Of a stretch of 61,425 nt of DNA, positions 1 through 61,425 are shown in pieces (positions within the stretch are counted from its first letter, which is position 1; every line of letters begins with the position of its first letter). The stretch covers positions 1-61,425 of the forward strand of contig CADCRH010000041.1 in assembly GCA_902803805.1 (NCBI GenBank), in the 5' to 3' direction. This DNA comes from an uncultured Ruminococcus sp. (GTDB lineage Bacteria; Bacillota; Clostridia; Oscillospirales; Acutalibacteraceae). A program made the position numbers and the translations under genes. The notes below the pieces were generated by a model. That model did no database searches. It was not told where the DNA came from and worked only from the letters and a program-made list of their open reading frames with translations.

Positions 1-1056
1 AAATTAAATTTTGAAAAGTTTCCCGAATACCTTATCAAAGAGGTTTGGAAGCTAACCTATTATCCGACCGAAAATTTATCGGAAGAATCTTTAAAACAAA
101 TCATTAACAGCAAAACGGCCGGATTGTCGGCAGACAGTGAAATAAGGATAACAGACCAAGTAATACTGGCAGCCGCATTCGGTCAGATCAAAATAACAGG
201 AAAAATCAACAGCGGTCTTTTGAAAATGGCGCTTGCTTCACTCGACAGAACAGATATGCTTGAAAAAATATTGCAGTTAAGCGGAGGTCATCCGTCCGAA
301 ATCACAGCGAAAATGCGAAACGACCTGATGATATTCAAGGAAAACATTACCACCCCGATTCTTCAAAGAATGGTAGATCGGCTTGACATTCCGTATCAGT
401 TGTTGCCGCCGGACATTTCCGATGAGCAGTTGATGTCCATTTATTACAAAGAATTTGAACGAGGTCAAAAAGAGGGATTCACGCCCATCATTATGCCGGA
501 GGATTCTTATTTGGAGGACTATTTTGAAATTCTCTTTGACGAGGGTGGTTATTCTGTCAGACAAGAACTTGAAAAATCAAACAGTTATGATGGCTATGAA
601 CTTTTACAGGAAAAACTATCCGAACTCTATGAGGATTTTGGAAGTGAGAATATCGATTTATCCGAGGTAAAAGGGGAAATCGAAGGCGGTCAGAATCTGA
701 ATATGCTGTCCACATATGGTACCAATATTCTTCTTAAAGTGCCGACTTCCAAACCGTGGGAAACGGTCGTATATATTCCTTTCGGCGGCTGGAATTCCTG
801 TCCTGCGCCGTCTGAAATGGCGGCGATCTGTCAATACTGGAATCAAAAATACGGTGCTGTTCCTGCCGTGATAACGCACGATGAACTTGAAATGGTTGTT
901 CCAAAACCCGTTTCGGCAGAGGATGCGATGCCGCTTGCAATGGAAATGTATGCTTTTTGTCCCGACTGTGTGGAACAATGCACAAAGAGCGGAAACGCAG
1001 GCGAGGTTGCCGACAGTTTGATGAAGTCAAAAGTCTGGTTTTTCTGGTGGGATTAG
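1..1056 (+). CDS. DUF4253-like protein, 5' end off the window (partial)
   Basis: Frame 1 has no stop from nt 1 to the TAG at 1054-1056, so the TTG at 124 in the ORF track is probably internal. The C-terminal part (FGGWNSCPAP..YGAVPAV..AFCPDCVEQ..WFFWWD) matches my recollection of DUF4253. Confidence 0.6.
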   Translation, partial: KLNFEKFPEYLIKEVWKLTYYPTENLSEESLKQIINSKTAGLSADSEIRITDQVILAAAFGQIKITGKINSGLLKMALASLDRTDMLEKILQLSGGHPSEITAKMRNDLMIFKENITTPILQRMVDRLDIPYQLLPPDISDEQLMSIYYKEFERGQKEGFTPIIMPEDSYLEDYFEILFDEGGYSVRQELEKSNSYDGYELLQEKLSELYEDFGSENIDLSEVKGEIEGGQNLNMLSTYGTNILLKVPTSKPWETVVYIPFGGWNSCPAPSEMAAICQYWNQKYGAVPAVITHDELEMVVPKPVSAEDAMPLAMEMYAFCPDCVEQCTKSGNAGEVADSLMKSKVWFFWWD

Positions 1057-1070
1057 ATGGAGGTTAAAAA

Positions 1071-1646
1071 ATGAATTATTTAAAAGAAACGATCGAGCAG
1101 AAATATTCTGTTGCGACGATCAGAAACAATTATCAGTCGGGTAAAAAATCAAAGTTTGTTTTCTTTTGGAAGCCCGAAATTTCAAAAGACGGCAGATTGA
1201 CCGAAAGTTGTCTTGGACAATGGTGGAAAAGTGATTTTGAGCTTGACGGACAAAAATACATATGTATGGAGCAGTTTATGATGTCCGGAAAAGCGAAACT
1301 GTTCGGTGATGAGGAAATTGATCGGGAAATTTTACGGGCAACCGACCCGAAAACGATCAAATCCCTTGGCAGAGCAGTCCGCAACTTTGACAATGATGTG
1401 TGGGACAGACAAAAATTCACCATTGTTTACTATGGTAATCTTTTAAAATTTTCACAAAACAATGAACTGAAAGAGTTTTTGCTGTCAACAAAAAATAAAA
1501 TTCTTGTTGAGGCAAGTCCTCTTGACAGTATATGGGGAATCAAATTGTCGGCAAAGAATATAGACAGTAACAATCCTATGAAATGGCGCGGACAAAATCT
1601 TCTCGGCTGCGCCTTAATGCAGGTCAGAGATGAACTTTTAAAATAA
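1071..1646 (+). CDS. NADAR (DUF1768/YbiA-like) family protein
   Basis: ATG follows GGAGG. Family-typical string: FFWKP..GQWW..MEQFMMSGKAKLFGD..KSLGRAVRNFD..W..KFSQN..LVEASPLDSIWGI..GQNLLG..LMQVR. Confidence 0.85.
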   Translation: MNYLKETIEQKYSVATIRNNYQSGKKSKFVFFWKPEISKDGRLTESCLGQWWKSDFELDGQKYICMEQFMMSGKAKLFGDEEIDREILRATDPKTIKSLGRAVRNFDNDVWDRQKFTIVYYGNLLKFSQNNELKEFLLSTKNKILVEASPLDSIWGIKLSAKNIDSNNPMKWRGQNLLGCALMQVRDELLK

Positions 1647-1661
1647 AAAGAAGAGCGTACA

Positions 1662-2171
1662 ATGAGTGATCATAACAAAGAAACTTTTCAGCAGGCAGAA
1701 ATTCCGCAGAAAGAGGATCAGGAGATTTCGATAGAGGACGAACTTTTTGGCAAACTGATACTGAATAAAAACTTCCAACATTTTGAAGGAAAATTTAAAA
1801 CAGACGATGGCGAAATCAATCTCTATCTTGATGTTGACCCGAATGCCCCCGAAACTTGGACAAAGACACTTGCCGCCTACAAAAAAGTTTTTTCGGAATA
1901 TGATAAATGGGATAAAGCAATGCTCGCTTTTGTTGCCAAAGAACTTACCGGATATGCCAACGACTGGAAGGATGACGATGAAGAGCAGGACGGTACACCG
2001 CCTATAACAGAAAAAGACTTTGCGCAAAGAATTAACCTCTGTGAATTTTCGATAAACTCTAAAGGGAATTTTTCGGGCTTTTATGACGATGATGATATGT
2101 TCTGGGGACATACCGTACTGGTAGAAGGTTCTCTTGCAAATGGTTTTGACCGTGCATATATTGCGGGGTGA
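1662..2171 (+). CDS. Hypothetical acidic protein (no family recognised with confidence)
   Basis: 169-aa ORF, 15 nt after the NADAR stop, same strand, overlapping the next gene. Asp/Glu rich. It sits between immunity-like genes. Confidence 0.55.
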   Translation: MSDHNKETFQQAEIPQKEDQEISIEDELFGKLILNKNFQHFEGKFKTDDGEINLYLDVDPNAPETWTKTLAAYKKVFSEYDKWDKAMLAFVAKELTGYANDWKDDDEEQDGTPPITEKDFAQRINLCEFSINSKGNFSGFYDDDDMFWGHTVLVEGSLANGFDRAYIAG

Positions 2172-2749
2172 TGATTATGGCGAAAAATATTCTTGACTTT
2201 CGCTCCGATGAAAGACTGAAAAAAATTCCTTTTTTCAAATATCATCCCAATCCGTTTCTGACAGAAGCATTTCAGGAACTTTCCGAGCCGGAAAAATGTG
2301 AATGCTGTGGAAAAGACACATTGATCAAATATACCGGCGGTATCTATGCTGTGGAAGAAGTCGATTGTCTTTGCCCGGAATGTATATCAGACGGCAGCGC
2401 GGCGGAACGATTTGACGGGGAGTTTCAGGACGGATATTCGGTCGATAAGATCATAGACCCCGATGGAAGTAAAATTGACGAATTGATCCATAAAACACCG
2501 GGTTACAGAGGAATCCAGCAGGAATGCTGGAGAGCGCACTGCAATGATTTTTGTGCCTTTTTGGGATACGTGGGAGCGGAGGAACTTCGTGAACTTGGAA
2601 TCTATAATGCCGCCATCGATAACGACAGATGGACAGAGGAACAAAAAGAAAATCTGTTAAAGAATATGGTCAACGGCGGTTGGGTTCAAGGATATTTGTT
2701 TCAGTGTCTGCATTGCGGAAGGTACCTTATATGGGTGGATTATGATTAA
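2171..2749 (+). CDS. CbrC (UPF0167) family protein
   Basis: FKYHPNPF..EKCECCGK..YTGGIY..CLCPECISDGSAAERF is the characteristic CbrC N-terminal pattern. The ATG at 2171 overlaps the upstream TGA (TGATG). GTG 2168 and ATG 2177 are alternative starts. Confidence 0.85.
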   Translation: MIMAKNILDFRSDERLKKIPFFKYHPNPFLTEAFQELSEPEKCECCGKDTLIKYTGGIYAVEEVDCLCPECISDGSAAERFDGEFQDGYSVDKIIDPDGSKIDELIHKTPGYRGIQQECWRAHCNDFCAFLGYVGAEELRELGIYNAAIDNDRWTEEQKENLLKNMVNGGWVQGYLFQCLHCGRYLIWVDYD

Positions 2750-2751
2750 AT

Positions 2752-2796
2752 AAAAAATCGGTGTGTATGGTGTATATCATATATACCGATTTTTTG
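2752..2796. terminator. Bidirectional rho-independent terminator between convergent genes
   Basis: AAAAATCGGTGTGTAT..ATATATACCGATTTTTT. The stem has G-U wobbles, an A-run on the left and a T-run on the right. Confidence 0.7.
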
Positions 2797-2800
2797 TGCG

Positions 2801-4531
2801 TCAGTCACTTAAAGGGATGATGAATTTTTCAAAAGCTTCAATCATTTTGGGGTGTTTTATCAGAAAATGAATGGCAGGGGATTTGCTTTTTGATACCATT
2901 ACCACTTTTTTTTCAATGATGGTAATATCAATATTTCGGAAACTCGGACAAGGATTGATTTTGATATGACAGTTTTTGTATTTTTTTGCATATTCTTTTG
3001 TCTGCCGCATATGCAGAAGATATTCGTCATAGGTGTATTTTATATCGTTTTCATAAAACAACTCCGAAAAAGCCATTAAAAGCGGTTTGCGTTCAAATTC
3101 CTTTGGACTGATTTCCGGCAGTTCAAGAACAATCGTACCGTTTTGCAGAAAAGAATCCATTTTTGCTTTATAATATTGGATAAATTCTTTTATTTTTTGA
3201 TAGTCCGATTTGCTGACATTATTTTCCGAGATCATTTGTGCGAGAAGTTTATCCGATATGGTAAAAACAGGCAGGCTGCTGAAAATTTTTCTGATTTTGT
3301 TATAGGTAAAGCTTTCGTTGAAATATTCCCAAAATTCCTCTTTTTTATCGTGGTTGTAAATCTGCATCAGCGGATGGGCTTTTTGAAGAAGTTGTTCGGC
3401 GCGTTTCCGATAATATTTCAAATCCTCTTTATTAGTGGTAAGATAATAACGTCCGTCCTTGTGATGACCCACAAGAGCTTCTCCGGAGAGGGCAGCGGCT
3501 CCCGATACCTTGATATGGTTCAGAAAAATTTTATCATCATTGTTTTTCAGATAATACGGCGAAATCTGCCCTGTCATATACATTGGGATATAGCTTTCAA
3601 GACCCAGCATCATTTCATAAAGAGGTCGGTCAACATTATGTATCATATGAAGATGAAGCCCCTTTTTGAGCATCATTGCTGTTCCGAACATCCATTTTTT
3701 GGGAAATTCCTTATCTTTTGACATTTCCTGCATAGGCATATTGCTGTAAATAATGACATCCTCTTTTGACCTTGAAAGAACAGTGATACGGATAAAATCA
3801 ATTTCGCTTGCCATCATTTCTTTAAGACCTGTATATTTTTTTGATGAGCTTAATAAGAATGGAGAAGTGATGATTTTTATTTTGTCAAAATTGATTGCCT
3901 GAATGTATTGGCTAAGATTGAATTCATCCAGATTGACAAGGAATTGGTTGATATAATCGGTATTGTTGGCAGGCATATTGGATCCGAGCCATTGAGAGAT
4001 TGTTTCGGCACAGTTTTCTTCATATGAAATATCATTGGGCGAACAGCCAATAATTTCTGAAAGGAGTGTCTGTTGATTGAAAAAATGTACTTGTCTTGCA
4101 ACAAAACCGGAGATTTGGACAGTGAATTTATGAAGGTCGGCAGGACGGCGATTACCTGAAAGTATTTTTGAAATATAGGAGGGGTCGAAATTCAGGCTTT
4201 TGGCAAGGCGGCTGTTGCTGACTTCCAAAGTTTCAAGAAGTCGTTTAAGATTTGAAATATAGGTTTCATATTCAACAGTGATGCCGTCATTGGATGCTTT
4301 GATAAGGTTTTTCAGAATTTCTTCCTCTGAGAGTTCCACGCCCTGTTCCGGACACAGTACTGCCAGTCCGTGTGCGATTTTAGCAATTTGTTCATTGTTT
4401 TCCGACGGTATTCTTGTTCCCCTTCGGTATCTGGAAATGGTTTCGGCAGATACACCCGAAACTGCTGACAAAGTTTTATTGGTACAGCGAAGCTGCTTCA
4501 TATATTCATTTAAACTTTCACTGAATGTCAT
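2801..4531 (-). CDS. XRE-type HTH protein with two HTH motifs and a large uncharacterised C-terminal region
   Basis: The N-terminus TNKTLSAVSGVSAETISRYRRGTRIP and a second SNSRLAKSLNFDPSYISKILSGNRRP both look like HTH_XRE. 576-aa ORF with no competing frame. Confidence 0.75.
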   Translation of the reverse strand: MTFSESLNEYMKQLRCTNKTLSAVSGVSAETISRYRRGTRIPSENNEQIAKIAHGLAVLCPEQGVELSEEEILKNLIKASNDGITVEYETYISNLKRLLETLEVSNSRLAKSLNFDPSYISKILSGNRRPADLHKFTVQISGFVARQVHFFNQQTLLSEIIGCSPNDISYEENCAETISQWLGSNMPANNTDYINQFLVNLDEFNLSQYIQAINFDKIKIITSPFLLSSSKKYTGLKEMMASEIDFIRITVLSRSKEDVIIYSNMPMQEMSKDKEFPKKWMFGTAMMLKKGLHLHMIHNVDRPLYEMMLGLESYIPMYMTGQISPYYLKNNDDKIFLNHIKVSGAAALSGEALVGHHKDGRYYLTTNKEDLKYYRKRAEQLLQKAHPLMQIYNHDKKEEFWEYFNESFTYNKIRKIFSSLPVFTISDKLLAQMISENNVSKSDYQKIKEFIQYYKAKMDSFLQNGTIVLELPEISPKEFERKPLLMAFSELFYENDIKYTYDEYLLHMRQTKEYAKKYKNCHIKINPCPSFRNIDITIIEKKVVMVSKSKSPAIHFLIKHPKMIEAFEKFIIPLSD

Positions 4532-4680
4532 TTTTATCTCTCCATTTTCATAAAATAAAGATCACCCCAAATTGTCAATGACAATTTGGTCGTTTTAGAT
4601 TGAAATGTTATTGTTTGGTGTTATCATGATAACTGTCACCTGTCATGAAGGTTGACGATATACAAATTTGATTATTTGTA

Positions 4681-4721
4681 TAAAACCTCCCTGCCGTGCA
4701 TCGCTATGCTTTGCACGGCAT
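4681..4721 (-). terminator. Terminator hairpin downstream of the Crp/Fnr gene
   Basis: TGCCGTGCA..TGCACGGCA 9-bp stem immediately after the stop at 4725. The U-tract on the minus strand is weak (GGTTTTA). Confidence 0.5.
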
Positions 4722-4724
4722 ATT

Positions 4725-5350
4725 TTATTTCAGCGTGATGATTTGTCCTTTTGACACAATGATACCATCTTTATTCATATTTTTGATTTCTCTCATCATA
4801 GCGCTTCTGTCAACAGAAATATAGTCCGCAAGGTCGGAAAGATTGAGCGGAATATGGATCTGCTGCTCCTCCGAATCTTTGGCGATATAGCGAAAATAGG
4901 TCAAAAGTTTGTTTCTGATGGTTCTTTGTGATAAAATATCTACGTGCATTTGTTTTCGCTGAGCAGAGGATATGATCAGTTCATTCATCATTTTTGTGTG
5001 TTCTATATAATCATCCCGACAGCAATTTATCATATTGTCATAGGTACATTTGTACAGCGTACATTTTGTCTTAGCAATAACATAGTATAAATTTACAGGC
5101 TTATGCGGAAAAAATGCATTGCCGAAAATATTTCCCGATTCATAATAATCAAGAATATTTTTTTCTCCTGCGGCATTAATCCCGACAAGATAGGAAAGAC
5201 CGGTTTCCATTAAACCAATATCCGAGCGCTTGTCATCAAATTGCATAATGATGTCATTTTTTTTGTAAGTCTGTCGTTCGGCGCCGGTCATCTTTGCAAA
5301 ATCCTTTTGTCTGCCGAACGGATTTTCGTTCAAAACAGAATATTTATTCA
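4725..5350 (-). CDS. Crp/Fnr family transcriptional regulator
   Basis: cNMP-binding-like N-terminal part and a C-terminal HTH (LSDLADYISVDRSAMMREIKNMNKDGII). I prefer the internal ATG (MNKYSVLNENPF) at 5350 over the ORF-track start at 5441. Confidence 0.8.
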
Positions 5351-5359
5351 TTTGGACAC

Positions 5360-5375
5360 CTTCTATATAATGTGT
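5360..5375. promoter_or_regulatory. Candidate NrdR box 1
   Basis: CTTCTATATAATGTGT matches the remembered 16-bp consensus ACACTATATATAGTGT at about 11 of 16 positions. Confidence 0.35.
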
Positions 5376-5391
5376 TATATTTTTGTGTAAA

Positions 5392-5407
5392 ACGCTATAT
5401 ATTGTAT
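5392..5407. promoter_or_regulatory. Candidate NrdR box 2
   Basis: ACGCTATATATTGTAT matches ACACTATATATAGTGT at about 13 of 16 positions. Its centre is 32 bp from box 1, the usual tandem spacing, and it lies upstream of nrdD. Confidence 0.45.
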
Positions 5408-5421
5408 TATAACATAGATAA

Positions 5422-5435
5422 GTTGCAATTGCAAC
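5422..5435. promoter_or_regulatory. Perfect 14-nt palindrome in the crp/fnr - nrdD divergent region
   Basis: GTTGCAATTGCAAC is its own reverse complement, and a further CAATTGCA copy lies 8 nt downstream. Candidate operator. Confidence 0.4.
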
Positions 5436-5498
5436 AGACAATTGCAGGCTTTTGGGCTACAATATAACCCGTACATAAAAATAAGGGAGATCACAACT

Positions 5499-7673
5499 AT
5501 GAAAATTATCAAGAGAAATTCATCGGAGGAAGTCTTCAACGGAGAGAAAATCGTTAATGCTGTAACAAAAGCGAATAATGCGTCCGCTCAAAAATATCTG
5601 ACAGTCGAGCAGATCAGAGATATTGCCGAGTATGTTGAGTATAAGTGCAATAAAATGGGCAGAGCTGTATCAGTAGAGGAAATTCAGGATATGGTAGAAG
5701 ACCAGATTATGGCAAAGGGTGCATTTGAGCTTGCCAAAAATTACGTACGTTATCGATATACGCGTTCACTTGTCCGCCGCTCCAATACGACGGATAATAA
5801 AATATTAAGTTTGATCGAGTGCAACAACGAGGAAGTGAAGCAGGAAAATTCAAACAAAAATCCGACTGTTAACAGTGTTCAGCGTGACTATATGGCAGGT
5901 GAGGTCAGTAAGGATTTGACCAAAAGAATTCTGCTTCCACCGGATATTATCGAAGCCCACGAAAAAGGATTGATCCATTTTCACGATACGGACTATTTTG
6001 CACAGCATATGCATAACTGCGACCTTGTCAATCTTGAAGATATGCTGCAAAACGGCACGGTTATCAGCGAAACACTGATTGAAAAGCCCCACAGCTTCTC
6101 CACCGCCTGTAACATTGCCACACAGATCATCGCACAGGTTGCCAGTAACCAGTACGGCGGTCAAAGTATCAGCCTTGCGCACCTTGCACCGTTTGTTCAG
6201 ATCTCGAGAGAAAAAATCAGAAAGGAATTTTTGCAGGAACTGAAAGAGCTTGGCTGTGAGGTGCCGCAGGAAACCATTGACAAGATTGTCGAGGAAAGAC
6301 TTCGCAAGGAAATTACAAAGGGCGTTCAGACGATTCAATATCAGGTTGTCACACTTTTGACCACGAACGGTCAGGCGCCGTTTGTTACCGTGTTTATGTA
6401 TCTGAATGAGGCAAAGAACGAGCAGGAAAAGAAAGACCTTGCAATGATCATAGAAGAAACCCTCCGCCAGCGTCATACAGGCGTCAAGAATGAAGCAGGC
6501 GTGTGGATAACACCGGCATTTCCGAAGCTCATCTATGTTCTTGAGGAGGATAATATCACCGAGGACAGCAAATATTGGTATCTGACAGAGTTGGCGGCAA
6601 AATGTACAGCAAAAAGAATGGTTCCGGATTATATTTCGGAAAAGGTAATGCTTAAAAATAAAATTGACAAAAATGGGGAAGGTCACTGTTATACCTGTAT
6701 GGGCTGCCGAAGCTTTTTAACGCCGTATGTTGATAAAGACGGCAAGCCGAAATATTACGGACGCTTTAATCAGGGTGTCGTGACGGTGAACCTTGTGGAT
6801 ATTGGTTTAAGTGCCAACAAGGATATGACAAAGTTCTGGGAAATTTTTGACGAAAGAATGGATATTTGTCATCGTGCGCTGCGTGAGCGCCACAACAGAT
6901 TAAAAGGAACGCTTTCCGATGCCGCACCGATTCTGTGGCAGTACGGAGCAATTTCAAGACTGAAAAAAGCACAGCCGATTGACGAACTTCTTTACGGCGG
7001 CTATTCCACCCTTTCCCTCGGCTATGCCGGACTCTGGGAATGTGTTTACAGTCTTAACGGCAAAAAGCTCACCGAAGAAGAGGGCAAGAAACTCGGTCTT
7101 GAAATAATGCAGAAGCTGAATGATTACTGTGCAAAATGGAAAACCGAAGAAAATATCGACTACAGTATATACGGCACACCGCTTGAAAGCACAACTTATA
7201 AATTTGCAAAGTGCCTTCAAAAGCGTTTCGGTATCGTGCCGGGCATTACAGACAGAAACTATATCACAAACAGCTATCACGTTCACGTTACGGAAGAAAT
7301 TGATGCCTTTGAAAAGCTGAAGCTTGAATCGGAATTTCAGACACTTTCGCCAGGCGGCGCCATCAGCTATGTTGAAGTTCCGAATATGCAGGACAACATT
7401 CCGGCAGTTCTTGGCTTGATCAAATTTATCTATGAAAATATAATGTATGCCGAGCTTAACACCAAGAGCGATTATTGTCAGGTATGCGGCTACAGCGGTG
7501 AGATTGGTATTGTAAAAGATGATGACGGCAAGCTGATATGGGAGTGTCCGAACTGCCATAATCAGGATCAGAACAAGCTGAATGTCGCAAGAAGAACCTG
7601 TGGTTATATCGGCACACAATTCTGGAATCAGGGACGCACTCAGGAAATACAGGAAAGGGTGCTTCATCTCTGA
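5499..7673 (+). CDS. nrdD: Anaerobic ribonucleoside-triphosphate reductase
   Basis: N-terminal ATP-cone (MKIIKRNSSEEVFNGEKI). C-terminal Zn-ribbon CQVCGYSG..CPNCHN and glycyl-radical motif RRTCGYIG. The start is at the ATG after AAGGGAGA, not at 5442. Confidence 0.97.
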   Translation: MKIIKRNSSEEVFNGEKIVNAVTKANNASAQKYLTVEQIRDIAEYVEYKCNKMGRAVSVEEIQDMVEDQIMAKGAFELAKNYVRYRYTRSLVRRSNTTDNKILSLIECNNEEVKQENSNKNPTVNSVQRDYMAGEVSKDLTKRILLPPDIIEAHEKGLIHFHDTDYFAQHMHNCDLVNLEDMLQNGTVISETLIEKPHSFSTACNIATQIIAQVASNQYGGQSISLAHLAPFVQISREKIRKEFLQELKELGCEVPQETIDKIVEERLRKEITKGVQTIQYQVVTLLTTNGQAPFVTVFMYLNEAKNEQEKKDLAMIIEETLRQRHTGVKNEAGVWITPAFPKLIYVLEEDNITEDSKYWYLTELAAKCTAKRMVPDYISEKVMLKNKIDKNGEGHCYTCMGCRSFLTPYVDKDGKPKYYGRFNQGVVTVNLVDIGLSANKDMTKFWEIFDERMDICHRALRERHNRLKGTLSDAAPILWQYGAISRLKKAQPIDELLYGGYSTLSLGYAGLWECVYSLNGKKLTEEEGKKLGLEIMQKLNDYCAKWKTEENIDYSIYGTPLESTTYKFAKCLQKRFGIVPGITDRNYITNSYHVHVTEEIDAFEKLKLESEFQTLSPGGAISYVEVPNMQDNIPAVLGLIKFIYENIMYAELNTKSDYCQVCGYSGEIGIVKDDDGKLIWECPNCHNQDQNKLNVARRTCGYIGTQFWNQGRTQEIQERVLHL

Positions 7674-7674
7674 T

Positions 7675-8211
7675 ATGAATTATGGTAATATTAAAGAATT
7701 TGATATTGCGAACGGAGAGGGAGTGCGAATCTCCCTTTTTGTTTCGGGGTGTACTCATCATTGTAAGGGCTGTTTTCAGCCCCAGACGTGGGATTTTAAC
7801 TATGGAGAGCCGTTCACAGAGGAAACGGAGAATCATATTATCCAACTTCTTGCACAAAGCTATATAGACGGTTTGTCGCTTTTGGGCGGCGAACCGTTTG
7901 AAAAAGTCAATCAACGTGCATTATTGCCGTTTCTTCGCAGGGTAAAACAACTGTATCCGAAGAAAACCATATGGTGTTACAGCGGCTATACTTTCGATAC
8001 AGATTTAAAAATCGGCGGCAGTGCATATTGTGAGTGTACAGATGAAATGCTTTCTTTGATAGATATACTGGTTGATGGTGAATTTATCGAGGAGCAAAAG
8101 GACATATCCCTTGATTTCAGAGGTTCATCCAATCAACGCATTATTGATGTTCACAAATCTCTTGCCGGAAACGAAACCGTGATTTGGAAAAACCGCAGCA
8201 GAGAACTATAA
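7675..8211 (+). CDS. nrdG: Anaerobic ribonucleotide reductase activating protein (radical SAM)
   Basis: MNYGNIKEFDIANGEGVRISLFVSGCTHHCKGCF contains the CxxxCxxC cluster motif. The ATG is 1 nt after the nrdD TGA. Confidence 0.95.
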   Translation: MNYGNIKEFDIANGEGVRISLFVSGCTHHCKGCFQPQTWDFNYGEPFTEETENHIIQLLAQSYIDGLSLLGGEPFEKVNQRALLPFLRRVKQLYPKKTIWCYSGYTFDTDLKIGGSAYCECTDEMLSLIDILVDGEFIEEQKDISLDFRGSSNQRIIDVHKSLAGNETVIWKNRSREL

Positions 8212-8278
8212 CATAGAAAATAGGGGAGATTTGTGCCAATTTACAAAAATTGAAATGATCTATACTTTCAGAACTTTT

Positions 8279-8307
8279 GCACTCACCGATCGGTGAGTGT
8301 TTTTTAT
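8279..8307 (+). terminator. Rho-independent terminator of nrdDG
   Basis: CACTCACCGATCGGTGAGTG perfect hairpin followed by TTTTTTATT. Confidence 0.85.
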
Positions 8308-8348
8308 TGTAAAAATCAGTAAAGTACAAAAATCGGTACAATGATTTG

Positions 8349-8377
8349 TTGAAATTCTTTTTGATATTTTATATAAT
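8349..8377 (+). promoter_or_regulatory. Sigma-70-type promoter for the AAA/VWA/SWIM operon
   Basis: TTGAAA - 17 nt - TATAAT, about 38 nt upstream of the ATG at 8415. Confidence 0.65.
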
Positions 8378-8414
8378 GATAGTAAATCAAAGACCGAAAA
8401 ACGGAGGAGTTAAA

Positions 8415-9527
8415 ATGGAACAAAAATTGATCAAACCGCCTGTTGAAGTGCGTTATGCCGATGAGCTTGCGGCGCTCAAGGCATCAGATACAGGAAGAAA
8501 ACCCGATAACTGGCAGTTGTCGCCAAAGGCAGTGCGTACATTTATTCTCGGCTCTAAAAAGCCCATAGAATATAACGGACAAAAAATCGTTATCGGAAAA
8601 AAGTTTTACGGAAACGATGCACTGGTGGAAAGATGTATCATTACACTGGCAGGCAGCCGCGGACTGATGTTGGTCGGTGAACCTGGTACAGCCAAAACAA
8701 TGCTTTCCGAACTTCTTTCGGCTGCAATCAGCGGAACAAGTACCAACACGGTTCAGGGTACGGCAGGAACTACCGAGGATATGATAAAATACAGTTGGAA
8801 TTATGCACTTCTTCTCGCAAAAGGTCCTGTAAAAGAGGCGCTTGTCCCGTCACCGCTTTATGTTGGAATGTCAAAGGGAATTATCACACGCTTTGAAGAA
8901 ATTACTCGAACCCCTGCCGAAATTCAGGACAGCCTGATTTCCGTAATGAGTGACAATGTATTAAATATTCCCGAATTGGAGGAGGACGGACTTCTTTTCG
9001 CAAAGCCGGGGTTTAATATTATCGGTACGGCAAATATCCGCGATAAGGGCGTAAATGAAATGTCAAGCGCGCTCAAACGCCGATTTAATTTTGAAACCGT
9101 CAATCCCGTAAAGGATGTCAAACTTGAAAAGCAGATCATCATTAATGAAGTGGAGAAAAATGCGGTAGCAAGAAAAATCGATATGCCCGTCGATACCGAT
9201 GTTGCGGAGCTGCTAGCAGTTACCTATCACGAATTGCGTGAGGGTGTGTCGGAATCGGGAATGAAAATCGATAAACCGTCCGCCGTGATGAGTACAGCAG
9301 AGGCGGTTTCGGTATTTTATCAAACACTTTCCAATGCGTGGTATTATGAAGAAGATAAGCTGAATCTTGCAGACTTGACCCAAAACATCAATAATGCTGT
9401 TTGCAAGGACACCAAGGACGATTTGGAAAAATTGAAGGGTTATTATAACACCGTCATCAAGCATAAAGCAGAAAAGGTAGGGGGAATATGGAAAGAATTC
9501 TACGAAACAAGGAAATATTTGAAATAA
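8415..9527 (+). CDS. AAA+ ATPase, MoxR/AAA_5 (dynein-related) type, YehL-like
   Basis: Walker A in LMLVGEPGTAKTM. Walker-B-like ITRFEEI. Sensor and arginine region IIGTAN..SSALKRRF. Start is the ATG after GGAGGAG (MEQKLIKPP). Confidence 0.85.
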   Translation: MEQKLIKPPVEVRYADELAALKASDTGRKPDNWQLSPKAVRTFILGSKKPIEYNGQKIVIGKKFYGNDALVERCIITLAGSRGLMLVGEPGTAKTMLSELLSAAISGTSTNTVQGTAGTTEDMIKYSWNYALLLAKGPVKEALVPSPLYVGMSKGIITRFEEITRTPAEIQDSLISVMSDNVLNIPELEEDGLLFAKPGFNIIGTANIRDKGVNEMSSALKRRFNFETVNPVKDVKLEKQIIINEVEKNAVARKIDMPVDTDVAELLAVTYHELREGVSESGMKIDKPSAVMSTAEAVSVFYQTLSNAWYYEEDKLNLADLTQNINNAVCKDTKDDLEKLKGYYNTVIKHKAEKVGGIWKEFYETRKYLK

Positions 9528-11902
9528 TCCCGTTTGATTATTCAAAACCAATCTTATTTTTTCCTATCCGCCACCACAGTCCTGCGTGTTCGTATCATCT
9601 TTTGAAAGCGATTGATGAGTATGAGCCGGACTGCATACTGGTAGAAGGACCCAAAAATGCCGACAGACTTATTCCTGTTTTGACAAATGCCGATACAGCT
9701 TTGCCAATAGCATTTTATTATTTTTACAAAGATACCAAAAAGCTGATTAGTGAAGAAGCGGACGATTATAAATGTTATTATCCTTTTCTGGATTCTTCAC
9801 CGGAATATAACGCACTTCTTACAGCGACAAAGCGTCATATTGACTGTGGTTTTATTGATTTGCCTTTCGGTGAGATACTGATCAACACCGCCGAGAACAA
9901 AGGAATCAGAACCCAGCGTGAAATTCAAAGCTATAATGACGATTACTATTTGTCACAGAGCCGTTTTTTCAACCTTTTGTGCGAGAAAACGGGAATGAGA
10001 AGCTTTGAGGAATTCTGGGAAAAGTTTTTTGAAATTGACGGATTGTATATTGATACCGAAGAATTCGTGTCACGTATGCTTTCGTATTGTTATCTCACAA
10101 GACAAAACACACCGCAGGAGGAAATGCAGTCGGACGGCTGTTTGGTGCGCGAGCGTTTTATGGCGGAAAATATTCTTGATGCCGCAAACACCCATCAGCG
10201 TGTGATGGTAGTGACAGGCGGTTTTCATACATACGGTTTGTACAGTTTGGTAACATCGCCGCTTCAAACAAAAAAGGTCAAAATACATCATTTCAGTGAT
10301 AAGATACAAAACGTTTATGCAATGGCATACTCCTTTGAAGCCGCAGACGCATTGAATGGTTATGCTTCGGGTATGCAGAATCCCGGATTTTATGACAAAA
10401 TATGGAAAAAGACCAAGGAAAAAGATATATCATCGGCTCCGCTTGACGATGTATATGAAACAACGGTGCTTGACACCTTGTTACAGTGCGGCAAAAAATG
10501 CGGCAAATCAAAACTCCTCATTACAATGTCGGACATTGCCTCGGCAGTCAATCTATACAGCGGTCTTGCAGCGCTCCGTGACAAAAAATCCGCAGGACTT
10601 TATGAATTGTATGACAGTGTAGGAAGTTGTTTTATCAAAGGAGAACGGAATCTGTCAAGTGAACTGCCGCTTAAACTGCTGAGTGAAATTGCAACAGGCA
10701 GCGAAATCGGCAAACTGTGCGATACAGCAGAAAAAATACCTCTTTTAAATGACTTTGAACAGCTATGCACAAAGTATAAACTGAAAATCGATCATATTAT
10801 TGAACAGAAAACCGAGTTGGATATATTTTCAAAGCCCTTGCATATGGAAATCAGCCGATTTTTCTATCGTATGAGTTTTCTTGAAACAGGTTTTGCGAAA
10901 AGGATCAAGGGTGCGGATATTATCAATAATACAGACAGAAGCCGTATCAGAGAAATATGGTCGTATAAACGAAGTACAATGACAGATTCGGCGCTGATCG
11001 ACTACAGTGCTTATGGCGGAACCATAGAAGAAGCGTGTACCATTACCGCTGTCAGACGTTTGAGAAACGAACAAAAATGCAGTGATGCGGCAAAAATGTA
11101 TGTGGAATGTTTTTTGATGGGCATTGATGTAACAGAAAATTTTGCAGACAAAATGAATGACATCATTATCAATGACGGTGATTTTTTCTCGATAGGAAAG
11201 GGTATTTATTATTTCAATATGCTGCATTCTCTCGGAAAGATGTATCGAGCCGAAAAACCGTCAACGGAATATTTTCTGGTCAAATGCTTTCAGAAAATCA
11301 TTGTGATGCTTCCGTCAATGATCAATGTACAGACCGAATACTCGGATGAATGTATTCAAATCTGCAAAATGCTTTATAACCTTGTTTCCGACGATGTGTT
11401 AAATTCCTCACGGGAAATTCTTACAGACACCTACCAAACGATGACCGAAAGCGATCATCCCGAACCGGCATTGTACGGTGCACTGCTTGGCTTGCTCTAC
11501 GGCACCGATTCATCATACAAAACAAAAATCAAATATGCCTTTGAGGGATATTTAAAGGGAACGCCCGAAATGCAGAAACAAGGCGCTGTTTTTCTTCGCG
11601 GACTGTTTTCTGCCGCAAGAGATATTGTTCTGGTCGGTGATGAATTTATCAAAATCACCGACAGTCTTATTCGGTCGCTTTCAATGGAAGATTTTATCGA
11701 AGTGCTTCCCGAACTGCGTCTTGCCTTCGGCTATTTCACACCGTCTGAGATTGACAGTATCGCTGAAAAAGCCGCCGCATTATACGATCGGTCGGGAGAG
11801 GAAATCAAAAAAAGCTTTGAATATGATGAACAACTGTATGTAACGGGATTAAAGCTTGAAAAGCAGATCTTGCCCGAAACCGAATCGGAGGTGATCTTGT
11901 GA
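9488..11902 (+). CDS. DUF5682-like protein (YehM-like)
   Basis: 804-aa ORF overlapping the ATPase gene by 40 nt. The N-terminus ILFFPIRHHSPACSYHL..PDCILVEGP fits my recollection of DUF5682. There is no alternative in-frame start downstream of the overlap. Confidence 0.7.
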   Translation: MERILRNKEIFEIIPFDYSKPILFFPIRHHSPACSYHLLKAIDEYEPDCILVEGPKNADRLIPVLTNADTALPIAFYYFYKDTKKLISEEADDYKCYYPFLDSSPEYNALLTATKRHIDCGFIDLPFGEILINTAENKGIRTQREIQSYNDDYYLSQSRFFNLLCEKTGMRSFEEFWEKFFEIDGLYIDTEEFVSRMLSYCYLTRQNTPQEEMQSDGCLVRERFMAENILDAANTHQRVMVVTGGFHTYGLYSLVTSPLQTKKVKIHHFSDKIQNVYAMAYSFEAADALNGYASGMQNPGFYDKIWKKTKEKDISSAPLDDVYETTVLDTLLQCGKKCGKSKLLITMSDIASAVNLYSGLAALRDKKSAGLYELYDSVGSCFIKGERNLSSELPLKLLSEIATGSEIGKLCDTAEKIPLLNDFEQLCTKYKLKIDHIIEQKTELDIFSKPLHMEISRFFYRMSFLETGFAKRIKGADIINNTDRSRIREIWSYKRSTMTDSALIDYSAYGGTIEEACTITAVRRLRNEQKCSDAAKMYVECFLMGIDVTENFADKMNDIIINDGDFFSIGKGIYYFNMLHSLGKMYRAEKPSTEYFLVKCFQKIIVMLPSMINVQTEYSDECIQICKMLYNLVSDDVLNSSREILTDTYQTMTESDHPEPALYGALLGLLYGTDSSYKTKIKYAFEGYLKGTPEMQKQGAVFLRGLFSAARDIVLVGDEFIKITDSLIRSLSMEDFIEVLPELRLAFGYFTPSEIDSIAEKAAALYDRSGEEIKKSFEYDEQLYVTGLKLEKQILPETESEVIL

Positions 11903-13017
11903 CGGAGGAAAATTTAAATAAATGGCGTTTGATTCTCGGCAAGAATTCCGAAAGACATATCAGCTTTTCGGGCAGTTATGCTCCGACCATTTCGTTTGAG
12001 CATATGGAGGAAACACTTGATTTTCTCTATCAAAACGAATACGGTGAAAGCCTGATGCGAACAGCGGGAGGAGGAAGTTCCGCTCCGTATATTGCCGAAT
12101 GGATCAATGAGGTTCGCCGTCTGTTTCCGAAAAAAACCGTTGAAATTCTTGAAAAACAGGCGCTTGATCATTTTCATATGACGGAGCTTTTGACGGACAA
12201 GGCAGTTTTACAGAAAATGGAACCCAATACCGAACTTCTGAAAACGATCTTACAGTTTAAGAATCTTATGCAGACAGACGTAAAACTGGAAGCGAAAAAA
12301 ATCATCAAAAAAGTTGTTGATCAAATTTCCGAACAGCTTCAAACAGAAATCAAACGTTCACTTCTGGGAAAACTGAACCGCAATATGCCCTCCAATGTAA
12401 AATCAATGAGAAATCTTGACATTAAACGCACTATCAGCCGCAATCTTAAAAATTATGATACCAAAAACGACAGATTGATGTTAAAGGATATCTATTTTAA
12501 CAGCCGTACCAAACGTCATAATAAATGGAAAGTCATCATTGCCGTGGACGAAAGCGGTTCTATGCTGGATTCTGTGATCTACAGCGCAGTAATGGCAGGA
12601 ATTTTTGCAGGTCTGCCGATGATCGACACAAAGCTTGTCGTTTTTGATACCGATGTGGTAGATTTAAGCGGATATGTTGATGATCCGGTGGAAATTCTGA
12701 TGGGAATGCAGCTTGGCGGCGGTACTGATATCGCCGGTGCGATCTCGTATTGTGAAACATTATGTACGGATCCACACGAAACTATCTTTGTTACCGTAAC
12801 CGACCTTTATGAAGGAGGAAATGTCCGCCATCTGTATAAAACCTGTTCGGACATTATCGGAAGCGGAAGTAAAATGTTGTTTCTGACGGCGCTTGACCGG
12901 GAAGCGAATCCCGTATATGACCACAATATCGGTCAGAAACTTGCGAATATGGGCGCATTTGTCGGTGCAATGACACCCGAACAGCTTGGCGATTATGTCG
13001 GAAAAATGATAGGGTAA
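11899..13017 (+). CDS. VWA domain protein with intact MIDAS (YehP-like)
   Basis: GTG start in a GTGA overlap with the upstream stop. MIDAS residues: IIAVDESGSM (DxSxS), GGGTDIAGA, VTVTDLYEGG. Confidence 0.85.
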   Translation: MTEENLNKWRLILGKNSERHISFSGSYAPTISFEHMEETLDFLYQNEYGESLMRTAGGGSSAPYIAEWINEVRRLFPKKTVEILEKQALDHFHMTELLTDKAVLQKMEPNTELLKTILQFKNLMQTDVKLEAKKIIKKVVDQISEQLQTEIKRSLLGKLNRNMPSNVKSMRNLDIKRTISRNLKNYDTKNDRLMLKDIYFNSRTKRHNKWKVIIAVDESGSMLDSVIYSAVMAGIFAGLPMIDTKLVVFDTDVVDLSGYVDDPVEILMGMQLGGGTDIAGAISYCETLCTDPHETIFVTVTDLYEGGNVRHLYKTCSDIIGSGSKMLFLTALDREANPVYDHNIGQKLANMGAFVGAMTPEQLGDYVGKMIG

Positions 13018-13029
13018 GGCGGTGATGGA

Positions 13030-15093
13030 ATGAATGATTTTAGAAATGCGGTCAAAACCGCTGATGATGATTATTTGACAGGATTAAGCAATAAGGGTAC
13101 TCTGAAACGTTCTTATAAGGATTTGGAATCTGTTGAAATTTCCGCAAATTGTACGGAACATAATGCGGAAGTCACAGTCGGCGACGAAAAATGCAGCATT
13201 GTTTCTCCGCTTGCCGAAAGCAAATGTACCTGTCCATCCAGAAGTATCTGCCGCCATATCATCACGTCAATTTTGTGGCTCAAAAAGAATCTTTTCGATG
13301 ATGAAGCAATGGTTTCCGAAGAATGTAATGATGAAGCGGAAGCTGTGCAGAAAGAAAAAACAGTTGCCGCTCAGAAATCGCTTGAGGATGAGCTTTCGGA
13401 ATATTCGCTTGCAGCACTTCAAAAGGCAATGAAAAAACGCTTTTACAATGCCTTTGCAGAAAAGCTTCGTGTAGGCTATCTGCCGCCGATGGAGGAGCTT
13501 TCCATCATCACGGTTGAAATCTATGAAGATAATGCCACAGTAAAATTGATCAGTCCTGTTACATATTCTGCCTGTACCTGTCACAGCAAAGAACTGTGCA
13601 AGCATAAAGCAGCAGCGATTCTGGCGTGGCAAGTAAAACACAACAGACTGCCCTTGACGCAACTGGAACCGATAGGCGATACCAACGTGAAATCGGATAT
13701 GGAAACCGTCAAAACAACGGCTGTCAATACTTTGCAATTCCTTTCAAAACTTCTTTCTGACGGACTTGTCAGGGCTTCCGGCGACATTGCACAGCAAGCG
13801 GAATCAACCGCTGTAATGTGCCATAATTCCCGTCTTGCAGATGCCGAGCGTTCAATGAGGGAGATCAGCACCCGACTGACTGCTTATATTGAACATTCGC
13901 CCGAATTTGACGCAAGCATTTTATTTTCACTGATAATGGATACCGTCATAATGATTCAAAAAATCATTGCCGAAAATGACGCCAAAAAGTTGGAAAGAAT
14001 TCTCGGTGATTTTAAAAGTACCTATATAACCTCCGAAACATTGGAAATGATTCCTATTTCGCGCCGGCATTTTTCCTCTGCGGCAGGCTATGAGGGAGAG
14101 ATCTATTACTTTATCAATACCGATGAAAATTCACAAAATCCCTATCTTACCTATTCGGATGTCAGACCGACGTTTTATCAGACTAACAGAAAAAAGTCAA
14201 AATCCTCTGCACCGTGGGGACTTCACGGAAGCATTGACGAAATCACCAAATCACAGTTGAGATTAAAATTTCCGAAGCTTTCGGGAGGAAAAATCTCTTC
14301 TTCCAGCGAAACAACAGCAGAGATCGTTGCAAAAGTCAATCTGAATCAGCCTTGTGTAACGAAAAGAATCTATACGGATTTTTCAAATATGATCGGCGAT
14401 ATATTTTCCAAACCGTCATATGCCGAAACGGACAGACTGGTGTTCATTGCTCCGACAAAATGTATCAGTTCGCGGTCGGATGAAATCACACAATCACATG
14501 TCATTGTTGTGGAAGACCAATTCGGTCAGCGGCTTGCTTTGAAGCTGCGCTATCAAAGCGGAAACAATAATGATTTCAAAACGCTGGTCTATGCAGGCGA
14601 TGTAATGCTTGCCCATCCGGAGAAAAAATTTGTCATATTCGGAAACACCTATATTGAAAACGGCGAATGTTTTATCTATCCAATATCAATTTTCGATACA
14701 GTTTTCAACAGTTTTGCCATCCCCGAAAACACCAATAAAGAACCGCAATATCAAACCAACGGTGAAAGCGGTTATTCGTATTTTTCGGCATTTTTCAAAA
14801 ATGTCACCAAAATGCTTGGTGATATGATACAATGCGGAATCAATTCATTTGACCTATATGAACAAATTTTTGATTATCGTGAAGAAAGTCAAAAAATAGG
14901 CTTGCTGAACCTCTCACAAAAGCTGTATCATCTATATGAACAGCTAAAGCAAAAAAATCACAGCATTGAAAACGATAACCGCGAAATCATAACGATCATC
15001 TCTGATATTTACCATTATTTGAAAATAGGAACAGCCAAAACAGAGATTCAACAGGCAATAGAAAATCTGAAAAATATCAAGGAGGACAACTAA
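13030..15093 (+). CDS. SWIM zinc-finger protein (YehQ-like)
   Basis: Two CxCx5CxH SWIM signatures: CTCPSRSICRH and CTCHSKELCKH. RBS AAGGCGGTG upstream. Confidence 0.8.
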   Translation: MNDFRNAVKTADDDYLTGLSNKGTLKRSYKDLESVEISANCTEHNAEVTVGDEKCSIVSPLAESKCTCPSRSICRHIITSILWLKKNLFDDEAMVSEECNDEAEAVQKEKTVAAQKSLEDELSEYSLAALQKAMKKRFYNAFAEKLRVGYLPPMEELSIITVEIYEDNATVKLISPVTYSACTCHSKELCKHKAAAILAWQVKHNRLPLTQLEPIGDTNVKSDMETVKTTAVNTLQFLSKLLSDGLVRASGDIAQQAESTAVMCHNSRLADAERSMREISTRLTAYIEHSPEFDASILFSLIMDTVIMIQKIIAENDAKKLERILGDFKSTYITSETLEMIPISRRHFSSAAGYEGEIYYFINTDENSQNPYLTYSDVRPTFYQTNRKKSKSSAPWGLHGSIDEITKSQLRLKFPKLSGGKISSSSETTAEIVAKVNLNQPCVTKRIYTDFSNMIGDIFSKPSYAETDRLVFIAPTKCISSRSDEITQSHVIVVEDQFGQRLALKLRYQSGNNNDFKTLVYAGDVMLAHPEKKFVIFGNTYIENGECFIYPISIFDTVFNSFAIPENTNKEPQYQTNGESGYSYFSAFFKNVTKMLGDMIQCGINSFDLYEQIFDYREESQKIGLLNLSQKLYHLYEQLKQKNHSIENDNREIITIISDIYHYLKIGTAKTEIQQAIENLKNIKEDN

Positions 15094-15094
15094 A

Positions 15095-18000
15095 ATGGAT
15101 TTAATGTCAAACAGCAGCGATACAAGCATACAGGCGGAAATCATCGGCATTTTTAAAGACTTGCAGGTTGATAGGAAAATTCTTGACATTGTGGAGGAAT
15201 TTTTTGACTTTTCAAAAGATCTGAATCTTGACCTTTTGTCATTTGAGCCGCAGCATAATCTTTACTATCAAAATTTGTCCACACACAAAGCAATGACTCT
15301 GTTCCGTAAATTAAGCGTTAACAACTTCTATAAGTATAGTGACAGATATATTTTGTTTGCCGAGGCACTGGGAGTAAAAGCAATGTTCAATACGATAGTA
15401 GATTGCTACGGCTTTTACAAAGCAAAAAATGACAGTCTTTTCAAAAAGCGTGTCCTTCACGCACTGGAAAGAAGATACGGAGAATTTTACGCCAACGCAA
15501 GGTTAATGGCGCTGAGTGAGGTAAGTTATCAATCCAGCTATCAATCCGGTACTTTGTATTTTGACCAGTATCTGATATTTGAGGCAAAAGTCCATCCCCG
15601 TCTTGTTTATGAAGCAGGAAAAATTCTTATGCAGGACGGCTACTGCCATCACCTGATGAAAGATAAAAATGATGTCAAATCTGTACAAAAGTTGTTTGCT
15701 TTGGTTTTGGCATATATCAAGCCCGACGGTCAGGCAGCGCTCAAGAAAAATGAAGAACCTACCGAAAATGACCTGACGGAAACAGAAATCAAAGAAATGA
15801 CCTATTATATCCTAAATGCTGCCAAAAACGTAATGTCGATCACCGAAGAAATGCATTCATTGGTATTTCTGTTTATGTCAATGAATCACAGCAATGAGGT
15901 CAAGGAACATTTAAAGTATATGGTTCGGGGAAAAAACGAACACTACTATACGTTTGCACTGTCGGCGATAATGGAAAAGACACCCATTCTGTACTTTAAG
16001 AAACACGTAAAGGATCTGGCAGATCTGATAGAGGTTGACGCATCGAAGGAAAATGCCGTCAAAGCAGTACAGGCAGGCGTTTACGCGATGTGGAAAGGGA
16101 ATGCCTTTACACCGAACAGCACGATCAATGAAATAGGCAGCAACGGTCAGGAACTGGTTATCTATATGATCGAAAACGATCCGGAAGCTTTTGTAGAGGT
16201 AATGTATTCGACCGAGCTGTTTTACAATGGCGGTACAGGCTATGCACCGAAGTATTACTTTACGCTTTTTGAAGATCTGTATAAAATGCTTGCGACATTC
16301 AATCCGCAGGTGATCAAGGACTTTGACATCGATTATAACCGTGATATTCTGAAACTGACCGTTGAAGCCGAAAAGAAGTTCACCAAAGTTGCCGGTGATG
16401 AAATAGCGGCATATCTCAGCGGTGAAAAAGAGATCACTGTCATAGAGCCGTATATCGACCAAATTGCCGACCCGAAAAATTATTTGGATTCGGGAACATA
16501 CCATACCTCAAAGATCATTGACGCACTGGACAGCAATCCGAAGTTTAAGGCACGATATGTTGCGCTGAAAGCCATTCAGGCAAAGCATATTCTTTTACAG
16601 TATGCCAGAAATTTCTATAATGACAAAGAAAGCAAATACGGATATGTTAAAGAGCTGATCAAAGAGCTGATCGATGAAAAAGTGCCGATCGACCACCGAT
16701 TTGCTCTTTATGAAAATCTTTATGAAGGACTTTGGGAGTTGGAGGATAAGAACGAAGTTGAAAAGATCGTTTTTGAAGCGATGGTCGAACACAGTGAAGA
16801 CTTTGACGAAAGCTATCGAAACATCTGTTTGAACGGCACTGTTTTTGAACGCAAAAATTATGTAAAGTATCTTGACGCCACCAACGGCGATGATAACAAA
16901 AATAAGGACGCTATCGTTGCAATGTGTAAGGACGCTTCCAAGGAAGTAAGATACACCGTTATTGATGTAATCGCAAAGCATAAGGAATATGAAAAAGAGG
17001 TTATAGCACTTCTTGAAGCGAAAAAAATCTCTGTTCGTGAAACAGCGGTCGATATTCTCGGAAGATGGGGAGCAGATCACTACGAAGAGATACTGACAGC
17101 CGCAGCCGAAAAGGAAAAGAGTGCCAAGCTGATCGACAAAATCAATGATATGTTGGCGATGTCATCGGCACCGACAAACGACGGCGAAACCATCTTTGTA
17201 CCGACACAGTTTATTGAAACCATCCATAAGGGCGGACGAAACAAGAAAATTCTTTGGCTGTATGAAACACCGAATCCCGAAGTGCATTTTAACAACGGCG
17301 GCAAAGCCGATGATAAATATATGCAGGCAATAATGCTTTGCTATTCGGGAATGACCGTTTTCGGAGTGAGCGAAAATGCTGAGCTTCTTGCCAAGGAACT
17401 GAATACGGAGGAACTTTGCCGTTTTGCTGCGGAGATCTATTCAAAGTGGCTTTCGGCAGGTGCCGAGTCCAAGAAAAAATGGGTCATTAACTTTGCGGCT
17501 GTTCACGGCGGAAGCAATATGATAGAGGTGATTCTTCGCTGTATCAAGGAATGGTCGGAAAATATGCGCGGTGCGATAGCGGCAGAAGCGGTGAAAGCGC
17601 TTGCGATGAATGGCACTTCTCAGGCATTGATGTCGATCGACAATATTGCACATAAATTCAAGCATAAGCAGGTCAAAAATGCTGCGGTTCAGGCTCTCGA
17701 CAGTGCTGCCGAAGCTCTTGGAATCACCGCAGATGAATTGGGTGACAGAATCGTTCCGAATCTTGGTTTTGACGAGAATATGGAAAGAATTTTCGATTAC
17801 GGTACCAGAAAATTCAAGGTATATTTGACACCTTCACTGGAATTGGAAGTGTTCGACGAAAATAATAAAAAGTTAAAGAACCTTCCGGCTCCCGGTAAAA
17901 AGGACACAGAGGACATTGCCAAAGCGTCAAATGCCGAATTCAAGCAAATGAAAAAACAGATGAAGAATGTCATTTCGATTCAGAAAATGCGTCTTGAAAC

Positions 18001-18748
18001 AGCGCTTCTTGCCGACAGAAGATGGACGGTGGAGAACTGGAAAAAGCTGTTTGTCCAAAATCCCGTTATGCACAGTTTTGCAATCGGTTTGATATGGGCA
18101 GCCTATGAAGACGATACATTGGTACAAACATTCAGGTATATGGAGGACGGAACATTCAATACCTCCGAAGAGGACGAGTATGAGCTTTCCGAAAATCTGA
18201 CGATCGGACTTGTTCACCCAATCGATCTTGATAAAGAAGAACTTTCTATTTGGAAAGAGCAGCTTTCCGATTATGAAATCACTCAGCCGATCGAACAGCT
18301 TGACCGTAAAATTTATAGAATCAAAGAGGAAGAAATCGGCAAAATTGACCTTGAACGTTTCAGAGGTCGTTCCATTAACGGAATGTCACTGATGGGCAGG
18401 GCATTAAAATTAGGCTGGTATAAAGGTTCACCGCAGGATGCAGGCTGTTTCTTTGAATTTTATCGTGAAGACATCACTGCCCGTATCAAGAATGATGATG
18501 GAACGGTTACACTTTTAGGCAATGCCGCAGAGCTTCATTTTGAAGGAATGTATATTGCAGGAGATGATTCCGAGGTTCAAATCGAAAATGTTCGTTTCTA
18601 CCAACCGGGAAAAGTTCAGCGCGGAAGCTATGTATATGACGAAGTGAACAATGAAAAGGCGATTTCTCTTGATAAGATCAGTCCCCGTTATTTCAGCGAG
18701 ATGATCAATCAATTGGAAACAATCACCAAAACAGTGGAAAATAACTGA
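15095..18748 (+). CDS. DUF4132 domain protein with HEAT-like repeats (YehI/MolR-like)
   Basis: 1217-aa ORF starting 1 nt after the SWIM stop, behind AAGGAGGA. HEAT-like VRYTVIDVIAKH..VRETAVDILGRWG. The C-terminal RRWTVENWKKLFVQNPVMHSFAIGLIWAAY..FRYMEDGTF..LVHPIDL..W..LSDYEITQPIEQLDR fits the DUF4132 pattern. Confidence 0.8.
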   Translation: MDLMSNSSDTSIQAEIIGIFKDLQVDRKILDIVEEFFDFSKDLNLDLLSFEPQHNLYYQNLSTHKAMTLFRKLSVNNFYKYSDRYILFAEALGVKAMFNTIVDCYGFYKAKNDSLFKKRVLHALERRYGEFYANARLMALSEVSYQSSYQSGTLYFDQYLIFEAKVHPRLVYEAGKILMQDGYCHHLMKDKNDVKSVQKLFALVLAYIKPDGQAALKKNEEPTENDLTETEIKEMTYYILNAAKNVMSITEEMHSLVFLFMSMNHSNEVKEHLKYMVRGKNEHYYTFALSAIMEKTPILYFKKHVKDLADLIEVDASKENAVKAVQAGVYAMWKGNAFTPNSTINEIGSNGQELVIYMIENDPEAFVEVMYSTELFYNGGTGYAPKYYFTLFEDLYKMLATFNPQVIKDFDIDYNRDILKLTVEAEKKFTKVAGDEIAAYLSGEKEITVIEPYIDQIADPKNYLDSGTYHTSKIIDALDSNPKFKARYVALKAIQAKHILLQYARNFYNDKESKYGYVKELIKELIDEKVPIDHRFALYENLYEGLWELEDKNEVEKIVFEAMVEHSEDFDESYRNICLNGTVFERKNYVKYLDATNGDDNKNKDAIVAMCKDASKEVRYTVIDVIAKHKEYEKEVIALLEAKKISVRETAVDILGRWGADHYEEILTAAAEKEKSAKLIDKINDMLAMSSAPTNDGETIFVPTQFIETIHKGGRNKKILWLYETPNPEVHFNNGGKADDKYMQAIMLCYSGMTVFGVSENAELLAKELNTEELCRFAAEIYSKWLSAGAESKKKWVINFAAVHGGSNMIEVILRCIKEWSENMRGAIAAEAVKALAMNGTSQALMSIDNIAHKFKHKQVKNAAVQALDSAAEALGITADELGDRIVPNLGFDENMERIFDYGTRKFKVYLTPSLELEVFDENNKKLKNLPAPGKKDTEDIAKASNAEFKQMKKQMKNVISIQKMRLETALLADRRWTVENWKKLFVQNPVMHSFAIGLIWAAYEDDTLVQTFRYMEDGTFNTSEEDEYELSENLTIGLVHPIDLDKEELSIWKEQLSDYEITQPIEQLDRKIYRIKEEEIGKIDLERFRGRSINGMSLMGRALKLGWYKGSPQDAGCFFEFYREDITARIKNDDGTVTLLGNAAELHFEGMYIAGDDSEVQIENVRFYQPGKVQRGSYVYDEVNNEKAISLDKISPRYFSEMINQLETITKTVENN

Positions 18749-18760
18749 TATTCTAAAATG

Positions 18761-18794
18761 TGGCTGTCGTAAAAGCAAAAATTTTGCGGCAGCC
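18761..18794 (+). terminator. Hairpin just after the DUF4132 stop (weak terminator)
   Basis: GGCTGTCG..CGGCAGCC stem with one G-U pair. The downstream T-tract is poor. Confidence 0.4.
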
Positions 18795-18975
18795 TTAAAC
18801 TTTGAAAAAGTACTTTTTATTTTTGCCTGATAATTGACAGTATTTTCTAAAAATACTTTTCTTGTAAGTTGCCCACCGACCAAAGTTTGCAACACTCTTC
18901 ACAACGACAGATTTTTCTATCAAATATTTGGTGGTACACAGACCGTATAACGAAAACAGATAGATTATAATAGAA

Positions 18976-19016
18976 CTGCAACACTATAAATGATTTTTGT
19001 AGTGTTGCAGTTTTTG
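18976..19016 (+). terminator. Strong rho-independent terminator in the intergenic gap
   Basis: CTGCAACACTA - 13-nt loop - TAGTGTTGCAG (11-bp perfect stem) followed by TTTTTGTATTTT. It lies about 230 nt beyond the preceding stop codon. Confidence 0.75.
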
Positions 19017-19138
19017 TATTTTGCCCGTCGAGTAACAATTGAACAGTTAAGTTTGGTGTATTTAAATATGCATAAAACATAAAAATAAAAATATTTTTTG
19101 TATATAATAACATAATCTCAAAAAAGAAAGTAGAGTTA

Positions 19139-19168
19139 TTGACACATCAATGCAATTTGGGATATAAT
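19139..19168 (+). promoter_or_regulatory. Sigma-70-type promoter of the FHA/kinase/giant-protein operon
   Basis: TTGACA - 18 nt - TATAAT, about 80 nt upstream of the ATG at 19250. The leader contains a GGTCGAA..TTCGACC hairpin. Confidence 0.65.
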
Positions 19169-19249
19169 TGATATGGTATAGTAGGTCGAATTATATGTTT
19201 TTGGTTTTTCGACCAATAAAAATTATTAATAGAGTAAGGTGTTTTAAAT

Positions 19250-20284
19250 ATGAAACTGAAAGTCCTGATATTGGAATCTGATTCTAATTATCTTCAAAGA
19301 ATTTCCTCTCTGCTGAGTACAAAATATAATGATGAACTGGATGTGTATTCTTTTGACGATTACACTAAGGCGCTGAAAAGTGCCAAGGAAAATGAGATAG
19401 ATGTGTTTCTTGCATCGGAAGATTTTGATGTATCAAGAAAAAAAATTCCGGGTAAATGTGCTTTTGCATATCTGGCAGAATCTCCAAATGAAGAAACGAT
19501 AAAAGACCAAAAGGCAATTTTTAAGTTTGTAAAAATCAATGACCTTTATGAAAGCATTAAGAAAGTGTATTCCAAGTATGAATACATTCCTGAACCGGAA
19601 GTGGAAACAAAGACCGTTCTTTTTGTTTCTCCGAGCGGGGGTACAGGCTCATCGACCGCTGCGGCATCGTGTGCTGTTCATTTTGCGGCTGCCGAAAAGC
19701 GTACACTTTATGTCAATCTTGAAAAGCTGACATCTGCCAAAAGCTTTTTTTCCGCCGAAAGCAGCGTGACTGTGAGCGACATTGCTTCACTTGTACAAAA
19801 TAATGATGACGATATTTCCTCACAGCTTGAAGAAGCTGCCGCAGAGGATGAAACAGGTATTTTTGTGATTTCCGCCGGTGAACCGAACGAAATTTTAAAG
19901 TTGAATGTTACCGATTTTGCGGTTGTTATTAACGCTTTGACTGCACTGAAACAATATGAATATATCGTAATAGACGGTGAATTTGATTTAAGTGAAGCCT
20001 CTCTTTCATTTTATCGATTAGCAGATAAGATTGTTTTCACAAGCAGCGGTTCTGAGATCTCCAATGCAAAGCTTTTGACTGCCGTGAAGTATATTTCCGA
20101 CCATCAACCGGAGCTTTCCACTAAAATAGCCGTTCTTTACAGCCGATTTGGTGAAACAAGCACGATTCCGGAATCTGATGACCTTAACAATATCGGCGGA
20201 ATACCGAATTTCGACTTTGCAGATACAAAAGAAATAATGACTCATATATCGGGTATGGGTGTATTTGATATATTGGCAGAATAA
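19250..20284 (+). CDS. TadZ/CpaE-like protein: pseudo-receiver domain plus ParA/MinD-like domain with degenerate Walker A
   Basis: The N-terminal CheY-like fold (KVLILESD..) has Ser where the phospho-acceptor Asp is expected (IDVFLAS). The P-loop position reads SGGTGSST, with both Lys of KGGxGK[ST] replaced. Confidence 0.65.
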   Translation: MKLKVLILESDSNYLQRISSLLSTKYNDELDVYSFDDYTKALKSAKENEIDVFLASEDFDVSRKKIPGKCAFAYLAESPNEETIKDQKAIFKFVKINDLYESIKKVYSKYEYIPEPEVETKTVLFVSPSGGTGSSTAAASCAVHFAAAEKRTLYVNLEKLTSAKSFFSAESSVTVSDIASLVQNNDDDISSQLEEAAAEDETGIFVISAGEPNEILKLNVTDFAVVINALTALKQYEYIVIDGEFDLSEASLSFYRLADKIVFTSSGSEISNAKLLTAVKYISDHQPELSTKIAVLYSRFGETSTIPESDDLNNIGGIPNFDFADTKEIMTHISGMGVFDILAE

Positions 20285-20304
20285 ATGCAGAAGGAGAAAC
20301 AATT

Positions 20305-21921
20305 ATGGTACAGAATTTTTCTTATGAAACACAAGGCAGCGAATCCTACCTTATATATACATTCCAAAATGACACAGCAACAAACTCCCTTATTGTCGGA
20401 ATGATGTCCAATAACAATATTGAAGGTCTTTTACCCTTTAGCTATCACCAGATGGGCTCGGCAAGATATGCACGATATAATATTTCGTCACTCATAAGTC
20501 TGAAAAAACTCTGTGAAGAGCCTGTTAAAAGAAAGATACTTTTAAATATTTTCAGAAGTATTGCGGACGCTTATATCAATTCAGAAGATTATGCGATAGA
20601 CCCACAAAATATTGTGGTTGATACGCAATATCTGTATGTCAATCCTGAAAATGGAAATGCCTTTATGATTTGTGTTCCGTGCAACACTGTTCAAAACAAT
20701 CCTGACATCAAGACTCTTTATAAAGATATTATGATGACAGCTGTTTTTGACCGTACTGAAAATTGCAGCTATATCGGTCAGATCGAACTTTATTTAAGCA
20801 GTGATTCCTTCAATCCGTCCGATTTCAAGAAATTTATTAATGAGATCGATATAGAGGAGCCACCTGCTCCGATTGAACCAGTGGTATCGGAGGAACCCGT
20901 ACCACAGCCGGAACAGGAAATATTTTTAAATGTTCCCGAAAACAATAATACACAAAATGAGATTTCCTCACAGTTGCCGGCACAGCCCGAATTGAATACA
21001 TACAATCAGCCACAGCAATATCAAACAGACAATGCCGCTTATCAGCCGCAAAACCCGTCTTATGGTTATGAGCAGCAGTATCAGCAGAATGACAGTGTTT
21101 ATCAGTCACGATACCAAAATAATAACGAATATAATCAGTATCAGCCACAATACCCGACTGATAATAACAGCTATTATCAGCAGCAGTACTCTCAGGAAAA
21201 CAGTGAGGATCATTACCAACAACAATATCAAACAGACAATAACAGTTATTATCAGCAGCAGTATTCTGTTGATAATAATGCAAATTCCTATCAACAGCCA
21301 TATCAGACCAATAACAGTTATAACTATCAACAGCAATATCAAAACAATAATGATTATACCGGTTATCAGCAATATGCCACGGATAGTAGCGCAAGTGCAT
21401 ATCAGCAGCAGTACCCCACAGATAATAACACAAACACATATCAACAACAATACTCCGCAGATAATCATACAAATAACTATTCTCAGCCATATGCAGCAGA
21501 AAACAACAGTTATGCTCAGCAAGTTGTTCAACCGAGTGTTGACCCGTATGGTGAAACGACTGTATTGGGCGCTTCCGGCTATAACGAAACGACTGTTCTC
21601 GGCGGTTCTTCCTATGAAAATATGCCTGCCGCTTACCTCATCAGACATAAAAACGGCGAAAGAGTCCTTGTCAACAAAGACGTTTTCCATATTGGCAAAG
21701 AAAAAAGTATTGCTGACTACTTTATCAGCGACAACTCCGCGATCAGCAGAAAACACGCTGAGATTGTCAAAAGAAACAATGAATATTACATCATAGACAC
21801 CAATTCAACCAATCACATTTATGTTAACGGCATAAGAATACCGTGCAATGTTGAAACACACATCATATCGGGAACGGAAATTATACTTGCCGATGAAAGA
21901 TTTGATTTTGTGATTATGTGA
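20305..21921 (+). CDS. FHA domain protein with DUF6382-like N-terminus and a Q/N/Y-rich linker
   Basis: C-terminal FHA (FHIGKEKSIADYFISDNSAISRKHAEIV..YYIIDTNSTNHIYVNG). N-terminal 180 aa resemble the FHA-associated Firmicute domain I recall as DUF6382. RBS AAGGAGAA. Confidence 0.8.
   Translation: MVQNFSYETQGSESYLIYTFQNDTATNSLIVGMMSNNNIEGLLPFSYHQMGSARYARYNISSLISLKKLCEEPVKRKILLNIFRSIADAYINSEDYAIDPQNIVVDTQYLYVNPENGNAFMICVPCNTVQNNPDIKTLYKDIMMTAVFDRTENCSYIGQIELYLSSDSFNPSDFKKFINEIDIEEPPAPIEPVVSEEPVPQPEQEIFLNVPENNNTQNEISSQLPAQPELNTYNQPQQYQTDNAAYQPQNPSYGYEQQYQQNDSVYQSRYQNNNEYNQYQPQYPTDNNSYYQQQYSQENSEDHYQQQYQTDNNSYYQQQYSVDNNANSYQQPYQTNNSYNYQQQYQNNNDYTGYQQYATDSSASAYQQQYPTDNNTNTYQQQYSADNHTNNYSQPYAAENNSYAQQVVQPSVDPYGETTVLGASGYNETTVLGGSSYENMPAAYLIRHKNGERVLVNKDVFHIGKEKSIADYFISDNSAISRKHAEIVKRNNEYYIIDTNSTNHIYVNGIRIPCNVETHIISGTEIILADERFDFVIM
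20980..21522 (+). repeat. Low-complexity Q/N/Y-rich degenerate repeats inside the FHA gene
   Basis: About 180 codons of reiterated units such as YQQQY, TDNNSYYQQQY and NNxYQ. All three other ORF-track hits here are composition artefacts. Confidence 0.9.
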
Positions 21922-21952
21922 CCATCACAGTTTCTATGAGAGGGAATCGTTT

Positions 21953-22720
21953 ATGAATTTTATTGTTTCAGCCGATACCGATGTCGGCATCAAGAAAAAG
22001 ACAAATCAGGACAGTTTGAGCGTTAAAGTAGTCAACACGCCTATGGGAAGAATGGCATTTGCGGTGCTTTGCGACGGAATGGGCGGACTTGAAAAGGGCG
22101 AAGTTGCCAGCGCAACGGCAATCAAAGCTTTCAGTAGTTGGGTCACCGAGGTACTGCCTGCACTAAGCAGTACACCGATCACTGCCGACAGCATACGTCT
22201 TGGCTGGCAGAATATCGTCACCGAAACAAACGAAAAAATCAAGCTTTACGGAAAAAGAAACGGTATCAACCTCGGTACAACAGCAGTCATTATGCTGCTG
22301 ACGCAAACCGATTATTATATTATGAATGTGGGAGATTCACGTGCATATGAGATCTTTACCGAAACGCAGCAGCTTACCAATGACCAGACATTCGTGGCGA
22401 GGGAAATAGCGCTCGGAAGAATGACTCCTCAGCAGGCACGTGTTGATAAAAGACGAAACATTCTTTTACAGTGCATCGGTGCTTCAGAAAAGGTGTATCC
22501 CGACTTTTTCACGGGGACATTAAAGAAAGATGCGGTTTATATGCTTTGCTCGGATGGCTTTCGCCACGAGATCACACCGCAGGAAATATTTGACAGACTT
22601 CGCCCCGACAGAATGACAAGCCGAGAACTTATGTCAAAAAATACGGTCGAACTGATCGAACTTAACAAGCAGCGCAGGGAAACAGACAATATTTCCGCAG
22701 CACTTGTAAGGACATATTAA
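21953..22720 (+). CDS. PP2C-family Ser/Thr phosphatase
   Basis: DTDVGIKKKTNQDS, LCDGMGG, NVGDSRAY and CSDGF motifs. Confidence 0.9.
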   Translation: MNFIVSADTDVGIKKKTNQDSLSVKVVNTPMGRMAFAVLCDGMGGLEKGEVASATAIKAFSSWVTEVLPALSSTPITADSIRLGWQNIVTETNEKIKLYGKRNGINLGTTAVIMLLTQTDYYIMNVGDSRAYEIFTETQQLTNDQTFVAREIALGRMTPQQARVDKRRNILLQCIGASEKVYPDFFTGTLKKDAVYMLCSDGFRHEITPQEIFDRLRPDRMTSRELMSKNTVELIELNKQRRETDNISAALVRTY

Positions 22721-22745
22721 AATTTAGGATTTTGAGGTATGAACT

Positions 22746-24521
22746 ATGCTTGAAATAGGCTCACTTGTTGACGGTAAATATAAAATACTTAATAAAGTCG
22801 GTCAGGGCGGTATGAGTGTTGTTTATCTTGCTATGAACGAAAAGGCAAATAAGCAATGGGCAATCAAAGAGGTACGAAAAGACGGCATCAAGGATTTTGA
22901 AGTGGTCAAGCAGGGACTGATCGTTGAAACCGATATGCTGAAAAAATTAAGTCATCCGAACCTGCCGAGTATTATTGACGTAATAGAAAATGATGATACT
23001 TTTCTGATCGTAATGGACTATATTCAAGGTAATCCTCTGAATAAAACACTGGAAGAATACGGCGCTCAGCCGCAGGAATATGTCATCGAATGGGCAAAAC
23101 AGCTTTGCGATGTTCTCGGTTATCTTCACTCACGCAAGCCTCCTATTATTTACCGTGATATGAAACCTGCCAATATTATGCTGAAACCTGACGGAAACGT
23201 AACACTAATCGATTTTGGTACGGCACGTGAATATAAAGAAAAAAATATTGCCGATACCACCTGTCTTGGTACTGTCGGCTATGCTGCTCCGGAGCAGTTC
23301 GGAGGAATGGGACAGACTGACGCACGAACCGATATATATTGTCTTGGTGCAACACTGTACCACCTTGTAACGGGAATGAACCCTTGTGAACCGCCGTATG
23401 AAATAAAGCCCATCAGACAAATCAATCCTTCCTTGTCCAACGGTCTTGAAAAAATCATTCTCAAATGTACACAGCGCGACCCCAACGACAGGTATCAATC
23501 CTGTGCGGAGCTTATGTATGCATTGGAGCATTACGACGAAATAGATGAAAAGTACCGAAAAAAAGCGTGGAAAAGAGTAACCATTTTTTCGGTCAGTGTT
23601 TTATTGATGATCGCCTTTTTGGGAACATCAATATGGAGCGATATAGCTGCTGTTTCACAAAGAAGTGAAGATTACGATTACAAACTTTCAAAAGCAAAAA
23701 CCTTGCAGGATTATAAAAGCGTCATTTTGATAGATCCGACAAGAGAGGACGCTTATCTGAAACTTGTCGAATACTGTAAAGACAACGACGGACAAATTAC
23801 AGATGACGAAATAGAATGTTTTAATGAGATCGATATTGGTATTAACGACAAAAGTAATATCAACGGCAGCGTCAAGGTTCTTGATGAGCTGAAAGAATCC
23901 AATCCAAAGGGCTATTTTGAAGTATGTTATTCTATCGGCTTTGAAATAATTTCGTTGAAACAGTCCAATTCAATTGATAGTGTTTTAAGTGACTCTGTGC
24001 AGTGGTTCAGCAAAGCAAATGAGGTCTTTAAAGAAACGCAAGATCAAAAAGAATTAAAGATGGATGATTTGAATGCCAAAAATGAATTGGCAGAGCTGTT
24101 TTGTTCTGTCAATAATTGCTTGACCGTCATTGCCCAGAACAATAACTCAAGACTTTCCAGTGCAGAGGACAGAGAAAAAGTATATCACGATCTTTTTGAT
24201 ACTATCGGTCAGATTAAGGATAAAATCAAAAACAGTAAAAGTTTTACCGATCATAATAGTACGACCGATGCTGCCAGTGTCCAGATTCTTGTCATCAATA
24301 TTTTGACAGATCTGATCAATAAGGAAACGGAAGGTTTCCAAAATATCACCTTAGAGAGAAACGGTAATTCGATAGAATTATCTGATATTTTAGACCTGTT
24401 AAAAGATATGAAACAGATGATTAAAGAAGCGAGAGATATTTCTCAGTTAAAAAGTACAGTTGATGAGTACGGCGTTGACACAAAATTGGATGATCTTATC
24501 AAGAAATTTGAAAGCAATTAA
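22746..24521 (+). CDS. Hanks-type Ser/Thr protein kinase, single TM, non-PASTA extracellular domain
   Basis: GQGGMSVVY, WAIKEV, IIYRDMKPANIM, IDFGTA and GYAAPEQ. TM segment VTIFSVSVLLMIAFLGTSIW, followed by about 290 aa that are largely helical in appearance and have no PASTA repeats. Confidence 0.9.
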   Translation: MLEIGSLVDGKYKILNKVGQGGMSVVYLAMNEKANKQWAIKEVRKDGIKDFEVVKQGLIVETDMLKKLSHPNLPSIIDVIENDDTFLIVMDYIQGNPLNKTLEEYGAQPQEYVIEWAKQLCDVLGYLHSRKPPIIYRDMKPANIMLKPDGNVTLIDFGTAREYKEKNIADTTCLGTVGYAAPEQFGGMGQTDARTDIYCLGATLYHLVTGMNPCEPPYEIKPIRQINPSLSNGLEKIILKCTQRDPNDRYQSCAELMYALEHYDEIDEKYRKKAWKRVTIFSVSVLLMIAFLGTSIWSDIAAVSQRSEDYDYKLSKAKTLQDYKSVILIDPTREDAYLKLVEYCKDNDGQITDDEIECFNEIDIGINDKSNINGSVKVLDELKESNPKGYFEVCYSIGFEIISLKQSNSIDSVLSDSVQWFSKANEVFKETQDQKELKMDDLNAKNELAELFCSVNNCLTVIAQNNNSRLSSAEDREKVYHDLFDTIGQIKDKIKNSKSFTDHNSTTDAASVQILVINILTDLINKETEGFQNITLERNGNSIELSDILDLLKDMKQMIKEARDISQLKSTVDEYGVDTKLDDLIKKFESN

Positions 24522-24535
24522 AGGAGGGAAAGACA

Positions 24536-25114
24536 ATGACATACGAAACATATCAATTGATCCATACGCTTTCGCTGATAATGGCAGGAGTGATGCTTGT
24601 TGTTTCTGTTATTTTGTTCTTTTTTCTTCACATACCGAAATCTTTCGGTGTCATAACGGGATTTTCCGCCAAAAAGGCGATCAAGTCCATTAACAGCCGT
24701 ACAGAACAGTCGGCAAGTGAACGACTTGTCAGCGGCAAGGGCAAAAAAGCAGGAAAAAAATATGCGGATGATCTTTATACCCCGTCGGGAAGAATACAGC
24801 CAAAAACAGTGATTTCCCTTGACGAAAATGTGCCTGTCACCAGTAAGATCGCCACCGATCAGATTGCAAAAACGGCAGCCAATTCTACGACCGTGCTCTC
24901 CGGCAGTGAAACAACTGTACTGGACACCGATCCGACAGCCAACATTAATGCTACCACACTGCTTCCGCAGCCGCCATTTGACAGTTCCACGACCGTGCTG
25001 TCCGGTAATGAAACAACTGTGCTTCAGCAGCCCCCGACAGGCACGGCAGCGGTACAAAGCAAATTTGTTATTGAGGTCGATATTACCTTTATCCATACAA
25101 ATGAGATTATTTAA
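24536..25114 (+). CDS. Small single-pass membrane protein with repeated (S/E)TTVL motifs
   Basis: RBS AAGGAGGG 8 nt upstream. N-terminal TM LSLIMAGVMLVVSVILFFF. Four TTVL motifs plus one ATTLL variant in aa 117-163. A mirror ORF of equal length on the minus strand was rejected. Confidence 0.7.
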   Translation: MTYETYQLIHTLSLIMAGVMLVVSVILFFFLHIPKSFGVITGFSAKKAIKSINSRTEQSASERLVSGKGKKAGKKYADDLYTPSGRIQPKTVISLDENVPVTSKIATDQIAKTAANSTTVLSGSETTVLDTDPTANINATTLLPQPPFDSSTTVLSGNETTVLQQPPTGTAAVQSKFVIEVDITFIHTNEII

Positions 25115-25129
25115 AGGAGATGAACAGGT

Positions 25130-25630
25130 TTGAAGGAAAGTAAAAATATGTCAAATCTTCTCCGTATATCAATTGCGGGATTTCTTTTGATGTCATTAAC
25201 ATTCTTGCTGATGCCCCTGAACAGTACCGCCCCGGAAGAAGGAACCGACATTTTCAGAATCATTGTCGGAGTATTGTTTTGGTTGTTTCTGATCATCGGT
25301 ATTGCGGCACAAATAATGCTTTCAAAAGAATTTAAAAAATCGGAAAAGAAAAAAGCAAAAAGGAGAATAGGGCTTTTTTCTTTTCTGCAAAACCGTGAAG
25401 CCGCAGTTTTTGATTTGCTTTGTTTGATCGGCTTTATCGCAATTGCTTTTATGGTGCTTTTTACCGACGGAACAATGTACTTTGCATATATATGCACAAG
25501 TGTGTTTGTTTTTTCTTTCTGTATGCATTGTATTTTAAACGGGAAAATTTACAATACCTTAAAAAGAAAACCAAACGCAAAGAAAAAATCCGAGAAGGAG
25601 GAGAAAAATAATGATAAGATTAAAGCTTAA
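25130..25630 (+). CDS. Polytopic membrane protein with Lys-rich tail
   Basis: About four hydrophobic helices and a KKKSEKEEKNNDKIKA tail. TTG start at 25130 after AAAGGAG, with an alternative ATG at 25148. Operon context. Confidence 0.6.
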   Translation: MKESKNMSNLLRISIAGFLLMSLTFLLMPLNSTAPEEGTDIFRIIVGVLFWLFLIIGIAAQIMLSKEFKKSEKKKAKRRIGLFSFLQNREAAVFDLLCLIGFIAIAFMVLFTDGTMYFAYICTSVFVFSFCMHCILNGKIYNTLKRKPNAKKKSEKEEKNNDKIKA

Positions 25631-28600
25631 TCTTTCTGATAGGCTTATCTCGCTGCTGCTTGCATTGCTTATCTTTTTTGCAAGCATAACGATTGTGCTT
25701 ACCGTCAACAGTGATACAAGTGCATTAGAGGACGAGAACAGTACACCGTCATATTCGCTTGAAATTCATTACAAGGATTCCAAGGGAGAAAGCCATCTTG
25801 CAGGAGAAGGTGCAGTTGTCACCTACAGGATCACCCGTTATCCTAAAGACGGAAATGTTCTGGCTGCCAACAGAACAGCCAAAACAGACGAAAACGGTAA
25901 AGTGCAGCTGGGAATCAGAACAGATATTGAAGAAGAACCCGATACCGTATATATTATGGTGAAATCTGTTTCCTATTACGGCTATACATTTAACAGATCC
26001 GACGAATATTTTGAATTAAATAAAGGCATTCCGCTTGCTATTCAGCTTACCTCTCAAAGTCAGGTGAATTTGCTTGGTGTGATCACGGGCGCTGATGGTA
26101 AACCTGTAAGCGGTGCAAAAATCAAAGTCAGTCACTCGACGGCTCCGGCAGGAAGCAAGACAGTTGCAGCGTCGGACGATGGTACCTTCAAAACACCGGT
26201 TTATATCAATCAAAACTATGACCTGACCATCGCCGCAAACGGTTATCAGACAAAGACAGTCAGTGGCATATTTGCGTCTAAGGATGAATCAGCAGATAAA
26301 ATATATCAGCTTTCCGAGCCGATACGGTTGGAAGAAAAACTCACAGATGAGAATATTGGCTTTCAAATTTCCGAAGAAACCGTTGAATATATTGACAAAG
26401 ACAATCATTCTTTCTTTAATAACGAACTGTTAAAAAGCGCCGATAATGACGGTAAAGTGACTTATACTGTGACACTTAACGGAGCCAAAACATCTGCGGT
26501 ATATGAAGACAATACCCTTGATTTTTCGGATTTCGGTCCCGGAAAATATATTGTAACAGCGAATATCAAAGGAGCATCAAAGTATTTTGATGCAAAAACC
26601 TCATTTACCTTGAATGTTGTTGACACAAACTTCAAATTCAATTCCGAAGTAGTAACAGCAGAAATGACTGATGGAGAAATAGAGATTCAAGAAATTTTCG
26701 GAAATTACGACAAAAATCTCATTACCTATACTTTGAGCGATAAAAAGGGAACCATTGCCGAGCTGAATCAGGATACAAAAATCATATCCTTTAAAAAATA
26801 CGGTTCGGTAACGGTGACAGCATATTACAACGAAGAAAAATTTAAAGAAAATTCAAAGTTATATCAAAGCATTGCGGCTTCATATGAATTGCAAATCGTT
26901 CATCAGCCGACAAAGATCGCATTTAAGAAATCAAATGTACAGGTAAGATACGGCGCTGACGATAATCAATATACCCAAAGTGTAAAAACAAATGATGACA
27001 ACCTGACAGCAAAAGAGAAAAAAGAAATTCTGTCAAAAATCAGATATTCTGTCAGCGAACAAACCGATTCTTCCGGTAATCCCGTTACCGACAGAAATAT
27101 TGTTGAGGTAGATCGGGAAACCGGTTTGGTAAAGATCAATGAAGCAGGTAAAGTTACAATTTCCGCTGCCATCGAAGACAGTGACAATTTTTCTGCCGAT
27201 ACGGTGGACTATGAGCTGAATATATTAAAAGCAAATCAAGATACCGATCAGCACGAAAATATTTATTTTGAGAATACAAAAGAGAAAGCTCAGGATACCG
27301 TTACTTTCAGCAGTGAAACGTCAACGCTTACATATACCAATCATCTGATTGACAACAGCGGAATAGACGGTACCGTAACATATGAAATTACCGCAGGCTC
27401 AGACCTTGCTTCCATCAACAGCAAAACAGGTACCCTTACTATCAATAAAGCAGGTACCATAACGGTCAGAGCAATCAAAACAGCGAAAGAAAGCAATAAC
27501 TATACCAACAGTATCAGAACCTATCGACTGATTGTTGAAAAGGGCATTCCGGATTTTCAATATGAATTATCCGAAGAAAATATTTACTACGGAAAGAATG
27601 TCATAGCAACACAAAAGCCGACACTTTCCACAAAAATGAAAAAGGACGAAAAACCGGAGATCACCTACACCGTTGCCAACCTCAGCAACAGTCCTGTTCA
27701 TCATATTAACAGCAGCAACGGCAATGTTCAGTTAAACAACAAAGAACCGATCGGCAGTTTTGAGGTAACGGCAACACTTGCCGAAACTGATAAATATGCA
27801 TCAATCAGTATTTCCTATATTATCAATATTTCATATGCCAAAGAAGAAGAATACACCGTAACCGAAACACAGTACGATCAGTGGTATAACACTGCAAACG
27901 GTGTTACCTTTACAGCAAATGACGGCTACAGTATCAGTGCAAATAATTCTTTTGCAGAGAATAATTGGAAGAAAACAGAGTACAAATATACAACAGCAAA
28001 CAAAAATCAGGATGTTGTATTTTATCTCAGAAACAATGAAACGAAGGCAATTTCGGAGATAACGGCAAGCAACATCAATATTGACTATACCGTTCCGACA
28101 GAGCTTGAAATCAATTATTCCGAAACTTCAAAATCATTTTTGCAGGAGATAGGAGATCGTATTTTCTTCGGACTTTTCGGTTCATCGGAAAATGAGATCA
28201 AAGTGACGGTCAAGGCTCACGACAATATCGCGGAAATCATTGAATTCAGATATTATTATCAAGCTGATGAATCTGCAAATGGTATATATGGCAGTACATC
28301 CGGCGGAGACACCATTACCGAGAAGGATATTAAAAATATCGGCGATGGTTATTATGAAGCCGAATTCACGATTCCTGCGGAATTCAAAGGAAAAATCGGC
28401 TTTACCGCTAAAAATGCCGCAGGTCTTGAATCGGAAAAGGAATTTGATAAAACTATTATCGTTGACAAAACCGCTCCGAAAACGGAAATTACCTTTAATG
28501 CAGAACCTTCAAACGAGAATAAAAGCAACGGTGCCAAGTATTTCAACAATGATTCCGTAGAAGTTCAGTTCAAGGTTACAGAACCCAATTTCAGTCACAG

Positions 28601-31600
28601 CGAAGAAGAAACAGCCGTAATCATTAATGATAAGCTTCAAAAGGATATTCAATGGACTCGTCAGCCCGACAGCAATGATTATATTGCTAAAAAGGAGCTT
28701 GTAGCAGGTCAGGAATACCGTATTCAGCTTTCTTCTCAGGATATTGGCGGTCAGCAGTCTGACGAATCGACCGTTAATGAAACAATTGTGATTGACAATA
28801 TAGCGCCATCCGATCAAAATATGTCTATCAGATACAGTAAAGCAACCACATTCTGGGAAAATATCCTCGGAACTGTATTCTATTGGGGCTATCAGGGAAG
28901 TGTCACTGTCACCTTTGAAGCAGCGGATGATCTTTCGGGTATCGATCATATTGATTGGACATATACAAGACAAGATAACAGCAAGGATGAAGACGCTTAT
29001 ATCAGTGACAGAAACGCTGAGAATATGAGTGGTACCGTAAAAATTTCCGAGGACGGAAAAACCGCATCCATTACTTTGAAAGACGATTACTACCGCGGCA
29101 GTTTTTCCTTTACCGCAACGGATATTGCAGGAAACAAAAGCAATCCTAAAAAGGACGACGGTACCGTTATTGTTGTCGATCAAATCGCACCGGAAAGTAC
29201 GGTTACCTTTGAAAATGTGGAACAAACCGCAGATGATATTCTTTACTACAAGAAAGACGCAGAGATAACAGTAAATGTTGAGGAAGTCAACTTCTATCCC
29301 GATGATATAACATTAAAATTACATCATCTTGAAAATTCTGATGAAGATACTGTTATTTCCGACCTGAAATGGAATCAAGAAACCGACAGCAATGACCATT
29401 TTGTAACATCATTCAAAGTAGAGAAAGACGGTAAATATCAGATCATAATGACTGCCAAAGATCATATTGATAATGTAAATGATCATATTACCGTAGAAAC
29501 CAAGGATACGGTCGGTAAAAAAACAGATACGATCACAGCAGAAGCAGAAACCGATCCGGAGTCGGGAGAAACATACTATACTTCTCCGATATTTGTGATC
29601 GATACCAAAGCGCCTGTTGTTACCGTGAAACATTCAACGAATAATATTAAAAATAAATATGACGACATTGAATATTTTGCGACTAAAAAAGAATTCACCA
29701 TCGAAATTGACGAGCATAATTTCAGACCCGATCTTGTTACGATCAAGGTCAATGCAACGGATGTATCCAGAAAAACAGTTAAGCTTTCGGACGATTTTAC
29801 ATCCGCTTTAAAGAATGATAAGCTGTGGGAGCATAACGGTGATATTCATACCGCCACCATCACTTTCTCTGATGATGCGAAATATCAATTTACTGTTGAC
29901 TGCAACGATCTTTCAAAGAATGAAGCACATACTTGCCAATCCAATGCATTTGTGATCGACAAAACAGCTCCGTCAACAAAGGGAATGACTGTTTCTTACA
30001 GTAAAGAGCTTAATTTCTGGGAGAAAATTGTAGATGGTATTACCTTTGGATATTATGCATATCAAAAAAGTGTTACCGTTACTTTGACTGCCAACGATAG
30101 TACTTCAGGCATTGACTATATCAAATGGACTTATACTAAAGAAAGCGGTGCAAGCTCCCAAAATTTGAAAAGCCAATCGAATACTATCAAAGTAACAAAC
30201 AGTAATCTTTCCTCTGACGGAAAAACCGCAACAGTGAAGTTTACACTGAACGACAATCAGTACCGAGGAAATATTTCCTTTACTGCCATTGATAAATCAG
30301 GCAACAGCAGCGAGGTAAAGTCCGATGATCATCATATCATTATTGTTGACAGTGTAGCTCCGATTCTTGATTATGTAGAACTCAGTGCGGCAAACCGTGT
30401 GGTAAATGCATCAACATTGAAAGATGTCACAGGCTATGATTACAAAACAAGAAAATTGGGTTACAAGCTGTATTACAGCGGTACTGCGACTGCAAAAATT
30501 TCCATTACCGAAGCAAACTTCTATTCCGAAGATGTAAAGGTAGAACTTGAAAGGACATATAACCAAAAAACTTCCAAAATCAATGCTTCCGTCAAGTGGA
30601 CAAACAACGGTAAAGACAATTATATCGGAACATTTTCCATATCGGATGAGGGCGAATATATTGCTAACATAAGCTATACAGATCGTTCTACCAATGAAAT
30701 GGTAAGCTATACTTCCAATGAGATCATCATTGATAAAACGAATCCGAAAATCAATGTTTCCTACTCACCAAATAATGTCATCAGAACGGTCAAAGAAAGA
30801 AAATATTATAATAAGGAACAAACAGCAACCGTAACCGTCAGCGAGCACAACTTCCGTGCAGACGATATTGAAGTAAAGGTAACGGGTGTTGATGTTGCGA
30901 ATAAGTCCGTCATTGATGAAACCTATTACACATCCTACTTTAAGAACAGAAGCAAATGGACAAAAAACGGAGATACCTATACTGCAACTATCACTTATTC
31001 AACCGATGCTAACTATACCTTTGATATTTCCTACAAAGATCTTGCCAATCGCAGTGCCGGAACATATCAGCAGGATAAGTTTACAGTTGATACAACCCCT
31101 CCGGAAAAATTGGAAATCAGCTACAGCCCAAGCGTGCTTGACAGAATTATTGAAACTATCACATTCAAATTCTATCAGGCTCCCGTAACCGTTACCGTAT
31201 CGGCTTATGATTCTACAACGCCTGTCAATGAATTTGATACAAGCGGCTTGAATCTAAATGATACAATTCGTCAGAGTCTTTCCGGTGCAAAAATCAGCCG
31301 AAGCGGTTATAAAAATACAGCAACCTTCCAAATTCCGCAAAGTGCTCTGACAGAAGCAACGCAGTTCAACGGAACAATAAGATTCACGGCATACGATACT
31401 TCCAACAACAAAACCGAACGTAGCGATAACAAACGAATTGTTGTTGATAACATTTCGCCAAGAGCAGAGATAAGCTATAATGCTCCCGTAAACACAGTCG
31501 GTTCTGTTTGGTATTACAGCGGAAATGTCAATGCATCGGTATCTATTACCGAAGCGAATTTCTACTCCGAAGATGTCAGAATTGAACTGGAAAGAACCCA

Positions 31601-34007
31601 TAACGGAAATACTGCCGTTGTGATTCCTTCCGTAAACTGGAAAAATGATGGAAACGATAGGCATACAGGAACGTTCTCCATATTGGATGAGGGCGAATAT
31701 ATTGTCAGGATCAACTATACCGACCGTTCATCCAATTCAATGGCAGGTTATACTTCCAATGAAATTGTAGTAGATCATACAGATCCGGTAATCAATGTTG
31801 CTTACTCGCCAAACAATCCATCCAATACTGTTAACGGATACAAGTATTACAATGAAGTACAGACAGCAACCATCACTATCACAGAGCATAACTTCCGTGC
31901 CAATGAAGTGATTGCAGAGGTAAAAGGTGTCGATGTTACAGGTAAATCTGTTGTTGATGGAAATAATTATCAATCACATCTGAACAACAGCAACAGTTGG
32001 ACGAAAAATGGAGATACCTATACGGCAAAGATAACCTATTCTGCCGATGCAAACTACACTTTCAGTATTTCCTATAAAGATCTTGCCAACCGCAGTGCTG
32101 CACCTTATTCCAATGACAAGTTTACAGTTGACAAAACACCACCAAAGGATTTGAAGATCAAATACAGTCAAAGTGTGATTGACAAAGTGATCGGAACCAT
32201 TACATTCGGATTCTATAAAGCACCTGTAGCGGTCACAATATCGGCATCCGATGATACCACACCAATCAGTAAATTTGATACAAGTGGTTTAAGCAAGATC
32301 GACTCCAAGGCAATCACCAAAGCACTTTCCGGTAACAACATACAAAGAAACAGTTATGAAAATACTGCAACTTTCCAGATTCCGCAGGAAGCTTTGACAG
32401 CAGCAACGCAATTTAACGGTACCATAAGCTTTACAGCATATGATACCTCAAACAACAAAACCGATCTTAACGATACAAAAAGAGTTGTAGTTGACAATAT
32501 CGCTCCGACTGTTGAAGTAAGCTATAATGAACCTGTCAAAACTGTTAACGGAACCGCCTATTACAGCGGTACGGTGAATGCAGCGGTATCGATTGCCGAA
32601 GCAAATTTCTATTCGGAAGATGTAAAGGTAGTACTTACAAGAAAGAATGACTCATCAACTAATCCTTCCGTCAATTGGACAGATGGTGTCGGAAATCAAC
32701 ATACAGGCACATTTTCTATTGCCGATGAGGGAGAGTATATCATAAACGTCAGCTATACTGACCGTTCCGGCAACGAAATGACCAATTATGAATCAAATAC
32801 GATCATTGTTGACAAGACCTCTCCGACGCTTACAGTAAGCAATATCAAACATCACAGTGCAACAAGCAGTGAAACATTCGGATTTACTGTTAAATCCACT
32901 GACGAGCATTTTGATAAAAATTCCTTTAAGGCAACCCTTACCGCTCTTGTAAGAAATAATTCGGGTGAAATGCAAACGAAAAATATTGACCTGAGCAAAT
33001 ACCTCAAAAAAGAAAGCGATACGTCTTATTCGTATGTCATTGACAATCTTACGGATAACGCTGTTTATACACTTTCCTGCTCCTCCAAAGACTTGGCGGG
33101 CAACAGTATCGACAAAATGAAGCTTTCTGATAATAAGACATATGACAAAACCGAATTTTCAATCAACCGAAACGGTTCAACTTTCTCTGTTAACAATAAT
33201 ACCGAAAAACTGATTGAGAATCGTATTGTATATAGTGTCAATGAGGATATTGTGATTCAGGAGGTCAACGTTACACCTATTGAGTCATACAGTATAAAGC
33301 TCAATGACAAAGAACTGAAAGAGGGTCAGGATTTCACAGCAGAGATCAAAAACAGTGATACGGAATGGTGCAGTGTTACATACACAATTGACAAATCACT
33401 GTTTGAAAATGAAGCTGACTATTCTATTAAAATTGATACTACCGACAAAGCCGGTTCGACTTCATATAATGATAAAAAGTCCTCAACGATCAACTTTACA
33501 GTTGATAAAAGCAAACCGACAATTACCGTTAGCGGTATTGAGGACGGAGGACGCTATCAGGTAGGCGAACAAAAGGTAACAGCCATTGTTAAGGATAACA
33601 GCGGCATTAAGAGTCTGAAAATTACAGTTCTTGATTCGTCAGGCAATCCGATATTGGATTCTTCCGGTAAAAATATCAGTGTCAGATTTGACCATTCCGG
33701 AGATGCTCTTAATGATTATTTGGATAGTAACGGCAGGGACATCAAAGTAGCCTTCACTGTTCCGGAAGGACTTGACAGCCAAGTAGTTATTGAGTGTTGT
33801 GACAACGCTGTAGGCACAGACGGAAAACCAAACCAAACCATCAAAACCATTACAGGAATTACCGTATCACAGAATAACTGGATTATTTTCTATGCAAACA
33901 AGCCGTTGTTCTATGGCTGTCTTATCGGCGGACTGGCAATTTTGATTGCACTTGCCTTTACCATTGCCATTATTGTAAGAAAGAAAAGAGCAAAGAGCGA
34001 ATCATAG
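25611..34007 (+). CDS. Giant (2798 aa) cell-surface Ig-like repeat protein, N-terminal signal/anchor and C-terminal TM tail, no LPXTG
   Basis: RBS GAAGGAGGAG. N-terminal hydrophobic LISLLLALLIFFASITIVL. A CarboxypepD_reg-like segment (GVITGADGKPVSGAKIKV..). More than 15 domain boundaries of the form VVDxxAP. C-terminal LIGGLAILIALAFTIAIIVRKKRAK. Confidence 0.9.
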   Translation: MIRLKLNLSDRLISLLLALLIFFASITIVLTVNSDTSALEDENSTPSYSLEIHYKDSKGESHLAGEGAVVTYRITRYPKDGNVLAANRTAKTDENGKVQLGIRTDIEEEPDTVYIMVKSVSYYGYTFNRSDEYFELNKGIPLAIQLTSQSQVNLLGVITGADGKPVSGAKIKVSHSTAPAGSKTVAASDDGTFKTPVYINQNYDLTIAANGYQTKTVSGIFASKDESADKIYQLSEPIRLEEKLTDENIGFQISEETVEYIDKDNHSFFNNELLKSADNDGKVTYTVTLNGAKTSAVYEDNTLDFSDFGPGKYIVTANIKGASKYFDAKTSFTLNVVDTNFKFNSEVVTAEMTDGEIEIQEIFGNYDKNLITYTLSDKKGTIAELNQDTKIISFKKYGSVTVTAYYNEEKFKENSKLYQSIAASYELQIVHQPTKIAFKKSNVQVRYGADDNQYTQSVKTNDDNLTAKEKKEILSKIRYSVSEQTDSSGNPVTDRNIVEVDRETGLVKINEAGKVTISAAIEDSDNFSADTVDYELNILKANQDTDQHENIYFENTKEKAQDTVTFSSETSTLTYTNHLIDNSGIDGTVTYEITAGSDLASINSKTGTLTINKAGTITVRAIKTAKESNNYTNSIRTYRLIVEKGIPDFQYELSEENIYYGKNVIATQKPTLSTKMKKDEKPEITYTVANLSNSPVHHINSSNGNVQLNNKEPIGSFEVTATLAETDKYASISISYIINISYAKEEEYTVTETQYDQWYNTANGVTFTANDGYSISANNSFAENNWKKTEYKYTTANKNQDVVFYLRNNETKAISEITASNINIDYTVPTELEINYSETSKSFLQEIGDRIFFGLFGSSENEIKVTVKAHDNIAEIIEFRYYYQADESANGIYGSTSGGDTITEKDIKNIGDGYYEAEFTIPAEFKGKIGFTAKNAAGLESEKEFDKTIIVDKTAPKTEITFNAEPSNENKSNGAKYFNNDSVEVQFKVTEPNFSHSEEETAVIINDKLQKDIQWTRQPDSNDYIAKKELVAGQEYRIQLSSQDIGGQQSDESTVNETIVIDNIAPSDQNMSIRYSKATTFWENILGTVFYWGYQGSVTVTFEAADDLSGIDHIDWTYTRQDNSKDEDAYISDRNAENMSGTVKISEDGKTASITLKDDYYRGSFSFTATDIAGNKSNPKKDDGTVIVVDQIAPESTVTFENVEQTADDILYYKKDAEITVNVEEVNFYPDDITLKLHHLENSDEDTVISDLKWNQETDSNDHFVTSFKVEKDGKYQIIMTAKDHIDNVNDHITVETKDTVGKKTDTITAEAETDPESGETYYTSPIFVIDTKAPVVTVKHSTNNIKNKYDDIEYFATKKEFTIEIDEHNFRPDLVTIKVNATDVSRKTVKLSDDFTSALKNDKLWEHNGDIHTATITFSDDAKYQFTVDCNDLSKNEAHTCQSNAFVIDKTAPSTKGMTVSYSKELNFWEKIVDGITFGYYAYQKSVTVTLTANDSTSGIDYIKWTYTKESGASSQNLKSQSNTIKVTNSNLSSDGKTATVKFTLNDNQYRGNISFTAIDKSGNSSEVKSDDHHIIIVDSVAPILDYVELSAANRVVNASTLKDVTGYDYKTRKLGYKLYYSGTATAKISITEANFYSEDVKVELERTYNQKTSKINASVKWTNNGKDNYIGTFSISDEGEYIANISYTDRSTNEMVSYTSNEIIIDKTNPKINVSYSPNNVIRTVKERKYYNKEQTATVTVSEHNFRADDIEVKVTGVDVANKSVIDETYYTSYFKNRSKWTKNGDTYTATITYSTDANYTFDISYKDLANRSAGTYQQDKFTVDTTPPEKLEISYSPSVLDRIIETITFKFYQAPVTVTVSAYDSTTPVNEFDTSGLNLNDTIRQSLSGAKISRSGYKNTATFQIPQSALTEATQFNGTIRFTAYDTSNNKTERSDNKRIVVDNISPRAEISYNAPVNTVGSVWYYSGNVNASVSITEANFYSEDVRIELERTHNGNTAVVIPSVNWKNDGNDRHTGTFSILDEGEYIVRINYTDRSSNSMAGYTSNEIVVDHTDPVINVAYSPNNPSNTVNGYKYYNEVQTATITITEHNFRANEVIAEVKGVDVTGKSVVDGNNYQSHLNNSNSWTKNGDTYTAKITYSADANYTFSISYKDLANRSAAPYSNDKFTVDKTPPKDLKIKYSQSVIDKVIGTITFGFYKAPVAVTISASDDTTPISKFDTSGLSKIDSKAITKALSGNNIQRNSYENTATFQIPQEALTAATQFNGTISFTAYDTSNNKTDLNDTKRVVVDNIAPTVEVSYNEPVKTVNGTAYYSGTVNAAVSIAEANFYSEDVKVVLTRKNDSSTNPSVNWTDGVGNQHTGTFSIADEGEYIINVSYTDRSGNEMTNYESNTIIVDKTSPTLTVSNIKHHSATSSETFGFTVKSTDEHFDKNSFKATLTALVRNNSGEMQTKNIDLSKYLKKESDTSYSYVIDNLTDNAVYTLSCSSKDLAGNSIDKMKLSDNKTYDKTEFSINRNGSTFSVNNNTEKLIENRIVYSVNEDIVIQEVNVTPIESYSIKLNDKELKEGQDFTAEIKNSDTEWCSVTYTIDKSLFENEADYSIKIDTTDKAGSTSYNDKKSSTINFTVDKSKPTITVSGIEDGGRYQVGEQKVTAIVKDNSGIKSLKITVLDSSGNPILDSSGKNISVRFDHSGDALNDYLDSNGRDIKVAFTVPEGLDSQVVIECCDNAVGTDGKPNQTIKTITGITVSQNNWIIFYANKPLFYGCLIGGLAILIALAFTIAIIVRKKRAKSES
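30345..31442 (+). repeat. Tandem coding repeat unit 1 (about 1.1 kb, three Ig-like modules)
   Basis: Runs from VDSVAP to the next VDNISP boundary. It aligns by eye over its whole length with unit 2 (for example ITEANFYSEDV, YTDRS.N.M..YTSNEI, SEHNFRA, WTKNGDTYTA.ITYS.DANYTF.ISYKDLANRSA). Confidence 0.9.
31443..32489 (+). repeat. Tandem coding repeat unit 2
   Basis: Second copy of the same three-module unit (VDNISP to VDNIAP). Confidence 0.9.
32490..32807 (+). repeat. Tandem coding repeat, partial unit 3
   Basis: First module only (VDNIAPTVEVSYNEP..AEANFYSEDVKV..YTDRSGNEM..VDKTSP). Confidence 0.85.
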
Positions 34008-34044
34008 AATCACAAAAAACATTCTGTTATATACACAACAAAAA

Positions 34045-34075
34045 ATCAGCTCCTTTTTCGGGAGCTGATTTTTTG
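34045..34075. terminator. Bidirectional terminator between the giant gene and the convergent S1 gene
   Basis: AAAAAATCAGCTCC-TTTTTC-GGGAGCTGATTTTTT. Confidence 0.85.
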
Positions 34076-34095
34076 TGTTTATCAGTCAATATCTG

Positions 34096-35064
34096 TTATC
34101 TTGCTATCGCACGCAGGGGCATTTCTTCAATGTCACCGCATAAATCGAAATGAGTTTCAATGATTTTTTCCGATGTCGGCGGAGAATAGTAGAAGCTGTT
34201 CATATGTGAACCGTCAAAGAAATATTCCGGCTGCTGTGGACGGTATTCATAGTCAAAGGTATCTATAATGATCAGTTTGATTTTCATTCTGTTGGGAATG
34301 ATATTTTTGATATATACACTTGCCTGTTGTCCTGCACGGATATTGTCCTTCATCTCAGCAAGACCTGCCAGATTGGGTGCAAGCTCTACAAACGCACCAT
34401 ATTCCTCAACGGAGCGAATAATGCCAGCAACGGTTTCTCCGACTTCAAAGCGGCAGGCATTTTCTTCCCACGTTCCGAGAAGTTCTTTATGAGTCAGGCT
34501 GATTCTGCCGTTTTCTATTGTTTTGACAATGGCTTTTATCTCCATTCCTACAGAGAAACGTTCACGGGGATGGTCTATTCTTGATACCGATATTGAATCG
34601 ATCGGTAAAAGCGAAACAATACCGCAGCCTATATCTGCGAATGCGCCGAACGAGTCCAGATGTGTCACTCTTGCGTCAATGACATCTCCGGGTAAAAGTC
34701 CCGAAATATATTCACGCATACATCTTTCCTGCGCAAGCCGTCTTGAAAGCATTGCGACGGTTCGTCCCGATTCATTTTTTCTGAATTCGGTGATAACGAA
34801 GCATACAGGTCGGTTCACTCTGGAGATGACCGCAATATCTCTTACAGTGCCTTCCCGTATTCCTATGGCGCCCTCCTCGCGTGGAATGATTCCTTTTATG
34901 CATCCAAGGTCAACAATCAGATTGTGACCCGAATCGCAAACAATTGCTCTGGCTTCGAGTATTTTTCCGTCGTGATATGCTTCCGTCAGTTGTGACAGCG
35001 ACTGCATTGCGGAAAGATTCTCCACCGTGTTGATAAGTCTGCCTTCAGGATAATATCCTGTCAT
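34096..35064 (-). CDS. S1 RNA-binding domain protein (multiple S1 repeats)
   Basis: Repeated S1-like units (GDVIDARVTHLDSFGAFADIG, GETVAGIIRSVEEYGAFVELAP). I prefer the ATG (MTGYYPEG) over the TTG at 35094. Confidence 0.8.
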   Translation of the reverse strand: MTGYYPEGRLINTVENLSAMQSLSQLTEAYHDGKILEARAIVCDSGHNLIVDLGCIKGIIPREEGAIGIREGTVRDIAVISRVNRPVCFVITEFRKNESGRTVAMLSRRLAQERCMREYISGLLPGDVIDARVTHLDSFGAFADIGCGIVSLLPIDSISVSRIDHPRERFSVGMEIKAIVKTIENGRISLTHKELLGTWEENACRFEVGETVAGIIRSVEEYGAFVELAPNLAGLAEMKDNIRAGQQASVYIKNIIPNRMKIKLIIIDTFDYEYRPQQPEYFFDGSHMNSFYYSPPTSEKIIETHFDLCGDIEEMPLRAIAR

Positions 35065-35237
35065 TTTGCTTTCATTCCTTTCTTGGTGAGGCAAAGCCTC
35101 CTGTGCTTTTCACAACATTTATATGAACCCCAATAATGCTTTATGACGTATATATGTTATTTTCGGTATCATACTTGCATTTATCCGATTTATATTATAA
35201 AATAATATGTAACTGTTGAACAAGGGGAGATCAATGT

Positions 35238-35615
35238 ATGAACGAAAATAATCAAAATATACGTTTTCTTTCAGCGATTTCATATATTGCTGTATTTTTT
35301 GTAATCGGACACTTTGCCGTTGAACGAAACAACCCCGATTTGCGTTTTCACAAATATCAGGGCGGCGTTCTCTTTTGTATTTTTGCCTTGCTGTATATGA
35401 TGAATGCCTTATTATCCTTTCTTCTTTCCTTTATTCCTCCGCTTCAGATAATATTATGCTTTCTCATATACCTTGCTTTGACGGTTGCCTATCTTTTTTT
35501 GGTTGTTCTCGGTATTAGGTCAGCACTGAAATTTCAGCAAACAATTCTTCCGTTTGTCGGAAATATTGCTGTCTCCCTCAGAACAAAGGTTGATGAATCT
35601 ATCAGCCGCAGGTAA
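35238..35615 (+). CDS. Small integral membrane protein
   Basis: 125 aa with three hydrophobic helices. RBS GGGGAG upstream. Confidence 0.6.
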   Translation: MNENNQNIRFLSAISYIAVFFVIGHFAVERNNPDLRFHKYQGGVLFCIFALLYMMNALLSFLLSFIPPLQIILCFLIYLALTVAYLFLVVLGIRSALKFQQTILPFVGNIAVSLRTKVDESISRR

Positions 35616-35710
35616 CCGTTTGTTTTCTGTAATAAAAATGATAACATTAAAAAAATGCGAAAATTGCCGTTATAAAGGGCGTAAAAAATTAAAATACGGA
35701 GTGAAAAACA

Positions 35711-36043
35711 ATGAATAATGATATAATACGTGTAGATTCATACGATTTTGATGAAAGAACAGAAAGCGGAATCGTTCTTGTCGAATTTTATGCGGAATGG
35801 TGTGTACACAGCAGAGGACTGGAGCCGATTCTTGAAGAGATCGCGGATGAATATTATGACAGTATTCGTGTGCTTGCGCTTGACGTTGAGCAGTCGCCTG
35901 ACGTTGCCGCACGTTTTCATATAGACACCACGCCAACGGTTATCATATTTAAAAACGGCAAAATTGCCGAACGAATCGGTGGAGCAAATCCGCCAAGTAC
36001 CTATGCAGACTCGATTGAAAATCTGTTAATTAATGAAGATTAA
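35711..36043 (+). CDS. Thioredoxin-fold protein with a monothiol WCVHS active site
   Basis: LVEFYAEWCVHSRGLEPILEEIADEY..TPTVIIFKNGK has a thioredoxin layout, but CGPC is replaced by CVHS. Confidence 0.8.
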   Translation: MNNDIIRVDSYDFDERTESGIVLVEFYAEWCVHSRGLEPILEEIADEYYDSIRVLALDVEQSPDVAARFHIDTTPTVIIFKNGKIAERIGGANPPSTYADSIENLLINED

Positions 36044-36097
36044 ATTAAAAATCACCATTGTCAAAGTATTTTTGATAATGGTGATTTTTATAAGCAA

Positions 36098-37357
36098 TTA
36101 TTTCATAATGCCTGTTGTATATTTCCAAGCAAGAATACGCATTACTGCGGTATTAATAACATTTTCGTCAATTGTTCCGTCATTGACAGCCGCTTTGATT
36201 TCGTTGAAAGACGATTCTATATCATCAATCAAAATCATATCATTTCCGGCAAGGACAGCGGCGACAGCAGGGGAGTAGCTGCCTGTATATTCTGATATTG
36301 CGTCCATAGCCAAGTCATCTGTTATAATAATTCCCGTAAAATGAAGCTGGTTTCTTAAAATTTCGTGTACTTTCGGAGAGATGGAAGCAGGCATTTTGTC
36401 ATCCATACAATTGACGATATTGTGGCTTACAAGAACGAGATGTGCCCCCGACTCAATTCCTGCCTCGAATGGTTTAAAATCGTTTTGCTCAAAGTTTTCA
36501 TAGCTTCTGTCATCAATGGCGATCCCGGTGTGAGTATCAACATTATTTCCGTAGCCGGGAAAATGTTTCAGCGTGACCGACACACCATTTTTTTGACTTG
36601 TTTCTGTCACTGTCTTAACAAAGTCGCTGGTTTTGTCTGCATCCAGTCCTATGGAACGGTCATACATAAAATCATTTTCGTCTAATGAAATGTCACATAC
36701 AGGGGCAAGATTGGTGTCAATATAAAGCTCTTTTAAAAGTTTTGCTTTTTCTTCTGCGTCGGACTGTATCCGTTCCAATCCACCCTCCGCATAGAGCTCT
36801 CTGGCGGATTGGAATTCGTGGCTGCTTAATGATTCCTTTGCGCTGATTCGTGTCACGGTGCCGCCTTCCTCATCAACGGAAAGCGTCATCGGAATGGCCT
36901 GTGACGTAATGTAGGACTGCAATGTTTCTTTTACTTCATCCTTTGTTTTGTCCTCAAAATCCTTACCAAAGAGAACATAACCGCCCAAATGATATTTTTT
37001 GGCGATTTCTGCTGCATCACCGTCAGGACATCTTGCATAAAACATCTGACCTATTTTTTCATCCAATGTCATCTGCATTGTACGTTCATAGGCTTTTTCA
37101 TAGTTTGCCGAAAATATACCGTTATCATTGATAAGCTGATTTTTCGTTTCTTTGGAAGAAATCAGTGAACTGTCTGAGCTTTGTTCGGACGCTTCACCGT
37201 TACCGGACAAAGCTGTATTGGAAGCCGATACAGAACTTTCGTTTTCGGATTTTTGTTTTTTTGCATTGCCGCTGTTATGGCAGGCGGTGATCGAAAACAG
37301 CATAGAAGCGGTCAAAGTAAAGGTTATTAAGTGTGATAATAGATTGTTTGTTTTCAT
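36098..37357 (-). CDS. Glycoside hydrolase family 3 (NagZ-like beta-N-acetylhexosaminidase) lipoprotein
   Basis: Lipobox SITAC after a signal peptide. GH3 N-terminal domain motifs, including KHFPGYG. Confidence 0.85.
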   Translation of the reverse strand: MKTNNLLSHLITFTLTASMLFSITACHNSGNAKKQKSENESSVSASNTALSGNGEASEQSSDSSLISSKETKNQLINDNGIFSANYEKAYERTMQMTLDEKIGQMFYARCPDGDAAEIAKKYHLGGYVLFGKDFEDKTKDEVKETLQSYITSQAIPMTLSVDEEGGTVTRISAKESLSSHEFQSARELYAEGGLERIQSDAEEKAKLLKELYIDTNLAPVCDISLDENDFMYDRSIGLDADKTSDFVKTVTETSQKNGVSVTLKHFPGYGNNVDTHTGIAIDDRSYENFEQNDFKPFEAGIESGAHLVLVSHNIVNCMDDKMPASISPKVHEILRNQLHFTGIIITDDLAMDAISEYTGSYSPAVAAVLAGNDMILIDDIESSFNEIKAAVNDGTIDENVINTAVMRILAWKYTTGIMK

Positions 37358-38145
37358 AGCTTCTTCCCATCAAAAATATTTTCAATTACATTCAGTTTAA
37401 GTCTATGTGACATCTGTTCGGCTTTTCTCATATATTCATCATATACCTGTTGGGGAGAATGACAGTCCGAACCGACAATGACCCTTATATTTGTTTTGCT
37501 GACTGCCTGCCAGAATTTTTCGTGCGGATAGGGGTAGCGTATGCCATCGTTAAAGGCTTGCAGATTTTTTCTGATGCCGTTTGCATTATATTCAAGGATC
37601 ATATCATTCTTTTCGGCGCAGTCAATGATCATTTCGGTTGCCCTGTCACAGTTTTCATCCCAATCATAATTATTGCTGAACATCACATCGGGGTGTGCAA
37701 TAAACTGAAACAGACCCGTTTCGATTGCTTCACATACCGCCGCCGCATATTCAATATAATCCGCCGTTGATTCGGCAAAAAATATATTATGAATATGTCC
37801 CTTTGGCGTTATGTACATATGCTCACCGAGTGCAAGATAATCCAATTCTCTTTTTTCAAGAAGTTCACGGTAATAGTTGATGTATTTTGGGAAATACTCT
37901 ATTTCAAGTCCCTTGAAAATTTCAATTTTGTCCTTATGTTTTTGTTGGGACTGCTCAACGGCATTGATATAATCGTCAAGCTCTTTGTAGCTCATACGAA
38001 GCCCGAAATCGTGATCGGGGAAAGGGGCGTGGTCGGAAAAACCTAATGTTGTTACCCCCTGCTCAATTGCCTCGAGAACATATTCCTCTTCTGTACCCAA
38101 AGCGTGAAGACAGCGGTATGTATGTGTATGAAAATTAGTAGGCAT
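37354..38145 (-). CDS. HisJ-family histidinol-phosphatase-like PHP domain protein
   Basis: NFHTHTYRCLHA, GFSDHAP and a later GSDCHSP. 4-nt overlap with the downstream GH3 gene. Confidence 0.85.
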   Translation of the reverse strand: MPTNFHTHTYRCLHALGTEEEYVLEAIEQGVTTLGFSDHAPFPDHDFGLRMSYKELDDYINAVEQSQQKHKDKIEIFKGLEIEYFPKYINYYRELLEKRELDYLALGEHMYITPKGHIHNIFFAESTADYIEYAAAVCEAIETGLFQFIAHPDVMFSNNYDWDENCDRATEMIIDCAEKNDMILEYNANGIRKNLQAFNDGIRYPYPHEKFWQAVSKTNIRVIVGSDCHSPQQVYDEYMRKAEQMSHRLKLNVIENIFDGKKL

Positions 38146-38160
38146 TGTTATTTCCTCCGT

Positions 38161-38403
38161 TTATTTTTGCCTTTTAGCTGCCAAAGTATTCTTTTCAGCG
38201 ATAACTTTTCCATCAGTGTCTTTACATATGACCATTATGCTGACGGTATCATTCTCTATCACTGAATTTAATTGGTCGGCAAAGCTGTTGTAAATATAAT
38301 CCAGTTCGTCAAGTCTTTCATTGGTTTGTATGTTACAAACCAATGTATTGCCGTTTTCCGAATACACATTGATTGTATAGTTATCATTTTCTCCTTCAAC
38401 CAT
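38161..38403 (-). CDS. Hypothetical small protein
   Basis: 80-aa ORF heading the minus-strand PHP/GH3 string. No family recognised. Confidence 0.4.
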   Translation of the reverse strand: MVEGENDNYTINVYSENGNTLVCNIQTNERLDELDYIYNSFADQLNSVIENDTVSIMVICKDTDGKVIAEKNTLAAKRQK

Positions 38404-38514
38404 TATATCAGTAATTGTTTTTTCAAAATCCGTATCATTATTTTATCATTCTATGTATGGAAATGTCAATCTGTGCAGAACAGAGTTATGAAGTAAATTT
38501 CAGTTGTAACAGTG

Positions 38515-38543
38515 TTTACATTTGGGTGAAAGTATGTTATATT
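38515..38543 (+). promoter_or_regulatory. Promoter of the pan operon
   Basis: TTTACA - 17 nt - TATATT with an extended -10 TGT. It leaves a leader of about 220 nt before panB. Confidence 0.6.
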
Positions 38544-38772
38544 AAAACACGGATGGTATTTGAAAGAAACCGTACCGTATAATATATTTGTTGTGCCGTG
38601 TCAGTCAGTAAAGCCTGTATATTTAACAGGACTTTCGTAAATGTCTGAGATCAACGCATAATAAAAATTTTGCAGTATGAACGAATACCGTATTTCGAGA
38701 TGAAATATGGTCATTTTTTTCAAGACCCTTCGACGAAATGTCATCAAAATTTTGAATAGGGGAGTATTGACA

Positions 38773-39627
38773 ATGAAAAATACTGTATCGACCTTTCTTG
38801 CAGCAAAGCAAAACGGCAAAAAGCTGACAATGCTGACCGCATATGATTACTCAACGGCAAAGCTGATTTCTTCAGCAGGAATCAACTCCATATTGGTGGG
38901 AGATTCACTGGGAAACGTCATTCTCGGTTATGAAGATACCGTGTCTGTTACAATGGAAGATATGATTCACCATAGCAAAGCGGTTTCCAGAGGTTCCAGT
39001 GACAGCCTTGTTGTTGTTGACATGCCTTTTATGTCATATCAGGCTTCTGTATATGATGCTGTTGTAAATGCAGGAAGACTGATGAAAGAAGGCAGAGCAG
39101 GAGCCGTCAAGCTTGAAGGAGGAAAAAGTGTTTGCCCTCAGATAAAAGCAATCGTGGATTCCGGAATACCCGTAATGGCTCACCTTGGATTAACGCCGCA
39201 GTCGGTAAATGTATTCGGCGGCTATAAGGTGCAGGGAAAAACCGAACAGGCAGCAAAACAGCTTATTGAGGACGCTCTTGCAGTACAGCAGGCAGGTGCG
39301 TTCAGTGTAGTTCTTGAATGTGTGCCGAGTGAACTGGCAAAGTTAGTGACTGAGCTTTTGGCAATTCCTACAATAGGAATCGGCGCCGGAAATGACTGTG
39401 ACGGTCAGGTTCTCGTCAATCAGGATATGCTTGGAATGTTTAACGATTATGTACCAAAGTTCGTAAAACAGTTTGCCAATGTCGGTGAAATTATGACAAA
39501 TGCATTCAAGGCTTATGATACAGAGGTAAAAAACGGAGCTTATCCGGAAGAAAAGCATGGGTATCAAATAGACAGCAGTATTATTGACCATCTCAGAAAC
39601 ACATACAGTCGAAAGGATTTGATATAA
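38773..39627 (+). CDS. panB: 3-methyl-2-oxobutanoate hydroxymethyltransferase
   Basis: [46 protein letters not shown]. Start is the internal ATG after GGGGAG. Confidence 0.95.
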
Positions 39628-39629
39628 TT

Positions 39630-40478
39630 ATGTTAAAAACGGTAACAAAGGTTTGTGAAGCCAGAAAAATCATTAACGAATGGAAAAAGGAGGGCTTCAC
39701 TGTCGGTTTTGTGCCTACAATGGGTTATCTCCACGAGGGACATATGAGCCTTGTCAAGAAGGCAAGGGAGCAGAATGATAAGGTTGTTGTCAGTATCTTT
39801 GTCAATCCTATGCAGTTTTCTCCGAACGAAGATTTGGACAAATATCCGAGAGATTTGGAAGCTGACACAAAACTTTGTGAGGAAAACGGAGTCGACCTTA
39901 TTATACACCCTCAACCTGCCGAAATGTATCCCGACGGATTTTGTTCATTTGTTGATATGACAGGGCCTACTAAGGAACTTTGCGGAAAGAGCCGTCCGAT
40001 ACATTTCAGAGGTGTTTGTACGGTTGTCAATAAACTTTTTAATATTGCACAGCCTGACAGAGCTTATTTCGGTCAAAAGGACGCACAGCAGCTTTCCATT
40101 ATCAAAAGAATGGTAAAAGATTTAAATATGCCGATTGAAATTATAGGCTGTCCTATTATCAGGGAAAAAGACGGACTTGCCAAAAGTTCACGCAATAAAT
40201 ATCTAAACGAAGAAGAACGCCGTGCGGCTCTGATTTTAAGTAAAACCATATTGATGGGCAAACAGCTTGTTGAGAACGGTGAACGAAATGCCAAAGTTCT
40301 TTGTGATGCAATGAGAAAAAATATTGAAACGGAACCGCTCGCCAAAATCGACTATGCAGAAGCTGTTGACTTTGATACAATTGAAAAGATCGATACGCTC
40401 AAAGGAACGGTTCTTGTGGCAATCGCAGTCTATATAGGAAGTACCAGATTGATTGATAATTTTATCGTTACTGTATAA
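39630..40478 (+). CDS. panC: Pantoate--beta-alanine ligase
   Basis: [32 protein letters not shown]. Confidence 0.95.
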
Positions 40479-40494
40479 AACAGGGGGAAAAGCA

Positions 40495-40884
40495 ATGTTG
40501 AGAACAATGCTGAAAAGCAAAATTCATCGTGCTGTTGTCAAGCAGGCAGAGTTGAATTATGTCGGTTCGATAACGATTGATGAGGAACTGATGGAGCTTT
40601 CGGGAATCTATGAATACGAGCAAGTTCAAATTGTTGATATTGATAACGGCAGCCGCTTTGTCACCTATGTTATCGCCGGCGAGCGCGGCAGCGGAATGAT
40701 ATGTCTTAACGGTGCAGCGGCACGAATGGCGCAAACGGGAGATAAGATCATCATAATGTCATATGCACAAATGAACGAGGAAGAAATCAAGACAAACGCT
40801 CCGACCGTAGTGTTTGTTGACGAAAATAATAGACCTCAGCGTGTGACACACTATGAAAAGCACGGACTCTTGGAGGATATGTAA
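40495..40884 (+). CDS. panD: Aspartate 1-decarboxylase
   Basis: [29 protein letters not shown], which includes the Gly-Ser self-processing site. Confidence 0.95.
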
Positions 40885-40885
40885 T

Positions 40886-42094
40886 ATGCTCAAAGGAAAA
40901 ACAGTTGTTGTCGGAGTGACCGGCGGAATAGCGGCATATAAATCCGCACAGCTTGTCAGCGACCTTGTGAAGCTGCACTGTGATGTTCACGTTGTAATGA
41001 CAAAGAACGCACAGAATTTTATCAATCCAATTACATTTGAAACCTTGACGGGTAATAAATGCCTTGTTGATACGTTTGACAGAAATTTCCAGTTTAATGT
41101 CACTCACGTTTCCTTGTCACAAAAGGCGGATGTATTGATCATTGCACCTGCATCGGCAAATATCATCGGCAAGGCAGCAAATGGAATCGCAGATGATATG
41201 CTTTCAACAATGCTTCTTGCGGCAACGTGTAAAATTATTGTTGCTCCTGCAATGAATCGATATATGTATCAAAATTCCATCGTACAGGAAAATCTGGAAA
41301 AACTCCGCAGGCACGGATTTGTGATCGTGGAACCGGCTGTTGGCAGACTGGCTTGTGACGATGTAGGTATTGGCAAACTTCCCGATGTTGATGTACTGAT
41401 AGAAAGTGTTCTTCACGAAATTGCACACAAAAAGGATATGGAGAATCTTAATGTTTTGGTGACAGCAGGAGCTACTGCGGAAGCGATCGACCCTGTTCGT
41501 TTTGTGACAAATCATTCAACAGGCAAAATGGGTTATGCCATTGCTCGTGCAGCTTCACAGCGCGGTGCAAAGGTAACACTTGTCAGCGGTCTAGTATCTG
41601 TGAAAGCGCCCAATTATGTCAATACTGTCAATGTACGCTCAGCCGAGGAAATGTTTAATGCTGTTTCCGAACATTTAAATGAATGTGATATTTTGATTAT
41701 GTCGGCAGCGGTTGCGGATTATACTCCCGAAACCGTCAGCAGCGAGAAAATCAAAAAGAGCGGCGATAATATGACGATTTCTTTTAAGCGTACAAAAGAT
41801 ATTCTTGCCTATGCAGGTTTGCATAAAAGGGAAAATCAGGTCATATGCGGCTTTTCAATGGAAACACAGCATCTTATGGAGAATTCCCAAAAGAAGTTGA
41901 TTTCCAAAAACTGTGACCTGATAGCTGCCAACAGCATACGTGAAAGCGGTTCAGGTTTTGGTACGGACACCAATAAAATTACCATTATAACAGCCGAGGA
42001 GAATCGCTCTCTTGCACTGATGAGCAAGGATGAAGCCGCGCATATTATTCTTGATAATGCATTAAATATATATCAAACAAAAAAGAATCATTAA
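40886..42094 (+). CDS. coaBC: Bifunctional phosphopantothenoylcysteine decarboxylase / phosphopantothenate--cysteine ligase
   Basis: KTVVVGVTGGIAAYK, IAPASANIIGKAANGIADD, and a C-terminal CoaB half (VTAGATAEAIDPVRFVTNHSTGKMG). RBS GGAGG. Confidence 0.95.
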   Translation: MLKGKTVVVGVTGGIAAYKSAQLVSDLVKLHCDVHVVMTKNAQNFINPITFETLTGNKCLVDTFDRNFQFNVTHVSLSQKADVLIIAPASANIIGKAANGIADDMLSTMLLAATCKIIVAPAMNRYMYQNSIVQENLEKLRRHGFVIVEPAVGRLACDDVGIGKLPDVDVLIESVLHEIAHKKDMENLNVLVTAGATAEAIDPVRFVTNHSTGKMGYAIARAASQRGAKVTLVSGLVSVKAPNYVNTVNVRSAEEMFNAVSEHLNECDILIMSAAVADYTPETVSSEKIKKSGDNMTISFKRTKDILAYAGLHKRENQVICGFSMETQHLMENSQKKLISKNCDLIAANSIRESGSGFGTDTNKITIITAEENRSLALMSKDEAAHIILDNALNIYQTKKNH

Positions 42095-42403
42095 CATAAA
42101 TGTTCGTCCTTCTTCCCGGAGGGGCGAACATAAAAATGAACAAATTTGAACATTAACCCAAACTTAAAAAAATTCAATAAAACAAAAACGCTCTTAACTG
42201 CCGAATTTTAAGCTGTTTTAAGTGATTTATAGCATAATATTGGTACTTTTGCTTTTTCAGTCTTTAATTTTTTTAAGCTTTGGTTAATAAATTGTTTTAA
42301 TAAAATATTAAATTTATTATCACTTTTTCGGAAATAAAGAGTTATAATAACATCATCAAATAAAACAAAAACAAATTGAAATAAATAAACGGAGGTCATT
42401 ACT

Positions 42404-43993
42404 ATGAATGAAAGAGAATTTAACACAATGAATAACGATTATACAAACGCAAATGAACCGACACAGCAGCCGGTTTTTTCAGACAGCGAACCAACAATTG
42501 AGCCGATTTCGGAATCGGTTTCAGAGCCCGTACAGGATACAGGATTCGTTCAGCCGCAGTTTTCTGAAACACAGCAGGTTCAGTATAACCAATATGAGGA
42601 TATCAGCTCATCCAACAAGCCGATATATGTAAAAGCAGCTTCCGAACCTTCGCAGCAGAGCTCGAACTATGAAAAGTATAAAGCACAGTTTAATGTTCCA
42701 CAGAACTATTCGGCAAAATCTTCTTCCAAAAAGAAAAAATCCGGCAAAGGAAAAACTGCCGCTGTTATCGCAGCAACACTTGCGCTTTCCCTTTGTTTGG
42801 GAGTAGGCGGAGGAGTTCTCGGCTCCTATCTTACAAATCATACCACAAGTGTGGAAACAGCAGCGTCGAAGGTTACGAATTCGGATTCAAAAGTAACCTC
42901 GGCAACTACCTCAAAGGGCGACGATTCGGGACTCAATATTGTTCAGTCAAATAATAGCAGTTCTACACCCACAACAATTGAAGAAGTGGTTTCAAAGGTA
43001 AAGGATTCTGTCGTTGAAATTACAACCGAGAGCAGAGCATACGATTCATTCTATGGTCAGTATGTATCCCAGGGAGCAGGAAGCGGTGTCATCATTTCCG
43101 AAGACGGCTATATTATCACAAACAATCACGTTATTGAAGATGCCAATACAATTACTGTAAAAACGACAGATGGTAAATCCTATGATGCAAAGCTTATCGG
43201 CACAGATGCAACACTTGATGTTGCTCTTATTAAAATAGAGGCTTCGGGTCTTACAGTTGCGACCTTTGGCGATTCTGACCAGTTAAAGGTAGGTCAAACT
43301 GCCATTGCAATAGGCAATCCTTTAGGTGAGCTTGGTGGTACGGTAACAAACGGCATTATCAGTGCATTAAACCGTGAAGTTGAAATAGACGGCACAACGA
43401 TGGAACTTCTCCAAACAGATGCAGCAATTAATCCTGGCAATTCGGGCGGCGGTCTGTTTGATGCCAATGGAAACCTTATTGGTCTTGTTGTGGCTAAATC
43501 CGCAAGCACATCATCAGGAACAGCAGTTGAAGGTCTTGGATTTGTCATTCCGGTCAACAACATCAAGAACATTCTCGGAGATTTGAAAACAAACGGCAAA
43601 GTTACGGGCAGAGCCTCGCTTGACATAACGGCAGTTGATGTTAACAGCGAAGCAAAGGCGGCACAGTTTAACGTAACAGAACAGGGTGTATATATCTATT
43701 CTTTGAACAATGGCGGTGCTGCCGAAAAGGCAGGTCTGAAAGTAGGCGACCGTATAACAAAGCTTAACGATACTGAAATTTCAAGTATGGCAAACTTAAA
43801 AACCGCTCTTTTGAAATTAAAGGCAGGCGATGAAGCAACTGTAACAGTCAGCCGTGACGGTCAGGAGCAGACAGTTTCTATAACGCTGGGAGAAGCTTCA
43901 AGCGAAACCGAAACTAGCAACAGCAATAACTTTAATACCAACGGAGGCAATTACGGCAGCTTCGGCGGCAATTACAATGATTTTGATTTCTGA
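42404..43993 (+). CDS. HtrA/DegP-family serine protease with PDZ domain
   Basis: TM anchor. Catalytic triad context: ITNNHVI, DVALIKI, GNSGGGLFD. C-terminal PDZ (GLKVGDRITKLN). Confidence 0.9.
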   Translation: MNEREFNTMNNDYTNANEPTQQPVFSDSEPTIEPISESVSEPVQDTGFVQPQFSETQQVQYNQYEDISSSNKPIYVKAASEPSQQSSNYEKYKAQFNVPQNYSAKSSSKKKKSGKGKTAAVIAATLALSLCLGVGGGVLGSYLTNHTTSVETAASKVTNSDSKVTSATTSKGDDSGLNIVQSNNSSSTPTTIEEVVSKVKDSVVEITTESRAYDSFYGQYVSQGAGSGVIISEDGYIITNNHVIEDANTITVKTTDGKSYDAKLIGTDATLDVALIKIEASGLTVATFGDSDQLKVGQTAIAIGNPLGELGGTVTNGIISALNREVEIDGTTMELLQTDAAINPGNSGGGLFDANGNLIGLVVAKSASTSSGTAVEGLGFVIPVNNIKNILGDLKTNGKVTGRASLDITAVDVNSEAKAAQFNVTEQGVYIYSLNNGGAAEKAGLKVGDRITKLNDTEISSMANLKTALLKLKAGDEATVTVSRDGQEQTVSITLGEASSETETSNSNNFNTNGGNYGSFGGNYNDFDF

Positions 43994-44045
43994 TCCCGCC
44001 CTTATCAAGATTACATCACTCTTTTTCATAATTTTTCCTTCTTAA

Positions 44046-44090
44046 AAAGAAATTCTCCTGTTTTTGTTAAAAACAGGAGAATTTCTTTTT
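44046..44090. terminator. Bidirectional terminator between htrA-like and HD-GYP genes
   Basis: AAGAAATTCTCCTGTTTTT-GTT-AAAAACAGGAGAATTTCTTTTT. Confidence 0.85.
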
Positions 44091-44120
44091 ATGTGATTGA
44101 TCAATTTGAAAAGGAGCGTA

Positions 44121-45389
44121 TTAATCCGCATTTGCTTTTGCGATTTCATCAATTTGTTCACGGATTCGCAAAAATGCGTCTGTTACAGTAGGATCGAATT
44201 TTTTACCGCGCTGTTCTTTGATGTTTTCAAATACAACAGAAGTCGGCAGAGCGTCTTTATATGCTCTTTTTGCAACAAGTGCATCAAAATAATCCGCAAT
44301 GGTCATAATTCTTGCACAAAGCGGAATTTCCTCCCCTTCGACACCGTAAGGATAACCGGAACCGTCCCAACATTCGTGATGATACAGCGCAACGGATTTT
44401 GCGACCTTGAGAAATTCGCTGTCCTCAATATCTGCCATTGATTCCTCAATGATCTTCTTTCCGTTTACAGTATGGTTTTTGATTGTTTCAAATTCCTTTT
44501 GCGTCAGACGTCCGGGCTTTTGCAGAATCGCATCGGGAATCGTAATTTTTCCAATATCGTGAAGCGGTGCGGAAAGCATTGTATCGTGCATATACTGTTC
44601 CGTCAGAATATCGTCAAAATCACCATTCCGTTTCAGCTCCTTGACAAGAGCTTCCACATATTCGCTGGTACGCTTTACGTGTTTTCCGGTGTTGCCGTCA
44701 CGCGCTTCTATGATATTCGCAAAACCGATAATGATTTTGTTCTGCATATTTTCGATGGCATTATCCTTTTCGGTAACACTTTCATCAAGCCGACTGCGCT
44801 TTTCGTCAACGGAATAGAAAACACGGCTTGTATAAATGGCTGTAATCAAAAAACTCATTGAGCAGTTAACAATCAAAAGAAATGTACTTGCTTCGTAGGG
44901 AAGATGATATTGCGGTCTGTAGTCATTAAAGTAGATGATCATAAATATAAATGCTATTGATGCAAGAAAAATAATTGCACTGCGCAGAGCCCTAATGAAT
45001 TTTCCATCCTTGCGAATAAACACCGTCATAAATATCAGCGGTATCATAAGGTACTGGAATCCCGAAGAAAGTCCGAAGAATGCAATACTGCATATTTGAT
45101 GCAAAAACAACTCAAAAACTGTAAGAAGTGTACACGGAAGCCATGAGCCTTTAAAATATTTCAGCAGTATGACAAATGTGGCATATAGTATCACACTGGT
45201 ACCGTCGAAAAGCTGAAGCATTTTTATATTAAACAAGGAAAAAACCACAAGATAACACGTATGCAGAAGCAAACACATTGAGAAAAACATATTCAGCGGT
45301 CCTGTAAGCGATGCATAGTCGGAATAATCCTTGTCCTCATTGTATGCGGGAGTACCGATAAAGAAGTTAAGTATTTTATTTCTACTCAT
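44121..45389 (-). CDS. Membrane-anchored HD-GYP domain protein (putative c-di-GMP phosphodiesterase)
   Basis: Multi-TM N-terminus. HDIGKITIP and HHECWDGSGYPYG motifs. Confidence 0.85.
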   Translation of the reverse strand: MSRNKILNFFIGTPAYNEDKDYSDYASLTGPLNMFFSMCLLLHTCYLVVFSLFNIKMLQLFDGTSVILYATFVILLKYFKGSWLPCTLLTVFELFLHQICSIAFFGLSSGFQYLMIPLIFMTVFIRKDGKFIRALRSAIIFLASIAFIFMIIYFNDYRPQYHLPYEASTFLLIVNCSMSFLITAIYTSRVFYSVDEKRSRLDESVTEKDNAIENMQNKIIIGFANIIEARDGNTGKHVKRTSEYVEALVKELKRNGDFDDILTEQYMHDTMLSAPLHDIGKITIPDAILQKPGRLTQKEFETIKNHTVNGKKIIEESMADIEDSEFLKVAKSVALYHHECWDGSGYPYGVEGEEIPLCARIMTIADYFDALVAKRAYKDALPTSVVFENIKEQRGKKFDPTVTDAFLRIREQIDEIAKANAD

Positions 45390-45556
45390 ATTTTATGTGC
45401 GAATGAAGTCAAACGCTCTCCTTATAATAGATTAAACGAATAGCTAAACTATCCAATATGTCATATTATACTATAAGTTTTCCGTGTTATCAATAGTAAT
45501 TTGTAATTTTTTGACAGTTTGTTACATTTGTTAATTTTTGTTGGTGGTGTTTGTTA

Positions 45557-46435
45557 ATGTTTGTATGCATTCAACTTAAACGAATCTTTTGTTATTTATT
45601 GGTATTTTCAACTATCATTATCACTTCATTTATCACTATAACACAAACCACTCCTGCACAGGCATCGGTTCATTCGGTCAAACTTGCAGTTATAATGTAT
45701 CACGGTCTTGTAAAAGAAAAAACATATCAAAATGAATATATGATTGACCCGGAATATTTTGAACAGGATCTAAAATATTTAAAGGATAACGGATATCATA
45801 CAATATGGATCAGCGAATTGATCGATTATTTTGAAAACGGTAAAGAGTTACCTGAAAATCCTGTATTGCTTACCTTTGATGACGGTTATTACAATAATTA
45901 TACGTATGCTTATCCGCTTTTAAAAAAATATGGATCAAAAGCGGTGATTTCGCCCATCGGAATTACTGCAGACAGTGCAATGACAGAGAAAGACAAAAGT
46001 TCTATTTATTCGCAGTGTAGTTGGACAGAGTTAAAAGAAATGGTCAATTCCGGTTATGTGGAACTGCAAAATCACACGTATAATCTTCATCATCTTGACA
46101 AGGGCAGAAAGGGAGCTGCTGCAAAGCCGGGAGAACTGTCAGATGAATACGAAAAAATTCTTACCGAAGATTTAACAACATTAAGCAATAAAATGTATCA
46201 GAATATTGGTGTGAAACCCCAAGCCTTTGTTTATCCGTTTGGTGCTAAAAGTGAAACTTCATTGAATATCATCAAAAAACTGGGATATAAAGCAGCTCTT
46301 GACTGTGAAGAAAAGCTGAATCTCCTTAACAGTAAGGATGACCTTTACACCATTCACAGATTTTTACGTCCCAATAATATGTCATCAAAAGAGTTCTTTG
46401 AGAATACAGTAGATATAGGTTCTACCAAAAATTGA
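45557..46435 (+). CDS. Polysaccharide deacetylase family protein (secreted)
   Basis: Signal peptide ending PAQA. LTFDDGY and HTYNLH motifs. Confidence 0.85.
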   Translation: MFVCIQLKRIFCYLLVFSTIIITSFITITQTTPAQASVHSVKLAVIMYHGLVKEKTYQNEYMIDPEYFEQDLKYLKDNGYHTIWISELIDYFENGKELPENPVLLTFDDGYYNNYTYAYPLLKKYGSKAVISPIGITADSAMTEKDKSSIYSQCSWTELKEMVNSGYVELQNHTYNLHHLDKGRKGAAAKPGELSDEYEKILTEDLTTLSNKMYQNIGVKPQAFVYPFGAKSETSLNIIKKLGYKAALDCEEKLNLLNSKDDLYTIHRFLRPNNMSSKEFFENTVDIGSTKN

Positions 46436-46450
46436 TCTCGGAGGGATATT

Positions 46451-47185
46451 ATGCCAAGAGTTTTTTTAAGTCCGTCGACTCAGGAATACAATCCATACGT
46501 TGACGGCGGAAACGAAGAATATTATATGAATATCATCACCGATGCCTTGATTCCGTATCTTGAAGCGAGTGGAATCGAGTACAGCCGTAATGACCCATCT
46601 AAAACCGTATCAAATTCCATTCGTATGTCAAACAGCGGCAATTATGCCTTACATCTGGCGCTGCACTCAAACGCCGCACCACCGAGCAGCGCAGGTACGG
46701 TAAGAGGCTCACAGGTTTATTATTATCCGTCAAGCACTGAGGGAAAGAGAGCAGCGGAAATATTTGCCAACAATCTGAAACTGATTTATCCTGACCCGTC
46801 AAAAGTAAAGACGGTGGCCACCACCACTCTTGCCGAAATTGTAAAAACCAAAGCGCCGACCATTTTGATTGAACTGGCTTATCACGATAATCCGCAGGAT
46901 GCACAATGGATACGTGACAATATAGGAGGAATAGCCGAAAATCTTGCAACCTCCATCACAGATTTTCTCGGAATAGAGGAGCGTATTCCCGAAGGCACAC
47001 GGATCGCAACGGTAGCAACAGAACGAACCGCATTGAATTTGCGCTCCGAACCTTCTCTTTCAGGAGAAATAGTAGGAAAAATTCCCAAAGGAACCAGAAT
47101 TCCGATTATCGGACAGGACGGAGATTGGTACCTCACATATTATGAAGGTCAAAGGGGATATGTAAATTCTGCATATGTTAGATAA
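46451..47185 (+). CDS. N-acetylmuramoyl-L-alanine amidase (Amidase_3) with C-terminal SH3b domain
   Basis: LALHSNAAP and ELAYHDN. C-terminal LNLRSEPSLSGEIVGKIPKGTRIPIIGQDGDWY..GYV. Confidence 0.8.
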   Translation: MPRVFLSPSTQEYNPYVDGGNEEYYMNIITDALIPYLEASGIEYSRNDPSKTVSNSIRMSNSGNYALHLALHSNAAPPSSAGTVRGSQVYYYPSSTEGKRAAEIFANNLKLIYPDPSKVKTVATTTLAEIVKTKAPTILIELAYHDNPQDAQWIRDNIGGIAENLATSITDFLGIEERIPEGTRIATVATERTALNLRSEPSLSGEIVGKIPKGTRIPIIGQDGDWYLTYYEGQRGYVNSAYVR

Positions 47186-47236
47186 ATTAAACTCGTGGAA
47201 AATTTGCAAAATAGACAAAAAATTTTAAAAATCATC

Positions 47237-47265
47237 TTTACAAACGAAAAAAATTATGATATATT
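47237..47265 (+). promoter_or_regulatory. Promoter of the Fur-family gene, followed by an inverted repeat
   Basis: TTTACA - 17 nt - TATATT with a TGA extended -10. An ATAAC-N11-GTTAT inverted repeat lies at 47269-47289. Confidence 0.5.
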
Positions 47266-47300
47266 TAATAACAATTAAGAATAGTTATCGTTTTGAGGAG

Positions 47301-47714
47301 ATGAAAAAAGTGCAGGCAAAACGCAATTTCAGCGCAAAGCGTGAAGCTATTTATCAGACACTTGCTTCAACGAAAACTCACCCCACAGCGGAATGGGTTT
47401 ATGAGCAGCTGAAACCTAAAATACCTGATTTAAGTCTTGGTACAGTTTATCGAAACATTTCCGTTTTTCGCGAAATGGGACTTGCAAAGTCTGTCGGCGT
47501 GGTAAACGGTCAGGAGCGTTTTGATACTGATATGTCAAAACACTCACATTTTGTCTGTTCAAAGTGCTTTAAAATTATAGATGTTCCAAAAGGGAAGAAT
47601 TTTGTTGACAGTAATATTTACGAATATGTTGAAAGAGAATGTAAAGTAAAAATTGAAAACCACAGCATTATGTTTTACGGAGTATGCCGGGAATGTGAAA
47701 ATGTCAAAGACTGA
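47301..47714 (+). CDS. Fur-family repressor, PerR-like
   Basis: KREAIYQTL..HPTAEWVY, with two CxxC pairs (CSKCFK, CRECE). It sits directly upstream of rubrerythrin. Start is the ATG after GAGGAG. Confidence 0.85.
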   Translation: MKKVQAKRNFSAKREAIYQTLASTKTHPTAEWVYEQLKPKIPDLSLGTVYRNISVFREMGLAKSVGVVNGQERFDTDMSKHSHFVCSKCFKIIDVPKGKNFVDSNIYEYVERECKVKIENHSIMFYGVCRECENVKD

Positions 47715-47777
47715 ATGTCAATATCGTAGGATATTTGATATATATTATTTATAAAGAAAAAACGGAGGATCACACCA

Positions 47778-48323
47778 ATGAAAAAATTTGTCTGTTCAGT
47801 ATGCGGTTATGTTTACGAAGGAAACGAAGCTCCCGACCAGTGCCCACAGTGTAAGGCGCCAAAAGAGAAGTTTAAGGAATCCAATGCTGATGCTTCTTAC
47901 GCAACAGTTCACGAAGTAGGCGTTGCTCAGGGTGTTGATAAAGAAATTTATGACGGTCTGGTATCAAACTTCAACGGTGAATGCTGTGAGGTAGGTATGT
48001 ATCTTGCAATGGCAAGAGTTGCCGACAGAGAGGGTTATCCCGAAATAGCTGCCGCATTTACAAAGTATGCATTTGAAGAAGCAGAACACGCAGCAAAATT
48101 TGCAGAGCTTCTTGGAGAGGTTCTCACAGACAGTACTAAGAAGAATCTCCAGATGCGTGCAGATGCAGAAGCCGGTGCTTGTGCAGGCAAGTTTGAACTT
48201 GCAAAGAAAGCCAAAGCTCAGAATCTTGATGCAATTCACGATACAGTTCACGAAATGGCAAAGGACGAAGCGCGTCACGGAGCAGGCTTCAAGGGACTTC
48301 TTAAAAGATATTTCCCTGACTGA
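47778..48323 (+). CDS. rbr: Reverse rubrerythrin (N-terminal rubredoxin-like, C-terminal diiron ferritin-like domain)
   Basis: [21 protein letters not shown] at the N-terminus, then [24 protein letters not shown] diiron ligand helices. Confidence 0.9.
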
Positions 48324-48364
48324 TAAAGAGTTCATCGGCCTTTTAAAACAAAAGACAAGTTTTA

Positions 48365-48401
48365 CAAATGTCGGCTCTATAAGGGTCGGCATTTGTTTTT
48401 A
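48365..48401 (+). terminator. Terminator after rubrerythrin
   Basis: 13-bp stem CAAATGTCGGCTC / GGGTCGGCATTTG with three G-U pairs, followed by TTTTTA. Confidence 0.6.
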
Positions 48402-48479
48402 TATCATTTTATTCTGTACACACTTTACAATGTGTGATACAATGATGATATAAAATGATTGTGATATGGAGAAAAAATA

Positions 48480-49124
48480 ATGGCTTTAGAAAATAAATTA
48501 GGAATTTCCGATTCATCGGAGCTTGCCAGAGCAGAAGAAAAAATCAGCAAAAGAAAAGCGCTTGAATTATTTGAAACAGGTTTGTTAGATACCTTTGAAG
48601 TAGGAACGTGGAAAGGATTATCTGCAATACATCAACATTTGTTTGATGAAATTTATGAATTTGCCGGAAAAATAAGAACAGTTAACATAGCAAAGGGAAA
48701 TTTTCGTTTTGCTTCTGTTATGTATCTGGAAGCGGCACTTGTGAATATCGAAAAAATGCCTCAGTCCACCTTTGACGAAATCATAGAAAAGTATGTTGAA
48801 ATGAATGTTGCACATCCGTTCAGAGAGGGTAATGGAAGAAGTACCAGAATTTGGCTTGATGCGATTTTAAAAAAAGAGTTGCAGCAGGTGATAGATTGGA
48901 GTCGTGTTAACAAAGAAGATTATCTTCTTGCAATGGAACGAAGTCCGATTAAGGATATTGAAATCAAAGTGCTTTTGAAAGAAGCATTAACCGATAAAAT
49001 CAATGACCGTGAGGTTTATATAAAGGGTATCGACGCAAGTTACCACTATGAAGGATATCATATTTTTAAGACCGAGAATTTAAAAAACAGCAAGGAAGAC
49101 AAATCAAATGGAAATTATCATTAA
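48480..49124 (+). CDS. Fic family protein, class III (C-terminal inhibitory helix)
   Basis: Active-site HPFREGNGRSTR. C-terminal SYHYEG matches the [ST]xxxE[GN] inhibitory motif. Confidence 0.85.
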   Translation: MALENKLGISDSSELARAEEKISKRKALELFETGLLDTFEVGTWKGLSAIHQHLFDEIYEFAGKIRTVNIAKGNFRFASVMYLEAALVNIEKMPQSTFDEIIEKYVEMNVAHPFREGNGRSTRIWLDAILKKELQQVIDWSRVNKEDYLLAMERSPIKDIEIKVLLKEALTDKINDREVYIKGIDASYHYEGYHIFKTENLKNSKEDKSNGNYH

Positions 49125-49560
49125 TGAAAACACGTCCCATAAAGGGTCGGGCGGAAATGTGACAGCAGAAATTTTTTTACAAACAGGCGACAATGCTTTT
49201 CCGGCTTGTGACTGGAGTGATTTTCCGATAATCATAGTAGGGAATTGGCTGAATGAATATATGTCGTTCGATAAAACTCAAAAGGAGCGTAAATTTGAAT
49301 TTTACTTTATGGATGGTTCATATAAGATGACAGGAAAAACAACGCATAGTAACTGTTATCAGCTAACTTTCATCAAACAATATTGGAATATGGAAGAAAT
49401 TCTGTATAAAGAAGAAACGAATATTAAGGAATTTGAGCAAACATTGTTAAAGACTTGCAGAAAAATATTAAGGATAATGAGTAAAACAGGCACTAAAAAC
49501 GACAATATACGAAACTGTATGACATATTTAAAAGATAGGTTACAACCAACAGAGGTGTAA
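49108..49560 (+). CDS. Hypothetical protein translationally coupled to Fic
   Basis: 150-aa ORF overlapping the fic 3' end by 17 nt. No family recognised. Confidence 0.5.
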   Translation: MEIIINENTSHKGSGGNVTAEIFLQTGDNAFPACDWSDFPIIIVGNWLNEYMSFDKTQKERKFEFYFMDGSYKMTGKTTHSNCYQLTFIKQYWNMEEILYKEETNIKEFEQTLLKTCRKILRIMSKTGTKNDNIRNCMTYLKDRLQPTEV

Positions 49561-49714
49561 AATGTTTTCATTTTTTAGTAACAAACAAAACAAAGCCGAA
49601 AATAATAAAGATAACCAAAAACCGAAATATCTTGATGACTTTGATGAAACTGACGATCAATATTTGACTCCTCAAAATAAATAGCAAAAATATTAAAAAA
49701 ATCTTCGAAAAAGT

Positions 49715-49743
49715 TTGAAATTTTATTTGTTATGTGTTATAAT
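49715..49743 (+). promoter_or_regulatory. Promoter upstream of the DUF4250 gene
   Basis: TTGAAA - 17 nt - TATAAT with an extended -10 TGT. The leader of about 120 nt holds two hairpins. Confidence 0.6.
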
Positions 49744-49872
49744 AATAAAGTCGTATTTCATACGGCTTTAAGCTATACTTGCTTACAAGAATTTCCTTCT
49801 ATAAATATGGGCGTCTGATATAAAATCGGATGCCCATATCCATTCTGAACAGTAAAAGAAAGGTGATTATTT

Positions 49873-50049
49873 ATGTCAATACCAAATGATCCGTCTATTC
49901 TTATGTCATATGTCAATACAAAACTGCGTGATCATTATCCGAATTTAAAAGAACTTTGTGCTGCCGAGGATATAGACGAAAACGCACTCAAGGCAAAGTT
50001 GTCCTCCGCAGGATTTGAATATAATGAATCTCTTAACCGTTTTGCATAA
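49873..50049 (+). CDS. DUF4250 family small protein
   Basis: Below the ORF-track size cutoff. I translated MSIPNDPSILMSYVNTKLRDHYPNLKELCAAEDIDENALKAKLSSAGFEYNESLNRFA, which matches my recollection of DUF4250. RBS AAAGGTGA. Confidence 0.75.
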   Translation: MSIPNDPSILMSYVNTKLRDHYPNLKELCAAEDIDENALKAKLSSAGFEYNESLNRFA

Positions 50050-50162
50050 TAGATATTGTTTCGCACACTGTTTTGTAAAATATTAGCAAAATTGCTTGAT
50101 TATTTCGGCTGATTCTGATAAAATATGTATCATATATTTGTTAAAAGGAGTTGTATATAACA

Positions 50163-50729
50163 ATGAAGAAGAATCTTGGTGCAAAAGCAGTAATCACTCC
50201 GCTTCCTGTGTTGATCATTGCAACGTATAATGAAGACGGTACGGCAGATGCAATGAATGCGGCTTGGGGCGGTCAGTGCGGCGGCAGTTATATCGCGCTT
50301 AATCTTTCGGCATCACATCTCACAACCGAAAACATTCAAAGATTGAAAGAATTTACAGTAAGTATTGCTGATAAAAATAATCTTGTTGCTTCCGATTTTG
50401 TCGGACTTGTTTCCGGTAAAAAAGAGAAGGATAAGCTTGAAAAAGCAGGACTTCATACAGTCAAAAGCGATAATGTTAATGCTCCCGTCATCACAGAATA
50501 TCCGCTGACACTTGAATGTAAAGCAGTATCTATTCGTGAGGAACTTGGTGAGATCCGTATTGTTGGTGAGATAGTAAATACAATTGCTGATGAATCAATA
50601 CTCAACGATGAAGGCAAGGTTGACCTTGATAAACTTCAGCCTCTTGTATATGATTCACCTGGTCACTATTACAGAGTAGTGGGAGAAAAGGTCGGTAATG
50701 CGTTCAAAGACGGACTTGCATTAAAATAA
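50163..50729 (+). CDS. Flavin reductase (flavoredoxin-like) family protein
   Basis: LPVLIIATYNEDGTADAMNAAWGG is typical of the FMN-binding split-barrel flavoredoxin family. ATG after AAGGAG. Confidence 0.8.
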   Translation: MKKNLGAKAVITPLPVLIIATYNEDGTADAMNAAWGGQCGGSYIALNLSASHLTTENIQRLKEFTVSIADKNNLVASDFVGLVSGKKEKDKLEKAGLHTVKSDNVNAPVITEYPLTLECKAVSIREELGEIRIVGEIVNTIADESILNDEGKVDLDKLQPLVYDSPGHYYRVVGEKVGNAFKDGLALK

Positions 50730-50740
50730 GGAAAAGTAAT

Positions 50741-51067
50741 ATGACACTTACGGATATGATAGAACTTAAACAAAAGTCCGCAATGTGCAGAACTGCAAAC
50801 GAAATAGTGATTCTTTTTGATGAATACGGAGAGGATACCGATGAAAACGAATCGGAAAAAATTCTTGTCCTATCAAAAACGGATGCATTTACTGTCAGCG
50901 GCAGCAAAGCTGTTTTCCTTGGCAAAGAGATACACTGTACAAGTTGCCAAAACAATGTCGCAAATAAAATATTAAGTAATGCTGCTGAAATATTGTCAGG
51001 CTTTGAGAATGCACATGTTGGCTGCTGTGAATGTGGTACAACCTTTTCACTAAAAAAATTAAAGTAA
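50741..51067 (+). CDS. Hypothetical Cys-containing small protein
   Basis: 108-aa ORF 11 nt after the flavin reductase gene. CTSC..CCEC may form a zinc-binding pair. No family recognised. Confidence 0.45.
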   Translation: MTLTDMIELKQKSAMCRTANEIVILFDEYGEDTDENESEKILVLSKTDAFTVSGSKAVFLGKEIHCTSCQNNVANKILSNAAEILSGFENAHVGCCECGTTFSLKKLK

Positions 51068-51081
51068 TCATTCATATAAAA

Positions 51082-51119
51082 ATCGGTTTCGGGAAGTAAT
51101 TTTCGTGACCGATTTTTTG
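51082..51119 (+). terminator. Rho-independent terminator
   Basis: ATCGGTTTCG..CGTGACCGAT stem followed by TTTTTTG. Confidence 0.7.
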
Positions 51120-51261
51120 TATTTATATTTATTATATTATTGTTTGCAAATGCACAAATACAGTACTATAATAAATAATTAGTAGTACCAATTTTGTTAG
51201 AAAAAGGAACTATCGATTGCCATTATAATATTGTTGACCAAGAAATGAAAGGAACTATAAA

Positions 51262-51915
51262 ATGAAATATCAACTTGCCATTTTTGACCTTGACGGAACG
51301 ATTCTCGATACCCTTAAAGATCTTGCAGACAGTGTAAATTATTCCCTAAGAAAATCAAACTGTTCCGAAAGAACAATAGACGAGGTTCGTCGCTTTGTGG
51401 GCAACGGAATCTTTAAGCTGATTCAGCGTGCTGTACCTGAAAACAGCAGTGAAGAATTGATCAATACAGTATTTTCCGATTTCAAGGAATATTATAAAGT
51501 TCACTATGCCGATTCAACAAAGGAATATGACGGAATTACAGAATTGTTTACAAAACTCCGCAGCAGCGGCATTAAAATTGCAGTGGTGTCAAATAAAGCA
51601 GATTTTGCGGTTCAAAGTTTGTGCAAAGACTATTTTAGTGGTTTGCTTGACGCCTGTGTAGGAGAGAGGGAGAATGTTCGCCGTAAACCTGCTCCGGATT
51701 CGGTAAATGAAATACTTTCCATACTCGGTGTAGAAAAAGAAAATGCAGTATATATTGGTGATTCCGATGTTGACATCAAAACTGCCCAAAATGCCGAAAT
51801 GGACTGTATATCCGTTAACTGGGGATTTCGTGACACTGAATTTCTTACAGCAAACGGAGCAACTGTTATTGTCCAAACCACACAAGAGCTTTATTTAAAA
51901 ATAGTGAATACATAA
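51262..51915 (+). CDS. HAD-superfamily hydrolase (phosphoglycolate phosphatase-like)
   Basis: AIFDLDGTILDT (motif I), VVSNK (motif II), GDSDVD (motif IV). Confidence 0.85.
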   Translation: MKYQLAIFDLDGTILDTLKDLADSVNYSLRKSNCSERTIDEVRRFVGNGIFKLIQRAVPENSSEELINTVFSDFKEYYKVHYADSTKEYDGITELFTKLRSSGIKIAVVSNKADFAVQSLCKDYFSGLLDACVGERENVRRKPAPDSVNEILSILGVEKENAVYIGDSDVDIKTAQNAEMDCISVNWGFRDTEFLTANGATVIVQTTQELYLKIVNT

Positions 51916-52057
51916 TCTATCATATGTTGTTACCGATATGAACACTCATCGGCAACTGTGTTTGTAGCAAGCACTATACTGAAATCAGCTTAATTCCTAA
52001 CTATTTTTATAATTATAACTGAAAATTTGCGATAATAGCGAAAATATCGTTAATTGA

Positions 52058-52086
52058 TTGACAAAGAGAAAATAAAAAATTATAAT
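52058..52086 (+). promoter_or_regulatory. Consensus promoter of the wall-polymer cluster
   Basis: TTGACA - 17 nt - TATAAT, a perfect match to both hexamers, 36 nt upstream of the ATG at 52122. Confidence 0.7.
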
Positions 52087-52121
52087 ATTACAGAATAAAA
52101 AGTATAGGACTGTATGAGTTG

Positions 52122-53225
52122 ATGACGGTTTCACTTTGTATCATTTCGTATAATGAAGAAAATGTAATAGGCGAACTTTTAGCAATGGTTAAAAATCAGA
52201 CCTATTCGCACCATAAAACAGAGATTATTTTGGTTGACGGCTGTTCGGAGGATAATACCAAACAAATTCTTTTGGATTTTGCAGAAAATAACAGAAATGA
52301 TTATATCAATGTTCAGGTTCTTGAAAATCCGGAACGAAGTCAGGCATCTGGCTGGAACAAGGCGATAAGTAATGCGGTTGGTGATATTATCATTCGTGTT
52401 GACGCGCACGCAGAAATACCGAATGACTTTATAGAGCAGAATGTAAAGCTGATTCAGAGCGGTGAATCTGTTTGCGGCGGCGCAAGACCCAATAAAATCA
52501 ACGATCCGACACCGTTTAAAGAAATGCTTTTTCTTGCGGAAAGTTCGATGTTTGGCAGCTCCTTTGCCGGTTACAGACGTAAAAATGCCGAAGAAAAAAA
52601 ATATGTTTCATCACTCTTTCACGGTGCCTACCGCAGAGAGGTTTTTGAAAAGGTCGGCGGCTTTAATGAGGATTTGGGAAGAACAGAGGATAATGAGCTT
52701 CATTATCGTATCAGACAAGCAGGTTATCAAATCTGTCAGGGCAGTAATATTGTGTCCTATCAGCATATAAGAGGTACTCTTGGCGCGATGCTCAGACAAA
52801 AATACGGCAACGGAAAATGGATAGGACTTACCGTAGGTGTTTGTCCTCAGTGTCTTTCAATATTCCATTTTGTACCGTTTTGTTTTGTTCTTGCCATTAT
52901 TGTTGGAATTTTGTTGTATGTGTGCGGCAGTGTTTTTAGTCTGTGGTGGCTGTCGCTTCCTTTGATCGCACTGAGTATTTTGTATGTAACAGCAGATTTG
53001 CTGATGACAATTACGGCAATCATTCCGTCAAAAAAAAATATTTCTCAAATATTGCTCCCGTTTATCTTTTTGATACTTCACCTGTCATACGGTATCGGAA
53101 CACTTGTAGGGCTGTTAAAAATGCCGTTTTGGAAATCACGGCTTGACGGTTCGGCACAAAGGAAAATAGAAGAAGTAAAGAAGTGTGTCAAAGAAAATTC
53201 AAAAAACAATTTTGGAGGTAATTGA
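52122..53225 (+). CDS. Family 2 glycosyltransferase with C-terminal membrane segments
   Basis: SLCIISYNEE..VDGCSEDNT..RVDAH, then four hydrophobic helices. Confidence 0.8.
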   Translation: MTVSLCIISYNEENVIGELLAMVKNQTYSHHKTEIILVDGCSEDNTKQILLDFAENNRNDYINVQVLENPERSQASGWNKAISNAVGDIIIRVDAHAEIPNDFIEQNVKLIQSGESVCGGARPNKINDPTPFKEMLFLAESSMFGSSFAGYRRKNAEEKKYVSSLFHGAYRREVFEKVGGFNEDLGRTEDNELHYRIRQAGYQICQGSNIVSYQHIRGTLGAMLRQKYGNGKWIGLTVGVCPQCLSIFHFVPFCFVLAIIVGILLYVCGSVFSLWWLSLPLIALSILYVTADLLMTITAIIPSKKNISQILLPFIFLILHLSYGIGTLVGLLKMPFWKSRLDGSAQRKIEEVKKCVKENSKNNFGGN

Positions 53226-54116
53226 ATGGACAGTTCAATCAATCGGCAGACCAAAAAGGTGAGTGTATTTACAAAAATTATTGATGGAATACTTGCGATC
53301 CCAAGAGAGCATAAGGGCTTTGGAAAGCAGACATTTATGTTGGCAAAGGATGACCTTATCAAAACCTATAAAGGTGCCATCATCGGTCCCGGTTGGGCAG
53401 TAATGAAGCCGCTGTTTCAGCTTTTTGTATATTGGTTTGCCTTTACTGTAGGATTAAGAGGCGGTGCCAACAGACAGGAAATGGGAGTACCGTATTTCAT
53501 ATTCCTGATGGCAGGATTTTTACCGTGGTGCTTTATGAGTGATGTGATCTCATCGGGAAGCAAATGTATTCGCTCAAACAGACAGTTTGTAAACAAAATT
53601 TCCTTTCCGGTTTCCTGTATAATGACATATACAACTATATCAAAATTTTATGTGCATATATTTTTATTTTCATTAAGTTATATTTATCTTATGATTGCAG
53701 GAATAATGCCAAGTATTTATAACTTGCAGCTTTTGATATTTGCGCCTGTAATGTTTGCGTTTTATCTTTGTTTAACGTGGTCGCTTGCCCCGATGAGTGC
53801 TTTCAGCAAAGATTTTGAAAGCTTTATCACTACCATTATGTCCGGACTTTTCTGGCTTTCCGGTGTATGCTACAACTCCTATACGCTTGATTCCGAGGTG
53901 GTAAGGACAATACTGCTGTTTAATCCTATGACCTATTTTTGTAATGCTTATCGAAAAGCACTCATATGCGATAAATGGTTTTTTGAGGGCTTTAAGGATG
54001 GTCCTGTACATCCGTTATGGGAGACAGGTATCTTCCTGATTGAATTCGCTGTCATCATACTCTTGGGCATCTATAACTACAATCGCCTTAAAAAACGCCT
54101 GCCTGACGTTTTGTAA
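53226..54116 (+). CDS. ABC-2 type polysaccharide/teichoic acid export permease (TagG/Wzm-like)
   Basis: Six-TM ABC-2 layout and a conserved N-terminal AKDDLIKTYKGAIIGPGWAVMKPL. No cognate ATPase gene is adjacent. Confidence 0.8.
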   Translation: MDSSINRQTKKVSVFTKIIDGILAIPREHKGFGKQTFMLAKDDLIKTYKGAIIGPGWAVMKPLFQLFVYWFAFTVGLRGGANRQEMGVPYFIFLMAGFLPWCFMSDVISSGSKCIRSNRQFVNKISFPVSCIMTYTTISKFYVHIFLFSLSYIYLMIAGIMPSIYNLQLLIFAPVMFAFYLCLTWSLAPMSAFSKDFESFITTIMSGLFWLSGVCYNSYTLDSEVVRTILLFNPMTYFCNAYRKALICDKWFFEGFKDGPVHPLWETGIFLIEFAVIILLGIYNYNRLKKRLPDVL

Positions 54117-54135
54117 AATATTTCGGAGGAAACAA

Positions 54136-55335
54136 ATGGAAGAAACACTTCTTCAAAAGCTTCAAAGGGTGAAAATCGGTGATATAGGACATATCTTTCT
54201 TTTTATCATTGCATTGCCTGTTGCATTGATTTATAAACGTTTCCGAAAAGATTTGTGGGTGATATGCGATAATAAAAACGAAGCAAGAGATAATGGATAT
54301 TGGCTGTTTCAATATATACGTGAAAATTATCCCGAACAGGATGCTGTTTATGCCATCAGCAAAAAATCCCCCGATTACCAGAAGGTGAAATATTTGGGGA
54401 AAACGGTGAATTATGGCTCTCTCAGACATTGGATATTATATCTTACAGCAAGTAAAAATATAAGCTCGCAGAAAGGCGGAAAGCCTAATGCAGCAGTGTG
54501 TTATGTCCTTGAAGTAAAACAGATAATCAAGAACACCAGAATTTTTTTGCAGCACGGGATCATCAAAGATGATATGCCGTTTCTGCATTATAAAAATACA
54601 ATGATGAAAATGTTTGTTTGCAGTACTAAGCGTGAAACGGATTTTGTTGCCGAAAAATACGGTTATCCCGAAGGAAGTGTCAAGGAACTGGGTTTGTGTA
54701 GGTTTGATCAACTTCATAATATGACTGTAAAGCCCAAACAACTTCTTCTTATGCCCACTTGGAGAAGTTGGATCGCCACTCCTACCTCTGCCTCCGACGC
54801 AATAGAAGATGTGTCGGATTTCCGAAATACGGAATATTTTCGTGCGTGGAGTGAATTTCTTTCCAGTGAACGGTTAAGAAAAGTGCTTGATGACCACAAC
54901 TTGCAAATGATATTTTATCCTCATAGGGATATGCAAAGCTTTATTGAATATTTTGATATACAGAGTGAGAATATTACAATCGCAACGTGGCCGAAATACG
55001 ATGTTCAAACACTTTTAAGGGAATCTGCGTATCTCATCACCGATTTTTCAAGTATTGCAATGGATTTTGCGTATATGAAAAAACGATTGACTTATTATCA
55101 GTTTGATTATGAACATTTTCGGCAGGGACAATATCCTGAGGGATATTTCAGTTATGAAAAAGACGGTTTTGGGAAAGTATGTTATCGGTTGAATGATATA
55201 CTTGATGAAATAGAAAATGCAATTTCGGATGATTTTCAAAACCCAAAAATATATCTTGAACGTCATAAGAATTTTTTCGATCTTTACGATACCAATAACT
55301 GTGAAAGAAACTATAGGGCTATCAAGGAGCTTTAA
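54136..55335 (+). CDS. CDP-glycerol glycerophosphotransferase (TagB/TagF) family protein
   Basis: LLMPTWRSW, YLITDFSSIAMDFAYMKK, YFSYEKDGFGKVC. ATG after GGAGGA. Confidence 0.85.
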   Translation: MEETLLQKLQRVKIGDIGHIFLFIIALPVALIYKRFRKDLWVICDNKNEARDNGYWLFQYIRENYPEQDAVYAISKKSPDYQKVKYLGKTVNYGSLRHWILYLTASKNISSQKGGKPNAAVCYVLEVKQIIKNTRIFLQHGIIKDDMPFLHYKNTMMKMFVCSTKRETDFVAEKYGYPEGSVKELGLCRFDQLHNMTVKPKQLLLMPTWRSWIATPTSASDAIEDVSDFRNTEYFRAWSEFLSSERLRKVLDDHNLQMIFYPHRDMQSFIEYFDIQSENITIATWPKYDVQTLLRESAYLITDFSSIAMDFAYMKKRLTYYQFDYEHFRQGQYPEGYFSYEKDGFGKVCYRLNDILDEIENAISDDFQNPKIYLERHKNFFDLYDTNNCERNYRAIKEL

Positions 55336-55338
55336 TTG

Positions 55339-56349
55339 ATGGGTAATTTTGATACAATAGATTTTGTCATACCATGGGTTGATGGCAATGATCCGAAATG
55401 GCAAAAGGAAAAAGCAAAATATAATACATCTGTATCTATGAGTGAAAGCGATACGCCTGTCAGATACCGTGACTGGAATAATCTTCAGTACTGGTTCAGA
55501 GGAGTGGAAAAGTTTGCACCTTGGGTCAACAAAATTTATTTTATCACGTGGGGACACATTCCGAACTGGTTAAATACTGATCATCCAAAATTAAAAATAG
55601 TAAATCATAAAGATTATATACCCGAAAAATACCTTCCGACTTTTAGTTCGCATACGATAGAATTGAATATTCATCGGATTTCCGGTATTTCCGAGCAATT
55701 TGTCTACTTTAATGACGATATGTTTCTTTTGAGTAAAACAGAGCCAACGGATTTTTTTGTTGACAGAAAACCGTGTGACACATACGGATTGAATTGTATT
55801 TATTTCAGTCAGGATACAGCCGGTCATTTCAATGGTTCCAACCTTGAGGTGATCAATACCGAATTTAAAAACAAACACCTAATTATTAAAAAAAATGCTA
55901 AAAAGTGGTACAGTTTAAAAAACGGTTCAAAAGTTGTTTTAAAGACGATTTTGCTTTACCCGTGGGAATGGTTTCCGGGATTTCATTACAATCACCTTCC
56001 GACGAGCTTTATAAAGAGTACGTTCAGTACTGTATGGGAAAAATACTGTGAAACGCTTGATAAAACCTGTAATGATAAATTTCGCAGAGAATCAAATGTT
56101 AATCAATGGCTGATCAAATATTGGCAGTTATGTGAGGGTGTATGCGAGGTTCGTTCCGATAAAATCGGAGAATGTTTTCATATCACCGAAGAAAATTTTG
56201 ATCATCTCTGTAATACGATAAAAAATCAAAGTTGTAAATTGGTTTGTATTAACGATACACCGAGAACGATTGATTTTGACGATAAAAAACAAAGAATAAG
56301 GGAATGTTTTGATTTGATTCTTCCGAACAAGTCCTCCTTTGAACTTTAA
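55339..56349 (+). CDS. Stealth family (sugar-1-phosphate transferase) protein, copy 1
   Basis: CR1-like IDFVIPWVDGNDPKW. CR2-like RYRDWNNLQYWFRGVEKFAPWVNKIYFITWG. CR3-like LPTFSSHTIELNIHRISGISEQFVYFNDDMF. Confidence 0.8.
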   Translation: MGNFDTIDFVIPWVDGNDPKWQKEKAKYNTSVSMSESDTPVRYRDWNNLQYWFRGVEKFAPWVNKIYFITWGHIPNWLNTDHPKLKIVNHKDYIPEKYLPTFSSHTIELNIHRISGISEQFVYFNDDMFLLSKTEPTDFFVDRKPCDTYGLNCIYFSQDTAGHFNGSNLEVINTEFKNKHLIIKKNAKKWYSLKNGSKVVLKTILLYPWEWFPGFHYNHLPTSFIKSTFSTVWEKYCETLDKTCNDKFRRESNVNQWLIKYWQLCEGVCEVRSDKIGECFHITEENFDHLCNTIKNQSCKLVCINDTPRTIDFDDKKQRIRECFDLILPNKSSFEL

Positions 56350-56352
56350 GAG

Positions 56353-57507
56353 GTGAATAGATTGACACTTAATTTTTCCAAAAACGATACACTTGTTGTA
56401 AAGGGAATTGCCATTATATTTCTTGTATTTTATCATTGTCTTTCTTCTGTTGACAGGCTTTGCGGATATGATGTCAGTTTTGGTCTTATGCCACAGAAAA
56501 CCGCAATGTTTATCTTTGAAAGTATGAATATATGTGTTGGTATGTTTGCATTTTTGTCGTCTTACGGCTTGACAAAAAGCATTCTGCTGAAATATAAAAC
56601 ATTGGATTTGGATAAATACAGCGTATCGGACTTTTTGTCCAAAAGAACGATTTCTCTTTTAGGTTCATTTTTTATTCCGTATGTTATCTGTGTTGTTCCG
56701 ACATTCCTATTTACAGACTATAATCCTTATGGTAAGGACATAAGTTTTGTTTTTAATCTTCTTGCCGATATGTTGGGAATTTCCGGAATTATCGGTTCAC
56801 AACTTATGATTGGAACCTGGTGGTATATGGGATTTGCACTTGTTATTATTTTCTTGATGCCCCTGACGGTAAAGCTGTATCAGCATTTCGGGATTTTCTG
56901 CGTCGTGCCGTTTATCATTATTCCCGTACTTTTAAATCCCAATTTCTTTTCGTCAAAGGCTCTTGTTAATATGACACGTTGGCTCCTCACAATACCTATG
57001 GGTGTTATTTTTGCCGATTTAAAAATATTTGAGCGCTCAAAAGAAGCGAGTCCAACTAAGAACAAAATATTGGGCAAACTGATCAAATTCATTGTTCTTA
57101 CTGTCGTTCTTGTCATTTTGGTGATTTTCCGAAGAACAAACTGGTGTGAAAAATATTTCTTCTATTTTATCAGCTCCATTCTTCCTGTATATTTCATTTA
57201 CTATGTTTATGAATTCATCTGCGGAATACCTATCATCAATATGATATTGGCATTTTTGGGAAAACATTCATCCAATATCTTTTTTATACATACCTTTGTC
57301 AGGTATATATGGTTTAAGGATATTACCTATTCTTTAGGCAATTGGTTTTTAATATTTGGATTTGTACTCGGTACATCGCTGATACTTTCCATTGCCGTAA
57401 TAATAGTACAAAAACTTGTACGATGGGATAAATTTACAAAATTTTTGTCAAACAAAACCTCAAAGCTTTGCGGAAAACTGCTTGAAGCAGATCCCGTGAA
57501 TTCTTGA
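56353..57507 (+). CDS. Acyltransferase-3 family membrane protein (putative O-acetyltransferase)
   Basis: GTG start. About 10 TM helices. The N-terminal VVKGIAIIFLVFYHC is typical of the acyltransferase 3 family. Confidence 0.75.
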   Translation: MNRLTLNFSKNDTLVVKGIAIIFLVFYHCLSSVDRLCGYDVSFGLMPQKTAMFIFESMNICVGMFAFLSSYGLTKSILLKYKTLDLDKYSVSDFLSKRTISLLGSFFIPYVICVVPTFLFTDYNPYGKDISFVFNLLADMLGISGIIGSQLMIGTWWYMGFALVIIFLMPLTVKLYQHFGIFCVVPFIIIPVLLNPNFFSSKALVNMTRWLLTIPMGVIFADLKIFERSKEASPTKNKILGKLIKFIVLTVVLVILVIFRRTNWCEKYFFYFISSILPVYFIYYVYEFICGIPIINMILAFLGKHSSNIFFIHTFVRYIWFKDITYSLGNWFLIFGFVLGTSLILSIAVIIVQKLVRWDKFTKFLSNKTSKLCGKLLEADPVNS

Positions 57508-57582
57508 CATAAAATACAATATATGGTATATAAAGAATAATACAGTTTTGTTTTGGATTATTTTAACAAGGCGGTGTAAAAA

Positions 57583-58581
57583 TTGGAGAAGATCGATTTT
57601 GTGATGATTTGGGTTGACGGAAACGATCCCGAATGGCAAAAAGAGAAAAATCTTTATGATTCATCAAACGAAAAAGGCGATAATACGATCATTCGATACA
57701 GAAGTTGGGATAATCTTCAGTATTGGTTCAGAGGAGTAGAAAAATTTGCGCCTTGGGTCAATCAAATACATTTTGTAACGTGGGGGCATTTACCCCCTTG
57801 GCTCAACAAGGACAACCCAAAGCTTCATATTGTTAATCACAAAGATTATATTCCGTCACAGTATCTTCCAACCTTTAACGCAAACACAATAGAACTGAAT
57901 CTTCATAGAATAAAGGGACTTTCGGAGCAGTTTGTATATTTTAATGATGATATGTTTGTAACTGCTCCTGTAACTCCCGAACATTTTTTCAAGAACGGAC
58001 ATCCTATGGACACATATGGTCTTGACTGCATTTATTTTGGAAAAAAAAGTGCAGGTTTTTTTAACGGAAACGATATTGAAATTATCAATACACATTTTAA
58101 TAAAAATCAGGTCTTTAAAACAAATGTCCGTCGTAAATGGTTCAGTCTGAAAAACGGAACAAAACGTGTGATCAAAACCACTGCGCTTAATATGTGGCCG
58201 TGGTTTCCGGGGATTTATTACAATCATTTGCCCAGCAATTTTTTGAAAAGCACCTTTGAAAAGGTATGGGAATTGGAAGAAGAAACACTTGACCTCACTT
58301 GTAAAGATAAATTCAGAACAAAATCGAACTGTAATCAGTGGTTGATGAAATTCTGGCAGCTTTGTGAGGGAGAGGCAATTCCACGAAGCGTTAAAATAGG
58401 ACGCTGTTTTCATATAAAGGATAAAATTTTTGATGAAATGCTTGATGCAATCTCAACAGGAAAACATAAGCTTATATGTGTGAACGATACGATAGGAACA
58501 AGCAATTTTGATTTGCAGAAACAGCAAGTGATCGATGCGTTTGAAAAGCTGTTGCCTGAAAAATCAAGTTTTGAGATATAG
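57583..58581 (+). CDS. Stealth family protein, copy 2 (paralog of 55339-56349)
   Basis: IDFVMIWVDGNDPEW, RYRSWDNLQYWFRGVEKFAPWVNQIHFVTWG, LPTFNANTIELNLHRIKGLSEQFVYFNDDMF. Probable TTG start. Confidence 0.8.
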   Translation: MEKIDFVMIWVDGNDPEWQKEKNLYDSSNEKGDNTIIRYRSWDNLQYWFRGVEKFAPWVNQIHFVTWGHLPPWLNKDNPKLHIVNHKDYIPSQYLPTFNANTIELNLHRIKGLSEQFVYFNDDMFVTAPVTPEHFFKNGHPMDTYGLDCIYFGKKSAGFFNGNDIEIINTHFNKNQVFKTNVRRKWFSLKNGTKRVIKTTALNMWPWFPGIYYNHLPSNFLKSTFEKVWELEEETLDLTCKDKFRTKSNCNQWLMKFWQLCEGEAIPRSVKIGRCFHIKDKIFDEMLDAISTGKHKLICVNDTIGTSNFDLQKQQVIDAFEKLLPEKSSFEI

Positions 58582-58620
58582 AATGTCAAAAATCGCCAGT
58601 CGGCAGGAGGAATCATATTT

Positions 58621-61326
58621 ATGAGTAATAAAATTACAGATGACACTACGGAAAAAACATATCAATATCTTTTTTCCGTGATTATTCCGGTTTATAATGT
58701 TGAAAGGTATTTAGCCGAAACACTGGATTCGGTTATCAATCAATCAATAGGCTTTGAAAACATTCAAATTATTCTTGTCAACGATGGAAGTCCTGATAAT
58801 AGTGAGAATATTTGTCTTGAATATAAAAACAAATATCCTGAAAATATTCTTTATGTTAAGCAGGAAAATGCCGGAGTAAGTGCTGCAAGAAATAACGGCA
58901 TTCAATACATTAAGGGTAAATATGTAAACTTTCTTGATTCGGACGATTGCTGGCAGGAAGACGCCTTTGAAAAAATTTATCATTTTTTTGAAGAACACTA
59001 TGATGAAACGGACGTTTCTGCTGCAAGAAAAAAATTTTTTGATGCAAGAACGGGATTTCACCGTCTTGACTATAAGTACAAAAACACAAGAGTTACAGAG
59101 TTGAATGAAGATTATGAATTTATACAAATGGATGTTACAGGCTCGGTCATCAAAGCAGAAGCCATAGGCGAACACAGATTTTCAACACATCTAAAATATG
59201 GAGAGGATGCTCAATTTATCAATTCCATACTCCTTGATAAATGTACGCTTGGTGTTGTAAGGGGAGCAGTACATTTATATAGAAAAAGACCTGATGAAAC
59301 TTCTGCACTTCAAAATGAGCTGCGTTCCGAAAGCTATTATTTTGACTCACCGAAATATTTCCATAAGTCACTGATAGAGCAGTCAAAGCAAAAGTATGGC
59401 AGGGTTCAGGATTTTATTCAATATACCATAATGTACGATCTCCAATGGAGAATAAGAAAGAAAAAGGATGAAATAACAGAATTTTTGAGTCAGGAAGACT
59501 ATGAAAAATACTGTGATGAAATAACTGAAATTTTACAGCAAATAGACGATCGTATCATATTCAAGCAGAGAGAAATCTATATGAATATGAAAATGTTTTG
59601 TCTTTCCAAAAAGTACGGACGGGATATGCGTAAGGAGTTGGTATATGACCATAGCCAGCTTATGTATAACAATGTGAGTACAATGAATTTTGCTAATGCA
59701 AAGACGAATATTATATGGTTTTTTACGGAAATCCGCAATGATACGATTTATCTTGAGGGAAAAGATAACTGTTGGCTGCCGAATGAGGACTACAGCTATT
59801 ATGCAAAAGTGGGCGACGAAAAATATTATCCCGAATATACCGAAGCGCCTGTTTTTGATTTTGGTACTATTTACGGAACAGCAAAAGCGGGAAGAAGTCT
59901 TAAACTTGAAATACCTCTGCGCAAAGGTGAAGAACAGAGAATTGAATTTTTCCAGTGTTATGGAGAACACGAAAAGCAAATATTTACTTCAACGGGAAAA
60001 TTTGCAAGAATTCCGGCACTGAACGGAGGATATTATGTTAAAGATGATTATATCATCAGAATGATTGGCAGAAATATCATTGTATATCCTTACAGCAGTG
60101 CTCTGCGGCGTAAATTTGAATCATTCTACTGTGAACAGCTTAAGAAAAATAAACGTGGTTATCTGATAAAATACCGTAAGCTGTATAGATTGATGAAGCG
60201 TAAAAATAAAGAAATCTGGCTTGTTTCCGACAGAACCAATAAAGCAAACGACAACGGTGAGCATATGTTCAGATACCTGAACAAAATCAAACCAAAGGGA
60301 ATAGATGTATATTATTACATTGATAAAAATTGTGAGGATTATGAGAAGATGAAAAAAATCGGCAAGGTGATTCCTTACAATACACCAGAGTACCGTTTGT
60401 ATTTTCTGCTTGCCGATAAAATATTGTCATCAAGTGGCAGCGAATATGTTATCAATGCCTTTGGCGGTGACAGAAAGTACTTGATCGACCTCTATAATTT
60501 TGATTATATATTCTTACAGCACGGCGTAACAAAGGACGATATTTCCGAATGGATAAATCGTTATAATAAGAATATGACACGAATTGTAACTGCAGGCATA
60601 CCGGAGCAGAAATCTTTCTGTGAACCGAGCTACGGGTATTCTAAGGATGTACCGATACTCTCAGGATTTCCAAGACACGATAATCTGATCCGTATGCAGC
60701 GGCAGCAGGAAAAAGAGAAAAAAGTACTTGTGATTCCTACGTGGAGAAAGAGTATCAAGGGCAGCTATGATCCGGTAACTACTGAAAGCATTTATTTTGA
60801 AGGCTTTAAAGAAACGGAATATTATCAGTTTTATAATTCCCTTATCAGTGATCCGAGGCTGTGTGAATGTATGAAAAAGAACGGCTATAAAGGTGTTCTT
60901 TGTATGCATCCGATACACGTTGAACAATGGGTTGATTTCACGCCTAATAATGTTTTTGAAATCAATCACGGCTATGTTGACTATCAAAAGGAGTTTACAA
61001 CCTGCTCACTTTTGGTAACAGACTATTCCAGTGTATTTTTTGATTTTGCCTACTTGAAGAAACCTGTAATATATGCACAGTTTGACAAAGAAAAATTTTT
61101 CTCCGGTGAGCATTCCTATAAAAAAGGCTATTTCAGCTATGAGGATAACGGTTTTGGTCCTGTATGTTATGATCTTGACAGTACGGTAAAAGCAATGATC
61201 ACTGAAATAGAGAATGACTGCAAAAACGATCCGCAGTATATAAAGCGTATTGAAGAATTCTATCCCTATTTTGATGAAAACAGTTGTCAGCGTGTATATG
61301 AAAATATCATAAAAATTCCTAAATGA
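58621..61326 (+). CDS. Fusion of a family 2 glycosyltransferase (N-terminal) and a TagF-like CDP-glycerol glycerophosphotransferase (C-terminal)
   Basis: FSVIIPVYNVERYL..NDGSPDNS..LDSDD, then VLVIPTWRKS, LLVTDYSSVFFDFAYLKKP, YFSYEDNGFGPVC. Confidence 0.85.
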   Translation: MSNKITDDTTEKTYQYLFSVIIPVYNVERYLAETLDSVINQSIGFENIQIILVNDGSPDNSENICLEYKNKYPENILYVKQENAGVSAARNNGIQYIKGKYVNFLDSDDCWQEDAFEKIYHFFEEHYDETDVSAARKKFFDARTGFHRLDYKYKNTRVTELNEDYEFIQMDVTGSVIKAEAIGEHRFSTHLKYGEDAQFINSILLDKCTLGVVRGAVHLYRKRPDETSALQNELRSESYYFDSPKYFHKSLIEQSKQKYGRVQDFIQYTIMYDLQWRIRKKKDEITEFLSQEDYEKYCDEITEILQQIDDRIIFKQREIYMNMKMFCLSKKYGRDMRKELVYDHSQLMYNNVSTMNFANAKTNIIWFFTEIRNDTIYLEGKDNCWLPNEDYSYYAKVGDEKYYPEYTEAPVFDFGTIYGTAKAGRSLKLEIPLRKGEEQRIEFFQCYGEHEKQIFTSTGKFARIPALNGGYYVKDDYIIRMIGRNIIVYPYSSALRRKFESFYCEQLKKNKRGYLIKYRKLYRLMKRKNKEIWLVSDRTNKANDNGEHMFRYLNKIKPKGIDVYYYIDKNCEDYEKMKKIGKVIPYNTPEYRLYFLLADKILSSSGSEYVINAFGGDRKYLIDLYNFDYIFLQHGVTKDDISEWINRYNKNMTRIVTAGIPEQKSFCEPSYGYSKDVPILSGFPRHDNLIRMQRQQEKEKKVLVIPTWRKSIKGSYDPVTTESIYFEGFKETEYYQFYNSLISDPRLCECMKKNGYKGVLCMHPIHVEQWVDFTPNNVFEINHGYVDYQKEFTTCSLLVTDYSSVFFDFAYLKKPVIYAQFDKEKFFSGEHSYKKGYFSYEDNGFGPVCYDLDSTVKAMITEIENDCKNDPQYIKRIEEFYPYFDENSCQRVYENIIKIPK

Positions 61327-61425
61327 TTTTTACGGCAGATGATTCTTAAATGGAATAGTCTGCCGTTCTTGCTTTTCAGCATTCTTGACATTCATTACAT
61401 AATACGCTAAAATATAATCATTAAA

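Follow-up and report, generated by a model that had tools for sequence, protein, structure and literature searches.

The window analysed here, a 61,425-nt stretch of DNA from a rumen Clostridiales contig, contains seven genes on the + strand (19250-34007) that form a real, conserved operon. The most reasonable reading of this operon is that a switch based on phospho-threonine is coupled to a giant membrane protein with Ig repeats. The genes, g1 to g7, code in this order for a TadZ-like protein (Z), a DUF6382-FHA protein (J), a PP2C-type phosphatase (P), a Hanks-type kinase (K), a single-pass membrane protein with ETTVL motifs (t), a protein with four transmembrane (TM) segments (m) and the giant protein itself (GIANT). 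We consider it probable that they represent a stand-alone ('split') form of a module for phospho-threonine control and envelope functions, one that is part of the extended Tad (type IVc) pilus loci in Clostridia. The part list was already known from the type VII secretion systems T7SSe, T7SSj and T7SSf, described in 2024; the Tad link is a new addition of which we found no description, and our literature search for DUF5702, or for Tad together with FHA and kinase genes, in Clostridia gave nothing beyond Garrett et al. 2024 (PMC11217815). An earlier sequence-only reading of this DNA had observed the operon correctly, and the unit proved to be conserved and distinct from a PrkC/PrpC pair, as that reading required; its isolation from Tad systems and its undescribed composition did not hold, given the Tad-linked relatives and the 2024 paper.

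A sigma-70-type promoter (TTGACA-18-TATAAT, 19139-19168, + strand) is the sole 12/12 match in the 17 kb scanned (18400-35400), and an AAGGTG ribosome-binding site can be read upstream of the g1 ATG at 19250. The junctions are gaps of 20, 31, 25, 14 and 15 nt followed by a 20-nt overlap between g6 and g7. Behind g7 lies a bidirectional intrinsic terminator (34038-34076) with a 17-bp stem between an A-run and a U-run. Its hairpin has a folding energy of -24.8 kcal/mol (z = -8.1 against shuffles, with 0 of 200 shuffles folding as well), and the next gene (34096-35094) is convergent to the operon. The earlier description of seven genes bracketed by one promoter and one strong terminator, with junctions running from a 20-nt overlap to gaps of at most 31 nt, is borne out by these data and by the ORF coordinates, and the Pfam domains, TM scans and motifs agree with the domains that it had assigned to all seven genes. 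Another strong terminator (18972-19014) ends the upstream transcription unit. The MoxR/VWA cluster found there was rejected as a partner of the operon because this terminator intervenes and the upstream genes are different in every relative. No riboswitch or other known RNA was found in the leader or in the window. PADLOC, run for anti-phage defence, gave generic kinase-domain matches to g4 and weak ones to g1 and g3, and none to g2 or the upstream MoxR cluster.

The co-occurrence search that the sequence-only reading had proposed showed that the genes are one conserved syntenic unit, found in other genomes with different flanking genes. The complete order Z-J-P-K-t-m-GIANT recurs in at least 3-4 lineages with unrelated flanks (L001/L012, L006/L042 and L091 are identical to the window in gene order, each in other surroundings), and TadZ identity among these genomes is 43-44%. 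The order is carried by the lineages of MAGs RUG291 (the window), RUG14822 and RUG11845 and by GCA_045644345.1. The window, L001 and L006 form a clade of their own for Z, J, P, K, t and m. The Tad-less arrangement has therefore been maintained for a long time.

Most relatives have the module in another context. Among the 69 informative loci (J-bearing, with at least 6 kb of upstream sequence) Tad genes were found upstream of J in 60, and L049 adds one through its A24 and WG matches; some of the assemblies counted are redundant, and the counts were made without phylogenetic correction. In about 60 of the 69, across Clostridia, J-P-K-t-(m)-GIANT lies 3' of a complete Tad pilus locus. The neighbours were identified as Tad by the Pfam families T2SSE, T2SSF, Flp1_like, TadE, Peptidase_A24 and WG_beta_rep. 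The typical order is TadZ, TadA, TadB, TadC, Flp, TadE, DUF5702, prepilin peptidase and WG-repeat genes, and then directly the g2-g7 block, with a median gap of 15 nt between the last Tad gene and J (59 loci). This linkage is present in most genomes of Lachnospiraceae, Oscillospiraceae, Ruminococcus and Acutalibacteraceae. In the window, a TadZ paralog alone precedes the g2-g7 block. No TadA/CpaF (T2SSE) was found in the window (phmmer; tblastn with two TadA references, E > 0.1) or in the contig extensions, nor were TadB/TadC, Flp, TadE or A24 peptidase detected in the window by tblastn with references from L004 and L044. The claim that Tad genes are missing from the operon holds in cis only, and in most relatives the same module is the end of a full Tad locus. 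The functional link to a pilus in the window organism is inferred from relatives only, because the window and its extra ~16 kb (the ~80-kb contig of MAG RUG291) are devoid of Tad machinery.

The first gene is the trace of Tad within the operon, a TadZ/CpaE-type localisation protein. Z (344 aa, 19250-20284, + strand) matches TadZ-like_ARD (PF21194, E = 4.6e-33) and, weakly, AAA_31 in Pfam. Its receiver domain (aa 1-108) is atypical, and so is its MinD/ParA-like domain. The structure of Eubacterium rectale TadZ (3FKQ) matches it over the full length (E = 1.7e-51). Its Walker A is degenerate (SPSGGTGSST), as the term 'pseudo-ATPase' used before had implied. This is not a peculiarity of g1, since the family alignment shows a degenerate P-loop in the TadZ proteins of bona fide Tad loci throughout the clostridial family, and the crystallised E. 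rectale protein has one too. Z falls in a separate TadZ clade together with the TadZ of other Tad-less operons. As the FHA, PP2C, kinase, TTVL and giant protein genes are the distal part of a full Tad locus in most relatives, the TadZ-like gene is therefore a remnant of, or a link to, a Tad system and not an isolated curiosity.

J (538 aa, 20305-21921, + strand) was examined with Pfam, AF2 models, Foldseek and a 66-sequence alignment. It combines a DUF6382 domain (aa 1-183, nt 20305-20853), a disordered linker rich in Q, Y and N (pLDDT <50 in AF2) and an FHA domain (aa 440-538, nt 21622-21918). The AF2 pLDDT was 91.8 for the N-terminal domain (pTM 0.87) and >96 for the FHA. The full-length model retrieved only FHA domains with Foldseek. 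When the N-terminal domain was re-modelled alone, with the window fragment as first alignment row over full-length homologs, the top PDB match was TraF-N (8cba, E = 6e-5), followed by protein kinases (TMq up to 0.59), with TM-scores of only ~0.5-0.6. A profile of 52 domains gave no sequence-level PDB match to DUF6382 even at E = 10, and the kinase motifs (catalytic Lys, HRD, DFG) are absent from its sequence. DUF6382 thus models as a pseudokinase fold of the EssB/YukC/TraF type. The family is large, about 1900 clusters at 50% identity, and we found no homologs on plasmids.

The structures closest to the FHA domain of J are the pThr binders EmbR, OdhI, GarA and DgcB (Foldseek, E ~1e-8), and G464, S481, R482, H484 and N503 are invariant in the 66-sequence alignment. 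Binding of pThr is plausible but not certain, because the canonical Arg of the 'GR' loop is replaced by Lys (K465) in at least 90% of the J family members. Two nearly invariant GETTVLG motifs (nt 21553-21567 and 21586-21600, + strand) end ~12 aa N-terminal to the FHA, the same placement as in GarA; in L006, a relative of the window type, J has no ETTVL motif.

The same motif is repeated in t (192 aa, 24536-25114, + strand), a single-pass membrane protein with N-out/C-in topology according to the TM scan. Five xTT[VL]L motifs are located in its cytoplasmic part (nt 24884-25024), and its C-terminus carries a conserved FVIEVDITFIHTNEII motif. The orthologs of t share the TM segment, a KAI juxtamembrane segment, the ETTVL repeats and this C-terminal motif. 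Over the loci set there are 101 ETT[VIL]L matches in 61 t orthologs and 108 in 87 J orthologs, against 4 in the 480,000 aa of all other ORFs. The density in t is 9.3 per 1000 aa against a background of 0.008, an enrichment of ~1000-fold in t and ~300-fold in J. One of those 4 background matches is the lone motif of the neighbouring DUF5682 protein, which was discarded as chance level. The motif is also associated with the presence of t, as J has it in 49 of the 53 loci with t against 5 of the 14 without (Fisher p = 2e-5, not phylogeny-corrected).

Both enzymes of the putative phosphorylation switch lie between J and t, and to judge from their motifs both look active. P (255 aa, 21953-22720, + strand; Pfam PP2C_2) is a Ser/Thr phosphatase whose translation retains the metal-binding motifs DGMGG, GDSR, SDG and DN. 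K (591 aa, 22746-24521, + strand; Pkinase, E = 3e-50) has the catalytic motifs AIK, YRDMKPAN, DFG and APE in a cytoplasmic kinase domain (aa 1-270). This is followed by one TM segment (~aa 279-301) and a 290-aa extracytoplasmic domain with no match in Pfam.

The last two genes code for membrane components. The protein m (166 aa, 25130-25630, + strand) has four TM segments and basic cytoplasmic loops; phmmer found it in 28 ORFs of the loci set, and some loci lack it. GIANT (25611-34007, + strand) is a type I membrane protein of 2798 aa, characterised by Pfam, a repeat map and ortholog conservation. The N-terminus has a hydrophobic signal/anchor segment and then a variable region of ~400 aa (conservation profile of 48 orthologs). 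Ig-like domains in supermodules of ~350 aa occupy aa ~800-2420 in the internal repeat map, obtained from sliding 200-aa windows (self-BLAST gave the identity match only). The C-terminus consists of a conserved FYANKxLFYG juxtamembrane motif, a TM segment and a basic RKKRAK tail. Pfam detected CarboxypepD_reg above the cut-off and Big_3_3 below it. An LPXTG sorting signal (LPx[TSA]G) was sought in the C-terminal 80 aa of g7 and of five complete orthologs and was found in none; the orthologs likewise have the FYANKxLFYG motif, a TM segment and a basic tail there. The loci end with GIANT, and the genes that follow are unrelated (C_GCAxxG_C_C, CsoR/HMA, Macro/YlxM). Its variable N-terminus fits an adhesin; a wall-spanning structural role like that proposed for TsdI/TseI is equally open.

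These components suggest how the switch might operate. K would use its conserved extracytoplasmic domain to sense a cue from the envelope or surface and would phosphorylate the first Thr of E-T-T-V-L, in which a pT with Leu at +3 corresponds to the classical FHA preference. The predicted targets are the motifs that t has on its cytoplasmic tail and those in J's linker. The FHA domain of J could then either bind its own phospho-motif, like closed GarA/OdhI, or bind the multivalent phospho-tail of t, by which J would be recruited to the membrane. The EssB/YukC-like pseudokinase domain of J would provide a hub for docking, probably in concert with the TadZ-like positioning protein, and P would reset the switch. 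GIANT would be a stalk that is anchored at its C-terminus, comprises more than 20 Ig-like domains and varies at the distal end, acting as the envelope-spanning or adhesive output partner, and m its membrane accessory. The pilus motor and the pilin partner would be expected elsewhere in the genome, as in MAG RUG14822. The phosphorylation sites, the kinase cue and all the protein contacts are predictions.

The alternative that survives best is an autonomous giant-adhesin system, in which the TadZ-like hub and the switch position, export or display GIANT independently of any pilus or secretion machine. The persistence of the Tad-less arrangement in several lineages, with seven intact genes and in its own clade, speaks for it, and so do the adhesin-like variable distal N-terminus of GIANT and the lack of any Tad or T7SS gene within ~80 kb. 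Besides, GIANT is equipped with a Sec-type signal peptide and a TM anchor of its own, and therefore no dedicated exporter would be required. We nevertheless regard it as unlikely. In ~88% of the informative loci the module is joined to a Tad locus with operon-like spacing. Three loci (L008, L066 and L090) have J with Tad genes yet without kinase or GIANT, so that the primary partner of the adaptor looks like the Tad machine rather than GIANT. Moreover, the Tad-less operon and a Tad locus with a J paralog coexist in at least one genome: MAG RUG14822 carries both a window-type operon (L012) and the tail of a Tad locus (L014), in which the J paralog is accompanied by an A24 peptidase (1e-75) and a WG protein (3e-130).

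A second alternative comes from the type VII secretion systems. Garrett et al. 2024 (Microlife, PMC11217815) list as parts of T7SSe and T7SSj a DUF6382-FHA protein (TseJ), a PP2C (TseF), a TM kinase (TseD), a one-TM protein whose cytoplasmic stretch is unstructured (TseK/TseH) and TseI, a large Ig-like protein that has a signal peptide and, at the C-terminus, a TM segment. They also describe in T7SSf a TadZ-like protein, TsfV, with ARD and ATPase domains, and propose control by threonine phosphorylation for T7SSe/j. The statement in the sequence-only reading that no described system has this composition is thus out of date. On such grounds the operon could be the orphan accessory half of a T7SSe/T7SSj-like system, with EssC, WXG100 and YukD elsewhere and GIANT as a TseI-like wall-spanning conduit. 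The published part list equals its domain set, and two of our loci (L079 and L092) do have J paralogs adjoining YukD, EssC and WXG100. We judge this improbable. Those T7SS-linked paralogs are short, at 352-364 aa, and share only 13-17% identity over the DUF6382 domain, and EssC-like ORFs occur in only 2 of the 96 loci retrieved with J or Z. The window itself gave no FtsK_SpoIIIE match in the scanned ORFs of at least 125 aa and only E > 0.3 by tblastn with two EssC references. WXG100 and YukD were likewise not found there by Pfam or by tblastn with the L079 and L092 references, the latter a search of limited sensitivity for such divergent families. Finally, J, P, K, t, m and GIANT of the window all group with the Tad-linked set.

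It is also conceivable, but very unlikely, that the operon is a decaying remnant left by an internal deletion from TadA through the WG-repeat gene, its remaining genes drifting without function. Loss of the genes that separate TadZ from J in an ancestral Z-TadA-...-J locus would yield exactly this order, and Anaerocolumna xylanovorans (L093) has TadZ-TadA-J-P-K-t-m-GIANT. Against this, the seven ORFs are intact, including one of 8.4 kb, the catalytic and binding motifs are kept, the promoter is a perfect consensus and the arrangement has been maintained in lineages as divergent in TadZ as those described above. The weakest alternative, an ordinary PrkC/PrpC-type pair of cell-envelope or cell-division function placed beside a surface protein gene by chance, as the sequence-only reading had itself considered, is already refuted by synteny and domain architecture: the kinase and PP2C domains are generic and their best NCBIfam matches are Stk1 and Stp1, but Pfam finds no PASTA domain on K, the Stk1 PASTA model scores 216 bits against a cut-off of 450 and covers model positions 1-275 only (the kinase domain), the Stp1 model scores 163 bits against an equivalog cut-off of 230, and the order J-P-K-t-(m)-GIANT is kept in dozens of genomes.

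For Firmicutes of the gut and rumen, Tad pili are major factors in colonisation. To our knowledge nothing is known about the control of Tad pili in monoderms, and we know of few substrates for Ser/Thr-kinase signalling in anaerobes. The split-module reading links a phosphorylation switch that had not been characterised to pilus or surface-adhesion machinery, with a predicted phospho-code (E-pT-T-V-L) and two named candidate substrates, t and J. It ties the widespread, uncharacterised DUF6382 family to Tad loci, and the EssB-like pseudokinase fold modelled for this family points to a role as hub. The Tad-less operon is a natural 'minimal' version that should help to separate the function of the module from that of the pilus. 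More tentatively, and as a possibility we rather doubt, J-P-K-t-m-GIANT may be a portable, self-contained phospho-threonine-gated envelope module that serves several kinds of Gram-positive nanomachine, Tad pili in the majority of Clostridia and T7SS in the T7SSe/j lineages, and that works here on its own with only a TadZ-type positioning protein. It may combine an adaptor (EssB-like pseudokinase plus FHA), a dedicated membrane substrate with multiple ETTVL motifs and a giant stalk of Ig-like domains. If so, ETTVL would be a new and predictable kinase/FHA recognition code and the 'core components' of T7SSe would not be T7SS-specific; components recently attributed to T7SSe/j may rather make up a mobile module, with regulatory and envelope functions, that is common to several machines.

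Several known systems resemble parts of the operon. In the threonine phosphorylation pathways of T6SS, as they are cited in PMC11217815 (PpkA/PppA/Fha1 in Pseudomonas aeruginosa and PpkA-TssL-Fha in Agrobacterium), an envelope machine is assembled under the post-translational control of a Hanks kinase in the membrane, a PP2C phosphatase and an adaptor with an FHA domain, and the FHA protein is recruited by a phosphorylated membrane component. The machine and the type of organism are unrelated (the host of the operon is a monoderm), J adds a pseudokinase domain and its own phospho-motifs, and the operon has a dedicated multi-motif membrane substrate in t. Self-binding of a phospho-motif is an established mechanism in GarA and OdhI. 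Like them, which are among the best structures for its FHA, J has an E-T-T-x motif shortly N-terminal to the FHA in one polypeptide, but they are small metabolic regulators without pseudokinase domain or membrane partner, whereas in J the motif is duplicated and is also repeated on the separate membrane protein t.

The N-terminal domain of J can be compared with EssB/YukC, of which TraF-N is a structural homolog (PMC13037476). In T7SSb the pseudokinase domain of EssB/YukC binds the FHA domains of EssC/YukB (PMC13037476). J unites pseudokinase and FHA in a single polypeptide. The DUF6382 model is closest to TraF-N and then to kinase folds. EssB, YukC and TraF are membrane proteins with an extracellular domain while J is soluble, and the modest TM-scores come with an undetectable sequence similarity to DUF6382.

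T7SSe/j, compared by published description alone, has the same domain inventory and topology as the operon and shares the idea of threonine-phosphorylation control. The operon is without EssC-type ATPase, WXG100 and YukD, adds a four-TM protein and a TadZ head gene, and its relatives are attached to Tad pilus loci, not to T7SS loci. T7SSf (TsfV, TsfJ, TsfF) also has a TadZ/ParA-like protein, a DUF6382-FHA protein and a PP2C in a cluster without Tad machinery; it has no kinase, TsfJ has two TM helices, and the J paralogs of the T7SSf-like loci L079 and L092 are the very divergent ones mentioned above. Finally, in comparison with a clostridial Tad locus, the window is without TadA, TadB/C, Flp, TadE and prepilin peptidase and its TadZ belongs to a separate clade, but g1 is a full-length homolog of E. 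rectale TadZ with the same ARD, atypical ATPase and degenerate P-loop, and at their 3' side such loci usually continue with the g2-g7 block.

We have located the seven genes (g1 to g7, here Z, J, P, K, t, m and GIANT) on the + strand at 19250-34007, with successive gaps of 20, 31, 25, 14 and 15 nt and a 20-nt overlap at the last junction. The promoter TTGACA-18-TATAAT (19139-19168) is the sole perfect match in the 17 kb scanned, and a hairpin with a 17-bp stem between an A-run and a U-run (34038-34076; -24.8 kcal/mol, z = -8.1) faces the convergent gene. A strong terminator at 18972-19014 ends the upstream unit. ORFs, junctions, promoter and hairpin of the operon proposed in the sequence-only reading were all found, and its domain assignments agree with domain searches and with the reading of motifs and TM segments. 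Z is a TadZ-like ARD protein with, besides, a weak AAA_31 match, and matches the Eubacterium rectale TadZ structure 3FKQ along its whole length (E = 1.7e-51). J carries DUF6382 and FHA domains; P is a PP2C phosphatase retaining DGMGG, GDSR, SDG and DN; K, a Hanks kinase, has a single TM segment and an outer domain of 290 aa, lacks PASTA, and keeps the motifs AIK, YRDxKPxN, DFG and APE. The t protein has one TM segment and five xTT[VL]L motifs, m has four TM segments, and GIANT (2798 aa) has an N-terminal signal or anchor, Ig-like repeats, a C-terminal TM segment and a basic tail. Z had been called a pseudo-ATPase, and its P-loop is indeed degenerate (SPxGGxGxS[ST]), but the same form is common to all the TadZ family members aligned, those of Tad loci included, and is therefore no oddity of this operon.

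The surroundings of the operon are housekeeping or unrelated genes: upstream NrdD/NrdG and a MoxR-DUF5682-VWA-SWIM-DUF4132 cluster, downstream an S1-domain gene, GH3, PHP, panBC, coaBC and HtrA. Searches of the 61-kb window with Pfam, phmmer or tblastn detected neither TadA/B/C, Flp, TadE and A24 peptidase nor EssC, YukD and WXG100, and Tad machinery and T7SS core were likewise absent from the contig extensions (about 10 kb left and 6 kb right), so that the lack of such genes already remarked for the operon extends well beyond it. The five-gene cluster directly upstream (8346-18748, +), which ends at the 18972-19014 terminator, codes for a MoxR-type AAA_5 ATPase, DUF5682 (804 aa), VWA_CoxE, SWIM-zinc-finger (687 aa) and DUF4132/HEAT (1217 aa) proteins; it gave no PADLOC matches and resembles the uncharacterised Escherichia coli yehL/M/P/Q-yehI set. 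A 576-aa protein at 2801-4531 (-) has two N-terminal Xre-type HTH domains and a long C-terminal region without match. On the source contig, leftward of the window (L095, 2694-4956), small PqqD/ScmC-domain genes adjoin two Oxidored_nitro genes, and the group may be a RiPP-type peptide maturation cluster.

The same seven-gene order, headed by TadZ homologs of 43-44% identity, was found with completely different flanks in two other sets of retrieved loci (L001/L012 and L006/L042), and a search with J gave a fourth example (L091), so the synteny sought in related genomes does exist. In neighbour-joining trees of Z, J, P, K, t and m, the window, L001 and L006 form one clade, with L091 apart. Shared gene order, unlike flanks and a clade of their own therefore indicate an old and maintained arrangement, and the recurrence and the clade rule out an assembly artefact or recent decay as its source.

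The g1 homologs at 35-39% identity are ordinary TadZ proteins heading clostridial Tad loci with TadA (T2SSE), TadB, TadC (T2SSF), a Flp1_like pilin and DUF5702. A J alignment run against a genome collection retrieved 80 loci, which belong to Lachnospiraceae, Oscillospiraceae, Acutalibacteraceae, Ruminococcus and other groups and were mapped by simple ORF calling with 10-kb flanks that truncate most GIANT genes. Their genes usually run [TadZ]-TadA-TadB-TadC-Flp-TadE-like-DUF5702-lipoprotein-pseudopilin-like-A24 peptidase-TPR/WG-repeat, followed by J-P-K-t-(m)-GIANT; the Tad accessory genes are confirmed by Pfam. Of the 69 loci that extend 6 kb or more ahead of J, 60 have Tad genes by phmmer, a count that includes some redundant assemblies and is uncorrected for phylogeny; one more (L049) is linked through A24 and WG matches. 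The last Tad gene and J are separated by a median of 15 nt (59 loci), which suggests a single transcription unit. Wherever its 3' end is visible, GIANT is the last gene of the locus and unrelated genes come next. The cultured Anaerocolumna xylanovorans has TadZ-TadA-J-P-K-t-m-GIANT.

Several variants depart from this order. Three loci have Tad-Z-J-P without kinase (L008, L009, L090), and in L066 J lies within the Tad core operon. At the end of the Tad locus of L096 (10001-14856), a 394-aa J, a VWA-FHA protein (514 aa) and a PP2C recall the vWA, kinase and PP2C set of T7SSc. In L034, L035, L051 and L057 (about 10000-21700), J-P is followed by a kinase of about 950-980 aa and a protein of about 1200-1270 aa carrying He_PIG and choline-binding repeats, a pair that stands where K-t-m-GIANT would otherwise be. 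Pfam covered the L034 copies, of which the kinase has a weak WD40-like C-terminal match. In these four loci t is missing and J has no ETTVL motifs. What stays constant is a TadZ-type protein with J and usually PP2C, and the most frequent addition to these is the set of kinase, t, m and GIANT. EssC-like ORFs appear in only 2 of 96 loci (L079 and L092), where a short divergent J paralog adjoins a ParA-like gene, YukD, EssC and WXG100 in the T7SSf pattern. In L079 (1-21611, Ruminococcus sp. RGIG2051), a Tad locus, a full-length J, the short paralog, the ParA/TadZ-like gene, YukD, a 1501-aa EssC and WXG100 stand head to tail, joining Tad and T7SSf-like systems via DUF6382-FHA genes.

The window arrangement corresponds to a Tad locus minus everything between TadZ and J. 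An ordinary PrkC/PrpC pair placed here by chance, the outcome that would have undone the original proposal, was checked, and the K/P pair failed the test of PrkC/PrpC identity. T7SS membership fails on EssC, WXG100 and YukD. Of a Tad system the operon has TadZ only, together with the gene neighbourhoods of its relatives. Since the other two memberships fail and Tad is supported by TadZ and these neighbourhoods, the operon appears to be a stand-alone, Tad-derived phospho-threonine module. The MAG RUG14822 holds a window-type operon (L012) and, on another contig, a Tad-locus tail (L014) with A24 peptidase (1e-75) and WG protein (3e-130), after which come a J paralog and an Ig/PKD protein of 1205 aa; neither kinase nor phosphatase was found in this tail. 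The two kinds of locus can thus coexist, which makes action in trans with a Tad machine plausible; in the window organism, too, the module may act in this way.

The AF2 model of J, built on an alignment of 66 sequences that also served for conservation, has two confident domains with a disordered Q/Y/N-rich linker between them. Modelled by itself, the N-terminal domain (pLDDT 91.8, pTM 0.87) best matches TraF-N (8cba), with protein kinases next. TraF-N has a pseudokinase fold and is homologous to EssB/YukC of T7SSb; the pseudokinase domain of EssB/YukC is an interaction hub binding the FHA domains of EssC/YukB (PMC13037476). For the FHA model the closest structures are pThr-binding FHA domains, namely those of EmbR, OdhI, GarA and DgcB; G464, S481, R482, H484 and N503 are invariant in the family, with Lys in place of the canonical Arg. 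The 250-aa linker (20854-21621, g2 aa 184-439) is prion-like and of low complexity, and its repetitive composition accounts for the long antisense and out-of-frame ORFs that appear at 20837-21796. Its length and composition differ widely among orthologs (J of 476 to 734 aa), with tandem AEPDITGVPDMT repeats in L006 (9364-11211).

The 61 t orthologs contain 101 copies of ETT[VIL]L and the 87 J orthologs 108, against only 4 matches in the roughly 480,000 residues of all remaining ORFs of these loci. In J, two nearly invariant GETTVL copies spaced by five residues end about 12 residues ahead of the FHA domain, the same design as the ETT motif just ahead of the FHA domain in GarA/OdhI. The cytoplasmic tail of t has 2-6 copies, preceded by a conserved juxtamembrane segment and followed by a C-terminal FxIEYEITFIHTxEII, likewise conserved. 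If the first Thr of ETTVL is taken as the pThr, the +3 position is Leu, which fits the pT+3 preference usual for FHA domains. Of the 53 loci with t, 49 have the motif in J, versus 5 of the 14 without t (p = 2e-5, uncorrected for phylogeny). One of the four outside matches, a lone ETTVLD at aa 323 of the DUF5682 protein (9488-11902), is probably coincidental, because about two are expected by chance, as roughly estimated from typical residue frequencies.

Residues ~800-2420 of GIANT form supermodules of ~350 aa, each of about three Ig-like domains, with 60-67% identity between the final two copies. Orthologs share the repeat region, and their first ~400 residues are poorly conserved. Complete orthologs have a cleavable-looking signal peptide, a conserved FYANKxLFYG, one TM segment and a basic tail; LPXTG was not found in them. 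Such an architecture describes a stalk that is anchored at its C-terminus and variable at its distal end. A long cell-wall glycopolymer cluster (52119-61326, +, running on into L094), with GT2, CDP-glycerol glycerophosphotransferase, Stealth CR1/CR2 proteins and acyltransferase, then MBOAT, DHHW and FkbH_N in the extension, is possibly relevant to the wall that GIANT must cross.

From synteny, predicted domain folds, motif enrichment, its co-occurrence with t and the retained catalytic residues, we infer the following as the most likely mechanism. K would sense an envelope or surface cue and phosphorylate the ETTVL threonines of t and J. The FHA domain of J would then toggle between self-binding and binding the multivalent phospho-tail of t, its pseudokinase domain and the TadZ-type protein organising or positioning the partner machine, and PP2C would reset the switch. 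GIANT with m would be the extracellular partner, either an adhesive stalk or a wall-spanning element as proposed for TsdI/TseI.

As far as we have found, the Tad association of the whole J-P-K-t-GIANT block, the putative ETTVL code and the predicted pseudokinase fold of DUF6382 appear to be new. Garrett et al. 2024 (PMC11217815) note that Tad genes adjoin T7SSg and T7SSh, leave the link open, and do not describe a Tad-linked J-P-K-t-GIANT block; our literature search found no other paper on it. The sequence-only reading knew of no described system of this composition, a statement overtaken by that same work, in which the part list was published. Matched by description, the list corresponds to the accessory proteins of T7SSe/T7SSj and overlaps that of TsfV/TsfJ/TsfF of T7SSf, and the logic of the module is the same as in the threonine phosphorylation pathway of the T6SS.

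Follow-up and report, generated by a model that had tools for sequence, protein, structure and literature searches.

The ETTVL motif, which occurs in two copies in a protein with an FHA domain and in five variant copies in a small membrane protein of the same operon, is probably a previously unnoticed phosphothreonine ligand, i.e. a docking site, for the operon's own FHA domain. The operon was found in a 61,425-nt stretch of DNA from an uncultured Ruminococcus sp. (GCA_902803805.1 CADCRH010000041.1:1-61425), which is referred to as the window. The motif is real and occurs far above chance. It is a short linear motif with the core [E]-T-x-[V/L/I]-L, which by the homologs retrieved is conserved over hundreds of gut and rumen Clostridia. 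We found no description of an ETTVL motif in the literature.

The module reads, in gene order, TadZ-like ATPase, DUF6382-FHA, PP2C, Hanks kinase, 192-aa, 166-aa, and 2798-aa proteins (Table 1). The TadZ-like ATPase (Pfam TadZ-like_ARD, E 4.6e-33, plus AAA_31) also directly precedes the FHA gene in five related loci (L002, L048, L053, L069, and L075). The phosphatase, present in 75 of 80 related loci, matches the NCBIfam Stp1/IreP-type model with an E value of 7.9e-48, although the match falls short of the family cut-off. In the kinase, present in 72 of the 80, the kinase domain (residues 12-251) is followed by a single transmembrane helix near 277-297 and by ~290 further residues; AIK, YRDMKPAN, DFG, and APE motifs and a hydrophobic stretch can be read off its sequence. 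The sequence-only reading had placed the small membrane protein two genes downstream of the FHA gene, but it is the third, the PP2C and kinase genes intervening. [quoted passage not shown]

Table 1. Features of the module, with positions counted from the first nucleotide of the window
Feature	Position	Strand	Basis or remark
TadZ-like ATPase	19250..20284	+	first gene of the module; atypical receiver domain and AAA_31 P-loop
DUF6382-FHA protein (TseJ-like), 538 aa	20305..21921	+	Pfam
Motif copy 1, G416-E-T418-T-V-L-G422	21550..21570	+	sequence
Motif copy 2, N427-E-T429-T-V-L-G433	21583..21603	+	sequence
FHA domain, residues 441-538	21625..21918	+	Pfam; AlphaFold2
PP2C/PPM Ser/Thr phosphatase	21953..22720	+	Pfam PP2C_2; proposed eraser
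Hanks-type Ser/Thr kinase	22746..24521	+	Pfam Pkinase, E 3.2e-50; proposed writer
192-aa single-pass membrane protein	24536..25114	+	AlphaFold2; motif carrier
Direct repeat, 42 nt	24880-24921 and 24982-25023		86% identical, 102 nt apart
Five tail copies, 192-aa protein	24884..25024	+	sequence
STTVL (T118)	24884-24898	+	192-aa protein
ETTVL (T126)	24908-24922	+	192-aa protein
ATTLL (T140)	24950-24964	+	192-aa protein
STTVL (T152)	24986-25000	+	192-aa protein
ETTVL (T160)	25010-25024	+	192-aa protein
166-aa polytopic membrane protein	25130..25630	+	conserved downstream partner
2798-aa surface protein (TseI-like)	25611..34007	+	Ig-like or CarboxypepD_reg domains

In the FHA protein, DUF6382 occupies residues 7-147 (Pfam E 2.5e-21), and a disordered, low-complexity, Q/N/Y-rich linker of 255 residues (186-440) leads to the FHA domain. 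AlphaFold2 models residues 1-185 and 441-538 with pLDDT >90, and the linker from approximately residue 200 with pLDDT <57. Translation confirmed the two copies reported in the sequence-only reading, GETTVLG and NETTVLG, at their positions. T418, with L421 at +3, is the proposed phospho-acceptor of the first copy, and in alignment A1 residues T418, T429, V431, and L432 are nearly invariant. The motif had been placed some 10 residues ahead of the FHA domain, on its N-terminal side. This holds for the AlphaFold2 fold, in which strand β1 (443-447) is 10 residues past L432 and 14 past T429; the Pfam match starts at residue 462.

A homolog search with the FHA protein yielded 111 sequences, 106 of which contain [GN][ED]TT[VI]L, usually in two copies. 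T429 is 35 residues ahead of G464 in the IGK loop. The last motif Thr and this loop are likewise 29-40 residues apart (mode 35) in 100 of 106 homologs measured, a spacing that is held although linker length differs by hundreds of residues; the spacing of 11 in the remaining six is probably due to a pattern match within the FHA domain. When loci were retrieved by FHA-core patterns lacking the motif, 73 of 78 FHA ORFs had it.

The 192-aa protein is predicted by AlphaFold2 to consist of a transmembrane helix (2-30), juxtamembrane helices up to residue 67, and a disordered tail (68-192), and it has a conserved C terminus (FVIEVDITFIHTNEII). The tail carries the five copies already listed in the sequence-only reading, and the near-identical direct repeats, given there as about 39 nt, were recovered as units of 42 nt (Table 1). 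Across 171 proteins of the family, Lys plus Arg amount to 0.71 in the N-terminal flank of the helix versus 2.80 in the C-terminal flank. By the positive-inside rule the tail is therefore predicted to be cytoplasmic, so that the motifs would share one compartment with the FHA domain, PP2C, and the domain of the kinase that phosphorylates. No Pfam or NCBIfam model matches the protein in scans of both collections. It is a member of a large unannotated family, for which a profile search retrieved ~3650 cluster representatives at E <= 1e-3. This detection could gain slightly from the motif columns, but the matches cover the whole profile and the same genes were found independently by synteny. All 171 sampled members have the motif, with 1-10 copies each, and 159 contain TT[VILM]L (commonest count 3, maximum 8). 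Conservation in orthologs, on which the sequence-only reading had made its proposal depend, is thus found in both protein families.

Chance expectations were computed from the window's own amino-acid composition, with 45 ORFs (18,913 residues) taken as genes. By this measure the 192-aa and 538-aa proteins should contain TT[VILM]L 0.015 and 0.04 times, and they contain it five times and twice, respectively; across the 45 ORFs it is expected 1.45 times and observed eight times, and ETTVL itself is expected 0.026 times. Counts of ETT[VI]L over the 80 related loci are 88 for 192-aa homologs and 116 for FHA-protein homologs (204 together), versus one for the ~426,000 residues that the remaining ORFs encode. 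Per 1000 aa, the density of TT[VILM]L is 13-16 in the 192-aa family (13.1 in the comparison with other ORFs) and 3.4 in the FHA family; the figure is 0.04 for the 742 other ORFs and 0.009 for the giant protein, and PP2C has none. The motif is retained among proteins with just 25-40% overall identity.

The first Thr, which has Leu at +3, had been singled out as the relevant one, and the 192-aa family bears this out: it is replaced three times, versus 137 times for the second Thr (by S, A, V, E, and others), and Ser, Val, or Ile are never seen at its position. The +3 Leu is lost in 3 of 394 cases. Constraint on the first Thr and on Leu(+3), with a free second Thr, is the profile expected for a pT-x-x-L FHA ligand.

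The FHA domain is a candidate phosphothreonine binder. It matches Pfam FHA (PF00498) with an E value of 6.3e-13 and 49.4 bits (cut-off 20.7), and is modeled at pLDDT 97-98. The nearest solved FHA domains are GarA/Rv1827 and OdhI by sequence, and EmbR, GarA, OdhI, DgcB, and FhaA by fold (Foldseek; rmsd of 1.1-1.6 Å to EmbR, GarA, and OdhI), all of which are phosphothreonine-binding. Among the predicted binding residues (G464, K465, S481, R482, H484, and N503), G464, S481, and N503 are invariant in the subfamily alignment, and R482 and H484 are kept in at least 90%. At least 90% of the subfamily has Lys (K465) in the Gly-Arg loop where the phosphate is canonically contacted by Arg; this swap appears conservative, and the trypsin-FHA relatives P0107 and P0109 retain the Arg. 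In the AlphaFold2 model the motif is not docked on the FHA domain, which says little because the model was run without phosphate.

In 63 of 67 complete loci, the genes for the FHA protein, PP2C, the kinase, and the 192-aa protein follow one another in this order, the last directly after the kinase. Trypsin-TM-FHA proteins, which have no DUF6382, carry GETTVL twice ahead of the FHA domain, and the short distance between motif and FHA domain is conserved in three architectures (DUF6382, trypsin-TM, and stand-alone short forms). The motif accompanies the FHA domain and not DUF6382. L039 and L040 have FHA proteins without the motif and with changed binding residues (S481 to G, R482 to H), a joint loss seen in n = 2 loci that are possibly related to each other; a search of both for a 192-aa homolog found none.

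The module also has a recurrent genomic neighborhood. Mapping the ORFs of the 80 related loci places the module directly 3' of Tad-looking gene sets. The two loci scanned with Pfam (L008 and L021) do contain a Tad/Flp pilus cluster, and a full Tad set accompanies relatives of the window module there. Pfam scans of the window detected none of the other Tad genes (TadA/CpaF, TadB, TadC, Flp, prepilin peptidase, and TadE-like) besides TadZ-like, and its closest relatives, L002 and L048, likewise have TadZ alone ahead of the FHA gene. One relative, P0111, lies in a locus with WXG100, YukD, and FtsK_SpoIIIE genes. Judging by gene content, the module is linked to Tad pilus and T7SS gene clusters, and related loci mostly pair it with the former. 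The sequence-only reading had overlooked both this linkage and the large family of the membrane protein.

We propose the following mechanism. At the membrane, the kinase would phosphorylate the first Thr of each copy, the resulting pT-x-x-L would be bound by the DUF6382-FHA protein through its Ser-Arg-x-His, Asn, and Gly-Lys loops, and PP2C would take the phosphate off. The 192-aa protein would act as a membrane-anchored multivalent docking strip, with five sites here and 1-10 in relatives, which when phosphorylated would recruit several cytoplasmic copies of the DUF6382-FHA protein to a site adjoining the giant surface protein; in most relatives this site would also adjoin a Tad pilus machine. 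In the FHA protein itself, the two copies precede the FHA fold by a short stretch whose length is conserved, and they may be a self-ligand. Bound in cis, it could impose autoinhibition of the GarA/OdhI type and compete with the membrane sites; bound in trans, it could drive head-to-tail oligomerization resembling the contact between tail and FHA domain in DgcB. Autoinhibition, and competition between intramolecular and intermolecular binding, are inferred.

More speculatively, and with doubt prevailing, the whole module could work as a multivalent clustering device under phospho-control, in which a kinase-triggered, phosphatase-reversible membrane network or condensate gates the assembly of an envelope machine. 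Its parts would be the tandem pT-x-x-L sites (five, up to 10 in relatives), the two self-sites, the single FHA domain, and the low-complexity linker, whose Q/N/Y-richness is prion-like in this genome. In this genome the machine nucleated or gated would be the giant adhesin-like protein; most Clostridia would have the Tad pilus in its place, and others a T7SS. If true, clustering would be the general, unrecognized principle by which the "accessory" genes of T7SSd/e/j and of clostridial Tad loci work.

It is rather unlikely that the motif serves the kinase or phosphatase, as substrate or for docking, and is not read by the FHA domain. Phosphorylation of the tails would then alter charge, stability, or another partner, and the FHA domain would bind the phosphorylated activation loop of the kinase, or another protein, instead. 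The conserved position beside kinase and PP2C fits this equally well, and the activation loop does contain ADTTCLGT. Gram-positive Hanks kinases, moreover, often prefer acidic residues before Thr and a hydrophobic residue at +3. This reading does not account for the short distance to the FHA domain kept in three architectures, or for the loss of the motif in L039 and L040 together with the phosphate-binding Ser. Nor does it explain why the first Thr is never replaced by Ser, a strict Thr requirement being more typical of FHA recognition than of kinases.

We also regard as unlikely that the motif works independently of phosphorylation, as a strand-forming peptide that contacts DUF6382, the TadZ-like ATPase, or kinase domains by strand addition or hydrophobic packing. 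T-T-V-L is rich in β-branched residues and strand-prone, every protein of the main family has DUF6382, a domain without known function, and the canonical Arg is replaced by K465. However, the motif stays in FHA proteins without DUF6382, kinase and phosphatase are co-encoded nearly always, and the phosphate-binding residues of the FHA domain are conserved. Furthermore, a purely structural strand is hard to reconcile with a first Thr so much more constrained than the second and never exchanged for Ser, Val, or Ile.

That the protein is a true GarA/OdhI homolog, which would regulate 2-oxoglutarate dehydrogenase and glutamate enzymes and be switched off when an ETTS-like motif is phosphorylated, is very improbable. 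GarA and OdhI are its closest solved FHA domains by sequence and its best NCBIfam match, and an E-T-T motif does precede the FHA domain. Family membership is contradicted by score (32.9 bits for the OdhI model, NF041660, versus a cut-off of 200, from the FHA core only), by size, and by an architecture with N-terminal DUF6382; the context is an envelope module of the Tad/T7SS type rather than metabolism, and the motif is repeated on a membrane protein too. The GarA/OdhI-like label of the sequence-only reading therefore stands as an analogy of mechanism, but not as family membership. Finally, functionless sharing by compositional coincidence or recent internal duplication, to which the 42-nt duplication behind two of the five tail copies and the low-complexity linker might point, is refuted by the conservation across all 171 sampled family members and at 25-40% identity, by the density and chance counts (204 versus one), and by the substitution pattern.

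A docking site for the operon's own FHA domain, the reading that we favor, can be compared with several known systems. The parts list of T7SSe (TseJ, TseF, TseD, TseH/TseK, TseI, and TsfV; PMC11217815) matches the window module in DUF6382-FHA, PPM phosphatase, membrane Ser/Thr kinase, giant Ig-like protein, and TadZ-like ATPase. [quoted passage not shown] TseH/TseK and the 192-aa protein, both single-pass with an unstructured cytoplasmic stretch, are equated by architecture only. In Fig. S4 of PMC11217815, TseJ has GTTVL twice before the FHA domain, and TsfJ has ETELL at the same place; regulation by phosphorylation was speculated on in that paper, with the motif unmentioned and no ligand named. 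Unlike T7SSe, the window yielded no EssC/TseC-type ATPase, an FtsK-type enzyme with FHA domains, neither of the two WXG100 proteins, and no YukD-like TseB in the ~27 scanned ORFs or the 18.7-19.3 kb gap; the ORFs left unscanned (124-4531, 4725-5441, 7582-8211, 35238-35615, 40453-40884, 47256-51915, and 56353-58581) are all far below EssC length.

The T6SS threonine phosphorylation pathway (PpkA, PppA, and Fha1) likewise encodes a membrane Hanks kinase, a PP2C, and an FHA protein with an envelope machine, and in Agrobacterium the kinase phosphorylates the membrane component TssL, which is then bound by the FHA protein (PMC11217815). The proteins are, however, unrelated beyond common domains, the window host is Gram-positive, and Pfam scans of the window found no T6SS core genes (TssA-M, Hcp, and VgrG). 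Here the FHA protein bears the motif as well, and the proposed membrane target is a small dedicated protein whose sites, 1-10 in number, lie in tandem. The resemblance is mechanistic only.

M. tuberculosis Rv1747, with FHA domains and a multi-pThr linker, illustrates how a membrane protein can form clusters through multivalent contacts between pThr and FHA domains. In Bdellovibrio DgcB (PDB 6hc1), one of the top structural matches, the FHA domain binds the phosphorylated N-terminal tail of its own protein. Their outputs differ from that of the window module, Rv1747 being an ABC transporter and DgcB a diguanylate cyclase; both lack ETTVL and have no sequence relationship to it beyond the FHA domain.

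GarA (M. tuberculosis Rv1827) and OdhI (C. glutamicum) share with the window protein a disordered E-T-T motif upstream of a single FHA domain and the conserved Ser-Arg-x-His and Asn phosphate-binding residues. A Hanks kinase is a plausible writer, and the idea of a self-ligand competing with partners transfers. Both are proteins of ~140-160 aa in which the FHA domain directly follows ETTS, whereas the 538-aa window protein has a folded DUF6382, a 255-residue linker, and two E-T-T-V-L copies, 35 residues from the GK loop. In GarA the distance from motif to loop is ~60 residues. The GarA/OdhI context is the TCA cycle, whereas the window neighbors are envelope and signaling genes that give no metabolic hint. 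GarA and OdhI bind their partners, metabolic enzymes, independently of phosphate, whereas the partner proposed here would be a phospho-motif on a membrane protein.

The ORF map of the window shows seven tightly packed ORFs in one orientation between 19250 and 34007 on the forward strand. The genes for the 166-aa and 2798-aa proteins overlap by 20 nt (25611-25630), which suggests that the two may be translationally coupled within an operon. The sequence-only reading had placed the gene for the 192-aa membrane protein two genes downstream of the FHA gene, but it is actually the third gene after it. An antisense ORF, also of 192 aa (24518-25096, - strand), mirrors this gene almost exactly, and similar ORFs occur in L023, L031, and L058 (L-numbers designate related genome loci). 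Because the forward-strand protein has thousands of homologs, the antisense ORF was rejected as a real gene and all such ORFs were treated as artefacts.

Genes of the FHA module in the window
Product	Coordinates	Strand	Basis
TadZ-like protein, atypical receiver domain and AAA_31 ATPase	19250-20284	+	Pfam
FHA protein, 538 aa, DUF6382 (residues 7-147) and FHA (462-526)	20305-21921	+	Pfam
PP2C phosphatase	21953-22720	+	Pfam
Hanks Ser/Thr kinase, one transmembrane helix, then ~290 residues	22746-24521	+	Pfam (kinase)
192-aa protein, one N-terminal transmembrane helix; no family	24536-25114	+	
166-aa polytopic membrane protein; no family	25130-25630	+	
2798-aa protein, hydrophobic segments at termini, Ig-like or CarboxypepD_reg domains	25611-34007	+	Pfam

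Directly upstream (8346-18748) lies a cluster of five genes encoding, according to Pfam, MoxR-type AAA_5, DUF5682, VWA_CoxE, SWIM zinc-finger, and DUF4132/HEAT proteins, a conserved-looking system that has no apparent connection to the FHA module. Housekeeping and cell-wall genes lie downstream of the module. A teichoic-acid/capsule-type cluster at 52119-61326, with GT2 glycosyltransferases, two CDP-glycerol glycerophosphotransferase-family proteins, and a Stealth CR1/CR2 protein, is unrelated to the motif described below. Locus L001, from a rumen MAG, is 100% identical to the window across its 2.2 kb.

The FHA protein carries two copies, and the 192-aa protein five copies, of a motif typified by ETTVL, all seven at the coordinates reported in the sequence-only reading. 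The two near-identical DNA units noted there are 42 nt long and 86% identical (24880-24921 and 24982-25023). Likewise, the copies in the FHA protein, described as about 10 residues N-terminal of the FHA domain, end 10 residues before strand β1 of the AlphaFold2 model. Based on the window's own amino-acid composition, and taking 45 ORFs as genes, 1.45 occurrences of TT[VILM]L would be expected in 18,913 residues; the observed number is 8, with seven in the FHA and 192-aa proteins. ETTVL itself has an expectation of 0.026 in the whole set of 45 ORFs. In the best 80 of 417 confirmed related loci, the density of TT[VILM]L per 1000 aa is 13.1 for the 192-aa family and 3.4 for the FHA family, against 0.04 across 742 other ORFs; the value for the giant protein is 0.009 and that for PP2C zero. 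Similarly, ETT[VI]L is found 88 times in the 192-aa family, 116 times in the FHA family, and once in other ORFs. The sole further ETTVL in the window, in the DUF5682 protein (ORF 9488-11902, residues 324-328), may be a chance match.

The FHA protein has 111 homologs at E <= 1e-5, 107 of which are DUF6382-FHA proteins, the exceptions being three trypsin-FHA proteins (P0107, P0109, and P0110) and one with FHA only (P0101). Retention of the motif in orthologs had been set beforehand as a check, and [GN][ED]TT[VI]L is present in 106 of the 111, usually twice. The first Thr residues of the two copies are 9-14 residues apart (mode 11), and the last copy precedes the conserved IGK loop by 29-40 residues (mode 35) in 100 of the 106 homologs; the remaining six give a value of 11 that probably stems from a pattern match within the FHA domain. 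This copy-to-IGK spacing is conserved although homolog length spans ~330 to 760 aa. The linker in the window (20860-21550, residues ~186-415) is extremely Q/N/Y-rich and of low complexity ('YQQQYQ...DNN..Y'), is composed of degenerate 36-75 nt tandem repeats, and has a prion-like composition. In homologs it is Pro/Ala/Gln-rich instead, and its length differs by hundreds of residues.

The motif is also found with FHA domains in other architectures. Trypsin-TM-FHA proteins without DUF6382 display GETTVL-x5-GETTVL just before the FHA domain. To avoid motif bias, we used the FHA core alone (residues 438-538) as a query and retrieved 10 short proteins; stand-alone FHA proteins with enough upstream sequence display GETTVL again (GETVVL in P0288). 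In L083, PTVML and HTMFL precede the FHA domain of a VWA-TM-FHA neighbour. At the same position, a published T7SS alignment contains 'SGTTVLGVEDVGTTVLADVYEPRFPYLVREK' in TseJ and 'SYETELLDS' in TsfJ, a motif that goes without comment in the main text (PMC11217815). By its distribution across these proteins, the motif belongs with the FHA domain.

A word-based search with the 192-aa protein yielded 26 matches, and an exhaustive profile search against 1.84 billion representatives was needed to reveal 3650 at E <= 1e-3 (2441 at E <= 1e-10). No Pfam or NCBIfam model covers this family, and no source gives it a name. All 171 sampled members contain at least one TT[VILM]L or [EDQ]T..L, and TT[VILM]L is most often present in three copies, with up to eight. 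Alignment of the family (A2) reveals a strongly conserved juxtamembrane segment 'IPKVIGDLTG.TA.KAIENIR.QNE..G.K.Y..S.VN..RGKLTDKISPSGRL' (window 24536-24740), modelled as helices by AlphaFold2, and a conserved C-terminal 'F.IEYEIT.IHTNEII' (window 25064-25111), modelled with low confidence. Both segments presumably bind other partners.

The 417 confirmed loci were obtained with two peptide patterns drawn from the FHA core, neither of which includes the motif, in a scan that took a single genome for each species. The best 80 belong to Lachnospiraceae, Oscillospiraceae, Acutalibacteraceae, Ruminococcus, and Clostridium. Carriers available in culture include Pseudoruminococcus massiliensis (L008), Ruminococcoides intestinale (L021), Bovifimicola ammoniilytica (L059), Clostridium lacusfryxellense (L080), and Anaerocolumna xylanovorans (P0067). 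In nearly all of the 80 loci, the ORFs that we called and searched with phmmer and HMMs follow the order FHA, PP2C, kinase, 192-aa protein, (166-aa protein), giant protein. A 192-aa homolog identified with the family HMM directly follows the kinase in 63 of 72 kinase-bearing loci, and five of the other nine are truncated contigs. A minority of Tad-linked loci (L039, L040, L034, and L052) have longer kinases (659-1029 aa) and no 192-aa homolog. The FHA proteins of L039 and L040 (genes ~9962-11605) have no motif and display 'VGHSH' instead of 'ISRSH', with loss of the phosphate-binding Ser; these two loci look like a variant that left the pThr circuit.

To determine which Thr matters, we counted substitutions with a pattern anchored on neither residue. 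In the 192-aa family, [ED]-T-T-[VIL]-L occurs 391 times, and the second Thr is replaced 137 times (S 63, A 27, V 15, E 12, and others), whereas the first Thr is replaced three times, never by Ser, and the Leu at +3 three times. An asymmetry of the same kind is seen in the FHA family (180, 27, and 5, compared with 391, 137, and 3). The first Thr and the Leu at +3, proposed as the key pair from sequence alone, are thus both singled out. These counts indicate a core E-T-x-[V/L/I]-L, with an apparently essential Thr that is not replaceable by Ser and an apparently essential Leu at +3. Because FHA domains distinguish pThr from pSer and their selectivity lies mainly at +3, this substitution pattern is the footprint expected of an FHA ligand.

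Structural predictions locate the motifs in disordered regions. AlphaFold2, with a 77-sequence alignment, folds DUF6382 (1-185) and FHA (441-538) confidently and leaves residues 186-440, which contain both motifs, disordered (pLDDT 42-56 around the motifs). We therefore rejected the idea that the motif is part of the FHA fold (strand β1); β1 starts at 443. In the 192-aa model, residues 2-30 form a transmembrane helix, two juxtamembrane helices extend to residue 67, and the disordered tail (68-192) harbors all five copies. In 171 family members, Lys+Arg flanking the transmembrane helix number 2.80 after vs 0.71 before, and the tail is therefore predicted by the positive-inside rule to be cytoplasmic. 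On that prediction, it shares a compartment with the kinase domain, PP2C, and the FHA protein. Within the FHA domain, no variation is seen at S481 and N503 and little at R482 and H484; the canonical Arg of the Gly-Arg loop is Lys465 in the FHA-protein subfamily. As assessed by Foldseek, its nearest solved relatives by fold are EmbR, GarA, OdhI, DgcB, and FhaA, and the FHA domain of DgcB has been solved bound to DgcB's own phosphorylated tail. With the full FHA-protein model, Foldseek returned FHA matches only and none for DUF6382.

Taken together, we consider it fairly probable that these proteins form a pThr circuit. The kinase would phosphorylate the first Thr of each copy, PP2C would erase the mark, and the FHA domain would read pT-x-x-L. 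The 192-aa protein would be a multivalent membrane dock, while the tethered motif pair of the FHA protein would serve as a self-ligand, either in cis (autoinhibition) or in trans (oligomerisation). By our own estimate, the 14- and 25-residue tethers would be long enough to reach the binding loops, and the putative cis/trans competition put forward in the sequence-only reading is plausible. Other explanations fare less well. The motif might be a substrate of the neighbouring kinase that the FHA domain does not read, which is unlikely. A phospho-independent peptide motif is about as unlikely. It is very improbable that the FHA protein is a true GarA/OdhI homolog: GarA/Rv1827 and OdhI have the nearest solved FHA domains by sequence, but the protein fails their family model. 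Chance is a negligible explanation, and the motif has almost certainly been selected for a function.

The ORF maps of the 80 loci place the module directly after apparent Tad/Flp pilus gene sets. Pfam confirmed such a set in the two loci scanned, L008 and L021, which contain genes for a T2SSE ATPase, T2SSF platform proteins, Flp pilin, Peptidase_A24, a WG-repeat protein, TadE-like proteins, and DUF5702. The TadZ-like gene is the sole Tad-type gene kept in the window and in its closest relatives L002 and L048. FHA domains have been linked to Tad via class III CpaF (PMC12019362), and also in Bdellovibrio, with no ligand named in either case. P0111, a distant relative of the FHA protein, adjoins WXG100, YukD, and a 1513-aa FtsK_SpoIIIE ATPase. 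L081 (6352-14542) and L082 represent a T7SS-type locus in a Lachnospiraceae MAG, encoding WXG100, a DUF6382-FHA protein (ETTIL, GTTLL), an AAA_31 TadZ-like ATPase, YukD, the 1513-aa FtsK_SpoIIIE ATPase, and a second DUF6382-like FHA protein without motif. No kinase, PP2C, or 192-aa homolog was found within 18 kb in the T7SS-linked L081. Since most relatives have the cassette beside Tad pili and others have it beside type VII secretion, which links the two systems, it looks like a portable phospho-signalling unit for different envelope machines.

Triads of kinase, phosphatase, and FHA protein are known beside bacterial envelope machines such as the T6SS and have been proposed for the new T7SS subtypes. 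To our knowledge, the ligand of the FHA domains in the Gram-positive systems has not been named. The present analysis names a candidate, a single motif of five residues in which a predicted acceptor Thr is followed by Leu at +3 and which occurs in two defined proteins. It is spread over at least hundreds of gut and rumen Clostridia species (417 loci, ~3650 partner-family cluster representatives), and the small membrane proteins constitute a large new family without a Pfam or NCBIfam model. The finding is relevant to the control of adhesion and contact-dependent secretion in abundant commensals; while it holds no great surprise, it is sharply defined, common, and open to direct test. In the literature, we found no description of the motif or the 192-aa family, and the sole paper found to mention DUF6382 speculates on phospho-regulation in general terms (PMC11217815). 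The accessory set of its T7SSe (TseD, F, H/K, I, and J; Garrett and Palmer 2024, PMC11217815) corresponds to the parts list of the window, H/K by architecture, and the window also has a TsfV-like TadZ ATPase. A complete T7SSe was rejected, with no EssC, WXG100, or YukD among the window ORFs scanned. The kind of system, a kinase/phosphatase/FHA triad on an envelope machine, is known. What is new is the specific candidate ligand motif, the family of dedicated membrane partners with multiple sites, and the link to Tad.
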